DNA of 64,000 nt, taken from positions 15,314,001 through 15,378,000 of the forward strand of contig OZ360257.1 in NCBI GenBank assembly GCA_977017645.1. The letters are read 5' to 3'. The stretch comes from Torpedo marmorata (taxonomy: Eukaryota). The notes below the pieces were generated by a model. The model was given only the letters and a program-made list of their open reading frames with translations. It made no database searches and had not been told where the DNA came from. Made by a program: the position numbers and the translations under genes. Positions 1-64,000 of this stretch are shown here, one piece after another (the first letter of the stretch is position 1; every line of letters starts with the position of its first letter).

Positions 1-340
1 GAGTGGTTGATGAGTGGAATGGGCTTCCGGGAGAGGTGGTGGAGGCAGGGTCAATTCTGTCATTTAACGAAAAATTGGATAGGTATATGGATGGGAGGGG
101 AATGGAGGGATATGGGAAGGGTGCTGGTAGGTGGGATTAGAGGAGGTTACTTGGATCGGTGCGAACTGGCCTGTTTCCATTAAGTAGTTGTTAAATTTTA
201 TATGGTTATGTAAACTCATTCCACTACAATCTTATTTTCCCTATCGCACAGCGATAACGCTATATATTTCTTACGCCCTGTTCCTATCATGGAGTCTTTA
301 GAATGTCCAGATTTTAGCAACCTCCACCACCAGCCCAGGC
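1..340. mobile_element. Two CR1/HER1-type LINE 3' ends, tail to tail (+ strand 1-~200; - strand ~211-340)
   Basis: GAGGTGGTGGAGGCAGG...TTTAA...TTGGATAGGTATATGGATG is a typical CR1 3' end. 211-340 resembles the minus-strand CR1 tail at 1925-2053. Confidence 0.7.
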
Positions 341-1138
341 AATCTTTTGTAAATGGTATAAGATTATTCTGTATCAAAGACATTTTGGGTGATATATTTC
401 CTTTCATCCCTATCTCATAATTAATCTTGTTCCAAGCATTAATCAAATGTTTTAACAACGGTGTTTCTTTAACACCTGTCAATAATTTTGAATTCCATTT
501 ATATATAAATTCTTCTGGTACCTTTTCTCCTATTTCTCCAAGCTCTATTCCAACCCATGCAGGTCTTCATTCACTTTCAAAAAAAGAGGTAACAAATCTC
601 ATTTGTGCCGCTCGATAATAATTCTTAAAATTAGGGAGTTGTAGACCTCCCAGTTCATATTTCCATGTTAAACGTTCCATAGAAACTCTTGATATTTTAC
701 CTTTCCAAAGAAATTTTCGCACTTGTTTGTTTAAATCCTGAAAAAAAAACCTGTGGTAATAAAATAGGTATAGTTTGATACAAGTACTGTATCCTTGGAA
801 ATATATTCATTTTAATACAGTTAACTCTTCCAATCAATGTAATAGGTAAATTAATCAATTTTTACAATTCTTCTTTAATCTTTTTAAGCAATGGTAGATA
901 ATTCCATTTATATAAATTTTTTAATGTGTTATCTGTTCAAAACCCAAGATATTTTAATCCATTATGTGGCCATTTAAACTGAGTACTTCTTTTACATAAA
1001 GTATAATCTCCCTCTGTAAGAGGCATAATTTCACTTTTATCCCAATTTATCTTATAACCAGAGACTTTCCCATATTCCTCCAATTTAAAATGCAATTTTT
1101 TCAAAGAGGTCTCAGGCTCTGTCAAATATATTAAAACA
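341..1138 (-). mobile_element. L1-clade ORF2 internal fragment, decayed
   Basis: Minus-strand peptides LTEPETSLKKL..YGKVSGYKINWDKSEIM..LKYLG and PLLKHLINAWNKI..IQNNLIPF are collinear with the L1 ORF2 at 40727-41762. Confidence 0.88.
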
Positions 1139-1745
1139 GTCTTTAACTCTTTTGCTTTTTATGTCTTTATCTTGGCGCCAAATTCCTGACCATCAGCCGC
1201 ATTATACTGGCTAACCGAGCGAGGAGAGAACTACGAAGAAGGAACACCAATGCGAATCTCAGTGTCGCAGAGATGGGGAACCGCAGGAAACCGATAATGT
1301 TGCTGCTGGTCATTTCCAGCACGTTTATTCTCTTCAGGATGGCTTTCATATGCGTGCAATTTACTGATACGCAGTTTTTCGAAGGAAGCTGCAATGATAC
1401 CTTCACCATTGCGGGATTGTCGGGTTATATGCTGATGGTTTCGATTTCTTGCCCAATCCCATTGTTAACAATAGCGGTTAGAGCAACGCTATTTCAGCGC
1501 CAGCGACCCGGGTTCATTTCCGGCGCTACTGGAAGGAGTTTGTACGTTCTCCCCATGTCTACGTGTGTTTCCTCCGTGCCCTTCGGTTTCCTCCCAAATA
1601 AAAAAAAACGTATGTAGGTTGAAATTAAATTGTGGTATTTTGGTGGCACCGGCTACATTCAAAATTTAAACCACTTCCTTGTTGCACTGTCCCAGAGAAA
1701 ATCCAGAGAGGGTCTGAAGAATCTGGTAAAATGTCAAGGAATGAT
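1139..1745 (+). pseudogene. Family B GPR139-like pseudogene, 3' half (TM5-TM7), abutting an L1 fragment at its 5' side
   Basis: Translates LTISRIILANRARRELRR...EMGNRRKPIMLLLVISSTFILF...GYMLMVSISC, then a SINE, then LSQRKSREGLKNLVK. Confidence 0.8.
1471..1665 (+). mobile_element. tRNA-derived HE1/V-SINE inserted in TM7 of the family B pseudogene (also ~15149, 27339, 39846, 60533)
   Basis: A-box-like TAGCGGTTAG, B-box-like GGGTTCATTTCC, and the GGAGTTTGTACGTTCTCCCC..GGTTTCCTCCC core. Confidence 0.85.
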
Positions 1746-1859
1746 ACCATTTTATTTTCTCAAGTAACAAAATGAATAACCTCGAACAAAGTAAACAAAA
1801 ATCACTGTAGTGCATGACCACAAACGGACCTTCAAATGAAAATTGGGTCTCTGGAAGGT

Positions 1860-2750
1860 GCACAGAACATAAAATATACAACACACTGCAGTCCCTTCAG
1901 TACACGACGTTGTGCCAATTTACGTAAACCCATTCCACAACAATATTATTTCCCAAACGCACACCTATAACGCTATATCTTTTTACACCCTGTTCCTATC
2001 TTGGAGACATTGGAATGTCCCTATTGTAGCAACCTCCACCACCACCACAGGTAATGATTTCGAGCGACCAACCACTATCTGTTTAAAAACGTTCCTCCCA
2101 CATTTGCCTTAACGTTTCCTTTACTCGCCTTAATAAGCTGTCCTCAGGTATTAACTATTGTCGCCAAAGGAAAGAAGTGCTGTATGTCCAAAATTTCTAA
2201 GCCCCCTCATAATCTTATATACCTCTGTTTATTCACCTGTGACCACAGAGTAAAGCTCTATCTCTGTGAACCTTGCTCCATATGACATGGTCTCCACTCC
2301 AGGCAATAAAACATCCTGATAAATATCTGCTTCTCTCTAATGCATCTACATACTTGCAGCAAAACAAAGCGACCAGAACTGAACGCAATATTCCAAGTGT
2401 GGTCTCACCAGAGTTTTATGGGTCTGCAACATTTCCTCTCGGCTTTTATCCGACGAATGAAGGCCAACCCAACATACACCTTCTTGACCAGCGCATGAAC
2501 TTGCGCAGCAACCTTGAGGGTGTATTAACATGGGCCCCAAGATCTCTCAATTCCTCCAAACTGTTAGAAATTCTGCTATTAACACGCACTCCGCCTTCGA
2601 TTCGACCTCTAAAGTGCACTACACTTAACCGTATTGAACTCAATCTGCCACTTCTCTGCCCAACTCCGCCTCCTGTCTATATCCCGTTATAGCCCACGAC
2701 AGCCTTCTGCACTCCCGACAACTTGTGAACCGTTGTATCATTCGAAAATG
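1860..2750 (-). mobile_element. Decayed CR1/HER1 LINE 3' portion (copies at ~15610-16500, 27800-28690, 40330-43260 split by L1, 48883-49170, 61000-61880)
   Basis: Minus-strand peptides include MLQTHKTLVRPHLEYCVQFWS and EELRDLGAHV. Confidence 0.88.
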
Positions 2751-2904
2751 CAAAGAAAATAGAGTACAGAAAGAAACTCTGTGATTGGACATGATGCCTT
2801 CGAACCAACCCTCAGCGTTGATGCATTACCCCAAATACCACAGGCGATCCAAACACTCCTCGGATCTGTGTGGCGTTTGCAACAAAAATTAACTCAGAAT
2901 TTCA

Positions 2905-3083
2905 AGCGGGACGGTTCACGTCACAGATCAGTGCAACGCATTCACAGCGTCAGCGACGCGGGTTCAAATACAGCGCTGCCCTGGAAAGAGTTTTATTGCT
3001 TTCCCTCGTGAACTGCTCGGTTTCCCCGGGTAAAAAATGTATGGGGTTGGCATGTTCAATGGATGTAATTTAGCAGCACGGGC
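2905..3083 (+). mobile_element. Old SINE of the same class upstream of the family A promoter (all units)
   Basis: GCAACGC..ACAGCGTCAGCGACGCGGGTTCAAAT..GCGCTG..GAGTTT..GGTTTCCCCGGG. Confidence 0.7.
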
Positions 3084-3189
3084 GTCATGAGCTAAGTGTC
3101 TGTATATTTTAAATAAAACTTCAGTCAAGCCAGCATGGCAGTCGACGAGTGAAAACAAATCCTCAGGTCAGACCGACTGATGAACTTTT

Positions 3190-3560
3190 GAAAACTCATG
3201 GGAACAAAGTTATTTTTAGGTGTATAATAATGAGAAGGAAAATATGTGTGATAATCAGGATCATTAGGAGCAAACAACGGAGAGAATTGCGAACATGTCA
3301 CCCCAGGGACGAGGTTCAGGCGAAGCAAATGGAGATAGATGAACGCGACACTCCAGTGTCACGGTTCCACGTCAGGTGATGCAGCGAGCTCGCACCTGAA
3401 CCTTGTTTATTACGATAACTGGTGTTAGTTACTCTGGGCGGAGTGATCTCAGGTCATTAACTTAGAATGAACTGATACTGTTTGTTAAATCGAGTATGTG
3501 GAGGTGTTATGTAATTTAATGTCCCAGTAGAACGGCTGTCCTATAAATTAGGCTTCACAG
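3190..3560 (+). promoter_or_regulatory. Putative family A proximal promoter (also upstream of 17392, 29569, 44153 and 62763)
   Basis: TATAAAT at 3542-3548, ~80 nt before the ATG, is present in all five copies. Also a GGGCGG GC box at ~3436, CCACGTCA at 3367-3374, inverted E-boxes CAGGTG (3373) and CACCTG (3393), TGTTTAT at ~3404 and ACCCCAGGGA at 3300-3309. Confidence 0.6.
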
Positions 3561-3622
3561 TGAAACTCTTCGTTTTCACATATGCATATGTGCTGTAGAG
3601 AAACCGCTCTTATCCTCAAAAG

Positions 3623-3683
3623 ATGCCACGAATGGACGCCACGGAGATCTTCTATCCCAGTCTTGCAATTGTCGGCATTCCTG
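3623..3683 (+). CDS. gpr139-like: Family A GPCR copy 1, coding exon 1 (MPRMDATEIFYPSLAIVGIP+G)
   Basis: ATG at 3623 and a second in-frame ATG at 3632. The exon ends CCTG|GTAAGT (canonical donor at 3684, phase 1). It encodes the start of TM1 and joins exon 2 in frame as P-G-N-L-L. Confidence 0.88.
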
Positions 3684-3924
3684 GTAAGTGATTTTGCTGC
3701 GATCTCCGCCGAGTGTTTTCTGGTTGTCCGTATTNNNNNNNNNNNNNNNNNNNNNNNNNNNNNNNNNNNNNNNNNNNNNNNNNNNNNNNNNNNNNNNNNN
3801 NNNNNNNNNNNNNNNNNNNNNNNNNNNNNNNNNNNNNNNNNNNNNNNNNNNNNNNNNNNNNNNNNNNNNNAGCCGTCGTCGCCCTGCCAGGATTTAAAGA
3901 ATCATTTGACCTACAGTTGTTGAA

Positions 3925-4486
3925 GTTAGACAATGTCCAGTCAATAGAAAATAAATCCGAAGACCTCAGGGCAAAACTGCTATATCAGAGACAGTTGAGA
4001 CAAATCAGTTGTTTGCTGCTCCAAGTCCTGGTTAACAGAAAACACAAAGAACGCTGCGATCCGACCAGAGGTTTTAATCATTCACAGGCTGGACTGAGAC
4101 ATGGATTCTGGCAAAGTGAGAGGGCACGGTGTTTGCTTTTCAGTTAATATCGGTTGGTGCCCGGACGTTGGTGTTCATTCGAAATCTTCCTGCAGATATC
4201 GATCAAATGCAAACCCTTCAATGTACCCCTTGGGTTCTCATCAGTTATTCTCACCCGAGTGTATCTCCTTCCCGACACCAACTACAAACAGGCACTTGCG
4301 GAGCTGCATGACGTGGTCAGTAAACAAGCCCACCCCGAGACACTTCCAGTCACAGTCGTTGACTTTTACCAGGCCTGTCTTAAGAAAGCCCTGCGCAAAT
4401 ATCACCAGCACGTAACCTGCTGTACCAGAGGCACCAGCTCATTTGATCATTGCGACAACATAAGGAATGCTTACATTCTATCATGA
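3925..4486 (+). mobile_element. Rex1/Babar-type LINE endonuclease fragment inside family A intron 1 (full in units 1, 2, 3 and 6; partial in 4 and 5)
   Basis: Peptides NVQSIENKSEDLRAKLLYQR, SGKVRGHGVCFSVNIGWC and IKCKPF..FSSVILT.VY..QALAELHDVV..DFYQACLKK..YHQHVTCCTRG..DHC match the recalled Rex1/Babar APE pattern. Confidence 0.78.
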
Positions 4487-4509
4487 TAGAGCATGTTGGT
4501 GTTTGCTGT

Positions 4510-5240
4510 CCACCCCATCTAAACCCCTCATAATGTTGTCTACCCCGAATAATTCACCTCTAACCCTTAATCGCTGAAAGAGAAAATCCCCAGATCCATC
4601 TACCTTCCTTCATATGACAGGTTCTCCAATCCAGGCAACACCTTTGCACACTCTCCAGAGCGTCCAGGTATTTCCCATAAGGAGGCGACCTTAATGAACG
4701 CAACGATTTGAACTGTTTATCGTCACATGTCCGGAGAAAAATGAAAAGGCGTTATGTTGCCTGCTATCCAGGCAAATCAAGCCAAATGAAATACAGCCGG
4801 CAGCGCAAGGATAAAAATAGTACAGGTTATAGTGTTACAATAATGTACAGCATGACGTGTTAAAGACAGGAGTGCTGTTAATCTATGCAAGTCATTACCT
4901 TTTACTCATGAGAGGACTGTTCAAGAACCTGACAGCAGGAAGCTAATTGCCCTTGAATCTGGTGGGTGCGTTTTTTACAAACTCGTGGTTGTTCTGCCCG
5001 ACGGCATGAAGAATCAGAGACTGTGATAGGGGTGGAATAGATTCTTTAACATGTATAGTGAATATTTATCCCCGAGACGGCGGGATATATGGACGGAGTC
5101 GATGGACGGGGGATTGGCTTATTGAGAACACTGAATTGCGTTCATTTCTCTTCTTAGTTTCTTGTGACCCCGACCGTAGCAGTTTTCACACCAATCTGTG
5201 ATGCACCCTCACCGGACACTTTCTATTGTGCACCTGCACA
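4510..5240 (-). mobile_element. Minus-strand CR1 fragment (~4510-4700) followed by a minus-strand Rex1/Babar-like 3' end (~4700-5240), intron 1
   Basis: Minus-strand WSPPYRKYLDALDKVQR (CR1) in the unit-2 copy. TTCAAGAACCTGACAGC...TTGAATCTGGTGG...TTCTGCCCGACGG is a typical reverse-read LINE 3' end. Confidence 0.6.
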
Positions 5241-5469
5241 CAACGGTCAGGATCAGTGGAGACAGGCCGAAATTCCTCAGCTTCTGTGGAAGTGGAGACG
5301 TTGCTGCGCTTTCCGTGCCGTAGTGCCAGTGTAATGTCGGCAACTGCATAATTTACAGGAGCATACAAATGATCCGATTAGTTTATTCCCACAGCTTCCA
5401 TTGTAAAAATCACGTTAAAGCTGTTGGCTTGTTTTTCTGGTAGTTTCCTGGTTTTCCATCTTGTTACAG

Positions 5470-6356
5470 GTAACCTGCTCTCGATTGTGGTCCTGTCCCG
5501 GGGAATGTGCGGCCTCTCCAAAGGAGTGACTCGTTACATGGTAACCATGGCCGTTGCAGACACAATGGTCTGTGTGTTTAACGTTACGGTGACAAACGTC
5601 TTCCGCTATCATTTTCCTCATTCATTCCTGGCACATACCTCCACTTGTCGTCTTATAGCCTTCATACAGATATTTAGCGTGCAATTCTCTGTCTGGGCCA
5701 CGGTATCGTTCACAGTGGACCGCTTCATTGCCATTTGTTGCCAGCATTTCAAAACAAAATATTGTACCGAAAGAAACGCCACGGTGGTTCTTACAACTGT
5801 GTGTCTGCTGAGTTTTTTGATGCACATTCCAGCTTATTTCCGGTATGAACCGCATTACATTGCGGGTGATGTCCAATGGGGCTGCCGTACTATAACACAA
5901 TATATTTATTCACCAGCATGGCAGACTTACAGATGGTTGTCTAAACTTATGGTACCACTGGTGCCGCTGCCGCTGATGTTGCTGTTGAATTCTCTCACCG
6001 TCCGACACATTTTACTTGTCAGCAGAGCTCGGAAGGCTTTGAAGCGCCGTGGGGACGGCGAGGTCTGTGATCCCGAGATGACGAACCGGAGAACGTCCAT
6101 TATATTGCTCTTCGCCATTTCTGGTAACTTCATTGCGTTGTGGACACCAGTTACGATAATTGACATATTTTACCAACTCACAACCTTTGCTGTCGACGCC
6201 CCGAAGTCACTGCTTCTGGCAATTAGAATCGCGATTCTGCTGATGTATTTGAGCTGCTGTACAAACACTTGTGTTTATGCATTGACACAGAGGAGATTCC
6301 GGGAGGAGGTGAAAAAAGTTGCAAATTATCCATTTATTGCCTTTGTATGGTTTTAA
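5470..6356 (+). CDS. gpr139-like: Family A GPCR copy 1, exon 2 (GPR139/GPR142-like class A 7TM; 315 aa spliced)
   Basis: Pyrimidine tract followed by TTACAG|GT at 5469/5470. Motifs: GN in TM1, MAVAD in TM2, C3.25, SVWATVSFTVDRFIAICC..KTKYCT, ECL2 WGC, NSLTVRHIL, FIALWTP in TM6, SCCTNTCVY and RFREE. The ORF-track start at 5424 is intronic. Confidence 0.93.
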
Positions 6357-7128
6357 AACCAATCACGCAGTCACATGAATAAGAGATCATGGCCCTGTTC
6401 CTCAGTCCGTTTCCAATGACGACTCTCGTTCTTTTTCTTAATCATTCCCTGTAACGTAAACCCTGTAAAACAAAGCAAAACACACACACCATTCCCACAA
6501 AAAAATGCCGGTACATTGCCTCCTTTACAGCTAAATGGAGGCAAATTGTGCGACTACTGGATAACTGGCCATTGTAAATGTCCAAACTATTGAACGAAAC
6601 ATTCAACGACGTACTGTATGAATCAAATGCTGCCAAGGTTAATCAATATGTCAAGTTTGACTTCAGGTTTATTGTCGCATGAACAAAGACTTTATAAGAG
6701 TGTTTTTGTACAACATACCAGTGGACATCTCATACATAGTACAAGGAGTGAGACACAATGNNNNNNNNNNNNNNNNNNNNNNNNNNNNNNNNNNNNNNNN
6801 NNNNNNNNNNNNNNNNNNNNNNNNNNNNNNNNNNNNNNNNNNNNNNNNNNNNNNNNNNNNNNNNNNNNNNNNNNNNNNNNNNNNNNNNNNNNNNNNNNNN
6901 NNNAACAAAGGAAACATAATTTCACTTCTTGGGACAAAAACATAAACGCAGAGATTTATCAGCAGGCCTGGTGTCGGCTGTGCCAGATCTTTAAAGGAAA
7001 TTCCGCTGGAGAACTGAATCGAACTTCATCGGGTCAAGCATTTGAAAATTCTTTTTTTTGCATTTTTAAAAAGGTAGTATCCCAAACACAGGTCGTGTCA
7101 TATTTAATGTTCTGTACCATAGCATAAG

Positions 7129-7134
7129 AATAAA
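7129..7134 (+). terminator. Candidate polyadenylation signal for family A (AATAAA; equivalent at 21003 and in units 3 and 5)
   Basis: AATAAA conserved ~0.8-0.9 kb after the stop codon in all four exon-2-bearing units. No transcript evidence. Confidence 0.35.
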
Positions 7135-7239
7135 ATAATCTTGAATCTGGTAATATTTAGATCAGTTGAAAACTTGGGTTGAGCGATGATAGCTAGACTT
7201 TAACACTGAAAACTGCAAATAGTGCAGGAAATATGCACA

Positions 7240-7700
7240 GAATGTTCCAGCAGGAAGGAAACGTGATGAACAGAGAGATATGGGGGTCTGAATTCACAGT
7301 TCCCTGAAAGCAACAACACAGTTTTTAGGGTGATGTTCCCTTTCTAGGTCGGGGATAAATTATAAGAACTCTCCTGTCACAAACACTTTTCAGACTGTAC
7401 TTGAAGTATTGTTTACAATTCCGGTCGCCACACTATTAATGTGATTGGACCGGATATGTTTCAAAGGAAATTCACCAGGATGTTGCCTGAACAGGAGGAC
7501 GAGTTTTGGAGGGTGTTTAATAAGAAGAGGTTTATTTTCCCTGGAGCATATCAGGTTTAGGAACGAGTTGGGAAATGTAAGTAAAATGTTGAGAGTCACT
7601 GAGAGGGAAGATGTTCAAAATCCATTTCCAATGACAGGGATAACAAAAATAAGTGGACCCGAGTTTAAGGTGAGTTTTAAGGGGGATCTAAGAGATTGTC
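7240..7700 (+). mobile_element. Decayed CR1 fragment downstream of family A (units 1, 2, 3, 5)
   Basis: Peptides GLFSLEHIRFRNEL and SGPEFKV; nucleotide motif TTCACCAGGATGTTGCCTG. Confidence 0.7.
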
Positions 7701-7717
7701 TTCTTAAACAGGCATAT

Positions 7718-7812
7718 GAAGCAAAGAAAATATGATGGAGGAACTCAATGGGTCGAGCATCATTCGTGGAGATAAGAAACATCGACGTTTCGGGTCTGAA
7801 CCCTTCATCACG
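7718..7812. mobile_element. Short Penelope-like-derived repeat end (a related piece at ~8805-8935)
   Basis: TGATGGAGGAACTCA...CGACGTTTCGGGTCTGAACCCTTCATCA resembles the abundant elasmobranch Penelope terminal motif. Recalled, not searched. Confidence 0.45.
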
Positions 7813-9414
7813 CTTGATATTTGATTTGCTCTTCTCGGGGATGTGGTGAAGTCAGATATAATTCTAGAAACACCTCAGTAAGGAAGCCTCTGTTTCTGTG
7901 AGGCGCGGCTCTTGACTCAATTAGCTTTATGAAGTTGGCTCTCTCATGTTAGGTGAGGATCTATTTTAATACCCCAGACGCCTTCTCAACAGCAGAATTC
8001 CCGTCAATGGGTTGGAATATCCTTAACCATCAGTATGAACAGTGGGGTGACGAGCAGCACTCTCCATTCCAGCAGAACTGTTCCTGAATCAGCAAAAACG
8101 GAACAAGTTAATACTTTAATCGTGTGCTGCTTCCACTGGGCTCCATAATCATACGTGTGGTCAATCTTAACATGATTGAGCTGATCGGCGTTTTATTGTT
8201 TCATCTCTGGTTTAAACTCTGTCGGTTTCAGTGGTGAGCTGTGCCAATATCTGTCCCTGCTGTCAATATCGAAAAGGAAAATTATTCAGCAGATATAATC
8301 AATGTTTACAGTTCAGTCCTCTGAGTCCTAAGATCACCACGCCAATATCTTTGTGGAACCCTTGCTCAGTTTTGTATCACGTGTGTATATCTTCGGATAT
8401 TCCCATTAAATAACAATACGGATCACAGAAAAGTAGAGCCTGAAAGGGCCTCCCTCTGGTACGGTTTCTATCTGCCTGCTCTCCCGGGGTCCGCAACCGC
8501 TCGTGGCCGCTGCCGAGCCGAGGCGCCACTCTCTTGTGCACAGACCCCGAGGGTACAGGATTTTACTTAAAGGTACAGTGGGATCCTTTATCAGCCCTTT
8601 TAAAGCCTGTACGGGGCAGCCAACATGAGGGCCGCGCAGTTGAACCCTTCGGAGCAGCGCTATGTCTCGTGGACAAACGCTGTGTCTATGTCAGTCATGT
8701 CTGTCTAAGGCTTTTGGAGCCGGTCTGATAATTGAGGTATCGTGTTAAAATTAGAACTCTGCTGAATCTTGCTTCACAATTAATACCCAGGAAATTCAAC
8801 AGATAAGTCTGCCGATGCTGTAATTGTAGTGCAATACATTAAAGTACAGAATAAACTCAGCAGCTCATGCAACGTCCATTGGAAGAAAGGTTTTATATCT
8901 CCTGAGTTACTCCAGCACTATTGTGTATTGTACGAATATCCAGGGATGTATTCATTTATCTTTTATCTAACTGAAATACTGACACTGTTTTTTTTTTTGA
9001 TCGAGAAAAGTCGCCATGGAGAAGTACGCCTGCAATTGAATGAACCGATGGGAGCTCTGTGGAATTTTCAAATACTTTTACCAAAAGTAAACATTATTAC
9101 CAATAAAATAATTACAAAATCAAACCGTTCAGTCTTATCGCGTGATTTGTGTCATATCCATAGACATCCATCACTGTTCATTGTTAAAGACGTTCTCTTT
9201 TAAGCACATTTGCCACCTTGTCGATACTCCCCCAACTGGTGATTGAGGCTTCCCCTCCGGTCTCAGCCCCTCAATTTCCGGTAGCGGAAGGACTAAACAT
9301 CGTGCTCCTTCCTCACGGCGCCATCGCGTTGGCTGCAAGCACATGCATAATGCAGGTGCTGATAAACAACACTGTGAGAACGACCGACAATATCTAAGTA
9401 GCATGTTTTAACTT

Positions 9415-9688
9415 TTTAATTTAAATTTAGATTATTATTTTTTAATTTATACATACAGCACGATAACAAATCCTTTCGGTCCACAAGCCCATGCCACCTA
9501 ATCACACCCAATTGACCTACACACCCAGTACGTTTGAAGGGTGGAAGCAAACCGGAGTCCGTTGGGAAAACCCAGGCAGACACGGGGAGAACGTAAAAGC
9601 TCCTCACAGTCAGCGTGGGATTCGATCCCCAGTCCCACTCGCTGGCGCTGTAACAGGGTTGCGCTAACCACTACGCTAACTTTGCCGC
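9415..9688 (-). mobile_element. Full-length HE1/V-SINE (also ~54785-55056; deleted in units 2 and 3)
   Basis: Reverse complement reads GCGGCAAAGTTAGCGTAGTGGTTAGCGCAAC..TTACAGCGCCAGCGA..GGATCGAATCCC..TACGTTCTCCCCGTGTCTG, with an AT-rich TTTAAA tail. Confidence 0.87.
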
Positions 9689-10328
9689 TCCGCGAAGAAG
9701 ATCGAGTAAGTTATTTTGAAAAAGAATATGACCCAAATTCTCATTTTCAAAATTTTCCCTTCCAAAGGCAGGGTTCATAATGCTGAAAATATTATTTGCA
9801 GTAGTTCTACGTTGTTATGCAAGTTAAATCGTCAATTTATTGGCACAAAATTCGATAGCTGTTGACAAATTTAAGAAGCCCAAGGAAATAATCTGAACAA
9901 TTTGTTGGAGAATTCCGAAAATTAATTTCAATTTGCTAATATTCAAACGAACTACTTGATCTGATTTTTGTGTGGATTTCAGAACAATTATATTTCCAAC
10001 CCAAAGGCAAAATGATATAGTATTTTTCAAGATTCCAACAGTGTGAATTTAAACAATACTAAGGAACAGGCAAATCATCACAAGTTCTAGGGTTTGTTGG
10101 TTCTTTCACGAATCTGCAAATACACATCGTCACTATAATAACGCGATATGGTTATACTTTGTTTGGAATGATTCGTGTTCCTGATCGACATCAGCAGTTA
10201 TGACTTGATTTAATCTATTTGCTCCAATGAAAATCTGCGACTAATGACAAACATTTTGTGTTCATGTGTCATTATGTGTCAGGTTTACTTTATTTATAAG
10301 TCAGGCATTGCTGTGAATTCCATTAAGC

Positions 10329-10688
10329 CAGTGGTTTTCAAACTTTTTCTTTCCACTCATATACCACCTTAAGTAATCCCTGTGCCATTAGTAAGGGTTA
10401 CTTAAGTTGGTATGTGAGTGGGGGAAAAAGGTTGAGAACCACTGCTCGATACCTAATTGTTACTGAAATATTTTGCTTCAGAAAAATTGTCATTGGCCCA
10501 TTTCCTTTGGAGTTATGAAACCGTGCACATAACGAGTCAACGAGGTACGATTAAAACAGTGGTTTTCAAACTATTTATTTCCACTCACATACCGCCTTAT
10601 ATAATTCCTTACTAATCACAGAGCAACTATGGCATAGGGATTACTTAATGTGGTGTGTGAGTGTGAAGAAAAAGTTTGAAAACTACTG
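10329..10688. mobile_element. Non-autonomous hAT-Charlie-like MITE with an 8-bp TSD (copies at 22490-22863 and 55697-56071; monomer at 34733-34864)
   Basis: Termini CAGTGGTTTTCAAAC ... GTTTGAAAACTACTG. Flanks CATTAAGC (10321-10328) and CATTAAAC (10689-10696). Confidence 0.88.
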
Positions 10689-11854
10689 CATTAAACTAAA
10701 TGGCGCAACTGCATCTCATCTCTCCAATCATGGAGCGATCAGTAATTTTAAAGAACGAAATAAATAACAATCCTATTCTTAGAATAGTTGGTGTACATCG
10801 TAAGCCATGTAACATCTGCTAAAACCTTTTTTCTTACTCGAGTTTTAAAGTCAAGTTGTTTGTCATCTGATTGTACAAGTACAACCCGAAGAAACAGCGT
10901 TCTCTGTTCTTAGGTGCAAAACATGCAGACATACAACCAGACATAACACACATACAGACAAATAATACATATTTACGTCATACATATAATACATTTTAAT
11001 TCACAGCTTCTTCAACCGGCGCAATGCTCTTGTCCATTGAATAAACGCGTTGCTTTTGCTGACTTAAGTTCCCAAATTTATAGAAACAACTCCCAAGTGT
11101 TCGTGTTGCATTTCGATTTTTAATATACTGCAGCAAAATGTGGTGACATAAAATTGAGGGAATCAATGGAAAATAGCTAATGGTTTAGCTTTGCACGTGG
11201 CGAAATAATTTTCAATGTAAGTCAAACACTCAGAAAAGATCCCCGCATGCCGATCCAATATAAGGAAGGTATGTGCGCTACATTGCTTTATTTGAAAGAG
11301 ATTTTCCGCCGCTCACGTTAAATTTAAGAAACAGTCTGGTGGCTTTTGTTTCCTCGAATTACCTCCAGCTAAAGGCGTTGAGACAGCAGGATCAGAGCAG
11401 CCTGTGTGTTCCAAGTACAAGCAGCAGCTACATGGAGCTTCCCAGTGCTCCAGGCAGTTGTAGATCTCGATCTAAACCAGGCTGCAATACCATCCTAGGA
11501 ACGAAAATTATCCATAATTATTTGGAGGAATTGGGCATGTTTCGTCGTCTGGTTTGTTACTTCCAACAAGTATAATGTGCAGCAAGATCATGAAAGAAAT
11601 ACCTTAAATCAAAGGCAACAACCGGAACAGCATTTGAAAAGAAAATTGTAAATAATTCTGATGTCCAGGATGAATCCGCAGTTGGGGAGAAGGGGATTGA
11701 TTAAGGAGAGTTAGCATAGCTTTTTTGTTGGCAGATTATATACAACCAATTTTGTGTTTGTTTCGAGGAACAGCTCAATGTATCGATTAGAGTACTGCAG
11801 TTGATGAAATTGACACGAATTTCGGTACGACCCTGTCAAATATCCAGACAATGG

Positions 11855-12080
11855 ACTTGCACGGTTAGCGTAGCGGTTAGTGCAACACATTTACAGGGCC
11901 GGTTTCCCGGGTTCGAATCCGGCCCTGTCTGTGAGGAGTTTGTCCGTTCTCCATGTGTCTGCGTGGATTTCCTCCGGGTGATCCTGTTTCCTCCCACCCT
12001 TTAAAACGTAGTTTATTGGGTTATTTGAGCGGCACAGACCGAGGGCCAGAAAGGCCTGTTACGGTGCTGTATGTCGAAAT
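11855..12080 (+). mobile_element. HE1/V-SINE (also ~24040, 36030, 45825, 57238)
   Basis: GCACGGTTAGCGTAGCGGTTAGTGCAAC..GGGTTCGAATCC..GAGGAGTTTGTCCGTTCTCC..GGCCTGTTACGGTGCTGTATGTC. Confidence 0.87.
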
Positions 12081-12179
12081 AATGCACTGGTCCACAGATG
12101 AAGGGATCAAAGGCAATTTGGAAATTTGGATTCAATGTTTGCCTCGTAACAGAAGGTAATAGTTCATGATGGATAATTG

Positions 12180-12450
12180 AATATAGAATATAGAAATCTT
12201 CAACGTAGTATAGGCCATTTGGGCCACTTTGTTATGCCAATCTGATAATCTCCGCTTCCAAGAATTCCGAGAATTTCCGTCCTGTATAACGCTCATTTTC
12301 ACTCTGTTACATGTACCAATATACTAGTCTCTTAAAATATCCTAATGTACCTGCCTCTAAAACAGTTGCCAGCAGAAAATCCCATGCACCCATTACTCTC
12401 TGTGTGAAGATCGTGCCTCTAACCCTACCCATGTACTTACTCCGAAGCAC
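12180..12450 (-). mobile_element. CR1 3' tail fragment (all five units that include this region)
   Basis: Minus-strand GRVRGTIFTQRVMGAWDFLLATVLEAGTLGYFKRL, with an ATATAGA tandem tail at ~12181. Confidence 0.75.
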
Positions 12451-12563
12451 TTTTAAACGCCCCCCACCCCCGCCTGAATGGAGGTTTTGCTTTGCGTGTG
12501 GAAACCTTTCTTCCAAAGTGCCAAAACGTGAAACTATTGGGGGCACTCAGCGGATTGAACAGC

Positions 12564-12642
12564 GTGTGTGTGTGTGTGTGTGTTTCTGTATGTGTGTGTG
12601 TGAGTGAGTAAGTGTGTGTGTGTGTGAGTGAGTGTGTGAGTG
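12564..12642. repeat. (TG)n microsatellite (also ~24733-24821, ~46529-46607, ~57942-58015; N-filled at 36718-37341)
   Basis: Direct reading. Confidence 0.95.
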
Positions 12643-12954
12643 GGCGGGTGGCAGCGATAGTGGAGTTTTCGGGACGATACTTTTCCTCAGGGCCATGCTT
12701 GAACTTCAGCTCAGCAAGGTCAGGTTTGACCTTCTTTTCAGGAGAGATGGATCTGATCTCGGCTCCCATATGACATCAACGTTATTAAAGTAAATGCGCA
12801 CAAGTCTAAGTAGAGCAAGCATGCAGTCTCATCGCGCTTATGCCACACTCTTAAAACTACCAGAGAAACGTGGTTCAATAATAATATAATTGCAGCAAAT
12901 CACGAAGTGTCTTCTGTTCTGCCCTTCAGATCAGAGAACATTATTAATCTAAAT

Positions 12955-14330
12955 CTATAAAAAGGGTAAAAGAGAGTATCCTGAGAATTACAGACAGGTG
13001 AGGCTTACGTCAGTGGTGTGCAAACTATTGGAGAGGATTCTTAAGGACAGGATCTATGAGCATTTGGAGAAGTACAGTCGTCTGAGGGACATAGGCATGG
13101 CTTTGTGAGGGATTGGTCGTGCCTCATGAACCACATTGCATTTTCTGAGGAGATAACAAAGTATAAATAGGAAAGTGTGACAGTAACCCAGGTACATATG
13201 GATTTCAGTGAGGCGTTTGATAAGGTTCCCCATGAAAGACTCGGTCAGAAAGACATCAGGCATTCTATCCACGGAATCTTGGCTGTGTGGATAAAAAATT
13301 GGCTTGCCTGTAGAAAGCAGAGGACGGAACAGATAGTATTCTGTCTGAACATCAGTGACCAGTGGAGTTCCGCAGGGATATATTCTAGAACCCCTGCTCT
13401 TTGTGCTTTTTATAAATGACCGAGATGAAGAGCGGAAGGTTGTGTCAGTAGGTTTTCAGATGATATAATTGTTGGAGGAGCTGCAGTTAGTGTTGAAATT
13501 TGTCGTAGATTTCAATGCAGAGATGGGCGCAAAAGTGGCAGATCGAGTTCAATCCGGATAGGTTTGTGAAGCATTTTGGAAGGTCAAACCTTGATGAATA
13601 CAACATTAATGGTCGGATACTTAAGAGTGTGGAGGAACAGAGGGACCTTGTAGTTCAAATCCATAGATCTCTCAATGCTTCCGCGCAGGTTGATAGGATA
13701 GTTAAGAAGGCCTATGGGATGCTGGGTTTCAATAATAGGGATATTGTGTTCAATAGTATAGAGGTCATGTTGCAACTCTACACACCTCTGGTTAGACCAT
13801 ACATATAGTATTTTATTCAGTTCTGGCCACATCGTTATAGGAAGGATGTGGAAACTGTGGAGAGGGTGCGGAGGAGATTTACCAGGGTATTGCCTGGATT
13901 GGAAAATGTCTTCCGAGGCAAGGTTAGTAGAGCAAGGACTTTTTTGTTTGGAGCGAAGAAGGATGAGAGGTGACTTCATCAAAGTCTCCAAAAATATATA
14001 CAATAGATAGGGAAAACAGCAAGCGTCTTTTCGCAGGGAGGGAATAGCAAACACCAGGGGACGTATGCACAAAGTGAAGGGCGATATCAGAGGTAAATTA
14101 TTCACACAGAGATGGAGGTGCCGGCAATGCCTTGCCAGGTTGGTGGTGGGGGCTGAAACATTTTGGGTATTTAAGAGACTCGTAGACAGGCACATGGATG
14201 AACGAAAATTAGAGGATTAAGAGGTTGGAAGGTTTCAGTATTTTCTTGGTAGGAATATACAGATCGGTACAACATTGAAGGCCGAATAGCCTGTACTGTG
14301 CTCTCATGTTCCATCTTCTATGTTCTATGT
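12955..14330 (+). mobile_element. Decayed CR1/HER1 LINE RT to 3' end (copies at ~25135-26520, 37640-39030, 46920-48310, 58330-59720)
   Basis: Peptides KKGKREYPENYRQVRLTSVVCKLLE, MDFSEAFDKVPH, WAQKWQIEFNPD, EQRDL and LYTPLVRP. Ends in a TTCTATG tandem tail directly before the family B pseudogene. Confidence 0.92.
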
Positions 14331-14339
14331 TTTGAAACT

Positions 14340-15487
14340 ACTTTGCTGCCAATCGTCATTCTGTTCCATGTAATTTACGGCCTCTCAAAATGCATCACTC
14401 AGTGGTTGCTGGGAATGGCAGAAGCTGAATGAGTGGTTGTGAAACTGTATATGAATTGATTTTTTATGAGAGTAACGATCGGTATTTTCCACATTCAGAC
14501 TTCAATCAGACTTCTCTCTGGAGAGTTATTCTGACCATGTTATTTATTTCCATTGACGGTTCAATGTGACTAACTGTGGCTTTCATGTTCGATCGATTGT
14601 TTGCTATTTGTCACCAAACGTTACGAGCAAAATATTGCACAGAAAATAATTCATATGTAGCGAAAGCGCGGTGGAACTTTCCTCAACATTTGGAGAAAAC
14701 ACCATTTTATTTACTAACGTCGGGAAGTAATTGATAACGTTGAATTATCCTGCAATGTAATATCATGCTTTTACACCTTATGAATTTGAGCAGTTATTCT
14801 CTGGCAGTAAAAAGTCTTTAACGCATTTACTCTTTATGTCTTTATCTTGGCGCCACATTCCCTGACCATCAGCCGCATTATACCGGCTATCCGAGCGAGG
14901 AGCGAACTCCGAAGAAAGAACAACAATGGGAACCGCAGTGTCGCAGAGATGGGGAACCGCAGGAAACCGATAATGTTTCTGATGGTCATTTCCAGCACGT
15001 TTATTCTCTTCAGGATGGCTTTCATATGCGTGCAATTTACTGATACGCAGTTTTTGGAAGGAAGCTGCAATGATACCTTCACCATTGCGGGATTGTCGGG
15101 TTATATGCTGATGTTTTCGATTTCTTGCCCAATCCCATTGTTAACAATAGCGGTTAGAGCAACGCTATTTCAGCGCCAGCGACCCGGGTTCATTTCCGGC
15201 GCTACTGTAAGTAGTTTGTACATTCTCCCCATGTCAACGTGTGTTTCCTCCGTGCCCTCCGGTTTCCTCCCAAATAAAAAAAACGGAAGGAGGTTGAAAG
15301 TTAATTGTGGTATTTTGGTGGCATGTGCTCGTGGGCCGGAAGTGCCAGTTCCCGTTCCGTGTGCCACATTTAAAATTTAAAACACTTCATTGTTGCACTA
15401 TCCCAGAGAAAATTCAGAGAGGGTCTGAAGAATCTGGTAAAATGTCTAGTGACTCTTCTTACCAAGGCAAACAACTGCAAGGAATGA
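14340..15487 (+). pseudogene. Family B GPR139-like pseudogene (exon-2 equivalent) with stops, frameshifts and a SINE in TM7
   Basis: Hand translation: LLPIVILFHVIYGLSKCITQWLLGMA...YFPHS...SIDGSM*LTVAFMFDRLFAICHQTLRAKYCTE...LTISRI...EMGNRRKPI...GYMLMFSISC [SINE] ...ALSQRKFREGLKNLVK. TGA at 14567 replaces the TM3 Trp. Confidence 0.88.
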
Positions 15488-17391
15488 CAACAGTTTATTT
15501 TCTCACTTAACAAAATGAATAACCTCGAACAAACGAAACAAAAATCACTGTACGTGCATGACCACAAAGTAACCTTCAAATGAAAATTGTGTCTCTGGAA
15601 GGTGCACAGAACATAAAATATACAACACACTGCAGTCCCTTCAGTACACGACTTTGTGCCAATTTACGTAAACCCATTCCACAACAATATTATTTCCCAA
15701 GCGCACACCTATAACGCTATATATTTCTTACACCCTGTTCCTATCTTGGAGACATTAGAATGTCCCTATTGTAGCAACCTCCACCACCACCACAGGCAAT
15801 GATTTCGAGGGACCAACCACTATCCGTTTAAAAACGTACCTCCCACATTTGCCTTAAAGTTTCCTTTACTCACCTTAATAATTTGTCCTCCGGTATTAAC
15901 TATTGTGGCCCCAGGAAACAGGTGCTGAATGTCCAAACTTTCTAAGCCCCCTCATAACCTTATTTACCTCTGTTTATTCACCTGTCATCCACAGAGAAAA
16001 GCTCTATCTCTGTCAACCTTGCTCCATATGACATGGTCACCAATCCAGGCAATAAAATATCCTGATAAATATCTGCACCCTCTCTAATGCATCTACATAC
16101 TTGCTGTAACAAAGCGAACATAACTGTACGCAGTATTCAAAGTGTGGTCTCACCAGAGTTTTATGGGTCTGCAACATTTCCTCTCGGCTTTTATCCGACG
16201 AATGAAGGCCAACCCACCATACACCTTCTTGACCAGCGCGTCAACTAGCGCAGCAACCTTGAGGGTGCAGTAACATGGACCCCAAGATCTCTCAGTTCCT
16301 CCAAACTGTTAGAAATTCTGCCATTAACACGCACTCCGCCTTCGATTCGACCTCTAAAGTGCACTACACTTAACCGTATATAACTCAATCTGCCACTTCT
16401 CTGCCCAACTCCGCATCCTGTCTATATCCCGTTATAACCCATGACAGCCTTCTGCACTCCCGACAACACTGTGAAGCTTTGTATCATTCGCAAATGCAAA
16501 GAAAATAGAGCACAGAAAGAAACTCTCTGATTGGACATGATGCCTTCGAACCAACCCTCAGCGTTGATGCATTACCGCAAATACCACAGGCGATCCAACC
16601 ACTTCTCGGATCTGTGTGGCGTTTGCAACAAAAATTAACCCAGCATTTCAAGCGGGACGGTTCACGTCACAGTTCAGCGCAACGCATTTACAGCGTCAGC
16701 GACGGGCGTTCAAATACAGCGCTGCCCTGGAAGGAGATTTGTTTCTTTCCCTCGTGAACTGCTCTAATTCCCCGGGTACCCTGGTTTCTTCCCACTCACG
16801 AAAAAATGTATGGGGTTGACATGTTCATTGGATGTAATTTGGCAGGACGGGCTTCATGAGCTAAGGGTCTGTATATTTTAAATAAAAGTTCAGTCAAGCC
16901 ATCATGGCAGACGACGAGTGAAAACAAATCCTCAGGTCAGACCGACTGATGAACGTTTGAAAACTCATGGGAACAAAGTTATTTTCAGGTGTATAATAAT
17001 GAAAAGGAAAATATATGTGATAATCAGGATCATTGGGAACAAACAACGAGGAGAATCGCGAACAAGTCACCCCAGGGACGAGGTTAAAGCGAAGCAAATG
17101 GAGATAGATGAACGCGACACTCCAGTGTCACGGTTCCACGTCAGGTGATGCAGCGAGCTCGCACCTGAACCTTGTTTATTACGATAACTCGTGTTAGTTA
17201 CTCTGGGCGGAGCGATCTCAGGTCATTAAGTTAGAATGAACTGATATTGTTTGTTAAATCGAGTATGTGGAGGTGTTATGTAATTTAATGTCCCAGTAGA
17301 ACGGCTGTCCTATAAATTAGGATTCACAGTGAAACTCTTCGTTTTCACATATTCACATGTGCTGTAGAGAAACCGCTCTTATCCTCAAAAG

Positions 17392-17452
17392 ATGCCACGA
17401 ATAGAAGCCACGGAGATCTTCTATCCCATTCTTGCAATTGTCGGCATTCCTG
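17392..17452 (+). CDS. gpr139-like: Family A GPCR copy 2, exon 1 (MPRIEATEIFYPILAIVGIP+G)
   Basis: ATG at 17392; the second ATG has become ATA. Donor GTAAGT at 17453. Confidence 0.86.
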
Positions 17453-17549
17453 GTAAGTGATTTTGCTGCGATCTCCGCCGAGTGTTTTCTGGTTGTCCGT
17501 ATTCCGGATGAGTATCCCGTGTGTGTGTTAGTGAGTATGTATATACAGG

Positions 17550-17551
<2 letters not shown>

Positions 17552-17589
<38 letters not shown>
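17552..17589. repeat. (CA)n microsatellite near the start of family A intron 1 (N-filled in the other units)
   Basis: Direct reading. Confidence 0.95.
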
Positions 17590-17594
<5 letters not shown>

Positions 17595-19216
17595 TTGTTC
17601 AGCCGTCGTCGCTCTGCCAGGATTTAAAGAATATTTTGACCTGAAGTTGTTGAAGTTAGACAATGTCCAGTCACTAGAAAATAAAACCGAAGACCTCTGG
17701 GCAATGCTGCTCTATCAGAGACAGTTGAGACAAATCTCAGTTGTTTGCTGCTGCGAGTCCTGGCTGACAGAAAACACAAAGAACGCTGTGATCCGACCAG
17801 AGGTTTTAACCATTCACAGGCTGGACTGGGACATGGTTCTGACAAAGTGACAGGGCACGGTGTTTGCTTTCCTGTTAATATCGGTTGGTGCACGGACGTT
17901 GTTGTTCTTTCGAAATCTTCCTTCAGCGGCGGAGAGCAGATATCGATCAAATGAAAACTCTTCAATGTACCCCGAGGTTTCTCATCAGTTATTCTGACCC
18001 GAGTTTATCTCCTTCACGACACCAATTACAAAGAGGCACGTGCGGAGCGTCATGACGTGGTCAGTAAACAAGCCCACCCCGAGACACTTCCAGTCACAGT
18101 CGTTGACTTTAACCAGGCGTGTCTTAAGAAAGCCCTGCGCAAATATCACCAGCACGTAACCTGCTGTACCAGAGACACCAGCTCATTTGAACTTTGCGAC
18201 AACAACATAAGGAGTGCCTACGTTCCTTCATGATACAGCATGTTGGGGTTTGCTGTCCACCCCATCTAAACCCCTCATGATGTTGTCTACCCCCAATAAT
18301 TCACCTCTTCCCCTTCATCGCTGCAGAGAAAAGCCCCAGCTCTGTCGACCTTCCTTCATATGATAGGTTCTGCAATCCAGGCAACACCTTTGCACCTTGT
18401 CCAGAGCATCCAGATATTTCCTATAAGGAGGCGACCATAACTGAACGCAACGATTTGAACTGTTTATCGTCACGTGTACGGGAAAAGGTGAAAAGACATT
18501 ATTTTGCCTGCTATCCAGGCAAGTCAAGCCACATAAAATACAGCAGGCAGCGCAAGGATAAAAATAGTACAGGTGATAGTGTTACGATAAAGTACAGCAT
18601 AACGTGTTAAAGACAGGAGTGCTGTTAATCAATGCAAGTCATTACCTTTTACTCATGAGAGGTCTATTCAAGAGCCTGCCAGCAGGAATGTAAGTGCCCT
18701 TGAATCTGGTTGGGTGCGTCTTTTCCAAACTCGGGCTTCCTCTGCCCGGCGGCAGGGAGAAGGATAGACTGCGGGAGGTGTGTAACAGATTCTTGAACAC
18801 GTATTGTGATTATTTATCCCGGAGTCGGCGGGAGATATGGACGAATTCGATGGACGGGGGATTGGATTATTGATAACGCTGATTCCGTTCATTACTCTCC
18901 GTGGTTTCTAGAGACTCCGAGCTCAGCAGTTTCCACACCAATCTGTGATGCACCCGCACCGGACACTTTCTATTGTTCATCTGCACACAACGGACAGGGT
19001 CAACGGGGGCATGCCGAAATTCCTCATCTTCTGAGGAAGTGAAAGCGTTGCTGCGCTTTCCATTCCGTAGTGCCAGTGTAATGTTGGCAACCGCATAATT
19101 TACAGGAACATACAAATGTTTCGATTAGGTTATTCCAAAAGACTCCATTGTGAAAATTACGTTAAAGATGTTCGCTTGTTTTTCTGGTAGTTTCCTGGTT
19201 TTCCATCTTGTTACAG

Positions 19217-20130
19217 GTAACCTGCTCTCGATTGTGGTCCTGTCCCGGGGAATGTGCGGCCTCTCCAAAGGAGTGATTCGTTACATGGTAACCATGGCAG
19301 TTGCAGACACAATGGTCTGTGTGTTTAACGTTACAGTGACATTCGTTTTCCGCCATCATTTTCAAGGTTCATTCTGGGCACACACCACCACTTGTCGCCT
19401 TTCAGACTTCATACAGAAATCCAGCGTGCAATTTTCTGTCTGGGCCACGGTATCGTTCACAGTGGACCGCTTCATTGCCATTTGTTGCCAGCAATTCAAA
19501 ACAAAATATTGTACCGAAAGAAACGCCACGGTGGTTCTTACAACTGTGGTTCTGCTGAGCTTTTTGATGCATATTCCAGCTTATTTCCGGTATGAACCCC
19601 TTTACATTGCGGGTGATGTCCAATGGGGCTGCCGTACTATAACACAATATATTTCTTCACCAGCATGGCAGACTTACAGATGGTTGTCTAAACTTATGGT
19701 ACCACTGGTGCCGCTGCCGCTGATGTTGCTATTGAATTCTCTCACCGTCCGACACATTTTACTTGTCAGCAGAGCTCGGAAGGCTTTGAAGCGCAGTGGG
19801 GACGGTCAGGTATTTGATCCCGAGATGACGAACCGGAGAACGTCCATTATATTGCTCTTCGCCATTTCTGGTACCTTCATAGCGTTGTGGACACCGGTTA
19901 CGATAATTGACCAATATTTCCATCTCACATTAAGCTTTGCGACCGACGCCCCGAAGTCACTGCTTCTGGCAATTAGATTCGCGATTCTGCTGATGTATTT
20001 GAGCTGCTCTACAAACACTTGTGTTTATGCAATGACACAGAGGAGATTCCGGGAGGAGGTGAAGAAGGTGGCAAAACATCCATGTATTGCCCTTGTACGG
20101 TTTTTAAAACCAATGACGCAGCCACAATGA
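19217..20130 (+). CDS. gpr139-like: Family A GPCR copy 2, exon 2 (324 aa spliced)
   Basis: Acceptor TTACAG ends at 19216. Uninterrupted 7TM frame to TGA at 20128-20130, with the same motifs as copy 1. Confidence 0.93.
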
Positions 20131-23100
20131 ATCAGAGATCATGGCCCTGTTCCTCAGTTCGCTTCCAATGTCGAATCTCGTCCTTTTTCTTTATAATTCC
20201 CTTTAACGTAAGCCCCGTAAACAAAGCCAACCACACACACCATTCCCACACCAACATTTCGGGACGTGTCCTCCTGTACTGCTAAATGGAGGCCATCCGC
20301 AAATTAGGCGACTACTGGATAACTGGCCATTGTAAATGTCCAAACAATTGAATGAAACGTTCAACGACGTACTGCATGAATCACATTTTTCCCAGGTTAA
20401 TCAATACATCAAATTTGAATTCAGGTTTTTTGTTGCATGTACGAAGACCTCTTGAGAGTGTTTTTTGATTTGTTTTTTTTTACAACATACCAGTTGGCAT
20501 CTCATACATAGAAGAAGGAGTGAGACGCAACTAAAAAGTGCAGAGTTACAGAGAAGGAGGTAAAGTGAGAGTNNNNNNNNNNNNNNNNNNNNNNNNNNNN
20601 NNNNNNNNNNNNNNNNNNNNNNNNNNNNNNNNNNNNNNNNNNNNNNNNNNNNNNNNNNNNNNNNNNNNNNNNNNNNNNNNNNNNNNNNNNNNNNNNNNNN
20701 NNNNNAGAGAGTCAGACAGACAGAGACAGAGAGAGGGGGAGAGGGAGGGATAGAGAGAGAGTTCAGTTGGTACGGAACAAAGGAGACATAATTTCACTAT
20801 CTTGGTACAAATACATAAAACGCATAGATTTCTCAGCAGGCCTGGTCGTCTGTGCCAGATCTTTTAAGGAAATTCCGCTGGAGAGCAGAATCGAACGTCA
20901 TCGGGTCAAGCATTTGCAAATTCTTTTCTTATTCAATTTTTTAAAAGGCAGTATCCCAAACACAGGTCGTGTCATATTTAATGTTCTGTATTATAGCATA
21001 ACAATAAAATAAACTTGAATCTTCAATTTCGGGAGGATACAGATCAGGTGAAAACTTGGGCAGGGCGTTGCCAGCTGGAATTTAATACTGACAACTGCAA
21101 ATAGTGCACGGCACATGCACTAAATGTTCCATCAGGAAGGAAACGTGATGAACAGAGAGACATGGGGGTCTGAATTCATAGTTGCCTGAAAGCAGCAACA
21201 CGTTTTTTAGGGTGATGGTGCCTTCCTAGTTCGAGGATAATATACAGGATCTCGAATTTCACAAACACTATTCAGACTGTACTTGAAGTATTGTTTGCAT
21301 TTCAGGTCGCCACACTATTTATGTGATTGGACCGGAGTTGTTGCAGAGGAAATTCACCAGGATGTTGCCTGGAAAGGAGGACGAGCTGTGGAAGGTGCTT
21401 AATAGGAAGGGGCCTATTTTCCCTGGAGCACAGCAGGTTTATGAACGAGCTGGGAAATATAAGTAAGATGATGAGAGTCACCGATAGGGAAGATGTTCAA
21501 AATCTATTTCTAATTTCAAGTTTAACAAAAGTAAGTGGACACGAGTTTAAGGTGAGTTTGAAGGGGGATCTAGGAGATTGTCTTTTTAAACAGGCATATG
21601 AAGCAAAGAAATATGCTGGAGGAACTCAGTAGATCGAGCGTCATTCGTGGAGAAAAGAAACATCGACGTTTCGGGTCTGAAACCTTCATCACGTTTAATA
21701 TTTGATTTGCTATTCTCGGGGATGCGGTGAAGTCAGATATAATTCTCCAAACACATCGGTAAGGAAGCCACTATTTCTGTTGGGTGCTGCTCTTGACTCA
21801 ATTACCTTTATGACGTTGTCTCTCTCGTATTCGGTGATGATCTATTTTATTACCCCGGACTTCTGCTCAACAGCAGAATTCCCGTCAATGGGTTCCAATT
21901 TCCTCAACCGTCACTATGAACAGTGGGATGACGAGCAGAACTCTCCATTCCAGCATAACTGTTCCTGAATCAGCAAAAACGGAACAGGTTAATACTTGAA
22001 ACTTGTGCTTCTTCCACGATGCTCCATAATCATATGTGGGGTCAATCTAAACATTAACAATTTGTTGGAGAATTCGGAAAAATCAATTTCAATTTTTTAT
22101 TTTTCATCCGAATTATTTGATCTGATATTTATGTGGATTTCAGAACAATTTTATTTCCAACCCAAAGGCAAAATGATTTAGTATTTTTCAAGATTCCAAC
22201 AGTGTGAATTTAAACAATACTAAGGAGCAGGCAAATCATCCCAAATTCTAGGATTTGTTGGTTCATTTCCGAATCTATAAATACACATCGCCACTATAAT
22301 AACGCGATGTGGATATATTTTGTTTGGAATGATTCGTCTTCCTGATCGACATCAGCAGTTATGACTTGATTTGTTCTATTTGCTCCAATGAAAATCTGCG
22401 ACTAATGACAATCATTTTGTGTTCATGTGTCATTATGTGTCAGGTTTACTTTATTTATAAGTCAGGCATTGCTGTGAATTCCATTAAGCCAGTGTTTTTC
22501 AAACTTTTTCTTTCCACTCACATACCACCTTAAGTAATCCCTGTGCCATAGGTGCTCTGTGATTAGCAAGGGTTATTTAAGTTGGTATGTGAGTGGGGAA
22601 AAAAGGTTGCGAACCACTGCACTAGACCTAATTGTTACTGACATATTTTGCTTGAGTAAAATTGTTTTTGGCCCATTTCCTTTGGAGTTATGAAACCGTG
22701 CACACAACGATTCAAAGAGGTACGATTAAAACAGTGGTTTTCAAACTTTTTCTTTCCACTCACATACCACCTTAAGTAATCCCTTACTAATCACAGAGCA
22801 ACTATGGCATAGGGATTACATAAAGTGGCATGTGAGTTTGAAGAAAAAGTTTGAAAACCACTGCATTAAACTAACTAGAGCAACTGCATCTCCTCTGTCC
22901 AATCATAGAGCGACCAGTAATTTTAGAGAACGAAAACAATTACAATCCTATTCTTAGAATAGTTGGTGTACTTCTTAAGCCATGTAACATATGCAAAAAA
23001 AAAAATTCTTACTCGAGTTTTCAAGTCAACTCATGTCAAGTTTATTTTCATCTGATTGCACAAGTACAACCCGAAGAAACAGCGTTATCCGGTTCTGGGT

Positions 23101-24745
23101 ACACAACGTGCCGACATAACACCAGACATAACACACATACAGACAAATAATACATACTTACGTCATACATATAATACATTTTAATGCACAGATTCTCCAA
23201 CCGGCGCAATGCTCTTGTCCTTTGAATAAACGGGTTGCTTTTAATGACGTAAGTGGCCAACTTTATAGAAACAACTCCCAAGTGTTCGTGTTGCATTTCG
23301 ATTTTTAATATACTGTAGAAAAATGTCGTGACATAAAGTTGACGGAATTAATGGAAAATAGCTAATGGTTGAACTTTGCACGTGGCATAATAATTTTTAA
23401 TGTAAGTCAACCACTCAGAAAAGATCCCCGCCTGCCGATCCAATATAAGGAAGATATGTGCGCTACGTTGCTTTATTTTAAGAGATTTTCCGCCGCTCAC
23501 GTTAAATTTAAGAAACAGTCTGGTGGCTTTTGTTTCCTCGAATTACCTCCAGCTAAAGGACTTGAGACAGCAGGATCAGAGCAGCCTGTGTGTTCCAAGT
23601 ACAAGCAGCAGCTACATGGAGCTTCCCAGTGCTCCAGACAGTTGTAGATCTCGATCAAAACCAGGCTGCAATACCATCCGAGCAACGAAAATTATCCATA
23701 ATTATTTGGAGGAATTGGGCATGTTTCGTCGTCTGATTTGTAACTTCCACAAAGTATATTGTGCAGCAAGATCATGAAAGAAATACCTTAAATCAAAGGC
23801 AACAACAGGAACAGAATTTGGAAAGAAAATTGAAAATAATTCCGAGGTCCAGGATGAATCCGCAGTTGGAGAGAAGGGGATTGATTAAGGAGAGTTAGCA
23901 TAGCTTTGTTGTTGGCAGATTATATACAACCAAGTTTGTGTTTGTTTCGAGGAACAGCTCAATGTATCGATGAGAGTACTGCAGTTGATGAAGTTGACAC
24001 GAATTTCGGTACGACCCTGTCAAATATCCAGACAATGGGCTTGCACGGTTAGCGTAGGGGTTAGTGCAACACATTTACAGGGCCAGTGTCCCGGGTTCGA
24101 ACCCGCCCCTGTCTGTGAGGAGTTTGTCCGTTCTCCATGTGTTTGCGTGGGTTTCCCTCCGGGTGCTGCAGTTTCCTCCCACGCGTTAAAACGTAGTTTA
24201 TTGGGTTATTTGAGCGGCACAGACTGTGGGCCAGAAAGGCCTGTTACGGTGCTGTATGTCTAAATAAGCACTGGTCCACAGATCAAGGGATCAAAGGCAA
24301 TTTGGAAATTCGGATTCAATATTTGCCTCGTAATAGAAGGTTCATGATGGAAAATTGAATATAGAATATAGAAATCTTCAACGTAGTATAGGCCACTTAG
24401 CCAACAGGGTTATGCCAACCTAATAATCTCCGCTTCCAATGGCCGAGAGTTTCCGTCCTGTATAACGCTTATTATCTCTATGTTCCAAGTACCAATATAC
24501 TAGTCTCTTAAAATATCCTATTGTACCTGCCTCCAAAACATTTGTTAGCAATGAATTCCATGCACCCACTACTCACTGTGTGAAGATCGTGCCTCTAACC
24601 CTCCCCATGTACTTACTACGAAGCACTTTTAACGCATCCCGCCTGAATATAGGTTTTCCTTTGCGTCTGGAAACCTATCTTCCACAGTGCCAAAACGTCA
24701 AACTATTGGGGGGACTCAGCGGATTGAACAGCGTGTGAGTGTGTG

Positions 24746-24824
<79 letters not shown>

Positions 24825-26530
24825 CGGGTGGCAGCGATAGTGGAGTCTTCGGGACGATACTTTGCCTCAGGGCCATGCTTGAAGTTCAGCTCAGCAAGGT
24901 CAAGTTTGAACCTCTTTTCAGAAGAGATGGATCTGATCTCGGCTTCCATATGACATCAACGTTATTAAAGTAAATGTGCACAAGTCTAAGTAGAGCAAAC
25001 ATGCAGTCTCATCGCGCTAATGCCACACTCTTAAAACTACCAGAGAAACGTGGTTCAATAATAATATAATTTCAGCAAATCAGAAGTGTCTGCTGTTCTG
25101 CCTTCAGATCAGAGAACATTATTAATCTAAATCTCTAAAAAGGGTAATATAGAGTATCCTGAGAATTACAGACAGGTGAGGCTTACGTCAGTGGTGTGAA
25201 AACTATCGGAGAGGATTCTTAAGGACACGATTTATGAGCATTTGGAGAAGTACAGTCGTCTGAGAGACATAAGCATGGCTTTGTGAGGGGATGGTCGTGC
25301 CTCATGAGCCTCATTGCATTTTCTGAGGAGATAACAAAATATATTGAGGAAAGTGTGACTTTAGACAAGGTACATATAGATTTCAGTGAGGCGTTTGACA
25401 AGGTTCCCCATGAAGGACTCGGTCAGAAAGACATCAGGCATTCTATCCACGGATTCTCAGCTGTGTGGATAAAAAATTGGCTTGCCTGTAGAAAGCAGAG
25501 GACGGCACAGAAAGTATTCTGTCTGGAAGTCAGTGACTAGTGGAGTTCCGCAGGGATATATTCTAGAACCCCAGCTCTTTGTGCATTTTATAAATGACCG
25601 AGATGAAGAGCGGAAGGGTGTGTCAGTAGGTTTGCAGATGATATAATGGTTGGAGGAGCTGCAGTTAGTGTTGAAGTTTGTCGTAGATTACAATGCAGAG
25701 ATGGGCGCAAAAGTGGCAGATCGACTTCAATCCGGATAAGTTTGTGAAGCATTTTGGAAGGTCAAACCTTGATGACTACAGCATTAATGGTCGGATACTT
25801 AAGAGTGTGGAGGAACAGAGGGACCTTGAAGTTCAAATCCATAGATCTCTCAATGTTTCCGCGCAGGTTGATAGGATAGTTAAGAAGGCGTAGGGATGCT
25901 GGGTTTCAATAATAGGGAGATTGAGTTCAATAGTATAGAGGTCATGTTGCAACTCTACACACCTCTGGTTAGACCATACTTATAGTATTTTATTCAGTTA
26001 TGGCCACATCGTTATAGGAAGGACGTGGAAACTGTGGAGAGGGTGCGGAGGAGATTTACCAGTGTATTGCCTGGATTGGAAAATGTCTTCCGAGGCAAGG
26101 TTAGTAGAGCAGGGACTTTTTTGTTTGGAGTGAAGAAGGATGAGAGGTGACTTAATCAAAGTCTACAAGAATATAGACAGTAGATAGGGAAGACAGCAAG
26201 CGCCTTTTCGCAGGGAGGGAATAGCAAACACCAGGGGACGTTTGCACAAAGTGAAGGGAGGAAGGTTGAGGGGAGATATCAGAGGTAAATTATTCTCACA
26301 GAGATGGAGGAGCCGGCAATGCTTTGCCAGGTTGGTGGTGGGGGCTGAATCATTTTGGGTATTTAAGAGACTCGTAGACAGGCACATGGATGAACGAAAT
26401 TAGAGGATTAAAAGTTTGGAAGGTTTCAGTATTTTCTTGGTAGGAATGTACAGATCGGCACAACATTGAAGGCCGAATAGCCAGTACTGTGCTGTCATGT
26501 TCCATGTTCTATGTTATATGTTTTGAAACT

Positions 26531-27680
26531 ATTTTGCTGCCAATCGTCATTCTGTTCCATGTAATTTACGGCCTCTCAAAATGCATCACTCAGTGGTTGC
26601 TGGGAATGGCAGAAGCTGACTGAGAAGTTGTGAAACTTTATATGAATTGATTTTATATGAGATTGACGATCGGTATTTTCCACATTCAGACTTCAATCAG
26701 ACTTCTCTCTGCAGAGTTATTCTGACCATGTTATTTATTTCCATTGACGGTTCAATGTGACTAACTGTGGCTTTCATGTTCGATCGATTTTTTGCTATTT
26801 GTCACCAAAATCTACGAGCAAAATATTGCACTGAAAATAATTCATCTGTAGCGAAAGCGCGGTGGAATTTTCCTCAACATTTGGAGAAAGCACCATTTTA
26901 TTCACTAACCTCGGGAAGTAATTGATAACGTTGAATTATCCTGCAATGTAATATCATGCTTTTACACCTTATGAATTTGAGCAGTTATTCTCTGGCAGTA
27001 AAAAGTCTTTAACTCATTTGCTCTTTATGTCTTTATCTTGTCGCCACATTCCCTGACCATCAGCCGCATTATACTGTCTATCCGAGCGAGGAGCAAACTC
27101 CGAAGAAGGAACAACAATGGGAACCGCAGTGTCGCAGAGATGGGGAACCGCAGGAAACCGATAATGTTGCTGCTGGTCATTTCCAGCACGTTTATTCTCT
27201 TCAGGATGGCTTTCATATGCGTGCAATTTACTGATAAGCAGTTTTTGGAAGGAAGCTGCAATGATACCTTCACCATTGCGGGATTGTTGGGTTATATGCT
27301 GATGTTTTCGAGTTCTTGCCCAATCCCATTGTTAACAATAGCGATCAGAGCAACGCTATTACAGCGCCAGCGACCCGGGTTCATTTCCGGCGCTACTGGA
27401 AGGAGCTTGTACATTCTCCCCATGTCCACGAGTGTTTCCTCCGTGCCCTCCGGTTTCCTCCCAAATAAAAAAAAAACGTAAGGAGGTTGAAAGTTAATTG
27501 TGATATTTTGGTGGGACGGGCTCGTGGGCCGGAAGTGCCTGTTCCCGTTCCCAACGCTAGATTTAAAATTTAAACCACTTCCTTGTTGCACTGTCCTAGA
27601 GAAAATTCAGAGAGGGTCTGAAGAACCTGGTAAAATGTCCAGTGACTCTTCTTACCAAGGCAAACAACTGCAAGGAATGA
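26531..27680 (+). pseudogene. Family B GPCR pseudogene copy
   Basis: Same sequence, same TM3 TGA and same SINE as 14340-15487. Confidence 0.87.
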
Positions 27681-29577
27681 CACCAGTTTATTTTCTCACA
27701 TAACAAAATGAATAACCTCGAACAAAGTAAACAAAAATCACTGTACGTGCATGACCACAAAGTAACCTTCAAATGAAAATTGGGTCTCTGGATGGTGCAC
27801 AGAACGTACAATATACAACACAGTGCAGAACCTTCAGTACACGACTTTGTGCCAATTTACCTGAACCCATTCCACAACAATATAATTTCCCAAGCGCACA
27901 CATATAACGCTGTATATTTCTTAAACCCTGTTCCTATCTTGAAGACATTAGAATGTCCCTATTGTAGCAATATCCGCCACCACAGGCAATGATTTCGAGG
28001 GACCAACCACTATCTGTTTAAAAACGTACCTTCCACATTTGCCTTAAAGTTTCCTTTACTCACCTTAATAAGCTGTCCTCCGGTATTAACTATTGTCGCC
28101 CCAGGAAACAGGTGCTGAATGTCCAAACTTTCTAAGCCCCTTCATATCCTTATATACCTCTATTTATTCACCTGTCATCCACAGAGAAAAGCTCTATCTC
28201 TGTCAACCTTGCTCCATATGACATGGTCTCCAATCCAGGCAATAGAATATCCTGATAAATATCTGCACCCTCTCTAATGCATCTACATACTTGCAGTAAC
28301 AAAGCGAACAGAACTGAACGCAATATTCCAAGTGTGGTCTCACCAGAGGTTTATGGGTCTGCAATATTTCCTCTCGGCTTTTATCCGACGAATGAAGTCC
28401 AACCCACCATACACCTTCTTGACCAGCGCGTCAACTAGCGCAGCAACCTTAAGGGGTGTACTAACATGGACCCCAAGATCTCTCAATTCCTCCAAACTGT
28501 TAGAAAGTCTGCCATTAACACGCACTCCGCCTTCGATTCGACCTCCAAAGTGCACTATACTTAACCGTATAGAACTCAATCTGCCACTTCTCTGCCCAAC
28601 TCAGCATCGTGTCTATATCCCGTTATAACCCACGACAGCCTTCTGCACTCCAGACAACACTGTGAACCGTTGGATGATTAGCAAATGCAAAGAAAATAGA
28701 GCACAGAAAGAAACTCTCTGATTGGACTTGATGCCTTCGAACCAACCCTCAGCGTTGATGCATTACCCCAAATACCACAGGCGCTCCAACCACTCCTCGG
28801 ATCTGTGTGGCGTTTGCAACAAAAATTAACCCAGCATTTCAAGCGGGACGGTTCACGTCACAGTTCGGCGGAATGCATTTACAGCGTCAGCGACGCGGGT
28901 TCAAATACAGCGCTGCCCTGGAAGGAGTTTTATTGCTTTCCCTCGTGAACTGCTCGGTTTCCCCGGGTACTCTGGTTCCTTCCCACTCACGAAATAAAGT
29001 GTGGGGTTGGCATGTTCAGTGGATGTCATTTGGCAGCACGGTCGTGTGTATAGTTTAAATAAAATTTCAGTCAAGCCAGCATGGCAGTTGACGAGTGAAA
29101 ACAAATCATCAGTTCAGACCGACTGATGAACCTGTGAAAGCTCATGGCAACAAAGTTATTTTCAGGTATATAATAATGAAAAGGAAAATATGTGTGATAA
29201 TGAGGATCATTGGGAACAAAGAACAGAGAGAATTGCGAACAAGTCACCCCAGGGACGAGGTTAAAGCGAAGCAAATGGAGATAGATGAAGGCGACACTCC
29301 AGTGTCACGGTTCCACGTCAGGTGATGCAGCGAGCTCGCACCTGAACCTTGTTTATTACGATAACACGTGTTAATTACTCTGGGCGGAGCGATCTCAGGA
29401 CATTAACTTAGAACGAACTGATACGGTTTGTTAAATCGAGTATGTGAAGGTGTTATGTAATTTAATGTCCCAGTAGAACGGCTGTCCTATAAATTAGGCT
29501 TCACAGTGAAACTCTTCATTTTCACATATTCATATGTGCTGTAGAGAAACCGCTCTTATCCTCAAAAGATACCACGA

Positions 29578-29629
29578 ATGGACGCCACGGAGATCTTCTA
29601 TCCCATTCTTGCAATTGTCGGCATTCCTG
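29578..29629 (+). CDS. gpr139-like: Family A GPCR copy 3, exon 1 (MDATEIFYPILAIVGIP+G)
   Basis: The first ATG is ATA (29569); the second ATG at 29578 is intact. Donor GTAAGT at 29630. Confidence 0.87.
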
Positions 29630-31414
29630 GTAAGTGGTTTTCCTGCGATCTCGACCGCGTGTTTTCTGGTTGTCCGTNNNNNNNNNNNNNNNNNNNNNNN
29701 NNNNNNNNNNNNNNNNNNNNNNNNNNNNNNNNNNNNNNNNNNNNNNNNNNNNNNNNNNNNNNNNNNNNNNNNNNNNNNNNNNNNNNNNNNNNNNNNNNNN
29801 NNNNNNCGCTCTGCCAGGATTTAAAGAATCTATTGACCTGACGTTGTTGAAGTTAGACAATGTCCAGTCGCTAGAAAATAAAACCGAAGACCTCTGAGCA
29901 ATGCTGCTATATCAGAGACAGTTGAGACAAATCTCAGTTATTTGCTGCTGCGAGTCCTGTCCAACAGAAAACACAAAGAACGCTGCGATCCGACCAGGGG
30001 TTTTAACCATTCACAGGCTGGACTGGGACATGGATTCTGGCAAAGTGATAGGTCACAGTGTTTGCTTTCCTGTTAATATCGGTTGGTGCACGGACGTTGG
30101 TGTTCTATCGAAATCGTCCTCCAGTGGCGGAGAGCAGATATCGATCAAATGAAAACTCTTCAATGTACCCCGAGGTTTCTCATCAGTTATTCTCACCCGA
30201 GTTTATCCTCTTCCGACACCAATTACAAACAGGCACGTGCGGAGCTGCATGACGTGGTCAGTAAACAAGCCCACCCCGAGACACTTCCAGTCACAGTCGT
30301 TGAGTTTAACCAGGCCTGTCTTAAGAAAGCCCTGCGCATATATCACCAGCACGTAACCTGCTGTACCAGAGACACCAGCTCATTTGATCATTGCGACGAC
30401 AACATAAGGAATGCCTACGTTCTTTCATGATACAGCATGTAGGTGTTTGCTGTCCACCCCATCTAAACCCCTCATGATGTTGTCTACCCCCAATAATTCA
30501 CCTCTTCCCCTTCATCGCAGTAGAGAAAAGCCACAGCTCTGTAAACCTTCCTTCATATGATAGGTTCTGCAATCCAGGCAACACCTTTTCACACTCTCCA
30601 GAGCATCCAGATATTTCCTATAAGGAGGCAACCTTAACTGAACGCAACGATTTGAACTGTTTATCGTCACGTATCCGGGTAAAGGTGAAAAGGCGTTATT
30701 TTGCCTGCTATCCAGGCAAGTCAAGCCACATAAAATACAGCAGGCAGCGCAAGGATAAAAAATAGTACAGGTGATAGTGTTACAATAAAGTACAGAATGA
30801 CGTTTTAAAGACAGGAGTGCTGTTAATCTATGCAAGTCATTACGTTTTACTCATGAGAGTTCTATTCAAAAGCCTGCCAGCAGGAATGCAAGTGCCCTTG
30901 AACCTGGTTGGGTGCGTTTTGTCCAATCTCGTTCTTCTTGTGCCCGGCGGCAGGGAGAAGGAGAGACTGCGGGAGGGGTGGAACAGATTCTTGAGCATGT
31001 ACAGTGATTATTTATCCGGGTGACGGCGGGAGATATGGACGAAGTCGATGGACGGGGGATTGGATTATTGATAACACTGATTGCGTTCATTACACTCCGT
31101 GGTTTCTTGAGACTCCGAGGTCAGCAGTTTCCACACCAATCTGTGATGCACCCGCACCGGACACTTTCTATTGTTCATCTGCACACAACGGACAGGGTCA
31201 ACGGGGGCATGCCGAAATTCCTCCGCTTCTGAGGAAGTGAAAGCGTTGCTGCGCTTTCCATTCCGTAGTGCCAATGTAATGTTGGCAACCGCATAATTTA
31301 GAGGAGCATACAAATGTTTCGATTACGTTAATCCCAAAGATTCCATTGTAAAAATTACGTTAAAGATGTTGGCTTGTTTTTCTGGTAGTTTCCTGGTTTT
31401 CCATCTTGTTACAG

Positions 31415-32328
31415 GTAACCTGCTCTCGATTGTGGTCCTGTCCCGGGGAATGTGCGGCCTCTCCAAAGGAGTGATTCGTTACATGGTAACCATGGCAGTT
31501 GCAGACACAATGGTCTGTGTGTTTAACGTTACAGTGTCATTCGTCTTCCGCCATTATTTTCAGGGTTCATTCTGGGCCCACACCACCACTTGTCGCCTTA
31601 CAGACTTCATACAGAAATCCAGCGTGCAATTCACTGTCTGGGCCACGGTATCGTTCACAGTGGACCGCTTCATTACCATTTGTTGCCAGCAATTCAAAAC
31701 AAAATATTGTACCGAAAGAAACGCCACGGTGGTTCTTACAACTGTGGGTCTGCTGACCTTTGTGATGCACATTCCAGCTTATTTCCGGTATGAACCCCAT
31801 TACATTGCGGGTGATGTCCAATGGGGCTGCCGAACTATAACACAATACATTTCTTCACCAGCATGGCAGACTTACAGATGGTTGTCTAAACTTATGGTAC
31901 CACTCGTGCCGCTGCCGCTGATGTTGCTGTTGAATTCTCTCACCATCCGACACATTTTACTTGTCAGCAGAGCTCGGAAGGCTTTGAAGCGCCGTGGGGA
32001 CGGTCAGGTATTTGATCCCGAGATGACGAACCGGAGAACGTCCATTATATTGCTCTTCGCCATTTCTGGTACCTTCATAGCGTTGTGGACACCGGTTACG
32101 ATAATTGACCAATATTTCCATCTCACCGCAAGTTTTTTGATCGACGCCCCGAAGTCACTGCTTCTGGCAATTAGAATCGCGATTCTGCTGATGTATTTGA
32201 GCTGCTGCACAAACACTTGTGTTTATGCGTTGACACAGAGTAGATTCCGGGATGAGGTGAAGAAGGTGGCAAAATATCCATTTATTGCCCTTGTACGGTT
32301 TTTAAAACCTATGACGCAGCCACAATGA
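31415..32328 (+). CDS. gpr139-like: Family A GPCR copy 3, exon 2 (321 aa spliced)
   Basis: Acceptor ends at 31414. Intact 7TM frame with DRF, WTP and NTCVY motifs. Confidence 0.93.
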
Positions 32329-32769
32329 ATCAGAGATCATGGCCCTGTTCCTCCGTCCGCTTCCAATGTCGAATCTCGTCCTTTTTCTTTATAATTCCCT
32401 GTAACGTAATCCCCGTAAACAAAGCCAACCACACACACCATTCCCACACCAGCAATTCGGGACGTGTCCTCCTGTACTGCTAAATGGAGGCCATCCGCAA
32501 ATTAGGCGACTACTGGATAACTGGATATTGTAAATGTCCAAACAATTAAATGAAACGTTCAACGACGTACTGTATGAATCACATTTTTCCCAGGTTAATC
32601 AATATTTCAAATTTGAGTTCAGGTTGGTTGTCGCATGTACGATGACCTCATGAGAGTGTTTTTTGATTTGATTTTTTTACAACATACCAGTTGGCATCTC
32701 ATCATCGAAGAAGGAGTGAGACGCAACTAAAAAGTGCAGAGTTACAGAGAAGGAGAGAAAGTGAGAGTA

Positions 32770-32788
32770 CGAGAGAGATAACGAAATG

Positions 32789-32824
<36 letters not shown>

Positions 32825-32836
32825 AATGGAGAGAGA

Positions 32837-32871
<35 letters not shown>

Positions 32872-33018
32872 GGAGAGAGAGAGGGAGCGAGACAGAGAGA
32901 CAGAGAGAGTGAGAGAGTGATTGAGCGAGAGACAGAGACACACACATAGAGAGAGAGAGAGAGAGAGAGTCAGACAGACAGAGACAGAGAGATGGGAGAG
33001 GGAGAAATAGAGAGAGAG
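32770..33018. repeat. Compound (GA)n microsatellite in the putative 3'UTR of family A (N-filled in units 1, 2, 5)
   Basis: Direct reading. Confidence 0.95.
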
Positions 33019-36000
33019 TTCAGTTGGTACGGAACAAAGGAGACATTATTTCACTATCTTGGGACAAATACAGAAAACGCAGAGATTTCTCATCAGTCCT
33101 GGTCGTCTGTGCCAGATCTTTTAAGGAAATTCCGCTGGAGAGCAGAATCGAACGTCATCGGGTCAAGCAATTGCAAATTCGTTTCTTATTCAATTTTTAA
33201 AAAGGCAGTATCCCAAACACAGGCCGTGTCATATTTAATGTTCTGTAATATAACATAACAATAAAATAAACTTGAATCATCAATTTCGGGAGGATACAGA
33301 TCAGGTGAAAACTTGGACAGGGCGTTGCCAGCAGGACTTTAATACTGACAACTCCAAATAGTGCACGGCATATGCACTAAATGTTCCAGCAGGAAGGAAA
33401 CGTGATGAACAGAGAGACATGGGGGTCTGAATTCATAGTTGCCTGAAAGCAGCAACACGGTTTTTAGGGTGATGGTCCCTTCCTAGTTCATACGATCTCG
33501 AATTTCACAAACACTGTTCAGACTGTACTTGAAGTATTGTTTGCAGTTCTGGTCGCCACACTATTTATGTGATTGGACCGGAGATGTTGCAGAGGAAATT
33601 CACCAGGATGTTGCCTGGAAAGGAGGACGAGCTGTGGAAGGTGCTTAATAGGAAGGGGCCTATTTTCCCTGGAGCACAGCAGGTTTATGAGCGAGCTGGG
33701 AAATATAAGTAAGATGATGAGAGTCACCGATAGGGAAGATGTTCAAAACCTATTTCTAATGGCAGGGTTAACAAAAGTAAGTGGACACGAGTTTAAGGTT
33801 AATTTTAAGAGGGATCTGAGAGATTGTATTTTTAAACAGGCATATGAAGCAAAGAAATATGCTGGAGGAACTCAGTAGGTCGAGCATCATTCGTGGAGAA
33901 AGGAAACATCGACGTTTCGGGTCAGAACCCTTCATCACGTTTAATATTTGATTTGCTCTTCTCGGGGATGCGGTGAAGTCAGATATAATTCTCCAAACAC
34001 ATCAGTAAGGAAGCCACTGTTTCTTTGGGTGCTGCTCTTGACTCAATTACCTTCATGACGTTGTCTCTCTCGTATTCGGTGATGATCTATTTTATTACCC
34101 CGGACGTCTGCTCAACAGCAGAATTCCAGACAATGGGTTCTAATTTCCTTAACCATCACTATGAACAGTGGGATGACGAGCAGAACTCTCTTATCCAGCA
34201 GAACTGTTCCTGAATCAGCAAAAACGTAACAGGTTAATACTTGAAACTTGTGCTGCTTCCACTAGGCTCCATAATCATATGTGGGTTAATCTAAACATGA
34301 ACAATTTGTTGGAGAATTCGGAAAATCAATTTCAATTTGCTATTTTTCATCCGAATTATTTGATCTGATTTTTGTGTGGATTTCAGAACAATTATGTTTC
34401 CAACGCAAAGGCAAAATGATATAGTACTTTTCAAGATTCCAACCGCGTGAATTTAAACAATACTAAGTAACAGGCAAATCATCACAAGTTCTAGGGTTTG
34501 TTGGTTGTTTCACGAATCTATAAATACACATCGCCACTATAATAATGCGATGTGGATATATTTTCTTTGGAATTATACGTTTTCCTGATCGACATCAGCA
34601 GTTATGACTTGATTTAATCTATTTGCTCCAATGAAAATCTGCGAATAATGACAATCATTTTGTGTTCATGTGTCATTATGTGTCAGGCTTACTTTATTGA
34701 TAAGTCAGGCATTGCTGTGAATTCCATTAAGCCAGTGGTTTTCAAACTTATTATTTCCACTCACATACCACCTTATATAATCCCTCACTAATCACAGAGC
34801 AACTATGATATACGGATTACTTAATGTGGTGTGTGAGTTTGAAGAAAAAGTTTGAAAACCACTGCATTAAACTAAATGGCGCAACTGCATCTCATCTGTC
34901 CAATCATGGAGTGACCAGTAATTTTAGAGAACGAAAAAAATAACAATCCTATTCTTAGAATAGTTCGTGTACATCGTAAGCCATGTAACATCTGCTAAAT
35001 CATTTTTTCTTACTCGAGTTTTCAAGTCAAGTTTTTTGTCATCTGATTGTACAAGTACAACCCGACGAAACAGCGTTCCCTGGTGTAGGTGCAAAGCATG
35101 CAGACATACAACCAGACATAACACACATACAGACAAATAATACATATTTACGTCATACATATAATACATTTTAATGCACAGCTTCTCCAACCGGCGCAAT
35201 GCTCTTGTCCATTGAATAAACGCGTTGCTTTTGCTGACGTCAGTTCCCAAATTTATAGAAACAATTCCCAAGTGTTCGTGTTGCATTTCGATTTTTAATA
35301 TACTGCAGCAAAATGTGGTGACATAAAATTGAGGGAATTAATGGAAAATTGCTATTGGTTTAGCTTTGCACGTGGCGAAATAATTTGTAATGGTAGTCAA
35401 CCACTCAGAAAAGATCCCCGCATGCCGATCCAATATAAGGAGGTTATGTGCGCTACATTGCTTTATTTCAAAGAGATTTTCCGCCGCTCACGTTCAATTC
35501 AAGAAACAGTCTGGTGGCTTTTGTTTCCTCGAATTACCTCCAGCTAAAGGATTTGAGACAGCAGGATCAGAGCAGCCTGTGTGTTCCAAGTACAAGCAGC
35601 AGCTACATGGACCTTCCCAGTTCTCCAGACAGTTGTAGATCTCGATCAAAACAAGGCTGCAATACCATCCTTGGAACGAAAATTATCCATAATTATTTGG
35701 AGGATTTGGGCATGATTCGTCGTCTGATTTATGACTTCCACCAATTATAATGTGCAGCAAGATCATGAAAGAAATGCCTTAAATCAAAGACAACAACAGG
35801 AATAGCATTTGGAAAGAAAATTGAAAATAATTCCGAGGTCCAGGATGAATCCGCAGTTGGAGAAAAGGGGATTGATTAAGGGGAGATAGCATAGCTTTGT
35901 TGTTGGCAGATTATATACAACTAATTTTATGTTTGTTTCGAGGAACAGCTCAATGTATCGATGAGAGTACTGCAGTTGATGAAGTTGACACGAATTTCGG

Positions 36001-36717
36001 TACGACTCTGTCAAATATCCAGATAATGGGCTTGCACAGTTCGCGTAGCGGTTAGTGCAACACATTTACAGGGCCAGTGTCCCGGGTTCGAACCCGGCCC
36101 TGTCTGTGAGGAGTTTGTCCGTTCTCCATGCGTCTGCGTTGGTTTCCTCCGGGTGATCCGGTTTCCTCCCACCCTTTAAAACGTAGTTTATTGGGGTATT
36201 TGAGCGGCACAGACTGTGGGCCAGAAAGGCCTGTTACGGTGCTGTATGTCTAAATAATGCACTGGTCCACAGATCAAGGAATCAAAGGCAATTTGGAAAT
36301 TCGGATTCAATGTTTGCCTCGTAACAGAAGGTAATAGTTCATGATGGAAAATTGAATATAGATATAGAAATCTTCAACGTAGTATAGGCCATTTAGCCCA
36401 CAGTGTTATGCCAACCTAATAATCTCCGCTTCCAATGGCCGAGAATTTCCGTCCTGTATAACGCTCATTAATTATCTCTCTGTTCCATGTACTAATATAC
36501 TAGTTCTCTTAAAATATCCTATTGTACCTGCCTCCAAAACATTTGTTAGCAGTGAATTGCATGCACCCACACCTCACTGTGTGAAGATCGTGCCTCTAAC
36601 CTTCCCCATGTACTTAATCCGAAGCACTTTTAAATGCCCCCCCCCCCTGAATGGAGGTTTTCATTTGCGTCTGGAAACCTTTCTTGCACAGTGCCAAAAC
36701 GTCAAACTATTGGGGAA

Positions 36718-37341
36718 NNNNNNNNNNNNNNNNNNNNNNNNNNNNNNNNNNNNNNNNNNNNNNNNNNNNNNNNNNNNNNNNNNNNNNNNNNNNNNNNNNN
36801 NNNNNNNNNNNNNNNNNNNNNNNNNNNNNNNNNNNNNNNNNNNNNNNNNNNNNNNNNNNNNNNNNNNNNNNNNNNNNNNNNNNNNNNNNNNNNNNNNNNN
36901 NNNNNNNNNNNNNNNNNNNNNTGTGNNNNNNNNNNNNNNNNNNNNNNNNNNNNNNNNNNNNNNNNNNNNNNNNNNNNNNNNNNNNNNNNNNNNNNNNNNN
37001 NNNNNNNNNNNNNNNNNNNNNNNNNNNNNNNNNNNNNNNNNNNNNNNNNNNNNNNNNNNNNNNNNNNNNNNNNNNNNNNNNNNNNNNNNNNNNNNNNNNN
37101 NNNNNNNNNNNNNNNNNNNNNNNNNNNNNNNNNNNNNNNNNNNNNNNNNNNNNNNNNNNNNNNNNNNNNNNNNNNNNNNNNNNNNNNNNNNNNNNNNNNN
37201 NNNNNNNNNNNNNNNNNNNNNNNNNNNNNNNNNNNNNNNNNNNNNNNNNNNNNNNNNNNNNNNNNNNNNNNNNNNNNNNNNNNNNNNNNNNNNNNNNNNN
37301 NNNNNNNNNNNNNNNNNNNNNNNNNNNNNNNNNNNNNNNNN
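36718..37341. other. N-runs (also 3735-3870, 6761-6903, 20573-20705, 29678-29806, 44266-44516, 52064-52241, 62874-63010)
   Basis: Every N-run sits where a sister unit shows a dinucleotide repeat, so these are masked or unresolved microsatellites. Confidence 0.9.
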
Positions 37342-39037
37342 ATAGTGGAGTTTTCGGGTCGATACTTTTACTCAGGGCCATGCTTGAAGTTCAGCTCAGC
37401 AAGGTGAGGTTTGACCCTCTTTTCAGGAGCGATGGATCTGATCTCGGCTCCCATATGACATCAACGTTATTAAAGTAAATGCGCACAAGTCTAAGGAGAG
37501 CAAACATGCAGTCTCATCGCGCTTATGCCACTCTCTTAAAACTACCAGAGCAACGTGGTTCAATAATAATATAATTGCAGCAGATCACGAAGTGTCTGCT
37601 GTTCTACCCTTCAGATCAGAGAACATTATTAATCTAAATCTCTAAAAAGGGTAATAGAGAGTATCCTGAGAATTACAGACAGGTGAGGCTTACGTCAGTG
37701 GTGTGCAAACTATTGGAGAGGATTCTTAAGGACGGGATTTATGAGTATTTGGAGAATTACAGTCGTCTGAGGGACATAAGCATGGTTTTGTGAGGGGATG
37801 GTCGTGCCTCATGAGCCTCATTGCATTTTCTGAGGAGATAACAAAATATAAATAGGAAAGTGTGACGGTAGACCAGGTACATATGGATTTCAGTGAGGCG
37901 TTTAACAAGGTTCCCCATGAAAGACTCGATCAGAAAGACATCAGGCATTCTTACCACGGAATCTTGGCTGTGTGAATAAAAAATTGGCTTGCCTGTTGGA
38001 AGAAGAGGACGGAACAGAAATTATTCTGTCTGAACGTCAGTGACTAGTGGAGTTCCGCAGGTATATTTTCTTGAACCCTTGCTCTTTGTGATTTTTGGAA
38101 ATGAACTAGATGAAAAGCGGAAGGGTGTGTCAGTAGGTTTGCAGACGATATAATGGTTGGAGGAGCAGCAGTTAGTGTTGAGGTTTGTAGTAGATTACAA
38201 TGCAGAGATGGGCGCAAAAGTGGAAAATCGAGTTCAATCCGGTTAAGTTTGTGAAGCATTTTGGAAGGTCAAACCTTGATGAATACTGCATTAATGGTCG
38301 GATACTTAAGAGTGTGGAGGAAGAGAGGGACCTTGAAGTTAAAATCCATAGATCTCTCAATGTTTCCGCGCAGGTTGATAGGATAGTTAAGAAGGCCTAG
38401 GGATGCTGGGTTTCAATAATAGGGGGATTGAGTTCAATAGTATAGAGGTTATGTTGCAACTCGACACACCTCTGGTTAGACCATACTTATAGTATTTTAT
38501 TCAGTTATGGCCACATCGTTATAGGAAGGCTGTGGAATCTGTGGAGAGGGTGCGGAGGAGATTTACCAGGATATTGTCTGGATTGGAAAATGTCTTCCGA
38601 GGCAAGGTTAGTAGAGCAAGGACTTTTTTGTTTGGAGCGAACAAGGATGAGAGGTGACTTAATCAAAGTATATAAGAATATATACAATAGATAGGGTAGG
38701 CAGCAAGCGCCTTTTCGCAGGGAGGGAATGGCAAACACCAGGGGACGTATGCACAAAGTGAAGGGAGGTAGGTTGAGGGGAGATATCAGAGGTAAATTAT
38801 TCACACAGAGATGGAGGTGCCGGCAATGCCTTGCCAGGTTGGTGGTGAGGGCTTAAACATTCCGGGTATTAAGAGACTCGTAGACAGGCACATGGATGAA
38901 CGAAAATTAGAGGATTAAGAGGTTGGAAGGTTTCAGTATTTTCTTGGTAGGAATATAAAGGTCGGCACAACATTGAAGGCCGAACAGCCTGTACTGCGCT
39001 GTCATGTTCCATGTTCTATGTTCTATGTTTTGAAACA

Positions 39038-40186
39038 ACTTTGCTGCCAATCGTTATTCTGTTCCATGTAATTTACGGCCTCTCAAAATGCATCTCTCAG
39101 TGGTTGCTGGGAAAGGCAGAAGCTGACTGAGAAGTTGTGAAACTGTATATGAATTGATTTTATATGAGATTAACGATCGGTATTTTCCACATTCAGACTT
39201 CAATCAGACTTCTCTCTGTAGAGTTATTCTGACCATGTTATTTATTTCCATTGACGATTCAATGTGACTAACTGTGGCTTTCATGTTCGATCGATTTTTT
39301 GCTATTTGTCACCAAAATCTACGAGCAAAATATTGCACTGAAAATAATTCATCTCTAGCGAAAGCGCGGTGGAATTTTCCTCAACATTTGGAGAAAGCAC
39401 CATTTTATTCACTAACCTCGGGAAGTAATTGATAACGTTGAATTATCCTGCAATGTAATATCATGCTTTTACACCTTATGAATTTGAGCAGTTATTCTCT
39501 GGCAGGAAAAAGTCTTTAACTCATTTGCTCTTTATGTCTTTATCTTGACGCCACATTCCCTGACCATCAGCCGCATTATACTGGCTAACCGAGCGAGGAG
39601 CAAACTCCGAAGAAGGAACAACAATGGGAACCGCAGTGTCACAGAGATGCGGAACCGCAGGAAACCGATAATGTTGCTGCTGGTCATTTCCAGCACGTTT
39701 ATTCTCTTCAGGATGGCTTTCATATGCGTGCAATTTACTGATAAGCAGTTTTTGGAAGGAAGCTGCAATGATACCTTCACCATTGCGGGATTGTCGGGTT
39801 ATATGCTGATGTTTTCGAATTTTTGCCCAATCCCATTGTTAACAATAGCGGTTAGAGCAACGCTATTTCAGCGCCAGCGACCCGGGTTCATTTCCGGCGC
39901 TACTGACAGGAGCTTATACGTTCTCCCCATGTCTACGTGTGTTTCCTCCGTGCCCTCCGGTTTCCTCCCAAATAAAAAAAAAAGTAAGGAGGTTGAAAGT
40001 TAATTGTGGCATTTTGGTGGCACGGGCTCGTGGGTCGGAAGTGCCTGTTCCCGTTCCGTATGCTACATTTAAAATTTAAACCACTTCATTGTTGCACTGT
40101 CCCCGAGAAAATTCAGAGAGGGTCTGAAGAATCTGTTGAAATTTCCAGTGACTCTTCTTACCAAGGCAAACAACAGCAAGGAATGA
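39038..40186 (+). pseudogene. Family B GPCR pseudogene copy
   Basis: Same lesions as the other family B copies. Confidence 0.87.
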
Positions 40187-40726
40187 CAGCAGTTTATTTT
40201 CTCAAATACCAAAATGAATAACCTCGAACAAAGTAAACAAAAATCACTGCACGTGCATGATCACAAAGGGACCTTCAAATGAAAATTGGGTCTCTGGAAG
40301 GTGCAAAGAACATAAAATATACAACACACTGCAGACCCTTCTGTACACGATGTTGTGCCAATTTACCTAAACTCATTCCACAATAATATAATTTCCCAAG
40401 CGCACGCCTGTAACGCGAAATCTTTCTTACACCCTGTTCCTATCTTGGAGACATTAGAATGTCCCTATTGTTGCAACCTCCACCACCACCACAGGCAATG
40501 ATTTCGAGGGACCAACCACTATCTGTATAAAAACGTACCTCCCACATTTGCCTTAAAGTTTCCTTTACGCACCTTAATAAACTGTCCTCCGGTATTAACT
40601 ATTGTCGTCTCAGGAAACAGGTGCTGAATGTCCAAACATCCTAAGCCCCCTCATAATATTATATACCTTTGTTTATTCACCTGTCATCCACAGAGAAAAG
40701 CTCTATATCTGTCACCCTTGCTCCAT

Positions 40727-42778
40727 TAATATAAATGGGATTAAAGTAGGTGCAGAAGAGCATAAAATTAGTCTGTTTGCAGATGATGTATTAATATATA
40801 TGACAAAATCTATTAAATCACTTCAACAATTAGATAAGATATTGAGGGATTATGGTGAGATATCTGGATATAAAATAAATTCGGATAAAAGTGAGATAAT
40901 GGCTCTATCTCAAGGAGACTATACTAAATGTAAAGAAGTTACAAAATTTAAATGGGCTAAAGAAACAATTAAATATTTGGGAGTTAAAGTAGATACAAAA
41001 TTAGAAAATTTATATAAATCAAATTATATACCTTTATTTCAGAAAATAAAGAAAGATTTGGATAATTGGAAAGATTTACCTATAACTTTAATGGGAAGAG
41101 TGAATTGTATTAAAATGAATATTTTTCCAAGAGTTCAATATCTTTTTCAATCTATACCTTATGGTATTCCTCAAAAATTTTTTAAAGATTTAAAAATTAT
41201 TATTAGAAAGTTTTTATGGAAAGGAAAATTGGCAAGGGTAAGTATAGATAAATTAACTTGGGAATATGAAATGGGTGGATTACAACTTCCTAATTTTCAA
41301 TATTATTATAAGGCAGCACAATTAAAATTTATAAATGAATTTTTTGATTTAACTAAAAATACGGCTTGGATTAATATAGAATTGAGTAATATAGGGGAAA
41401 GATATAAGGAAGATATTATTTATAAATGGAATTCCAAATTATTATTGATTAAAAAGAAAAAGTCACCGATTATTAAACACTTATTGGAAATTTGGAATCA
41501 GCTAGATAATGAAATAGGACGAAAAGGATCAATATCTTTAAATATGCCATTATATCAGAACCTATTGTTACCTTTTTCTATTGATAATCAATTTTTAAAA
41601 TTATGGTATCAAAAAGGAATTAAGAAGATTAAAGATTGTTTTGAGGCAGGAAGATTTGTTACTTTTTCTAGATTGAAGGAAAAATTTGGAATAATGGACA
41701 ATACAATTTTGGCTTATTATCAGGTTAAAGGATTTTTAGTTGAGAAATTAGGGATCAATTAATATCTCCTAGACAAGATGGGTTAGAGTTACTAATTACT
41801 AATGGAAATGTTAATAAATTTATATCACAAATGTATAAATTACTTCAGAGAAAGATGCCTAAAGTAGGACTACATAAATCTAGATTAAATTGGGAGTCAG
41901 ATTTAAATATTAGTATAGACGAACAACATTGGAAAGAACTATGTAAATTGAGTATGACTAAAATTATTAATGTTAGATATAGATTAGTACAATATAACTT
42001 TTTCCATCAATTATATATAACACCTAAAAAATTAAAGAAATTTAATCCGGCATTATCAGATATGTGTTTTAGGTGTAAAGATGAAATAGGTTCTTTTGTA
42101 CACTGTACATGGTCATGTTTAAAAATTCAAAATTTTTGCTCTAAAGTTAAGGATTTTTTAGATAGAATTTTTAATATTACGATTCCAATGGTCCCTATGA
42201 TATTTCTATTTGGAGATATTAAAAAAATTAATATTAGAAATAGATTGAATATGTATCAAATAGAATTTTTACGAATTGTGTTAGCGATTTCAAAAAAATG
42301 TATCGCTATTACTTGGAAATCAGATTTAGATTTGAATTTGGATAGATTACATGCAGAGTTACGCACGTGTATACCATTGGAAAAAATTACCTATAATCTA
42401 CGAGATAAATACCATTTCTTTTTGAAAATTTGGAGCCCATATATAAGAATTATGGGTATGAATTAATTCTCTAAAAGTTAGTAACGCTGACAAAAGTAAC
42501 CTCCAATATATAAGTAGAGTTAGCTTGTAATGGTTTTCTCCTCATACTAACTCTCATAACTTTATTATTCATTCTATTTTTTTTTTCTTTTAACTAATAC
42601 TTTTTTTTCATATTTTTCTTTTTCTTTTATTAGAATAGTGAGGGAGGGTTGGGGAGGGGAGGGTGGGAGGGGGGGAGGTAATATATCACATGTATTTTGA
42701 ATAATATACTATTTTTGATATATGTATTTTGTGATTTTAAAAATTAAATACAATTATTTAAAAAAAATAAAAAAAAAA
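40727..42778 (+). mobile_element. 5'-truncated L1-clade LINE (ORF2 3' half, 3'UTR, poly(A)) with an 11-bp TSD; present in one unit only
   Basis: RT core SLFADDVLIY and YLGV; C-terminal CFRC..GSFVHCTWSC zinc knuckle. One frameshift at ~41760. T-rich then G-rich 3'UTR and an A tail at 42760-42778. TSD CCTTGCTCCAT at 40716-40726 and 42779-42789. The empty site is seen in other units (e.g. ~16017). Confidence 0.95.
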
Positions 42779-44152
42779 CCTTGCTCCATATGACATGGTC
42801 TCCAATCCAGGCAATAGAATATCTTGATAAATATCTGCACCCTATCTAATGCATCTACATAATTGCAGTAACAAAGCGACCAGAACTGAACGCAATATTC
42901 CAAGTGTGGTCTCACCAGAGTTTTATGGGTCTGCAAAATTTCCTCCTGGCTTTTATCCGACGAACGAAGGCCAACCCATCATATACCTTCTTGACCAGCG
43001 CGTCAACTAGCGCAGCAATCTTGAGGGTGTATTAACATGGACCCCAAGATCTCCTAGTTCCTCCAAACTGTTAGAATCCTGCCATTAACACGCACTGCAC
43101 CTTCGATTCGACATCCAAAATGCACTACACTTAACCGTAATGAACTCAATCTGCCACTTCTCTGTCCAACTCCGCATCCTGTCTACATCCCGTTATAACC
43201 CGCGACAGCCTTCTGCACTCCCGACAACACTGTGAACCGTTGTATCATTAGCAAATGCAAAGAAAATAGAGCATAGAAAGAAACTCTCTGATTGGACTTG
43301 ATGCCTTCGAACCAACCCTCAGCGTTGATGCATTACCGCAAATACCACAGGCGATCCAAACACTCCTCGGATCTGTGTGGCGTTTGCAACAAAAATTAAC
43401 TCAGCATTTCAAGCGGGACGGTTCACGTCACAGTTCATCGCAACACATTCACAGCGTCAGCGACGGGGGTTCAAATACAGCGCTGCCCTGGAAGGAGTTT
43501 TATTTCTTTCCCTCGTGAACTGCTCTAATTCCCCGGGTACCCTGGTTTCTTCCCACTCACGAAAAAATGTATGGGATTGACATGTTCATTGGATGTAATT
43601 TGGCAGCACGGGCTTCATGAGCTAAGGGTCTGTATATTTTAAATAAAAGTTCAGTCAAGCCATCATGGCAGACGACGAGTGAAAACAAATCCTCAGGTCA
43701 GACCGACTGATGAACGTTTGAAAACTCATGGGAACAAAGTTATTTTCAGGTGTATAATAATGAAAAGGAAAATATATGTGATAATCAGGATCATTGGGAA
43801 CAAACAACGGAGAGAATCGCGAACAAGTCACCCCAGGGACGAGGTTAAAGCGAAGCAAATGGAGATAGATGAACGCGACACTCCAGTGTCACGGTTCCAC
43901 GTCAGGTGATGCAGCGAGCTCGCACCTGAACCTTGTTTATTACGATAACTCGTGTTAGTTACTCTGGGCGGAGCGATCTCAGGTCATTAAGTGAGAATGA
44001 ACTGATAGTCTTTGTTAAATCGAGTATGTGGAGGTGTTATGTAATTTAGTGTCCCAGGAGAACAGCTGTCCTATAAATTAGGCTTCACAGTGAAACTCTT
44101 CGTTTTCACATATTCACATGTGCTGTAGAGAAACCGCTCTTATCCTCAAAAG

Positions 44153-44213
44153 ATGCCACGAATGGAAGCCACGGAGATCTTCTATCCCATTCTTGCAATT
44201 GTCGGCATTCCTG
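44153..44213 (+). CDS. gpr139-like: Family A unit-4 exon 1 (MPRMEATEIFYPILAIVGIP+G); its own exon 2 is deleted
   Basis: Both ATGs, the TATA box and the GTAAGT donor (44214) are intact. The downstream acceptor tract is broken at 45438. Confidence 0.75.
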
Positions 44214-46567
44214 GTAAGTGATTTTGCTGCGATCTCCGCCGAGTGTTTTCTGGTTGTCCGTATTCNNNNNNNNNNNNNNNNNNNNNNNNNNNNNNNNNNN
44301 NNNNNNNNNNNNNNNNNNNNNNNNNNNNNNNNNNNNNNNNNNNNNNNNNNNNNNNNNNNNNNNNNNNNNNNNNNNNNNNNNNNNNNNNNNNNNNNNNNNN
44401 NNNNNNNNNNNNNNNNNNNNNNNNNNNNNNNNNNNNNNNNNNNNNNNNNNNNNNNNNNNNNNNNNNNNNNNNNNNNNNNNNNNNNNNNNNNNNNNNNNNN
44501 NNNNNNNNNNNNNNNNTCGTCGCTCAGCCAGGATTTAAATAATCTTTTGACCTGAAGTTGTAGAAGTTAGACAATGTCCAGTCACTTCGATCATATGATA
44601 GATTCTGCAATCCAGGCAACACCTTTGCACACTCTCCACAGCATCCAGATATTTCCTATAAGGAGGCAACCATAACTGAACGCCATGATTTGAACTGTAT
44701 ATCTTCACGTGTCCGGGGAAAAGTGAAAAGGCGTTATTTTGCCTGCTATCCAGGCAAATCAAGCCACATAAAATACAGGAGGCAGCGCAAGGATAAAAAT
44801 AGAACAGGTGATAGTGTTACAATAAAGTACAGCATGACGTGTTAAAGACAGGAGTGCTGTTAGTCTATGTAAGTCTTTACCTTTTCCTCGTGAGAGGGCT
44901 ATTCAAGAGCCTGCCATCAGGAATGTAAGTGCCCTTGAATCTGGTTGGGTGCGTTTTTTTCGAAACTCGTGCTTCTTCTGCCCGGCGGCAGGGAGATGGA
45001 GAGACTGCGGTAGGGGTGGAACAGATTCGTGAACATGTACAGTGATTATTTATCCCGGAGATGGCGGGAGATATGAACGCAGTTTATGGTCGGGGGATTG
45101 ACTTATTGATAACACTGAATTGCGTTAATTTCTCTTCTTAGTTTCTTGTGACGCCGACCGTAGCAGTTTCCACACCAATCTGTGATGCACCCGCACCGGA
45201 CACTTTCTATTGTTCATCTGCACACAACGGACAGGGTCAACGGGGGCATGCCGAAATTCCTCAGCTTCTGAGGAAGTGAAAGCGTTGTTGCTCTTTCCAT
45301 TCCGTAGTGCCAATGTAATGTTGGCAACTGCATAATTTACAGGAACATACAAATGTTTCGATTAGTTTATTCCCAAAGATTCCTTTGATACAATTATGTT
45401 AAAGGTGTTGGCTTGTTTTTCTGGTGTTTCCTGGTTTTTCAAAACCAGGCTGCAATACCATCCTAGGAACGAAAATTATCCATATTTATTTGGAGGAATT
45501 GGGCATGTTTCGTCGTCTGATTTGTAACTTCCACCAAGTATAATGTGCAGCAAGATCATGAAGAAAATACCTTAAATCAAAGACAACGACAGGAACAGCA
45601 TTTGGAAAGGAAATTGAAAATAATTCCGAGGTCCAGGATGAATCCGCAGTTGGAGAGAAGGGGATTGATTAACGGGAGTTAGCATAGCTTTTTTGTTGGC
45701 AGATTATATACAACCAATTTTGTGTTTGTTTCGAGGAACAGCTCAATGTATCGATGAGAGTACTGCAGTTCATGAAGTTGACACGAATTTCGGTACGACC
45801 CTGTCAAATATCCAGATAATGGGCTTGCACGGTTAGCGTAGCGGTTAGTGCAACACATTTACAGGGCCAGTGTCACGGGTTCGAACCCGGCCCTGTCTGT
45901 GAGGAGTTTGTCCGTTCTCCATGTGTCTGCGTGGGTTTCCTCCGGGTGATCCTGTTTCCTCCCACCCTTTAAAACGTAGTTTATTGGGTTATCTGAGCGG
46001 CACATGCTGTGGGCCAGAAAGGCCTGTTACGGTGCTGTATGTCTAAATAATGCACTGGTCCACAGTTCAAGGGATCAAATGCAATTTTGAAATTCGGATT
46101 CAATGTTTGCCTCGTAACAGAAGGTAATAGTTCATGGTGGAAAATTGAATATAGAATATAAGAATCTTCAACGTAGTATAGGCAATTTGGGTCACAGTGT
46201 TATGCCAACCTGATAATCTCCGCTTCCAAGAATTCCGAGAATTTCCGTCCTTTATAACGATCATTTTCTCTCTGTTCCATGCACCAATATACTAGACTCT
46301 TAAAATATCCTAATGAACCTGCCTGTAAAACAGTTGCCAGCAGTGAATCCCATGCACCCATTACTCTGTGTGTGAAGATTGTGCCTCTAACCCTCCCCAT
46401 GTACTTACTCCGAAGCACTTTTAAACGCCCCCCCCCGCCTGAATGGAGGTTTTCCTTTGCGTGTGGAAACCTTTCTTCCACAGTGCCAAAACGTCAAACT
46501 ATTGGGGGGACTCATCGGATTGAACAGCGTGTGTGTGTGTGTTTCTGTATGTGTGTGTGTGTGTGTG

Positions 46568-46610
<43 letters not shown>

Positions 46611-48318
46611 CGGGTGGCAGCGATAGTGGAGTTTTCGGGACGATACATTTCCTCAGGGCCATGCTTAAAGGTCAGCTCAGCAAGGTCAGGTTTGACCCTC
46701 TTTTCAGGAGCGCTGGATCTGATCTCGGCTCCCATGACATCAACGTTATTAAAGTAAATGCGCACAAGTCTAAGTAGAGCAAACATGCAGTCTCATCGCG
46801 CTTATGCCACTCTCTTAAACCTTCCAGAGAAACGTGGTTCAATAATAATATAATTGCAGCAAATCACGAAGTGTCTGCTGTTCTGCCCTTCAGATCAGAG
46901 AACATTATTAATCTAAATCTCTAAAAAGGGTAATAGAGAGAATCCTGAGAATTACAGACAGGTGAGGCTGACGTCAGTGGTGTGAAAACAATTGGAGAGG
47001 ATTCTTAAGGACAGGATTTATGAGCATTAGGAGAAGTACAGTCGTCTGAGGGACATAAGCATGGTTTTGTGAGGGGATGGTCGTGCCTCATGAGCCTCAT
47101 TGCATTTTCTGAGGAGAAATCAAAACATAATGAGGAAAGTGTGACGGTAGACCAGGTACATATGGATTTGAGTGAGGCGTTTGACAAGGTTCCCCATGAA
47201 ATACTGGATCAGAAAGGCATCAGGCATTCTATCCACGGAATCTTGGCTGTGTGAATAAAAAATTGGCTTGCCTGTAGAAAGAAGAGGACGGAACAGAAAG
47301 TATCCTGTCGGAACATCAGTGGCTAGTGGAGTTCCGCAGGGATGTTTTCTTCAACCCTTGCTCTTTGTGATTTTTGTAAATGACCTAGATGAAGAGCGGA
47401 AGCGTGGGTCAGTAGGTGTGCAGATGATATAATGGTTGGAGGAGCTGCAGTTAGTGTTGAAATCTGTCGTAGATTGCAATGCAGAGATGGGCGCAAAAGT
47501 GGCAGATCGAGTTCAATCCGGATAAGTTTGTGAAGCATTTTGGAAGGTCAAACCTTGCTGAATACAGCATTAATGGTCGGATACTTAAGAGTGTGGAGGA
47601 AGAGAGGGACCTTGAAGTTAAAATCCATACATCTCTCAATGTTTCCGCGCAGGTTAATAGGATAGTTAAGAAGGCCTATGGGATGCTGGGTGTCAATAAT
47701 AGGGGGATTGCGTTCAATAGTATAGAGGTCATGTTGCAAATCAACACACCTCTGGTGAGACCATACTTATAGTATTTTATTCAGTTATGGCCACATCGTT
47801 ATGGGAAGGATGTGGAAACTGTGGAGAGGGTGCGGAGGAGATTTACCAGGGTATTGCCTGGATTGGAAAATGTCTTATGAGGCAAGGTTAGTAGAGCAAG
47901 GACTTTTCTATTTGGAGCGAAGAAGGATGAGAGGTGACTTCATAAAAGTCTACAAGAATATATACAATAGATAGGGTAGACAGCAAGCGCTTTTTCGCAG
48001 GGAGGGAATAGCAAACACCAGGGGACGTATGCACAAAGTGAAGTGAGGAAGGTTGAGGGGAGATATCAGAGGTAAATTATTCACACAGTAATGGAGGTGC
48101 CGGCAATGCCTTGCCAGGTTGGTGGTGGGGGCTGAAGCATTTTGGGTATTTAAGAGACTCGTAGACAGGCACATGGATGAACGAAAATTAGAGGATTAAG
48201 TGGTTGAAAGGTTTCAGTATTTTCTTGGTAGGAATATACAGGTCGGCACAACATTGAAGGCCGAATAGCCTGTACTGTGCTGTCGTGTTCCATGTTCTAT
48301 GTTCTATGTTTTGAAACT

Positions 48319-48882
48319 ACTTTACTGCCAATCGTCATTCTGTTCCATGTAATTTACTGCCTCTCAAAATGCATCACTCAGTGGTTGCTGGGAATGGCAG
48401 AAGCTGACTGAGAAGTTGTGAAACTGCACATGAATTGATTGTATATGAGATTAAAGATTGGTATTTTCCACATTCAGACTTCAATCCGACTTCTCTCTGT
48501 AGAGTTATTCTGACGATTTTATTTATTTCCATTGACTGTTCAATGTGACTAACTGTGTCTTTCATGTTCGATCGATTTTTTGCTATTTGTCACCAAACGC
48601 TCCGAGCAAAATATTGCACTGAAAATAATTCATCTGTAGCGAAAGCGCGGTGGAATTTTCCTCAACATTTGGGAAAAAACACCATTTTATTTATTAACCT
48701 CGGGAAGTAATTGATAACGTTGAATTATCCTGCAATGTAATATCATGCTTTTACACCTTATGAATTTGAGCAGTTATTCTCTCGCAGGAAACAGTCTTTA
48801 ACTCATTTGCTCTTTATGTCTTTATCTTGGCGCCACATTCCCTGACCATCAGCCGCATTATACTGGCTAACCGAGCGAGGAG
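48319..48882 (+). pseudogene. Family B GPCR pseudogene copy, 3' part deleted
   Basis: Matches family B up to CCGAGCGAGGAG, then jumps into the minus-strand CR1 (GCCAACCCACC). Confidence 0.83.
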
Positions 48883-50708
48883 GCCAACCCACCACACACC
48901 TTCTTGACCAGCGCGTACACTAGCGCAGCAACCTTGAGGGGTGTATTAACATGGACCCCAAGATCTCTCAGTTCCTCCAAACTGTTAGAACTTCTGCCAT
49001 TAACACGCACTCCGCCTTCGATTCGACCTCCAAAGTGCACTACACTTAACCGTATAGAACTCAATCTGCCAATTCTCTGCCCAACTCCGCATCCTTTCTA
49101 TATCCCGTTATAACCCACGACAGCCTTCTGCACTCCCGACAACACTGTGAACCGTTGTATCATTAGCAAATGCAAAGAAAATAGAGCACAGAAAGAAATT
49201 CTCTGATTGGACTTGATGCCTTCGAACCAACCCTCAGCGTTGATGCATTACCCCAAATACCACAGGCGATCCAAATACTCCTCGGATCTGTGTGGCGTTT
49301 GCAACAAAAATTAACTCAGCATTTCAAGCGGGACGGTTCACGTCACAGTTCAGCGCAACACATTCACAGCGTCAGCGACGCGGGTTCAAATACAGCTCTG
49401 CCCTGGAAGGAGTTTTATTGCTCTCCCTCGTGAACTGCTCGGTTTCCCCGGGTACTCTGGTTTCTTCCCACTCACGAAAAAAAGTATGGGTTTGGCATGT
49501 TCATTGGATGTAATTTGGCAGCACGGGCACTTGCGGAGCTGCATGACGTGGTCAGTAAACAGGCCCACCCCGAGACAATTCCAGTCACAGTCGTTGACTT
49601 TAATCAGGCCTGTCTTAAGAGAGCCCTGCGCAAGTATCACCAGCACGTAACCTGCTGTACCAGAGGCACCAGCTCATTTGAACATTGCGACAACAACATA
49701 AGGAATGCCTACGTTCTTTCATGATAGAGCAGGTTGGTGTTTGCTGTCCACCCCATCTAAACCCCTCATGATGTTGTCTACCCCCAATAATTCACCTCTT
49801 CCCCTTCATCGCTGCAGAGAAAAGCCCCAGCTCTGTCAACCTTCCTTCATATGATAGGTTCTGCAATCCAGGCAACACCTTTGCACACTCTCCAGAGCAT
49901 CCATATATTTCCTATAATGAGGCAACCATAACTGAACGCAACGATTTGAACTGTTTATCGTCACGTATCCGGGGAAAAGTGAAAAGGCGTTATTTTGCCT
50001 GCTATCCAGGTAAATCAAGCCACATAAAATACAGCAGGCAGTGCAAGGATAAAAATAGTACAGATGATAGTGTTACAATAAAGTACAGCATGACGTGTTA
50101 AAGACAGGAGTGCTGTTAAGCTATGCAAGTCATTACCTTTTACTCTTGATAGGTCTATTCAACAGCCTGCCAGCAGGAATGTAAGTGACCTTGAATCTGG
50201 TTGGGTGCGTTTCTTCCAAACTCGTGCTTCTTCTGCCCGGCGGCTGGGAGAAGGAGAGACTGCGGGAGGAGTGGAACAGATTCTTTAACATGTATAGTGA
50301 TTATTTATCTGGGAGACGGCGGGAGATATGAACGAAGTCGATGGACGGGGGATTGGATTATTGATAACACTGAATTGCGTTCATTACTCTCCGTGGTTTC
50401 GTAAGACTCCGAGCTCAGCAGTTTCCACACCAATCTGTGATGCACCCGTACCGGACACTTTCTATTGTTCATCTGCACACAACGGACAGGGTCAACGGGG
50501 GCATGCCGAAATTCCTCAGCTTCTGAGGAAGTGAAAGCGTTGCTGCGCTTCCCATTCCGTAGTGCCCATGTAATGTTGGCAACTATATAATTTACAGGAA
50601 CATACAAATGTTTCGATTAGGTTATTCCCAAAGATTCCATTGTAACAATTATGTTAAAGGTGTTGGCTTGATTTTCTGGTAGTTTCCTGGTTTTCCATCT
50701 TGTTACAG

Positions 50709-51622
50709 GTAACCTGCTCTCGATTGTGGTCCTGTCCCGGGGAATGTACGGCCTCTCCAAAGGAGTGATTCGTTACATGGTAACCATGGCAGTTGCAGAC
50801 ACAATGGTCTGTGTGTTTAACGTTACAGTGATATTCGTCTTCGGCTATCATTTTCCTCATTCATTCCTGGCACATACCTCCACTTGTCGTCTTACAGACT
50901 TCATACAGAAATCCAGCGTGCAATTCTCTGTCTGGGCCACGGTATCGTTCACAGTCGACCGCTTCATTGCCATTTGTTGCCAGCAATTCAAAACAAAATA
51001 TTGTACCGAAAGAAACGCCACGGTAGTTCTTACGACTGTGTGTGTGCTGAGCTTTTTGATGAACATTCCAGTTTATTTCCGGTATGAACCCCATTACATT
51101 GCGGGTGATGTCAAATGGGGCTGCAGTACTATAACACGATATATTTCTTCACCAGCATGGCATACTTACAGATGGTTGTCTAAACCTATGGTACCACTGG
51201 TGCCCCTGCCGCTGATGTTGCTGTTGAATTCTCTCACCGTCCGACACATTTTACTTGTCAGCAGAGCTCGGAGGGCTTTGAAGAGCCGTGGGGACGGTCA
51301 AGTGTTTGATACCGAGATGACGAACCGGAGAACGTCCATTATATTGCTCTTCGCCATTTCTTGTACCTTCATAGCGTTGTGGACACCGGTTACGATAATT
51401 GACCAATACTTCCATCTCACATTAAGCTTTTCGATCGACGCCCCGAAGTCACTGCTTCTGGCAATTAGAATCACGATTCTGCTGATGTATTTGAGCTGCT
51501 GTACAAACACTTGTGTTTATGCAATGACACAGAGGAGATTCCGGGATGAGGTGAAGAAGGTGGCAAAATATCCATTTATTGCCCTTGTACGGTTTTTAAA
51601 ACCTATGACGCAGCAACAATGA
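50709..51622 (+). CDS. gpr139-like: Family A unit-5 exon 2 (intact 914 nt); its own promoter and exon 1 are deleted, probable partner of exon 1 at 44153
   Basis: Acceptor TTACAG ends at 50708. No stop or frameshift before TGA at 51620-51622. Confidence 0.85.
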
Positions 51623-54600
51623 ATCAGAGATCATGGCCCTGTTCCTCCGTCCGCTTCCAATGTCGAATCTCGTCCTTTTTATTAATAATTCCCTGTAACG
51701 TAAGCCCCGTAAACCAAGCCAACCACACACACCATTCCCACACCAGCAATTCGGGACGTGTCCTCCTGTACTGCTAAATGGAGGCCATCCGCAAATTAGG
51801 CGACTACTGGATAACTGGATATTGTAAATGTCCAAACAATTAAATGAAATGTTCAACGACGTATTGCATGAATCACATTTTTCCCAGGTTAATCAATATT
51901 TCAAATTTGAGTTCAGGTTGGTTGTCGCATGTACGATGACCTCATGAGAGTGTTTTTTGATTTGTTATTTTTACAACATACCAGTTGGCATCTCATACAT
52001 AGAAGAAGGAGTGAGACACAACTAAAAAGTGCAGAGTTACAGAGAAGGAGAGAAAGTGAGAGTNNNNNNNNNNNNNNNNNNNNNNNNNNNNNNNNNNNNN
52101 NNNNNNNNNNNNNNNNNNNNNNNNNNNNNNNNNNNNNNNNNNNNNNNNNNNNNNNNNNNNNNNNNNNNNNNNNNNNNNNNNNNNNNNNNNNNNNNNNNNN
52201 NNNNNNNNNNNNNNNNNNNNNNNNNNNNNNNNNNNNNNNNNGAGGGGGAGAGGGAGAGATAGAGAGAGAGTTCAGTCGGTACGGAACAAAGGAGACATAA
52301 TTTCACTATCTTGGGACAAATACATAAAACCCATAGATTTCTCAGCAGGCCTGGTCGTCTGTGCCAGATCTTTTGAGGAAATTCCGCTGGAGAGCAGAAT
52401 CGAACGTCATCGGGTCAAGCATTTGCAAATTCTTTTCTTATTCAATTTTTAAAACGGCAGTATCCCAAACACAGGTCGTGTCATATTTAATGTTCTGTAA
52501 TATAGCATAACAATAAAATAAACTTGAATCTTCAATTTCTGCAGGATATAGATCAGGTGAATACTTGGGTAGGGCGTTTCCAGCTGGAATTTACTACCGA
52601 CAACTGCAAATAGTGCACGGCACATGCACTAAATGTTCCATCAGGAAGGAAACGTGATGAACAGAGAGACATGGGAGTCTGAATTCATAGTTGACTGAAT
52701 TCAGCAACACGGTTTTTAGGGTGATGGTGCCTTCCTAGTTCGAGGATAATATATAGGATCTCGAATTTCACAAACACTGTTCAGACTGTACTTGAAGTAT
52801 TGTTTGCAGTTCTGGTCGCCACACTATTTATGTGATTGGACCGGAGTTGTTGCAGTGGAAATTCACCAGGATGTTGCCTGGAAAGGAGGACGAGCTGTGG
52901 AAGGTGCTTAATAGGAAGGGGCCTATTTTCCCTGGAGCACAGCAGGTTTAGGAACGAGCTGTGAAATATAAGTAAGATGATGAGAGTCACCGATAGGGAA
53001 GATGTTCAAAATCTATTTCTAATGCCAGGGTTAACAAAAGTAAGTGGACACGAGTTTAAGGTGAGTTTTAAGGGGAATCTAGGAGATTGTCTTTTTAAAC
53101 AGGCATATGAAGCAAAGAAATATGCTGGAGGAACTCAGTAGGTCGAACATCATTCGTGGAGATAAGATACATCGACGTTTCGGGTCAGAAACCTTCATCA
53201 CGTTTAATATCTGATTTGCTCTTCTCGGGGATGCGGTGAAGTCAGATATAATTCTCCAAACACATCAGTAAGGAAGCCACTATTTCTGTTGGGTGCTGCA
53301 CTTGACTCAATTACCTTTATGAAGTTATCTCTCACGTATTCGGTGATGATCTATTTTATTACCCCGGACGTCTGCTCAACAGCTGAATTCCCATCAATGG
53401 GTTCTAATTTCCTTAACCGTCACTATGAACAGTGGGAGGACGAGCATTCCAGCATAACAGTTCCTGAATCAGAAAAAACGTAACAAGTTAATACTTGAAA
53501 CTTGTGCTGCTTCCACTAGGCTCCATAATCATATGTGTGGTCAATCTTAAATGATTGAACACATCGGCCTTTTATTGATCATCTCTGGTCCAAACGCTGT
53601 TGGCTTGAGTGGTGAGGTGAGCCGATAGTTATCCCGGCCGTCAATATCGAAAAGTGAAATTATTCAGCAGATATAATCAATGTTTACAGTCCTTTGAGTC
53701 CTAAGATCGCCTTGCTAATATCTGGAACCCTTGTTCAATTTGGTATCACGTGTGAATATCTTCCGACACTCCCATTACATAACAATACAGAACATAGAAC
53801 AGTAGAGCCTGAAAGGGCTTCCCTCGGGTACGGTTTCTATCTTCCTCCTCTCCCGGGGTCCGAAACTCGTCGTGGCCGCTGCCGAGCCGAGGCGTCACTG
53901 TCTTGGTGACAGACACCGAGGGTACATGATTTTACTTACAAATACAGTCGGACCCTTTATCGGCCATTTTAAAGCCTGTACGTGTCAGCCGGCATTAGGA
54001 CCGGGCATTGGAACCCTTCGGAGTAGTGCTATGTCTCGTGGACAAGCGCTGTTTCTGTGTCAGAAATGTCAGTCTAAGGCTTTGGGAGCCGGTCTGATAC
54101 TTGAGGTATGATGTTAAAATTAGAACTCTGCTGAATCTTGCATCACAATTAATACGCAGGGAATTCTACAGAATTCTGCCGATGCTGTGATTGTAGTGCA
54201 ATACACAAAAGTACAGAATAAACTCAGCATCTCATGCAACGTCCATTGGAAGGAAAGTTATATACATCCTGATTTACTCCAGCACTATTGTGTATTGCAC
54301 TAATATCCAGGGATGTTTTCATTTATCTTTTATCTAACTGCAAAACTGACAAGGTTTTTTTTTTAATCGAGCAAAGTCGCCATGGAGCGGTACGCCATAC
54401 ATTTGAACGAACCAATGGGCGCTCTGTGGAATTTTCAAATACTTTTATCCAAAATAAACATTATTACCAATAAAATAATTTACAAAATAAAACCCTTCAG
54501 TCTTATCGCGGCATTTGTGTCATATCCATAGATAGGCATCACTCTACATTGTTAAAGTCGTTCTCTTTTAAGCACGTTTGCCACCGGGCCGATACTCCCC

Positions 54601-57600
54601 CAACTGGTGATTGAGGCTTCCCCTCCGGTCTCAGCCCCTCAATACCCGGTAACGGAAGTACTGAACACCGTGCTCCATCCACACGGCGCCATCGCGTTGG
54701 CTGCAAGCGCATGCATAATGCAGGTGCTGATCAACTACACTTTGAGAACGACCGACAATAGCTAAGTAGCATGCTTTAACTTTTAAATTTAAATTTAGAT
54801 TATTATTTTTTAATTTAGACGTACAGCACGATAACAACCCCTTTCGGTCCACAAGCCCATGCCACCTAATCACACCCAATTGACCTACACACCCAGTACG
54901 TTTGAAGGGTGGGAGCAAACCGGAGTCCGTTGGGAAAACCCACGCAGACACGGGTAGAACGTAAAAACTCCTCACAGTCAGCGTGGGATTCGATCCCCAG
55001 TCCCACTCGCTGGCGCTGTAACAGGGTTGCGCTAACCGCTACGCTAACTGTGCCGCTCAGCGAAGAAGATCGAGTAAGTTATTTTGAAAAATAATAAGAC
55101 CCAAATTCTGATTTTCAAGATTTTCCCTTCCAAAGGCAGGGTTCATAATGCTGAAAATATTATTTGCAGTAGTTCTACGTTGTTATGCAAGTTAAATCGG
55201 CAATTTATTGGCACAAACGTCGATAGCTGTTGACAAATTTAAGAAGCCCAAAGAAATAATATGAACAATTTGTGGGAGAATTCGGAAAATCAATTTCAAT
55301 TTGCAATATTTCATCCGAATTATTTGATCTGATTTTTGTGTGGATTTCAGAACAATTATATTTCTAACCCAAAGGCAAAATGATATAGTATTTTTCAAGA
55401 TTCCAACAGTGTGAATTTAAACAATACTAAGGAACAGGCAAATCATCACAAGGTCTCGGGTTTGTTGGTTCCTTCACGAATCTATAAATACACATCGTCA
55501 CTATAATAATGCGATGTGGATATATTTTGTTTGGAATGATTCGTCTTCCTGATCGACATCAGCAGTTATGACTTTATTTAATCTGTTTGCTCCAATGCAA
55601 ATCTGCGACTAATGACAATAATTTCGTGTTCATGTGTCATTATGTGTCAGGTTTACTTTATTTATAAGTCAGGCATTGCTGTGAATTCCATGAAGCCAGT
55701 GGTTTTCAAACTTTTTCTTTCCACTAACATACCACCTTAAATAATCACTGTGGCATCGGTGCTCTGTGATTAGTAAGGGTTACTTAAATTGGTATGTAAT
55801 TGGGGGAAAAAAGATTGAGAACCACTGCTCCAGACCTAATTGTTACTGAAATATTTTGCTTAATAAAAATTGTCATTGGCCCATTTCCTTTGGAGTTATG
55901 AAGCCGTGCACATAACGAGTCAACGAGGTATGATTAAAACAGTGGTTTTCAAACTTTTTATTTCCACTCACATACCACCTTAAATAATCCCTTACTAATC
56001 ACAGAGCAACTGTGGCATAGGGATTACTTAATGTGGTGTGTGAGTGTGAAGAAAAAGTTTGAAAACCACTGCATGAAACTAGATGGCGCAACTGCATCTC
56101 ATCTGTCCAATCATGGAGCGACCAGTAATTTTAGAGAACGAAAAGAATAACAATCCTATTCTTAGAATAGTTCGTGTACATCGTAAGCCATGTAACATCT
56201 GCTAAAACTTCTTTTCATACTCGAGTTTTCAAGTCAAGTTTTTTGTCATCTGATTGTACAAGTACAACCCGAAGAAACAGCGTTCTCTGGTGTAGGTGCA
56301 AAACATGCAGACATACAACCAGACATAAAACACATACAGACAATTAATACGTATTTACGTCATACATATAATACATTTTAAGGCACAGCTTCTCCAACCG
56401 GCGCAATGCTCTTGTCCATTGAATAAACGCGTTGCTTTTGCTGACGTAAATTCCCAAATTTATAGAAACAACTCCCAAGTATTCGTGTTGCATTTCGATT
56501 TTTAATATACTGCATCAAAATGTGGTGACATAAAATTGAGGGAATTAATGGAAAATAGCTAATGGTTTATCTCTGCACGTGGCGAAATAATTTTTAATGG
56601 AAGTCAACCACTCAGAAAAGATCCCCGCATGCCGATCCAATATAAGGAAGGTATGTGCGCAACATTGCTTTATTTCAAAGAGATTTTCCGCCGCTCACGT
56701 TAAATTCAAGAAACAGTCTGGTGGCTTTTGTTTCCTCGAATTACCTCCAGCTAAAGGATTTGAGACAGCAGGATCAGAGCAGCCTGTGTGTTCCAAGTAC
56801 AAGCAGCAGCTACATGGAGCTTCCCAGTTCTCCAGACAGTTGTAGACCTCGATCAAAACCAGGCTGCAATACCATTCTAGCAACGAAAATGATCCATAAT
56901 TATTTGGAGGAATTGGGCATGATTCGTCGTCTGATTTTTAACTTCCACCAAGTATAATGTGCAGCAAGATCATGAAAGAAATACAATAAATCAAAGGTAA
57001 CAACAAGAACAGCATTTGCAAAGAAAATTGAAAATAATTCCGAGGTCCAGGATGAATCCACAGTTGGAGAGAAGGGGATTGATTAAGGGGAGATAGCATA
57101 GCTTTGTTGTTGGCAGATTATATACAACCAATTTTATTTTTGTTTCGAGGAACAGCTCAATGTATCGATGAGAGTACTGCAGTTCATGAAGTTGACACGA
57201 ATTTCGGTACGACCCTGTCAAATATCCAGACAATGGGCTTGCACGGTTAGCGTAGCGGTTAGTGCAACACAGTTACAGGGCCAGTGTCCCGGGTTCGAAC
57301 CCGGCCCTGTCTGTGAGGAGTTTGTCCGTTCTCCATGTGTTTGCGTGGGCTTCCTCCGGGTGATCCGGTTTCCTCCCACCCTTTAAAACGTATCTTTATT
57401 GGGTTATTTGAGCGGCACAGACTGGGCCAGAAAGGCCTGTTACGGTGCTGTATGTCTAAATAATGCACTGGTCCACAGTTTAAGGTATCAAAGGTAATTT
57501 GGAAATTCGGATTCAATGTTTGCCTCGTAACAGAAGCTAATAGTTAATGATGGAATATTGAATATAAAATATAGAAATCTTCAACGTAGTATAGGCCATT

Positions 57601-59728
57601 TGGGCCATAGTTTTATGCCAACCTTATAATCTCCGCTTCCAAGAATTCCGAGAATTTCCGTCCTGTATAACGCTCATTTTCTCTCTGTTCCATGCACCAA
57701 TATACTCGTCTCTAAAAATATCCTATTGTACCTGCCTCTAAAACAGTTGCCAGCAGTGAATTCCACGCACCCATTCCTCTCTGTGTGAAGATTGTACCTC
57801 TAACCCTCCCCATGTACTTATCCGAAGCACTTTTAAAGGCCCCCCCCCCGGCTGAATGGAGATTTTCCTTTGCGTGTGGAAACCTTTCTTCCACAGTGCC
57901 AAAACGTCAAACTATTGGGGGGACTCAGCGGATTGAACAGCGTGTGTGTGTGTGTGTTTCTGTATGTGTGTGTTTGTGTTTTGTGTGTGTGTGTGTGTGT
58001 GTGAGTGTGTGAGTGGGCGGGTGTCAGCGATAGTGGAGTTTTCGGGACGATACTTTGCCTCAGGGCCATGCTTGAAACTCAGCTCAGCAAGGTCAAGTTT
58101 GACCCTCTTTTCAGAAGAGATGAATCTGATCTCGGCTTCCATATGACATCAACGTTATTAAAGTAAATGCGCACAAGTCTAAGTAGAGCAAACATGCAGT
58201 CTCATCGCGCTTAAGCCACACTCTTAAAACTACCAGAGAAACGTGGTTCAATAATAATAATATAATTTCAGCAAATCACGAAGTGTCTGCTGTTCTGCCT
58301 TCAGATCAGAGAACATTATTAATCTAAATCTCTAAAAAGGGTAATAGAGAGTATCCTGAGAATTACAGACAGGTGAGGCTTACGTCAGTGGTGTGAAAAC
58401 TATCGGAGAGGATTCTTAAGGACACGATTTATGAGCATTTGGAGACGTACAGTCGTCTGAGAGACATAAGCATGGCTTTGTGAGGGGATGGTCGTGCCTC
58501 ATGAGCCTCATGGCATTTTCTGAGGAGATAACAAAATATATTGAGGAAAGTGTGCCTTTAGACAAGGTACATATGGATTTCAGTTAGGCGTTTGACATGG
58601 TTCCCCATGAAAGACTCGGTCATAAAGACATCAGGCATTCTATCCACGGAATCTCAGCTGTGTGGATAAAAAATTGGCTTGCCTGTAGAAAGCAGAGGAC
58701 GGAACAGAAAGTATTCTGTCTGAACATCAGTGACTAGTTGAGTTCCGCAGGGATATATTCTAGAACCCCTGCTCTTTGTGCATTTTATAAATGACCGAGA
58801 TGAAGAGCGGAAGGGTGTGTCAGTAGGTTTTCAGATGATATAATGGTTGGAGGAGCTGCAGTTAGGGTTGAGGTTTGTCGTAGATTACAATGCAGAGATG
58901 GGCGCAAAGGTGGCAGATCGACTTCAATCCGGATAAGTTTGTGAAGCAGTTTGGAAGGTCAAACCTTGATGAATACAGCATTAATGGTCGGATACTTAAG
59001 AGTGTGGAGGAACAGAAGGACCTTGAAGTTCAAATCCATAGATCTCTCAATGTTTCCGCGCAGGTTGATAGGATAGTTAAGAAGGCCTAGGGATGCTGGG
59101 TTTCAATAATAAGGAGATTGAGTTCAATAGTATAGAGGTCATGTTGCAACTCTACACACCTCTGGTTAGACCATACTTATAGTATTTTATTCAGTTATGG
59201 CCACATCGTTATTGGAAGGATGTGGAAACTGTGGAGAGGGTGCGGAGGAGATTTACCAGTGTATTGCCTGGATTGGCAAATGTCTTCCAAGGCAAGGTTA
59301 GTAGAGCAGGGACTTTTTTGTTTGGAGTGAAGAAGGATGAGAGGTGAATTAATCAAAGTCTACATGAATATAGACAGAAGATAGGGAAGACAGCAAGCGC
59401 CTTTTCGCAGGGAGGGAATAGCAAACACCAGAGGACGTATGCACAAAGTGAAGGGAGGAAGGTTGAGGGGAGATATCAGAGGTAAATTATTCACACAGAG
59501 ATGGAGGAGCCGGCAATGTTTTGCCAGGTTGGTGGTGGGGGCTGAATCATTTTGGGTATTTAAGAGACTCGTAGACAGGCACATGGATGAACGAAAATTA
59601 GAGGATTAAAAGTTTGGAAGGTTTCAGTATTTTCTTGGTAGGAATATACAGATCGGCACAACATTGAAGGCCGAATAGCCAGTACTGTGCTGTCATGTTC
59701 CATGTTCTATGTTCTATGTTTTGAAACT

Positions 59729-60872
59729 ATTTTGCTGCCAATCGTCATTCTGTTCCATGTAATTTACGGCCTCTCAAAATGCATCACTCAGTGGTTGTTG
59801 GGAATGGCAGAAGCTGACTGAGAAGTTGTGAAACTGTTTTTGAATTGATATGAGATTAACGATCGGTATTTTCCACATTCACACTTCAATCAGACTTCTC
59901 TCTGTAGAGTTATTCTGACCATGTTATGTCTTTCCATTGACGGTTCAATGTGACTAACTGTGGCTTTCATGTTCGATCGATTTTATGCTATTTGTCACCA
60001 AACGCTACCAGCAAAATATTGCACTGAAAATAATTCATCTGTAGCGAAAGCGCGGTGGAATTTTCCTCAACATTTGGGATAAAACACCATTTTATTTACT
60101 AACGTCGGGAAGTAATTGATAACGTTGAATTATCCTGCAATGTAATATCATGCTTTTACACCTTATGAATTTGAGCAGTTATTCTCTGGCAGTAAAAAGT
60201 CTTTAACTCATTTACTCTTTATGTCTTTATCTTGGCGCCACATTCCCTGACCATCAGCCGCATTATACTGGCTATCCGAGCGATGAGCAAACTCCGAAGA
60301 AAGAACACCAATGGGAACCGCAGTGTCGCAGAGATGGGGAACCGCAGGAAACCGATAATGTTGTTGCTGGTCATTTCCAGCACGTTTATTCTCTTCAGGA
60401 TGGCTTTCATATGCGTGCAATTTACTGTTGCGCATATTTTTGAAGGAAGCTGCAATGATTCCTTCACCATTGCGGGATTGTCGGGTTATATGCTGAAGTT
60501 TTCGATTTCTTGCCCAATCCCATTGTTAACAACAGCGGTTAGAGTAACGCTATTACAGCGCCAGCGACCCGGGTTCATTTCCGGCGCTACTGGAAGGAGC
60601 TTGTACGTTCTCCCCATGTCTACGAGTGTTTCCTCCGTGCCCTCCGGTTTCCTCCCAAATAAAAAAAAACGTAAGGAGGTTGAAAGTTAATTGTGGTATT
60701 TTGGTGGGACGGTCTCGTGGGCCGGAAGTGCCTGTTCCCGTTCCAATGCTAGATTTAAAATTTAAACCACTTCCTTGTTGCACTGTCCCAGAGAAAATTC
60801 AGAGAGGGTCTGAAGAATCTGGTAAAATGTCCAGTGACTCTTCTTACCAAGGCAAACAACTGCAAGGAAAGA
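59729..60872 (+). pseudogene. Family B GPCR pseudogene copy
   Basis: Same lesions as the other family B copies. Confidence 0.87.
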
Positions 60873-62771
60873 CACCAGTTTATTTTCTCACATAACAAAA
60901 TGAATAACCTCGAACAAAGTAAACAAAAATCACTGTACGTGCATGATCACAAAGTAACCTTCAAATGAAAATTGGGTCTCTGGAAGGTGCACAGAACATA
61001 AAATATACAACACACTGCAGTCCCTTCAGTACACGACGTGGTGCCAATTTACGTAAACCCATTCCACAACAATATAATTTCCCAAGCGCACACCTATAAC
61101 GCTATATCTTTCTTACACCCTGTTCCTATCGTGGAGACATTGGAATGTCCCTATTGTAGCAGCCTCCACCACCACCACAGGCAATGATTTCGAGGGACCA
61201 ATCACTATCTGTTTAAAAACTTACCTTCCACATTTGCCTTAAAGTTTCCTTTACTCACCTTAATAAGCTGTCCTCCGGTATTAACTATTGTCGCCCCAGG
61301 AATCAGGTGCAGAATGTCCAAACTTTCGAAGCCGCCTCATAACCTTATCTACCTTTGTTTATTCACCTGTCATCCACAGAGAAATTCTCTATCTCTGTCA
61401 ACCTTGCTCCACATGACTTGGTCTCCAATCCAGGCAATAGAATATCCTGATAAATATCTGCACCCTCTCCAATGCATCTACATACTTGCAGAAACAAAGC
61501 GACCAGAACTGAACGTAATATTCCAAGTGTGGTCTCACCAGAGTTTTATGGGTCTGCAACATTTCCTCTCGGATTTTATCCGACGAATGAAGGCCAACCC
61601 ACCACACACCTTCTTGACTAGCGCGTCAACGTGCGCACCAACCTTGAGGGTGTATTAACATGGACCCCAAGATCTCTCAGTTCCTCCAAACTGTTAGAAC
61701 TTCTGCCATTAACACGCACTTCGCCTTCGATTCGACCTCCAAAGTGCACTACACTTAACCGTATAGAACTCAATCTGCCACTTCTCTGCCCAACTCCGCA
61801 TCCTGTCTATATCGCGTTGTAACCCACGGCAGCCTTCTGCACTTCCAACAACACTGTGAACCGTTGTATCATTAGCAAATGCAAAGAAAATAGAGCACAG
61901 AAAGAAATTCTCTGATTGGACTTGATGCCTTCGAACCAACCCTCAGCGTTGATGCATTACCCCAAATACCACAGGCGATCCAAACACTCCTCGGATCTGT
62001 GTGGCGTTTGCAACAAAAATTAACCCAGCATTTCAAGCGGGATGGTTCACGTCACAGTTCGGCGGAATGCATTTACAGCGTCAGCGACGAGGGTTCAAAT
62101 ACAGCGCTGCCCTGGAAGGAGTTTTATTGCTTTCCCTCGTGAACTGCTCGGTTTCCCCGGGTACTCTGGGTTCTTCCCACTCACGAAAAAAAGTATGGGG
62201 TTGGCATGTTCAGTGGATGCCATTTGGCAGCAGGGGCGTCGGTATAGTTTAAATAAAAGTTCAGTCAAGCCAGCATGGCAGTTGACGAGTGAAAACAAAT
62301 CATCAGGTCAGACCGACTGATGAACTTCTGAAAACTCATGGGAACAAAGTTATTTTCAGGTGTATAATAATGAAAAGGAAAATATGTGTGATAATCAGGA
62401 TCATTGGGAACAAATAACAGAGAGAATTGCGAACAGGTACCCCCAGGGACGAAGTTAAAGCGAAGCAAATGGCGATAGATGAAGGCGACACTCCAGTGTC
62501 ACGGTTCCACGTCAGGTGATGCAGCGAGCTCGCACCTGAACCTTGTTTATTACGATAACTGGTGTTAGTTACTCTGGGCGGAGCGATCTCAGGTCATTAA
62601 CTTAGAATGAACTGATACTGTTTGTTAAATCGAGTATGTGGAGGTGTTATGTAATTTAATGTCCCAGTAGAACGGCTGCCCTATAAATTAGGCTTCACAG
62701 AGAAACTCTTCGTTTTCACATATTCATATGTGCTGTGGAGAAACCGCTCTTATCCTCAAAAGATACCACGA

Positions 62772-62823
62772 ATGGACGCCACGGAGATCTTCTATCCCAT
62801 TCTTGCAATTGTCGGCATTCCTG
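62772..62823 (+). CDS. gpr139-like: Family A copy 6, exon 1 (MDATEIFYPILAIVGIP+G); exon 2 would lie beyond the window
   Basis: ATG at 62772 (upstream ATG is ATA). Donor GTAAGT at 62824. Intron sequence continues to the window end. Confidence 0.8.
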
Positions 62824-64000
62824 GTAAGTGATTTTGCTGCGATCTCGACCGCGTGTTTTCTGGTTGTCCGTATNNNNNNNNNNNNNNNNNNNNNNNNNNN
62901 NNNNNNNNNNNNNNNNNNNNNNNNNNNNNNNNNNNNNNNNNNNNNNNNNNNNNNNNNNNNNNNNNNNNNNNNNNNNNNNNNNNNNNNNNNNNNNNNNNNN
63001 NNNNNNNNNNTCGTCGCTCTGCCAGGATTTAAAGAATCTATTGACCTGAAGTTGTTGAAGTTAGACAATGTCCAGTCACTAGAAAATAAAACCGAAGACC
63101 TCTGGGCAATGCTGCTATATCAGAGACAGTTGAGACAAATCTCAGTTGTTTTCTGCTGCGAGTCCTGTCCAACAGAAAACACAAAGAACGCTGCGATCCG
63201 ACCAGAGGTTTTAATCATTCACAGGCTGGACTGGGACATGGTTCTGGCAAAGTGAAAGTTCACGGTGTTTGCTTTCCTGTTAATATCGGTTGGTGCACGG
63301 ACGTTGGTGTTCTTTCGAAATCTTCCTCCAGTGGCGGAGAGCAGATATCGATCAAATGAAAACTCTTCAATGTACCCCGAGGTTTCTCATCAGTTGTTCT
63401 CACCCGAGTTTATCTCCTTCACGACACCAATTACAAACAGGCACGTGCGGAGCTTCATGACGTGGTCAGTAAACAAGCCCACCCCGAGACACTTCCAGTC
63501 ACAGTCGTTGACTTTACCCAGGCCTGTCTTAAGAAAACCCTGCGCAAATATCACCAGCACGTAACCTGCTGTACCAGAGGCACCAGCTCATTTGATCATT
63601 GCGACAACACCATAGGGAGTGCCTACGTTCTTTCATGATAGAATATGTTGGTGTTTGCTGTCCACCCCATCTAAACCCCTCATGATGTTGTCTACCCCCA
63701 ATAATTCACCTCTTCCCCTTCATAGCTGCAGAGAAAAGCCCCAGCTCTGTCAACCTTCCTTCATATGATAGGTTCTGCAATCCAGGCAACACCTTTGCAC
63801 ACTCTCTAGAGCATCCAGATATTTCCTTTAAGGAGGCAACAATAACTGAACGCAACGATTTGAACTGTTTATCGTCACGTGTACGGGAAAAGGTGAAAAG
63901 ACGTTATATTGCCTGCTATCCAGGCAAATCAAGCCACATAAAATACAGCAGGCAGCGCAAGGATAAAAATAGTACAGGTGATAGTGTTACAATAAAGTAC

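Follow-up and report, generated by a model that had tools for sequence, protein, structure and literature searches.

The 64,000 nucleotides of Torpedo marmorata DNA analysed here (the window) hold a tandem array of receptor genes related to GPR139. The array may represent a local cluster, with turnover still under way, within a large class A GPCR family of elasmobranchs that acts as a sensor repertoire, a reading to which we assign a probability of roughly 0.45. At the centre of this reading is the result that the ligand pocket is diversified family-wide and is frozen in a single-copy sister gene.

Receptor genes of the window

The genes lie on the forward (+) strand, as do all features given below unless stated otherwise, in units designated A, B, C, D1, D2 and E. 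The gene build comprises an exon 1 of 61 nt, which ends within TM1 at a phase-1 GT donor, an intron of 1.76 to 1.79 kb, the position of which in TM1 may be the same as in GPR139, and an exon 2 of 887 to 914 nt. The four exon-2 products all match Pfam 7tm_1 (E values 1e-18 to 8e-22), and the spliced frames are open in all four (315, 324, 324 and 324 codons). The window receptors are recognised as class A (rhodopsin-like) GPCRs by their seven TM helices, the 7tm_1 matches above cut-off, and the presence of R3.50, P5.50, W6.48/P6.50, N7.49 and Y7.53.

Exon 1 of gene A (3623..3683), which encodes a very short N-terminus and the first half of TM1 up to the phase-1 GT donor, was matched by the relatives P0039 and P0020 in tblastn, and the open exon 2 (5470..6356) has its stop after helix 8, 8 residues before that of B to D. 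Gene B has an ATG at codon 1 and an ATA at codon 4 of exon 1 (17392..17452), followed by an open exon 2 (19217..20130); its predicted structure (pLDDT 88.3) has seven helices plus helix 8 and a strand pair in ECL2. The order of these codons is the reverse in genes C and E: exon 1 of gene C (29569..29629) has ATA at codon 1 and an in-frame ATG at codon 4 (29578), with an open exon 2 at 31415..32328, and exon 1 of gene E (62763..62823) likewise has ATA at codon 1 and ATG at codon 4; its exon 2 would fall past the end of the window, which interrupts unit E.

Units D1 and D2 are complementary half-units. D1 retains the promoter-proximal exon 1 (44153..44213) and has lost its own exon 2, with the deletion junction near 45441, about 11 nt before the acceptor; D2 retains an open exon 2 (50709..51622) and has lost its own promoter and exon 1, with the junction near 49523. 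The two exons join in frame over a 6,495-nt intron and could be spliced as a fourth gene, and the D1/D2 junctions alone could be mis-joins. Exon 2 of D2 carries C34Y, P222T and G239C at positions with a family conservation of 91% or more, and also L180P in TM5; because of these changes, the D copy is possibly decaying.

Upstream of the genes, a 75-bp block (3345..3419) is identical in all five promoter copies and is a candidate cis-regulatory element. It is the longest invariant run upstream (P = 0.005 by permutation, with 12.7% of columns variable); invariant runs of 59 and 50 bp occur in a spacer, so that gene conversion can imitate such a conserved block. All five copies have kept a TATA box (TATAAA, 3542..3547), which precedes the first ATG by 81 nt. 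No O/E-type site was found within 1.3 kb upstream of any of the five.

An elasmobranch family related to GPR139

Human GPR139 was the top PDB match by sequence, profile and fold (profile E value 4e-33, vs 2e-22 for the next receptor; rank 1 in Foldseek). It is the nearest characterised receptor, and the window receptors belong to the GPR139/142 superfamily. Both have the non-canonical N5.58 and lack the proline at 7.50, and the window genes have two exons, as GPR139 does (PMC7318219); in contrast to GPR139, they are multi-copy, and they have C3.25 and a longer ECL2, whereas human GPR139 has D at the C3.25 position. The window proteins are 23 to 24% identical to human GPR139, compared with 70% between the human and zebrafish GPR139 proteins (PMC7318219). 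Among the residues of the GPR139 Trp/Phe site (F109, H187, W241, R244 and N271; PMC5430874), only one of the five, W6.48, is kept in the four window copies, and F109, H187, R244 and N271 are replaced by K/I, S, V and I, respectively. On these grounds GPR139 orthology was rejected, as the preliminary description had anticipated in proposing that the genes may not be true GPR139 orthologs. Membership in the OR, TAAR, V1R, FPR or MRGPR families was also rejected, because the window products had no match to the Pfam families of these receptors, solely to 7tm_1 (4 of 4) and weakly to Srx (2 of 4), and because the top PDB matches were GPR139 and peptide receptors. Several relatives have Srw/Srx Pfam matches, and Srw-bearing clusters are among the Atlas look-alikes.

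In the database search, 119 of the 120 top hits listed (of 334) were named elasmobranch proteins, from 20 species. A hand tally of these 120 of 334 hits gave at least 26 clusters in Heptranchias and at least 21 in Heterodontus, the latter on contigs of 9 different lengths. Both Narcine and sharks have several paralogues of the window's own subfamily; among the matches listed, a single chromosome-scale contig bears at least 6 of them in Narcine, at least 6 in Mustelus and at least 8 in Heptranchias. In a tree drawn up without true GPR139 and GPR142 sequences, all 49 elasmobranch rows fell in a single clade (support 100/98). The sister of this clade consists of amphibian and sturgeon sequences (99/93), and species-specific turnover is seen inside the window's subfamily. 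These data support a family that is elasmobranch-wide, larger and older than the preliminary description had assumed. With its many paralogues, species-specific clusters and pseudogenes, the family bears out the birth-and-death evolution that had been supposed for it.

The amphibian/sturgeon gene (P0207, P0389-P0408), like the family genes auto-labelled 'probable GPR139', has a short N-terminus similar to that of the elasmobranch family and is present as one cluster per species among the matches listed, vs many in elasmobranchs. It may correspond to one of the additional GPR139/142 subtypes described by Rinne et al. (PMC6504862). A second, conserved GPR139-like paralogue of jawed vertebrates, the P0219 group, is found in coelacanth, sharks, ray-finned fish, amphibians and reptiles; it belongs to the same superfamily and has the exon-1-type N-terminus of the window genes, and it forms a separate clade in the tree. 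A count of the exon-1 motif in database models (0 of 27 in the window subclade, 36 of 68 in the wider family) was rejected as evidence of low expression, because it was also 0 of 21 in the amphibian group and is thus unreliable.

Cartilaginous fishes have been described as poor in GPCRs and olfactory receptors (PMC8455134, PMC11979771). A family spread over several chromosomes, with no fewer than 21 to 26 distinct members per species in the top 120 hits and a diversified pocket, is at odds with this picture, and candidate-gene surveys of the four olfactory families would overlook it. No published description of the expansion was found in the accessible portions of the literature covered (PMC8514136, PMC6504862, PMC12294341), subscription journals lying outside this coverage; GPR139 had 0 matches in an elephant shark supplementary file and 0 in 13 of the 24 whale shark supplements.

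Constraint, pocket diversity and possible function

Before helix 8, the four window copies have 0 stops and 0 frameshifts, compared with a neutral expectation from the flanking DNA of 5.5 to 6.7 stops and 5.7 to 6.6 frameshifts. Amino-acid changes in the intracellular half (helix 8 and the tail left out) numbered 20 vs 57.6 expected, and those in the extracellular half 44 vs 47.2 expected, a ratio of 0.93 to neutral; over all 315 codons, the split between the halves has a binomial P of 5e-4. Purifying selection acts on the reading frames and on the cytoplasmic half, which faces the G protein, whereas the extracellular half is changing at about the neutral rate. The overall omega among the window genes was 0.55 to 0.76 and nowhere shown to exceed 1, and positive selection within the window was not shown; N vs S by region was not significant in the window (Fisher P = 0.155). 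The TM2-ECL1-TM3 segment reached 1.33 of neutral, a value that includes a conversion tract. The tree topology is mosaic along the units, with 9 consecutive AD|BC informative sites in codons 67 to 81 (ECL1), and the units multiply and swap patches by unequal crossing-over and gene conversion.

Pocket diversity was evaluated as heterozygosity at 22 pocket sites vs 39 sites outside the pocket on the same helix ends, the test sets being paralogues and the controls orthologues. In 117 elasmobranch paralogues, the pocket was more variable than the non-pocket sites both in residues (0.76 vs 0.63, P = 0.001) and in chemical class (0.58 vs 0.40, P = 0.001), with the relatedness of the sequences causing such site tests to overstate independence. 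The pocket/inner-TM ratio within single species was 1.9 to 3.6 in all five species tested. The values for the amphibian sister gene were 0.009 in the pocket vs 0.16 outside it, and those for the single-copy P0219 group were 0.25 vs 0.42, the reverse of the elasmobranch set; the overall divergence of the P0219 group is 0.42 and that of the main elasmobranch set 0.43. Pocket vs non-pocket extracellular sites did not differ significantly in the window's subclade (P = 0.19) or in the sister subclade (P = 0.83).

The amphibian pocket is invariant at 21 of the 22 sites (20 sequences). All 20 sequences have the set F3.33, W6.48, K6.51 and N7.39, which aligns to F109, W241, R244 and N271 of human GPR139; none of the 117 elasmobranch paralogues has it. 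Since, in addition, only one of the five key residues is kept in the window, a carry-over of the L-Trp/L-Phe pharmacology brought up in the preliminary description is not supported, whereas its proposal of a lineage-specific repertoire gains from the elasmobranch-wide clade and from a pocket that is hypervariable relative to two single-copy controls. Within the window, pocket diversity is modest and amounts to two types: gene A is distinct (A3.29, I3.33), and B, C and D differ at 2 of the 22 positions and share the other 20, so that the local array is partly redundant and not itself the repertoire. Pocket types are kept across shark and ray orthologues, with P0059, P0061 and P0063 sharing 21 to 22 of 22 residues.

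As read from these sequences, the hypervariable pocket is a repertoire signature, and it suggests that the elasmobranch GPR139-like family is an unrecognised sensor repertoire. The ancestor of jawed vertebrates would have had one GPR139-like gene, from which the family grew, and the receptor that this gene encoded may have bound one amino-acid-like or short-peptide ligand via F3.33, W6.48, K6.51 and N7.39. In the elasmobranch copies, the pocket would have been retuned to many polar small molecules or peptides, with genes A and B/C/D representing two tunings; Q3.32, Q3.37, K/R5.39, R7.36 and Y7.43, kept in the window subfamily, suggest a carboxylate- or sulfate-bearing ligand class. The receptors might signal via Gq/Gi, like GPR139, and serve as sensors of outside cues in chemosensory or sentinel cells of the oral, gill, skin or gut epithelium or in sensory neurons. 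The OR, TAAR, V1R/ORA, FPR and MRGPR repertoires are likewise made up of compact genes and pseudogenes, evolve by tandem birth and death, and show conversion tracts and a variable pocket on a conserved signalling core, but they differ from the window genes in ancestry, and in the latter a coding intron splits TM1. The srw genes of nematodes, which are chemosensory, and the nematode RFamide/myosuppressin expansions belong to the same receptor superfamily, but are independent and in another phylum.

A narrower form of the sensor reading, which we consider doubtful, is that of a large elasmobranch chemoreceptor repertoire, overlooked because of the auto-label 'probable GPR139', with one or a few receptors per chemosensory cell in nose, mouth, skin or gut. 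It would derive independently from an amino-acid-type receptor that amphibians have retained as a single, frozen gene and that did not turn up in mammals or teleosts. If true, it would add a further vertebrate chemoreceptor family to OR, TAAR, V1R, V2R and taste receptors. It is now testable which receptors underlie chemical sensing in sharks and rays and what the original ligand of the GPR139 superfamily was, for which the amphibian sister gene with its frozen GPR139-like pocket gives a handle on the ancestral ligand. Counting against the sensor reading, a catshark brain-plus-olfactory library had no GPCR among its 50 most specific genes (PMC11979771), and the upstream regions of all five window copies lack an O/E-type site.

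Birth-and-death evolution and the pocket signature would also fit if the receptors served immune or irritant sensing, detecting microbial or damage peptides on leukocytes, mast-like cells or nociceptors as mammalian FPR and MRGPR do. The very short N-terminus agrees with such a role, which would moreover be vacant, the MAS1/MAS-related family being reported absent in cartilaginous fishes (PMC8455134). However, the ancestry lies in the GPR139/neuropeptide-receptor group and not in the chemoattractant group. Also against it, though weakly, no NF-kB-like site was found upstream in any of the five copies, and one ISRE-like match was found in four of the five. We regard this role as unlikely.

Next in probability, and unlikely as well, is relaxed, near-neutral copy-number drift, in which the frames are kept for dosage or redundancy of a single function and the pocket variation reflects lost constraint instead of new specificities. 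The extracellular rate of 0.93, not above neutral, the almost identical pockets of B, C and D, and the changes at conserved residues in D are consistent with drift, and the amplification of a long-dead pseudogene alongside the gene (see below) indicates a mechanism that copies whatever sits in the unit. Simple relaxation, however, does not lead one to expect a family pocket that exceeds adjacent non-pocket sites in variability, and the shark/ray conservation of pocket types and the conserved frames and cytoplasmic half also argue against it.

The least probable of these three alternatives, and an improbable one, is an endogenous peptide system, in which receptor diversity arose together with that of a peptide family expanded in elasmobranchs, in a neuroendocrine or reproductive role, as for the RFamide/myosuppressin receptors of nematodes. 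The ECL2 strand pair of the model and the retained C3.25 are peptide-receptor features, and the invariant promoter block contains two E-box motifs, one CRE-half and one forkhead-like motif, which would suit such a role. On the other side, species-specific turnover in the subfamily and abundant pseudogenes are unusual among hormone receptors, and no peptide precursor was found among the ORFs inspected in the window. Among invertebrate receptors, those for MIP/sex peptide, FMRFamide, proctolin and myosuppressin are nearest to GPR139/142 (PMC8514136, PMC11004728), which, like the 37 RFamide and 16 myosuppressin-like receptors of C. elegans, supports the peptide reading.

Units, passenger pseudogene and LINE insertion

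Self-comparison of the window gave six tandem units of 12 to 14 kb each, with long self-matches 86 to 96% identical; the units can be counted by a pseudogene anchor at 1134, 14809, 27000, 39507, 48789 and 60194, in keeping with the at least six units described before. Exon 1 is present in five copies (starting at 3623, 17392, 29569, 44153 and 62763) and exon 2 in four (5470, 19217, 31415 and 50709). Two-exon 7TM genes were thus correctly recognised, but not in each unit: three are complete (A, B and C), one is a possible D1/D2 chimera and E is cut off. Non-coding divergence is about 6% among B to D and 9 to 12% to A, and the array is therefore young in a relative sense only, with paralogues of its subfamily also in Narcine and sharks.

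The tandem array is real and not an assembly copy of one locus. That a single locus gave rise to the units through mis-assembly or as separate haplotypes, a possibility that the preliminary description had raised against itself and that runs of N at homologous positions of each unit, adjoining simple repeats, would favour, is extremely improbable in view of unit differences of 5.6 to 9.3%, with 44 indels, in some 6,400 non-coding columns, the insertion of a LINE, flanked by a target-site duplication, in one unit alone, and the single-contig paralogues of Narcine, Mustelus and Heptranchias. The window had 0 Rfam matches, and inspection of the ORFs by eye (at least 120 aa window-wide, at least 55 aa in 6400 to 14400) revealed no further cellular gene.

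The mixture of intact, rearranged and dead copies reported earlier holds for the intact and rearranged ones; the dead copies are not those of the intact gene but of a different GPR139-like gene, whose protein is 31 to 50% identical to those of the intact genes in the short stretches that match. Stops and a repeat insertion are common to every copy covering those sites, and the element, located about 2.0 to 2.3 kb upstream of each exon 1, is a passenger pseudogene of another subfamily that was broken before the unit duplications. Copy B (14295..15484) is a near-full exon 2 that contains stops and frameshifts and is interrupted in TM7 by a repeat; the others are copies C (26444..27677), D1 (38966..40246), E (59624..60932), D2 (48249..48882), the 3' part of which is deleted, and A (1021..1584), which has the 3' part only: from 1134 to the left, a LINE-like fragment on the reverse strand takes the place of its 5' part. 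The LINE insertion private to unit D1 (40727..42778, upstream; RVT_1 E value 1.7e-8) is 5'-truncated, presumably L1-like, and has a poly(A) tail and an 11-bp target-site duplication.

Organization and turnover of the tandem array

Self-comparison of the window identified head-to-tail units of 12-14 kb that are 86-96% identical across long stretches, with exon 1 (61 nt) present five times and exon 2 four times. In-silico splicing yielded gene A (3623-3683 + 5470-6356), gene B (17392-17452 + 19217-20130), gene C (29569-29629 + 31415-32328) and gene D (44153-44213 + 50709-51622), all with open frames, of 315-324 codons, and the four proteins are 87-93% identical to one another. All four exon 2 copies matched Pfam 7tm_1, the predicted fold of exon 2 consists of seven helices plus helix 8 (pLDDT 88), and exon 1 is backed by full-length relatives. 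The first ATG is gone in C and E, which retain an ATG at codon 4; B lacks the codon-4 ATG and retains the first, and gene A stops 8 residues early, in the tail. Gene D is made of two half-units: exon 2 was deleted from D1, while D2 lost its promoter together with exon 1 in a separate deletion. The preliminary description had at least six tandem units, each with a two-exon gene; there are six (unit E extends past the window end), but only three have a whole gene of their own. With such details corrected, the array is real. At 44153-51622, where complementary deletions in adjacent units leave a promoter and exon 1 that splice in frame to the remaining exon 2, a chimeric gene may have been born by reciprocal loss.

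Units A-D differ by 5.6-9.3% plus 44 indels over ~6,400 aligned non-coding columns, and D1 carries a unit-specific LINE insertion bearing a target-site duplication. These three observations contradict the objection, raised with the preliminary description, that the units are assembly duplicates of one locus, and such an artefact is extremely improbable. Near the gene, A diverges from the other units by 11-16%. Informative sites change topology blockwise, with nine consecutive AD|BC sites in ECL1, and we read this block switching as a signature left by gene conversion or unequal exchange. Because substitution rates in sharks are slow, 6% divergence need not be recent; conversion also resets the clock. 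Nine N runs lie at homologous places beside simple repeats (3735, 6761, 20573, 29678, 36718, 36926, 44266, 52064 and 62874), and equivalent sites hold an unmasked GA array (32746-33018) and GT arrays (12564, 24733, 46529 and 57942).

A broken exon 2 of a different GPR139-like subfamily sits upstream of each exon 1; it is nearest to database proteins P0154, P0107 and P0409, and its DNA likeness to the intact genes is at most weak. The same stops and the same inserted repeat recur in every pseudogene copy covering them, a pattern indicating that it died before the duplication and was then copied as a passenger. The mixture of intact, rearranged and dead copies described earlier stands in that dead copies are present, but they are another subfamily's pseudogene. 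A short interspersed repeat at 1472-1596 recurs in at least 12 further places, with one copy lying within the pseudogene's TM7, and gave no Rfam match. A LINE-like fragment (1-1134, minus strand), 71% identical to the element at 40727-42778, cuts off pseudogene copy A. Just upstream of the pseudogene, at 13171-14220 and at homologous places in other units, is a decayed reverse-transcriptase-like repeat that we take from its motifs to be CR1-like; further relatives of it occur upstream of exon 1 and, on the opposite strand, at 47479-47916.

A TATA box is conserved upstream of exon 1, together with a 75-bp invariant block (P=0.005), and no OR-type O/E site was found in the upstream region of the window genes; these motifs do not settle the tissue. 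An out-of-frame ATG at 3588 and equivalent positions, 35 nt before the start and 3′ of the TATA box in 5/5 copies, is possibly a translation-damping upstream ORF.

An elasmobranch family distinct from GPR139

Human GPR139 is the nearest solved relative of the window receptors, yet identity is just 23-24%, whereas the human and zebrafish GPR139 proteins share 70% (available text of PMC7318219). The GPR139 Trp/Phe site, given in the accessible part of PMC5430874 as F109, H187, W241, N271 and R244 by mutagenesis and modelling, was located in the other proteins by helix-offset numbering. At these five positions the window receptors carry K or I, S, W, I and V, keeping W alone, whereas 20/20 sequences of the amphibian sister gene show F, Q, W, N and K. 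The low identity and mostly changed site rule out GPR139 orthology, as the preliminary description had suggested. The amphibian four-residue set (F3.33, W6.48, K6.51 and N7.39) occurred in 0 of 117 elasmobranch paralogues.

With B exon 2 as query, 334 matches were obtained at E up to 1e-10; by hand tally, 119 of the best 120 are named, all elasmobranch, from 20 species. Among the matches listed, the usual label is 'probable G-protein coupled receptor 139', the top six are Narcine bancroftii proteins (66-80% identity), which makes an electric-ray origin of the window probable, at least 26 clusters are from Heptranchias and at least 21, on contigs of nine different lengths, from Heterodontus, and no named match is from a chimaera. 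A HMMER search of 50%-identity representatives retrieved 87 proteins with E-values no higher than 1e-30. Models without the first exon (P0008, P0010, P0017, P0018, P0021, P0023-P0025, P0027, P0028, P0030, P0043, P0052, P0064 and P0109) are misnamed as melatonin, opioid, C5a, vasotocin, cephalotocin or P2Y6 receptor-like, which conceals family members from counts by name.

Two groups lie outside the family, a paralogue conserved in coelacanth, sharks, ray-finned fish, amphibians and reptiles and a gene represented by 20 clusters from amphibians and by one sturgeon; for these control genes, 'single-copy' reflects match listings, not genome counts. The former (P0219, P0271-P0388) has R6.51 in 50/50 sequences, and no mammal or bird is among its 120 matches listed. 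Two of its models bear names fused with TMEM183A, a hint that TMEM183A is a neighbour.

A phylogeny of the kind proposed in the preliminary description was built with IQ-TREE (LG+G4, no mixture model) from 68 rows: 4 from the window, 45 of the 124 elasmobranch matches, 5 amphibian/sturgeon, 6 other paralogue, 2 unnamed and 6 invertebrate-like outgroup, true GPR139 and GPR142 being absent. All 49 elasmobranch rows fell into a single clade (100/98) whose sister was the amphibian/sturgeon gene (99/93); IQ-TREE issued a warning about long-branch joins. Within the window's subfamily, most paralogues cluster by species, making this an old subfamily that turns over continually. The many paralogues, the pseudogenes and this species-wise grouping bear out the birth-and-death evolution suggested earlier, and on sequence comparison tandem turnover with conversion is established.

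Selection and pocket diversity

A neutral model using the mutation spectrum of flanking DNA predicts 5.5-6.7 stops and 5.7-6.6 frameshifts, and none was observed before helix 8. Cytoplasmic-side amino-acid changes were depleted (20 versus 57.6 expected excluding helix 8 and tail; 27 versus 65.6 including them), whereas extracellular-side changes were near neutral (44 versus 47.2); binomial P=5e-4 for the split between the sides over all 315 codons. Weighing against this side contrast are the overall omega in the window (0.55-0.76) and the N-versus-S contrast by region, which was not significant for the window genes (P=0.155). Selection evidently keeps the receptors intact and signalling-competent. 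Gene D may be decaying because three of its changes hit residues with at least 91% conservation across the family, compared with one each in B and C and none in A.

Mean heterozygosity was compared between 22 positions that we presumed, from general class A knowledge, to face the pocket and 39 others on the same helix ends. Pocket and non-pocket values were 0.76 and 0.63 (P=0.001) in elasmobranchs (117 of the best 120 of 334 matches, leaving out P0043, P0051 and P0064), 0.009 and 0.16 in the amphibian sister (20 sequences, sturgeon left out) and 0.25 and 0.42 in the other paralogue (50 of 120 listed sequences), the sequences being related by descent and the controls orthologues. Overall divergence of the other paralogue (0.42) is similar to that of the main elasmobranch set (0.43). 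The pocket/inner-helix ratio was 1.9-3.6 inside single species (5/5 species); neither the window's subclade (P=0.19) nor the sister subclade (P=0.83) showed a significant pocket contrast by itself. B, C and D differ at 2/22 pocket sites, and A departs radically from them at 3.29 and 3.33. The pocket has evidently diversified away from a frozen ancestral type. Together with the single elasmobranch clade, the pocket contrast upholds the lineage-specific repertoire first supposed, a GPCR family apparently derived from an unexpected ancestor.

Candidate roles and prior records

Conservation of Q3.32, Q3.37, K/R5.39, R7.36 and Y7.43 in the subclade and a very short N-terminus suggest polar small molecules or short peptides as ligands; coupling would be through Gq/Gi, as in GPR139, and the expressing cells may be chemosensory or sentinel cells. 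We give this joint reading a probability of about 0.45; sparse chemosensory expression of the family is doubtful. An immune role is unlikely, relaxed drift ranks after it, and an endogenous peptide system is the least probable of these.

Family genes are already in RefSeq and UniRef under the automatic name. We found no account of the elasmobranch expansion in the open literature, where supplements, above all catshark expression tables, could bear on novelty and tissue. In their accessible portions, a vertebrate GPCR survey (PMC6504862) records additional GPR139/142 subtypes for coelacanth, gar and fishes and leaves sharks unmentioned, a whale shark paper (PMC8455134) describes cartilaginous fishes as relatively poor in GPCRs, a catshark sensory paper (PMC11979771) treats four olfactory families, GPR139 being absent from the main text, and PMC10620051 does not mention GPCRs. 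Interest rests on the family more than on the window array.

The amphibian/sturgeon gene, which had no amniote or teleost match in the search that found it, is invariant at 21/22 pocket sites and keeps four GPR139 ligand residues; it is a good deorphanisation target by itself.

What the first reader, a model, noticed from the sequence alone, without database searches (positions are those of the whole stretch)
5589..6200. Paralog differences cluster on predicted ligand-pocket positions
Seen: most of exon 2 is near-identical, but two blocks vary. ECL1/TM3: copy 1 NVFRYHFPHSFLAHTSTCRLIAFIQIF, copy 2 FVFRHHFQGSFWAHTTTCRLSDFIQKS, copy 3 ..YFQGSFWAHTTTCRLTDFIQKS, copy 5 FGYHFPHSFLAHTSTCRLTDFIQKS. 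TM6/ECL3: DIFYQLT-TFAVD, DQYFHLTLSFATD, DQYFHLTASFLID, DQYFHLTLSFSID, including a one-codon indel. Counting from C3.25 (which puts R of DRF at 3.50), changes hit 3.28, 3.29 (A/D), 3.33 (I/K), 3.34 and 6.56-6.59. Known: 3.28, 3.29, 3.33 and 6.58 line class A orthosteric pockets. Inference: a hydrophobic versus Asp+Lys pocket switch suggests different ligands, e.g. a zwitterion for the D/K type.
Basis: partly seen in the sequence, partly recalled or inferred. Interest (0 to 1): 0.72.

Follow-up and report, generated by a model that had tools for sequence, protein, structure and literature searches.

The report
Ray receptor array reshuffling pocket rim
These genes are four of more than 130 side-by-side copies of an orphan cell-surface receptor in a ray-like fish; the copies swap old sequence patches at the predicted binding-pocket rim while the pocket's predicted net positive charge stays almost constant, so they likely form a set of sensors for related molecules, probably negatively charged, rather than the two-state switch first proposed.

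Summary
The quoted residues, the indel and the numbering are correct. The four copies belong to a 2.6-Mb array of at least 132 GPR139-like receptor genes (118 of 130 examined intact), nearest to electric-ray proteins; they are not GPR139 itself. Across 103 distinct genes, extracellular codons change about twice as fast as the rest. Pocket-facing outer-helix codons have dN/dS about 1.0 against 0.43 for their neighbours (permutation p about 0.01). Single-copy amphibian relatives show the reverse. The two blocks are old patches shuffled by gene conversion: synonymous change is raised 3-4-fold too, and block dN/dS stays below 1. Positive selection here is modest (1 of 39 recombining null simulations reached the observed statistic); 3.29 is the firmest site. 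The Asp/Lys zwitterion switch is not supported: 23 TM3 combinations exist, D and K uncouple, and all copies share a charged pocket. Net pocket charge stays +2 to +4 in 118 of 118 copies (post hoc p about 0.004; not repeated in a second subfamily). That second subfamily shows strong positive selection (0 of 38 nulls). The scan has noted this family before, in this array and in other genomes. Ligand and tissue are untested.

The parts
3623..3683 (+). Copy 1 exon 1 (20 codons, start of TM1; phase-1 intron inside G1.49)
5470..6356 (+). Copy 1 exon 2 (rest of the 7TM; spliced protein 315 aa, 9 residues shorter than the neighbours)
5592..5675 (+). Variable block 1 in copy 1: top of TM2, ECL1 and top of TM3 (2.61 to 3.34); 3.29 at 5658, 3.33 at 5670
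6162..6197 (+). Variable block 2 in copy 1: 6.55 to ECL3, with the one-codon deletion
5931..5945 (+). R5.39 and K5.43, basic pocket residues shared by all four window copies (with D6.55 and R7.36)
17392..17452 (+). Copy 2 exon 1
19217..20130 (+). Copy 2 exon 2 (D3.29/K3.33 type)
29569..29629 (+). Copy 3 exon 1 (first ATG changed to ATA; in-frame ATG at codon 4)
31415..32328 (+). Copy 3 exon 2 (D3.29/K3.33 type)
44153..44213 (+). Copy 4 exon 1; its exon 2 is deleted
50709..51622 (+). Copy 5 exon 2, lacking its own exon 1: a copy-1-type ECL1 patch inside a copy-2-type gene
62763..62823 (+). Copy 6 exon 1 (exon 2 lies just past the window end)
14381..15179 (+). Frameshifted relic of another GPR139-like gene carried in each repeat unit (also 1186-1503, 26534-27319, 39038-39724, 48339-48883, 59732-60513); used as a neutral divergence baseline

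Best explanation
These are copies in a tandem array of more than 130 GPR139-like class A receptor genes whose extracellular and predicted pocket-rim codons change about twice as fast as the rest, and whose two variable blocks are old patches likely swapped between copies by gene conversion; selection likely keeps the patches distinct, so the copies would sense different but related molecules, probably negatively charged. Shown: the array, the rate pattern, recombination, the greater age of the blocks and the narrow net charge. Inferred: conversion homogenises the signalling scaffold while divergent rim modules (TM2/ECL1, top of TM3, TM6/ECL3) resist it and recombine into new combinations. Also inferred: D3.29/K3.33, one helical turn apart, is one of several charge-neutral swaps (R2.61 for R2.65; K/R3.33 with loss of K5.43; K3.32 with D6.59; loss of D6.55 with E3.32 or with loss of R2.65) that move a basic group inside a pocket that stays cationic. 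Ligand, tissue and expression are untested.
For: Array: 132 matches in 2.6 Mb of one contig; 118 of 130 examined have an intact exon 2. Extracellular dN 0.90 against 0.45 intracellular and 0.39 core; circular shift 0 of 96 for the rate ratio and 2 of 96 for the dN/dS ratio. Pocket-facing outer-TM dN/dS 0.92-1.05 against 0.41-0.43, site permutation p 0.007-0.015 on three tree settings. In 20 single-copy amphibian relatives the same positions are the most conserved (0.042 against 0.179, p 0.0006), while the array reverses this (0.244 against 0.148, p 0.03). PHI-type test p 0.0005; mosaic module combinations. Block pS 0.21-0.28 against 0.067 in the rest of the exon, 0.06-0.13 in the intron and 0.03-0.06 in the co-duplicated relic, the divergence-peak signature described in PMC3924837. 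M1a-M2a 2dlnL 20-37, M8a-M8 25-36; 1 of 39 recombining nulls reach the 4-segment value; 3.29 P(dN>dS) 0.98-0.99. Net pocket charge +2 to +4 in 118 of 118 copies, 88 at +3; sign-flip p 0.004 with two control regions at 0.30 and 0.42; matched-partition p 0.00025. A K3.33 that binds a ligand carboxylate is documented in the endothelin ETB receptor (PMC10533325).
Against: Whole blocks have dN/dS 0.77 and 0.58, below 1; block 2 equals the gene background of 0.52. Pocket-facing dN/dS is about 1, which relaxed constraint could also give. The 14 GPR139 ligand-contact equivalents give only 0.60-0.74. The site-model signal shrinks when double-nucleotide changes are allowed (M1a-M2a 7.4 at rate 0.05 and 0.9 at 0.12, both above the best-fitting rate near 0.015). 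One null in 39 exceeded it. In the second subfamily the pocket-versus-neighbour contrast (1.00 against 0.90, p 0.42) and the charge constancy (p 0.16) were not repeated. The charge test is post hoc and rests on about 26 charge changes on one tree; same-branch pairing alone gives p 0.045-0.16; dropping 3.33 or 5.43 raises p to 0.14 or 0.09.
Confidence: 0.58

Rival explanations
1. Relaxed constraint plus gene conversion, without selection for difference: redundant copies tolerate change on the outward half, and old patches persist and move by drift.
For: Pocket-facing dN/dS about 1, extracellular 0.75 and blocks below 1; raised dS in the blocks; a recombining null can reach the observed LRT (1 of 39); 12 of 130 copies are broken.
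Against: Pocket-facing sites change faster than their neighbours on the same helices, opposite to single-copy relatives. Net charge is held while single charges move. 3.29 changes at least 11 times on the tree, with no synonymous variant among its 5 codons. The sister subfamily shows unambiguous positive selection at partly the same sites.
Confidence: 0.25
2. One reading: two receptor types, a hydrophobic A/I pocket and a D/K pocket that binds a zwitterion such as an amino acid.
For: 21 of 26 D3.29 copies carry K3.33. The equivalent GPR139 F109(3x33) is needed for Trp/Phe activation, and E105(3x29) was a docking contact (PMC5430874). The four named sites pooled give dN/dS 1.7-4.0 (chosen after seeing the data).
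Against: 23 TM3 combinations; D without K in 5 copies, K/R without D in 20. Both types share R5.39, K5.43, D6.55 and R7.36 and the same net charge. D3.29 and K3.33 lie one turn apart on a continuous predicted helix, so they can neutralise each other. Of the GPR139 residues needed for amino-acid activation only W6.48 is kept.
Confidence: 0.07
3. Surface escape: the extracellular face diversifies to evade a pathogen, parasite or toxin that binds the receptor, not to sample ligands.
For: Many fast sites are in loops (ECL1 50, ECL2 128 and 131, ECL3 238-241); in the second subfamily selection is extracellular but not pocket-specific.
Against: In this array pocket-facing helix sites exceed their neighbours and pocket charge is balanced. 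Escape alone does not explain hundreds of intact copies.
Confidence: 0.1

Closest known systems
Human GPR139 (PDB 7VUG/7VUI/9M42; PMC8807744, PMC5430874) and its paralog GPR142
   Same: Top PDB hit by sequence (E 4.7e-13) and by fold; two-exon gene (PMC7318219); W6.48 kept; databases give this name to the relatives.
   Different: Only 23-25% identity, against 70% between human and zebrafish GPR139 (PMC7318219). F3.33, H5x43, R6.51 and N7x38 are not kept. C3.25 and an ECL2 cysteine are present where GPR139 has D at 3.25. The pocket is basic, whereas GPR139 has acidic residues at 3.29 and 3.32. Hundreds of copies instead of one.
Unnamed GPR139-like vertebrate orphans: a single-copy amphibian/sturgeon gene (P0209, P0286-P0305) and a coelacanth/teleost gene (P0223, P0229); possibly the GPR210A/B sets of PMC6504862
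   Same: Best hits to the family profile outside sharks and rays; the same family of fold and motifs.
   Different: 25-31% identity; their pocket is nearly invariant, whereas the ray array diversifies it. Identity with GPR210A/B was not verified; that survey held no cartilaginous fish.
Paralogs diverging under gene conversion (red/green opsins; PMC3924837) and expanded chemoreceptor repertoires (OR, TAAR, V2R, nematode Srw; recalled)
   Same: Divergence peaks at specificity sites inside a homogenised gene; tandem birth-and-death array; FMRFamide-receptor/Srw-like neighbours in the Atlas search.
   Different: More than 100 copies exchanging several modules instead of a gene pair; no sensory expression or ligand shown; not a member of the OR, TAAR, V1R or V2R families by Pfam.
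Endothelin ETB receptor cationic pocket (PMC10533325)
   Same: K3.33 with basic residues on TM5 and TM6 binds the ligand's carboxylate; the array has K/R3.33 in 41 of 118 copies, with R5.39 and K5.43.
   Different: An analogy only: not among the 60 PDB sequence hits shown; 6.55 is acidic here and R7.36 is basic.

Membership tests
Class A (rhodopsin-like) GPCR | 7tm_1 match above the cut-off and a seven-helix fold | tested here: met
   PF00001 76 bits against a cut-off of 30.5; model pLDDT 87.5, TM about 0.7 to class A structures
Class A (rhodopsin-like) GPCR | D/E-R-Y/F, W6.48-x-P6.50 and C3.25-C45.50 anchors | tested here: met
   DRF, WTP, C at columns 59 and 138; NPxxY reads NTCVY
GPR139 ortholog | High identity to human GPR139 (70-96% across vertebrates) | tested here: not met
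   23-25% against 70% for zebrafish (PMC7318219)
GPR139 ortholog | Activation residues F3x33, H5x43, W6x48, R6x51, N7x38 | tested here: not met
   Only W6.48 kept; others V/I/K/R, S/T, V, I/L
GPR139 ortholog | Groups with true GPR139 in a tree, or shares its synteny | not tested
   No GPR139 sequence was held as a stored protein; the tree lacks GPR139 and GPR142
GPR139 ortholog | Activation by L-Trp/L-Phe | not testable with these tools
   Needs an assay
GPR210A/B (PMC6504862) | Orthology to the named coelacanth/gar/teleost Ensembl sets | tested here: inconclusive
   Coelacanth and teleost relatives found, but Ensembl ids could not be matched
Diversifying chemoreceptor repertoire | Many intact clustered paralogs with pseudogene turnover | tested here: met
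   At least 132 in one array and 123 further matches elsewhere; 12 of 130 broken
Diversifying chemoreceptor repertoire | Pocket-facing sites more variable than neighbouring helix sites | tested here: met
   Met in this array; not repeated in the second subfamily
Diversifying chemoreceptor repertoire | Positive selection robust to recombination | tested here: inconclusive
   This array: 1 of 39 nulls reach the observed value. Second subfamily: 0 of 38
Diversifying chemoreceptor repertoire | Expression in sensory cells and response to outside chemicals | not testable with these tools
   Needs tissue RNA and assays

The most novel reading that the evidence does not exclude
Sharks and rays have an undescribed chemosensory receptor family, hundreds of genes strong, derived from the GPR139/FMRFamide-receptor group. 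This electric-ray array is a subfamily tuned to anionic compounds: gene conversion recombines pocket-rim modules like cassettes, and selection keeps the pocket at about +3 while moving the basic residues among positions 2.61, 2.65, 3.32, 3.33 and 5.43.
Probability: 0.27. Interest if true: 0.82.

Novelty: new variant of a known kind. Interest (0 to 1): 0.48.

Why it matters
Databases label these genes GPR139, which hides a large separate family in cartilaginous fishes; my literature searches found no description of it. If the copies are sensors, the chemoreceptor inventory of sharks and rays is missing a major part. The array is also a natural mutagenesis panel: 51 pocket variants on a scaffold 78-100% identical. 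The charge rule gives a concrete prediction for deorphaning (try carboxylates, sulfates and peptides with a free acidic end first). The mode of evolution, conversion with protected divergence peaks, is a known kind.

Tried and rejected
Zwitterion switch: rejected (see rivals). Treating the blocks as positively selected units: rejected, dN/dS 0.77 and 0.58. Taking site-model chi-square p values at face value: rejected, since recombining nulls gave LRT up to 37 on a single tree and 23 on four trees. The tree-placement charge null (p 0.0005-0.0007) is inflated by same-site reversals, so I rely on the sign-flip and matched-partition tests. Replication of the pocket contrast and of charge constancy in a second subfamily failed. 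RNA runs: no RNA holder was listed, which is no evidence either way. Mapping onto 3D: the model was built, but its coordinates are not delivered to scripts, so pocket assignment rests on helix numbering. A tree with true GPR139/GPR142 could not be built. Literature: searches found no paper on this expansion; the catshark sensory genome paper has no word starting with 'GPR' in its main text (passages only). No supplements were opened; gene lists in the supplements of shark genome papers could mention the family.

Full report
Observation. The window holds 12-14 kb tandem units, each with a two-exon class A GPCR gene: exon 1 at 3623, 17392, 29569, 44153 and 62763, and exon 2 at 5470, 19217, 31415 and 50709. 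The numbering agrees with the alignment to human GPR139 and that receptor's published numbers (PMC5430874, first fifth read). Among the four copies 58 of 292 columns vary: 12 of 27 in block 1, 8 of 13 in block 2 and 38 of 252 elsewhere. A scan statistic on four copies alone gives p 0.09-0.11.

Context. The own genome has 133 scored matches (of 8298 candidates, so a lower bound), 132 of them in 2.6 Mb of contig C80. I analysed 130. Two more were fetched late and not used, and the C311 match was not fetched. 118 have an exon 2 open for at least 290 codons, 12 are broken and were dropped, and 103 coding sequences are distinct. The nearest outside proteins are from the electric ray Narcine (up to 80%), then sharks. 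A distant query gave 123 further matches on other contigs. Outside cartilaginous fishes the profile finds an amphibian/sturgeon gene, apparently single-copy, and a coelacanth/teleost gene, then weaker, mostly unnamed receptors; the Atlas adds FMRFamide-receptor/Srw-like clusters. The genes are not GPR139: identity is 23-25% against 70% for zebrafish GPR139 (PMC7318219, passages), and of the activation residues only W6.48 is kept (PMC8807744, first third read).

Recombination and the age of the blocks. A PHI-type test gives p 0.0005. Copy 5 carries a copy-1-like TM2/ECL1 patch (7% from copy 1, 22-26% from copies 2 and 3) in a gene whose intron is 6-7% from copies 2 and 3. In the 42-member subgroup the three modules occur in 11 combinations. 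Among the four copies pS is 0.21 and 0.28 in the blocks against 0.067 elsewhere; pN is 0.15 and 0.20 against 0.038. A co-duplicated pseudogene relic differs by only 3-6% between units. The blocks are therefore older than the units. Likelihood estimates on 103 genes agree: synonymous rate 1.3 and 1.8 times the mean, dN/dS 0.77 and 0.58 against 0.52 for the gene.

Selection. I wrote the codon models myself; they are approximate, with branch lengths fixed up to a scale and a coarse grid for kappa. M1a-M2a gave 37.5 on one tree and 20.4 on four segment trees; M8a-M8 gave 35.8 and 25.2; the selected class has dN/dS 2.0-2.8 and holds 5-10% of sites. Nulls without positive selection, simulated on ten segment trees, reached the four-segment value (21.1 in the same pipeline) in 1 of 39 runs, so the evidence is borderline. 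With site-wise synonymous rates, 3.29 (0.98-0.99), ECL3 238, ECL2 131 and 2.61 exceed 0.9 in all three settings. 3.33 (0.53-0.73) and 6.58 (0.09-0.35) do not. Extracellular dN is 0.90 against 0.45 intracellular and 0.39 core. The more telling test is inside the outer half of the helices. 38 generic pocket-facing positions (list recalled from class A literature, fixed before the test but after I had seen the column table) have dN/dS 0.92-1.05, against 0.41-0.43 for the other 53 (permutation p 0.007-0.015). In 20 amphibian relatives the same 38 positions are the most conserved (0.042 against 0.179), which validates the list and shows a reversal in the array (0.244 against 0.148). Variation is strongest at the rim; the 14 GPR139 contact equivalents give 0.60-0.74, and 3.37, 4.61, 5.35, 5.38 and 6.48 are invariant.

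The Asp/Lys idea. The array shows 23 combinations at five TM3 sites. D3.29 goes with K3.33 in 21 copies and with I in 5; basic 3.33 occurs without D in 20. All 41 copies with basic 3.33 have either D3.29 (21) or have lost K5.43 (20). Other swaps are R2.61 for R2.65 (51 copies), K3.32 with D6.59 (3), and loss of D6.55 with loss of R2.65 (7) or gain of E3.32 (5). Net charge over the 38 positions is +2 (22 copies), +3 (88) or +4 (8). The observed sign pattern has the lowest variance of 256 possible (p 0.004), control regions give 0.30 and 0.42, and a matched-partition null gives 0.00025. This was noticed after the fact, rests on few events, and weakens when 3.33 or 5.43 is dropped. Of 41 close outside relatives 38 are +1 to +4, while 68 distant ones range from -4 to +2; Narcine P0002 has R3.33 with K5.43 and no D, an exception to the pairing. 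I infer that D3.29 offsets K3.33 one turn away and that the pocket stays cationic in every copy. An anionic ligand class is the simplest reading, by analogy with ETB K182(3.33) (PMC10533325, passages). Folding stability of buried charges is an alternative reason.

Second subfamily. From the 123 matches I held 88 (matches with stops left out), kept the 70 that are over 80% identical to L141, and used 65 distinct genes. M1a-M2a is 184 on segment trees (168 in the quick pipeline) with dN/dS about 6 at 9% of sites; 0 of 38 recombining nulls exceed 37. Extracellular dN/dS is 1.45 against 0.57, and site rates correlate with this array (rho 0.26; 2.40, 2.65, 3.29, ECL2 128 and ECL3 241 are shared top sites). 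The pocket-versus-neighbour contrast (p 0.42) and charge constancy (p 0.16) were not repeated there.

Known and new. A GPCR array diversifying its ligand side under conversion is a known kind of evolution. The family seems undescribed in the library searched. The nearest named sets may be GPR210A/B (PMC6504862, passages), not verified. Other papers opened, as passages only: PMC12294341, PMC12208981, PMC11979771; the rest were seen as search listings. Earlier scan notes report the family in several genomes and this same array.

Verdict. Observation partly confirmed; pocket diversification supported; two-state zwitterion switch not supported; ligand and tissue untested. Interest 0.48.

Noticed in passing
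window 44153-51622: Copy 4 keeps only exon 1 and copy 5 only exon 2; splicing across 6.5 kb would give a full 324-aa receptor. Already noted by the scan (e1-9385024).
   Followed up: partly
window 14381-15179 and five other units: Each repeat unit carries a frameshifted relic of a different GPR139-like subfamily about 2.4 kb upstream of exon 1.
   Followed up: partly
window 40599-42466: LINE-type reverse transcriptase fragment (RVT_1), AT-rich, inserted in unit 4.
   Followed up: no
window 5529-5531 (codon 2.40); L141-L210: Position 2.40, at the inner end of TM2, toggles I/T in this array and T/S in the second subfamily and ranks among the fastest sites in both, although it is intracellular.
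   Followed up: no
window 17392-17403, 29569-29580, 62763-62774: Two in-frame ATGs (codons 1 and 4): copy 2 has lost the second, copies 3 and 6 the first, none has lost both.
   Followed up: no
L141-L210 (contigs C39, C45, C83-C135 and others): A young subfamily (92-100% DNA identity) is spread over dozens of contigs rather than one array, shows strong positive selection and has lost P6.50.
   Followed up: partly
P0209, P0286-P0305: A conserved GPR139-like orphan, apparently single-copy, in frogs, salamanders, a caecilian and a sturgeon, with a nearly invariant pocket also at net +3 by different residues; no amniote hit among the 25 listed.
   Followed up: partly
G000:C80 15265032, 15319472, 16035539: Copy 1 has two copies 99-100% identical, and larger blocks recur along the array: very recent duplications or assembly haplotigs; only distinct sequences were used in the rate tests.
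   Followed up: no

Follow-up and report, generated by a model that had tools for sequence, protein, structure and literature searches.

A predicted hybrid of two GPR139-like receptor genes across four deletion junctions in a tandem array of Torpedo marmorata

The window analysed here (the whole stretch of 64,000 nucleotides from Torpedo marmorata contig OZ360257.1) consists of GPR139-like class A GPCR genes of two exons each, arrayed in tandem with a unit period of ~13.8 kb, and it holds a hybrid locus in which the first exon of unit 4 is followed, across four deletion junctions, by the second exon of unit 5. We consider this hybrid to be, probably, an ordinary contraction product of a tandem array under birth-and-death turnover. 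A pair of neighbouring complete units would have lost ~9.2 kb via four collinear non-homologous deletions with 1–3 nt of microhomology, and the net outcome would be as after an unequal crossover in the intron, i.e., one gene fewer, with the unit-4 promoter and exon 1 placed before unit-5 exon 2. Unlike a crossover, the deletions would have left three islands of old DNA behind as a 6.5-kb intron.

The hybrid gene model

Each segment of the hybrid locus (Table 1) aligns collinearly to intact units at 88–96% identity, so the layout is not a product of chance. Checking against the sequence confirmed the exon coordinates, the second exon of 914 nt and the in-frame splice that a first-pass annotation had proposed. 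The predicted splice from 44213 to 50709 crosses an intron of 6495 nt and gives a product of 324 aa, equal in length to copies 2 and 3, and the model carries none of the disabling lesions of a pseudogene (stop, frameshift, loss of a splice site). Every cis element that a spliced hybrid needs is in place, the deletions being complementary in effect as annotated, and judged from its sequence the locus has the structure required for a 324-aa receptor. The accompanying expectation that an ORF finder would miscall the locus as two pseudogenes is wrong, as exon 2 alone gives an ATG open reading frame of 292 aa from 50744, and likewise in the intact copies 2 and 3.

Exon 1 of unit 4 matches the N-terminus of a database relative (P0050, by tblastn), and its 20 residues are near-identical in all 5 copies (0–2 residue differences). 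The hybrid would thus be unit 5's receptor under the unit-4 promoter, not a case of exon shuffling, and the exon recombination suggested in the annotation is not supported. It is essentially no new protein, the predicted product being changed by at most 1–2 residues. The unit-4 promoter is 2–6% diverged, and it is under this promoter that the 324-aa receptor of unit 5 would be made. The hybrid intron contains, in its 5' part, a run of 251 N with collinear flanks on either side; an N run is found at the same place in three other units.

Table 1. Features of the hybrid locus (window coordinates).
Feature	Position	Strand	Remarks
TATAAA box, unit-4 promoter	44072..44077	+	position same in 5/5 promoter copies; putative function
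Unit-4 exon 1	44153..44213	+	20 codons + 1 nt, N-terminal part of TM1; ATG start; GTAAGT donor next
Deletion A junction	44584..44585	.	loss of ~660 intronic nt; 2-nt microhomology
Unit-4 intron, retained 3' part	44585..45438	+	includes most of pyrimidine tract; 87.8–91.6% to other units
Deletion B junction	45438..45439	.	loss of ~6.0 kb by comparison with unit 1; 1-nt microhomology
Retained spacer island, now intronic	45439..48881	+	
Candidate cryptic acceptor CAG/G	45446..45449	+	placed behind unit-4 pyrimidine tract by deletion B
Deletion C junction	48881..48882	.	1303 nt lost (3' part of old GPCR pseudogene); 2-nt microhomology
Retained island upstream of lost unit-5 promoter	48882..49525	+	94–95% to other units
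Deletion D junction	49526..49528	.	GGC microhomology (3 nt); 1204 nt lost
Unit-5-private GC>GT, candidate donor-like CAG/GTAAAT	50007..50015	+	GC at 5/6 homologous sites
Unit-5 acceptor, intact	50680..50708	+	ACAG ending 50708; 29 nt identical to intact copies
Unit-5 exon 2, open	50709..51622	+	914 nt; 7tm_1 class A GPCR
AATAAA, probable polyadenylation signal	52512..52517	+	same place in 4/4 units; putative function

Deletion junctions and ancestry of the segments

Units 4 and 5 are separated by four collinear same-strand deletions (A to D; 0.66, 6.0, 1.3 and 1.2 kb, ~9.2 kb in total). The annotation had claimed two: the junctions at 45438/45439 and 49526–49528 (GGC, ~1.2 kb) were placed correctly, as alignment to intact units demonstrates, and those at 44584/44585 and 48881/48882 were missed. 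Deletion B removed the unit-4 acceptor AG, exon 2, the conserved AATAAA and part of the spacer, joining the end of the unit-4 intron (of which the last ~14 nt including the AG are gone) to spacer DNA, and deletion D removed the promoter, exon 1 and donor of unit 5. The spacer island between deletions B and C contains a GT microsatellite, a high-copy repeat (~46900–48310) and a truncated older GPCR pseudogene (~48320–48881). A further deletion of 1.7 kb is common to units 2 and 3, which means that such losses recur.

The deletions may have arisen by end joining or replication slippage, and one multi-jump event would be indistinguishable from several in series. MMBIR/FoSTeS, whose hallmark according to PMC2621351 is a microhomology of 2–5 nt at junctions near low-copy repeats, resembles the present case in its several close junctions, short microhomology and adjoining low-copy repeats. 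It differs in that the jumps in the window are forward and collinear only, with no inversion or triplication and with one overlap of 1 nt. The overlaps of 2–3 nt at three of the four junctions and 1 nt at the other also fit end joining or chance. Clustering of the deletions, as a test for a single event, is not significant (P=0.07 with 5 events, 0.17 with 6), so serial simple deletions fit as well as MMBIR/FoSTeS.

It is also important to consider whether misassembly of a repetitive array could have produced the junctions. The units are ~14 kb long and 88–96% identical, and exon 1 is separated from the junctions by an N run. However, the joins fall at non-homologous positions with an overlap of 1–3 nt, outside long shared repeats, and each island carries private substitutions (0.97–3.29 per 100 nt), and we regard an assembly artefact as extremely improbable. 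These private substitutions also mean that no island was copied from another unit in the window. For 46700–52050, a stretch that includes junctions C and D only, no RNA run was listed among sequencing runs; one DNA run, which shares 0.13 of the words, gave short contigs at ~88–94% identity. Among the 15 joints listed of 36, none falls at 48881 or 49527, and neither junction is spanned by any of the listed pieces. These contigs come from a relative or from paralogues and are silent either way on junctions C and D.

For the concatenated shared segments, sisterhood of units 4 and 5 is rejected with a p-AU of 0.0045, which bears out the earlier claim that two units contribute, with one of the four segments driving the result. 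The longest segment alone rejects sisterhood (p-AU 3.5e-7) and the other three do not (p-AU 0.07, 0.49 and 0.14). An alternative on which these values bear is that unit 5 never had a promoter. A partial tandem duplication of 12.6 kb, by a backward jump in one unit, would have made the junction at 49526–49528 and given one gene with two terminal exons, the first later deleted. In a tandem array the junction is identical whether 1.2 kb were deleted by a forward jump or 12.6 kb duplicated by a backward one, and the three segments in which sisterhood is unrejected are consistent with such an origin. The rejection in the longest segment and in the concatenation argues against it, as do the free trees, in none of which (0 of 4) the unit-4 and unit-5 segments are sisters, and the 8.2% difference between their intron copies, which is like that of other unit pairs; we consider it very unlikely. 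Later gene conversion could have blurred the unit-4/unit-5 tree signal. The promoter pairings (U2+U4 and U3+U6) differ from the exon-2 pairing (U2+U3), which indicates that the intact genes are ancestry mosaics too.

Competing splice signals and constraint on exon 2

For splice sites, the score was a plain count of matches to the consensus. Use of the candidate acceptor at 45448 is predicted to give a 51-aa product, and it is disfavoured since no donor matching the consensus at 6/9 positions or better lies within 380 nt, nor any A(A/T)TAAA within 1.3 kb. If the locus is a contraction product, some correctly spliced transcript seems slightly more probable than none, and it is rather doubtful that the receptor is still held by selection; the remaining case would be a recent pseudogene that drifts while its frame is still open.

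The private pN/pS of exon 2 is 0.83 in unit 5 vs. 0.57, 0.70 and 0.35 in the other copies, and changes at residues conserved in at least 70% of the 47 closest relatives number 4 vs. 1, 1 and 2. Among the 16 derived changes of unit 5, the 4 at conserved residues compare with a neutral expectation of 5.2–5.4 (P=0.33–0.36), whereas each of the other three copies is depleted of such changes (P<=0.051 each). The 0.7 conservation threshold (p=0.067) and a threshold-free score are relied on, the 0.6 threshold (Fisher p=0.022) having been added after L180P was seen at 0.66. Threshold-free scoring of U5 against the other copies gives p=0.014–0.125 depending on the setting; U5 differs from neutral in three of four settings (P=0.011–0.044, the remaining setting giving P=0.38), and none of the four separates intact U2 from neutral (P=0.069–0.16). 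Whole-protein profile scores are alike (523.7 bits for U5 vs. 525.6, 526.2 and 541.5). The chance of no stop in unit-5 exon 2 for that many changes is ~0.57, so the open frame is unremarkable at this divergence. The exon is also without indels, where ~1 would be expected if it were neutral over the whole branch, given the 24 private indels in ~21 kb of non-coding unit-branches. The signal of relaxed constraint on unit-5 exon 2 is weak and varies with the settings.

The annotation had proposed gene rescue. In one such scenario, deletion D would have silenced unit 5 first, deletion B would then have removed unit-4 exon 2 with its polyadenylation signal, and unit-5 exon 2 would have returned under a working promoter, the hybrid being expressed and now maintained. 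The cis elements are all intact and the frame is open without indels, read-through is possible since deletion B removed the unit-4 AATAAA, a phase without expression would account for the surplus of altered conserved residues, and KIR2DL3/2DP1 is a transcribed precedent (PMC2816608). On the other side, the order of the deletions is unreadable from one haplotype, the candidate acceptor at 45448 and the new donor-like site at 50009 could compete, and C34Y, P222T, G239C and L180P occur in none of the 47 closest relatives. With a junction-made acceptor in competition and slight hints that constraint on exon 2 is relaxed, a rescued functional gene is not supported, and we judge it unlikely. That a silenced promoterless exon was resurrected by a later out-of-register deletion, with splicing across 6.5 kb of largely ex-intergenic DNA and the junction-made acceptor skipped, is decidedly unlikely; if true, four otherwise forbidden changes would have been fixed in a working receptor.

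Comparable systems and the receptor family

Deletion-made hybrid genes are described for the KIR locus (KIR2DL3/2DP1 and KIR2DL1/2DS1) in passages of PMC2816608, where they are confirmed by RT-PCR, keep the typical exon structure and involve the use of pseudogene sequence and promoter switching. The present hybrid resembles those described there in its tandem array, successive deletions and open frame, and in having its promoter and 5' part from one paralogue and, in frame behind them, 3' exon sequence from the neighbouring one, with splice sites in place. It differs in that the KIR type has a breakpoint in homologous register, whereas here four joins are out of register with 1–3 nt of overlap and leave ex-intergenic islands in an enlarged intron; it also alters at most 1–2 residues and is known from sequence alone. 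If expressed, it would illustrate cleanly how a tandem array can lose a copy and swap a promoter and how intergenic DNA can come to form an intron, and it would offer a small test of how exon definition passes over a junction-made acceptor. Even then it would bring no new mechanism and no new protein architecture, and the receptor family itself is the more interesting background.

The hybrid product scores 70.8 bits against PF00001 (7tm_1; curated cut-off 30.5), which places it among class A (rhodopsin-like) GPCRs. A database search gave 562 matches, the best named one from the electric ray Narcine bancroftii (79%), with scores of 250–514 bits to cartilaginous-fish paralogues. The window receptor shares the 7tm_1 fold with the chondrichthyan "probable G-protein coupled receptor 139" family, a name that is an automatic database label. 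Its resemblance to human GPR139 is distant (49.7 bits, E 3e-12), short of the high conservation expected of an orthologue. An Rfam scan of the window gave 0 matches at the gathering threshold.

The database matches include hundreds of GPR139-like paralogues in cartilaginous fishes. A search of freely accessible article texts found no paper dedicated to this family, and the passages of PMC12294341, PMC11979771 and PMC8455134 that were retrieved do not treat it; the family is apparently little studied. By a strict motif, 29 of 120 relatives among the matches listed have an exon-1-like TM1 connected to the start of exon 2. The models of 29 of the 47 closest relatives begin inside exon 2, which indicates that database models often lack the short first exon.

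Organization of the receptor array

The array consists of head-to-tail units of ~13.8 kb with 88-96% identity on self-comparison, and in an intact unit a promoter with a TATA box precedes a coding exon 1 of 61 nt, a phase-1 intron of ~1.8 kb and the terminal exon 2, whose product is a class A GPCR (7tm_1). Narcine bancroftii supplies the top match of 562 in a protein database search, a protein named "probable GPR139" (79%), and cartilaginous fishes are the source of every named match among the 120 listed, which points to a cartilaginous fish, probably an electric ray, as host. Since similarity to human GPR139 is remote (49.7 bits), the array receptors are paralogues under an automatic "GPR139" label. 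Exon 1 is a genuine coding exon: the N-terminus of the relative P0050 aligns with it, and the same TM1 motif is fused to the exon-2 start in 29 of the 120 relatives listed.

Among the database proteins matched, the GPR139-like family is strongly expanded in cartilaginous fishes, with many models lacking the short exon 1 and many carrying misleading names (opioid, melatonin or C5a receptor-like). In-frame ATGs stand at codons 1 and 4 of exon 1, and units 1 and 4 keep both; the first is ATA in units 3 and 6 and the second is lost in unit 2, and either one probably suffices as a start. No gene diverges more than unit 1 (5470-6356; 12% in its intron, 14-15% in its 3' flank), which a one-codon deletion and an earlier stop leave with 315 aa. 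Short unit-1 tracts also occur in the unit-4 intron and unit-5 exon 2, which suggests gene conversion.

Coordinates of array features and deletion junctions
Feature	Position	Sequence removed
Exon 1 start, unit 1	3623	
Exon 1 start, unit 2	17392	
Exon 1 start, unit 3	29569	
Exon 1 start, unit 4	44153	
Exon 1 start, unit 6	62763	
Exon 2 start, unit 1	5470	
Exon 2 start, unit 2	19217	
Exon 2 start, unit 3	31415	
Exon 2 start, unit 5	50709	
Deletion A	44584/5	660 nt of intron
Deletion B	45438/9	6012 nt: acceptor AG, exon 2, conserved AATAAA, spacer
Deletion C	48881/2	1303 nt
Deletion D	49526-8	1204 nt: promoter, exon 1, donor
Old GPCR pseudogene	~14360-15380	
Old GPCR pseudogene	~26530-27480	
Old GPCR pseudogene	~39040-40000	
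Old GPCR pseudogene	~48320-48881	
Old GPCR pseudogene	~59690-60690	
LINE	40727-42776	
Inverted LINE relative	481-1138	

Four deletions across units 4 and 5

The first-pass annotation proposed that two complementary deletions fuse broken units 4 and 5 into a chimeric gene. Its donor after 44213, acceptor before 50709, intron of 6495 nt, open exon 2 of 914 nt and 324-aa product all hold, and both of its junctions stand, but mapping onto intact unit 1, by which the deletions were sized, gives four forward jumps (A-D) rather than two. The joins overlap by 2, 1, 2 and 3 nt, respectively. The deletions may have arisen in one event or in series, as four starts this near together have a chance of 0.07-0.17. 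The 5' part of the hybrid intron holds a 251-nt N run with collinear flanks. Private substitutions in each retained island of old DNA between the junctions, together with the out-of-register position of the joins, would argue against misassembly. Another deletion, of 1.7 kb in the spacer, is common to units 2 and 3; its joins (22054/22056, 34298-34300) look slightly different.

A partial tandem duplication of a single original unit would account for junction D equally well, in which case the unit-4 and unit-5 segments are expected to be sisters. They are sisters in none of the four segment trees, and a unit-4 plus unit-5 clade is rejected for the longest segment (p-AU 3.5e-7) and for all segments together (0.0045), though not for the remaining three (0.07, 0.49, 0.14). 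Two original units are the better reading, with the caveat of conversion.

Hybrids from successive deletions in a tandem array are already described in KIR genes: in PMC2816608, KIR2DL3/2DP1 and KIR2DL1/2DS1 use pseudogene exons, switch promoters and have demonstrated transcription. The outcome is alike, but the locus here is no homologous-crossover product. Clustered microhomology junctions close to low-copy repeats are given as the MMBIR signature in PMC2621351, whereas the jumps at this locus are forward only.

Product of the hybrid and constraint on exon 2

Exon 1 encodes 20 residues, of which 0-2 differ among the five copies, so the hybrid product would be unit 5's receptor with the promoter alone exchanged; the chimeric structure is borne out and extended, whereas exon recombination and gene rescue are not supported. 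Promoter and exon 1 diverge by 1.7-6.3%. Mixed ancestry is the rule in the array: U2 pairs with U4 and U3 with U6 in the promoters, U2 with U3 in exon 2, and S2 with S5 and S3 with S4 in one spacer segment, and informative sites lie in tracts. The end state matches what an unequal crossover in the intron would produce, plus debris left within it, and the locus is a real but ordinary array-contraction product that codes nothing new. Nor does the expected miscall as two pseudogenes follow, as exon 2 alone is a 292-aa ORF from 50744, like units 2 and 3; exon 2 is also where translation begins in 29 of the 47 nearest database models, and annotation would call one further short model.

Private pN/pS is 0.83 in unit 5 and 0.57, 0.70 and 0.35 in the other copies, and pairwise dN/dS runs at 0.62-0.73 in comparisons that involve unit 5 and at 0.50-0.61 in the rest. 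Counting residues as conserved when at least 70% of the 47 closest relatives share them, unit 5 has four changes at such sites (C34Y, R160S, P222T, G239C) and the other copies have 1, 1 and 2; unit 5's L180P also adds a proline in the TM5-aligned segment. After exclusion of apparently ancestral changes (6 in U5, 8 in U1), unit 5 fits neutrality (4/16 changes at conserved residues, expected 5.2-5.4) and the other copies are depleted of such changes (P ≤ 0.051; Fisher p = 0.067). This signal is weakened by a threshold-free score, with p = 0.014, 0.037, 0.051 and 0.125 for U5 against the rest in four settings; U5 is distinguishable from neutral in 3/4 and intact U2 in 0/4. Profile scores are almost equal among the copies. 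The open frame is poor evidence for selection, since the absence of a stop has a neutral probability of ~0.57; ~1 indel is expected solely if exon 2 was neutral across the entire branch. We lean toward relaxed constraint on unit-5 exon 2 from these substitution patterns.

Expression potential and spacer elements

Judged by its signals, the hybrid is possibly expressed: the TATA box, ATG, donor (8/9 consensus) and unit-5 acceptor are intact, as is the AATAAA at 52512, which occupies the matching position in 4/4 units; unit 4's own AATAAA is missing. Of the six private unit-4 changes from -700 to +105, three (-104, -95 and -89) cluster in the ~25 nt immediately before the TATA box (44049-44064), at positions shared by the other four promoters, and could affect promoter activity.

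Counting against expression, deletion B set most of the unit-4 pyrimidine tract before a spacer-derived CAG/G at 45446-45449, a candidate acceptor (13/20 pyrimidines vs. 16/20 at the true site) that would give a 51-aa product. Exon definition disfavours an acceptor without a nearby donor or A(A/T)TAAA, and thus disfavours this one, downstream of which we found neither a donor of at least 6/9 in 380 nt nor an A(A/T)TAAA over 1.3 kb. Under a crude filter 25 AG sites pass in the hybrid intron and 12 in the unbroken intron of unit 2 (true acceptors included), so such sites are frequent and for the most part passed over. Also against expression, at 50009/10 a change private to unit 5 creates a GT donor; 14 candidate pseudo-exons have strong donors, and 2 of these would keep the frame.

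Every spacer holds a second GPCR sequence, an older and frameshifted pseudogene of the same superfamily that matches distant relatives at ~25-47% in tblastn and whose exon-2 start adjoins the 3' tail of a high-copy repeat. The duplicated unit is thus a gene plus a dead gene. The unit-3 spacer alone carries a 5'-truncated 2-kb LINE with a poly(A) tail, a ~11-nt target-site duplication and open stretches of 387 and 240 aa (RVT_1 match in the first), and its inverted relative is 71% identical.
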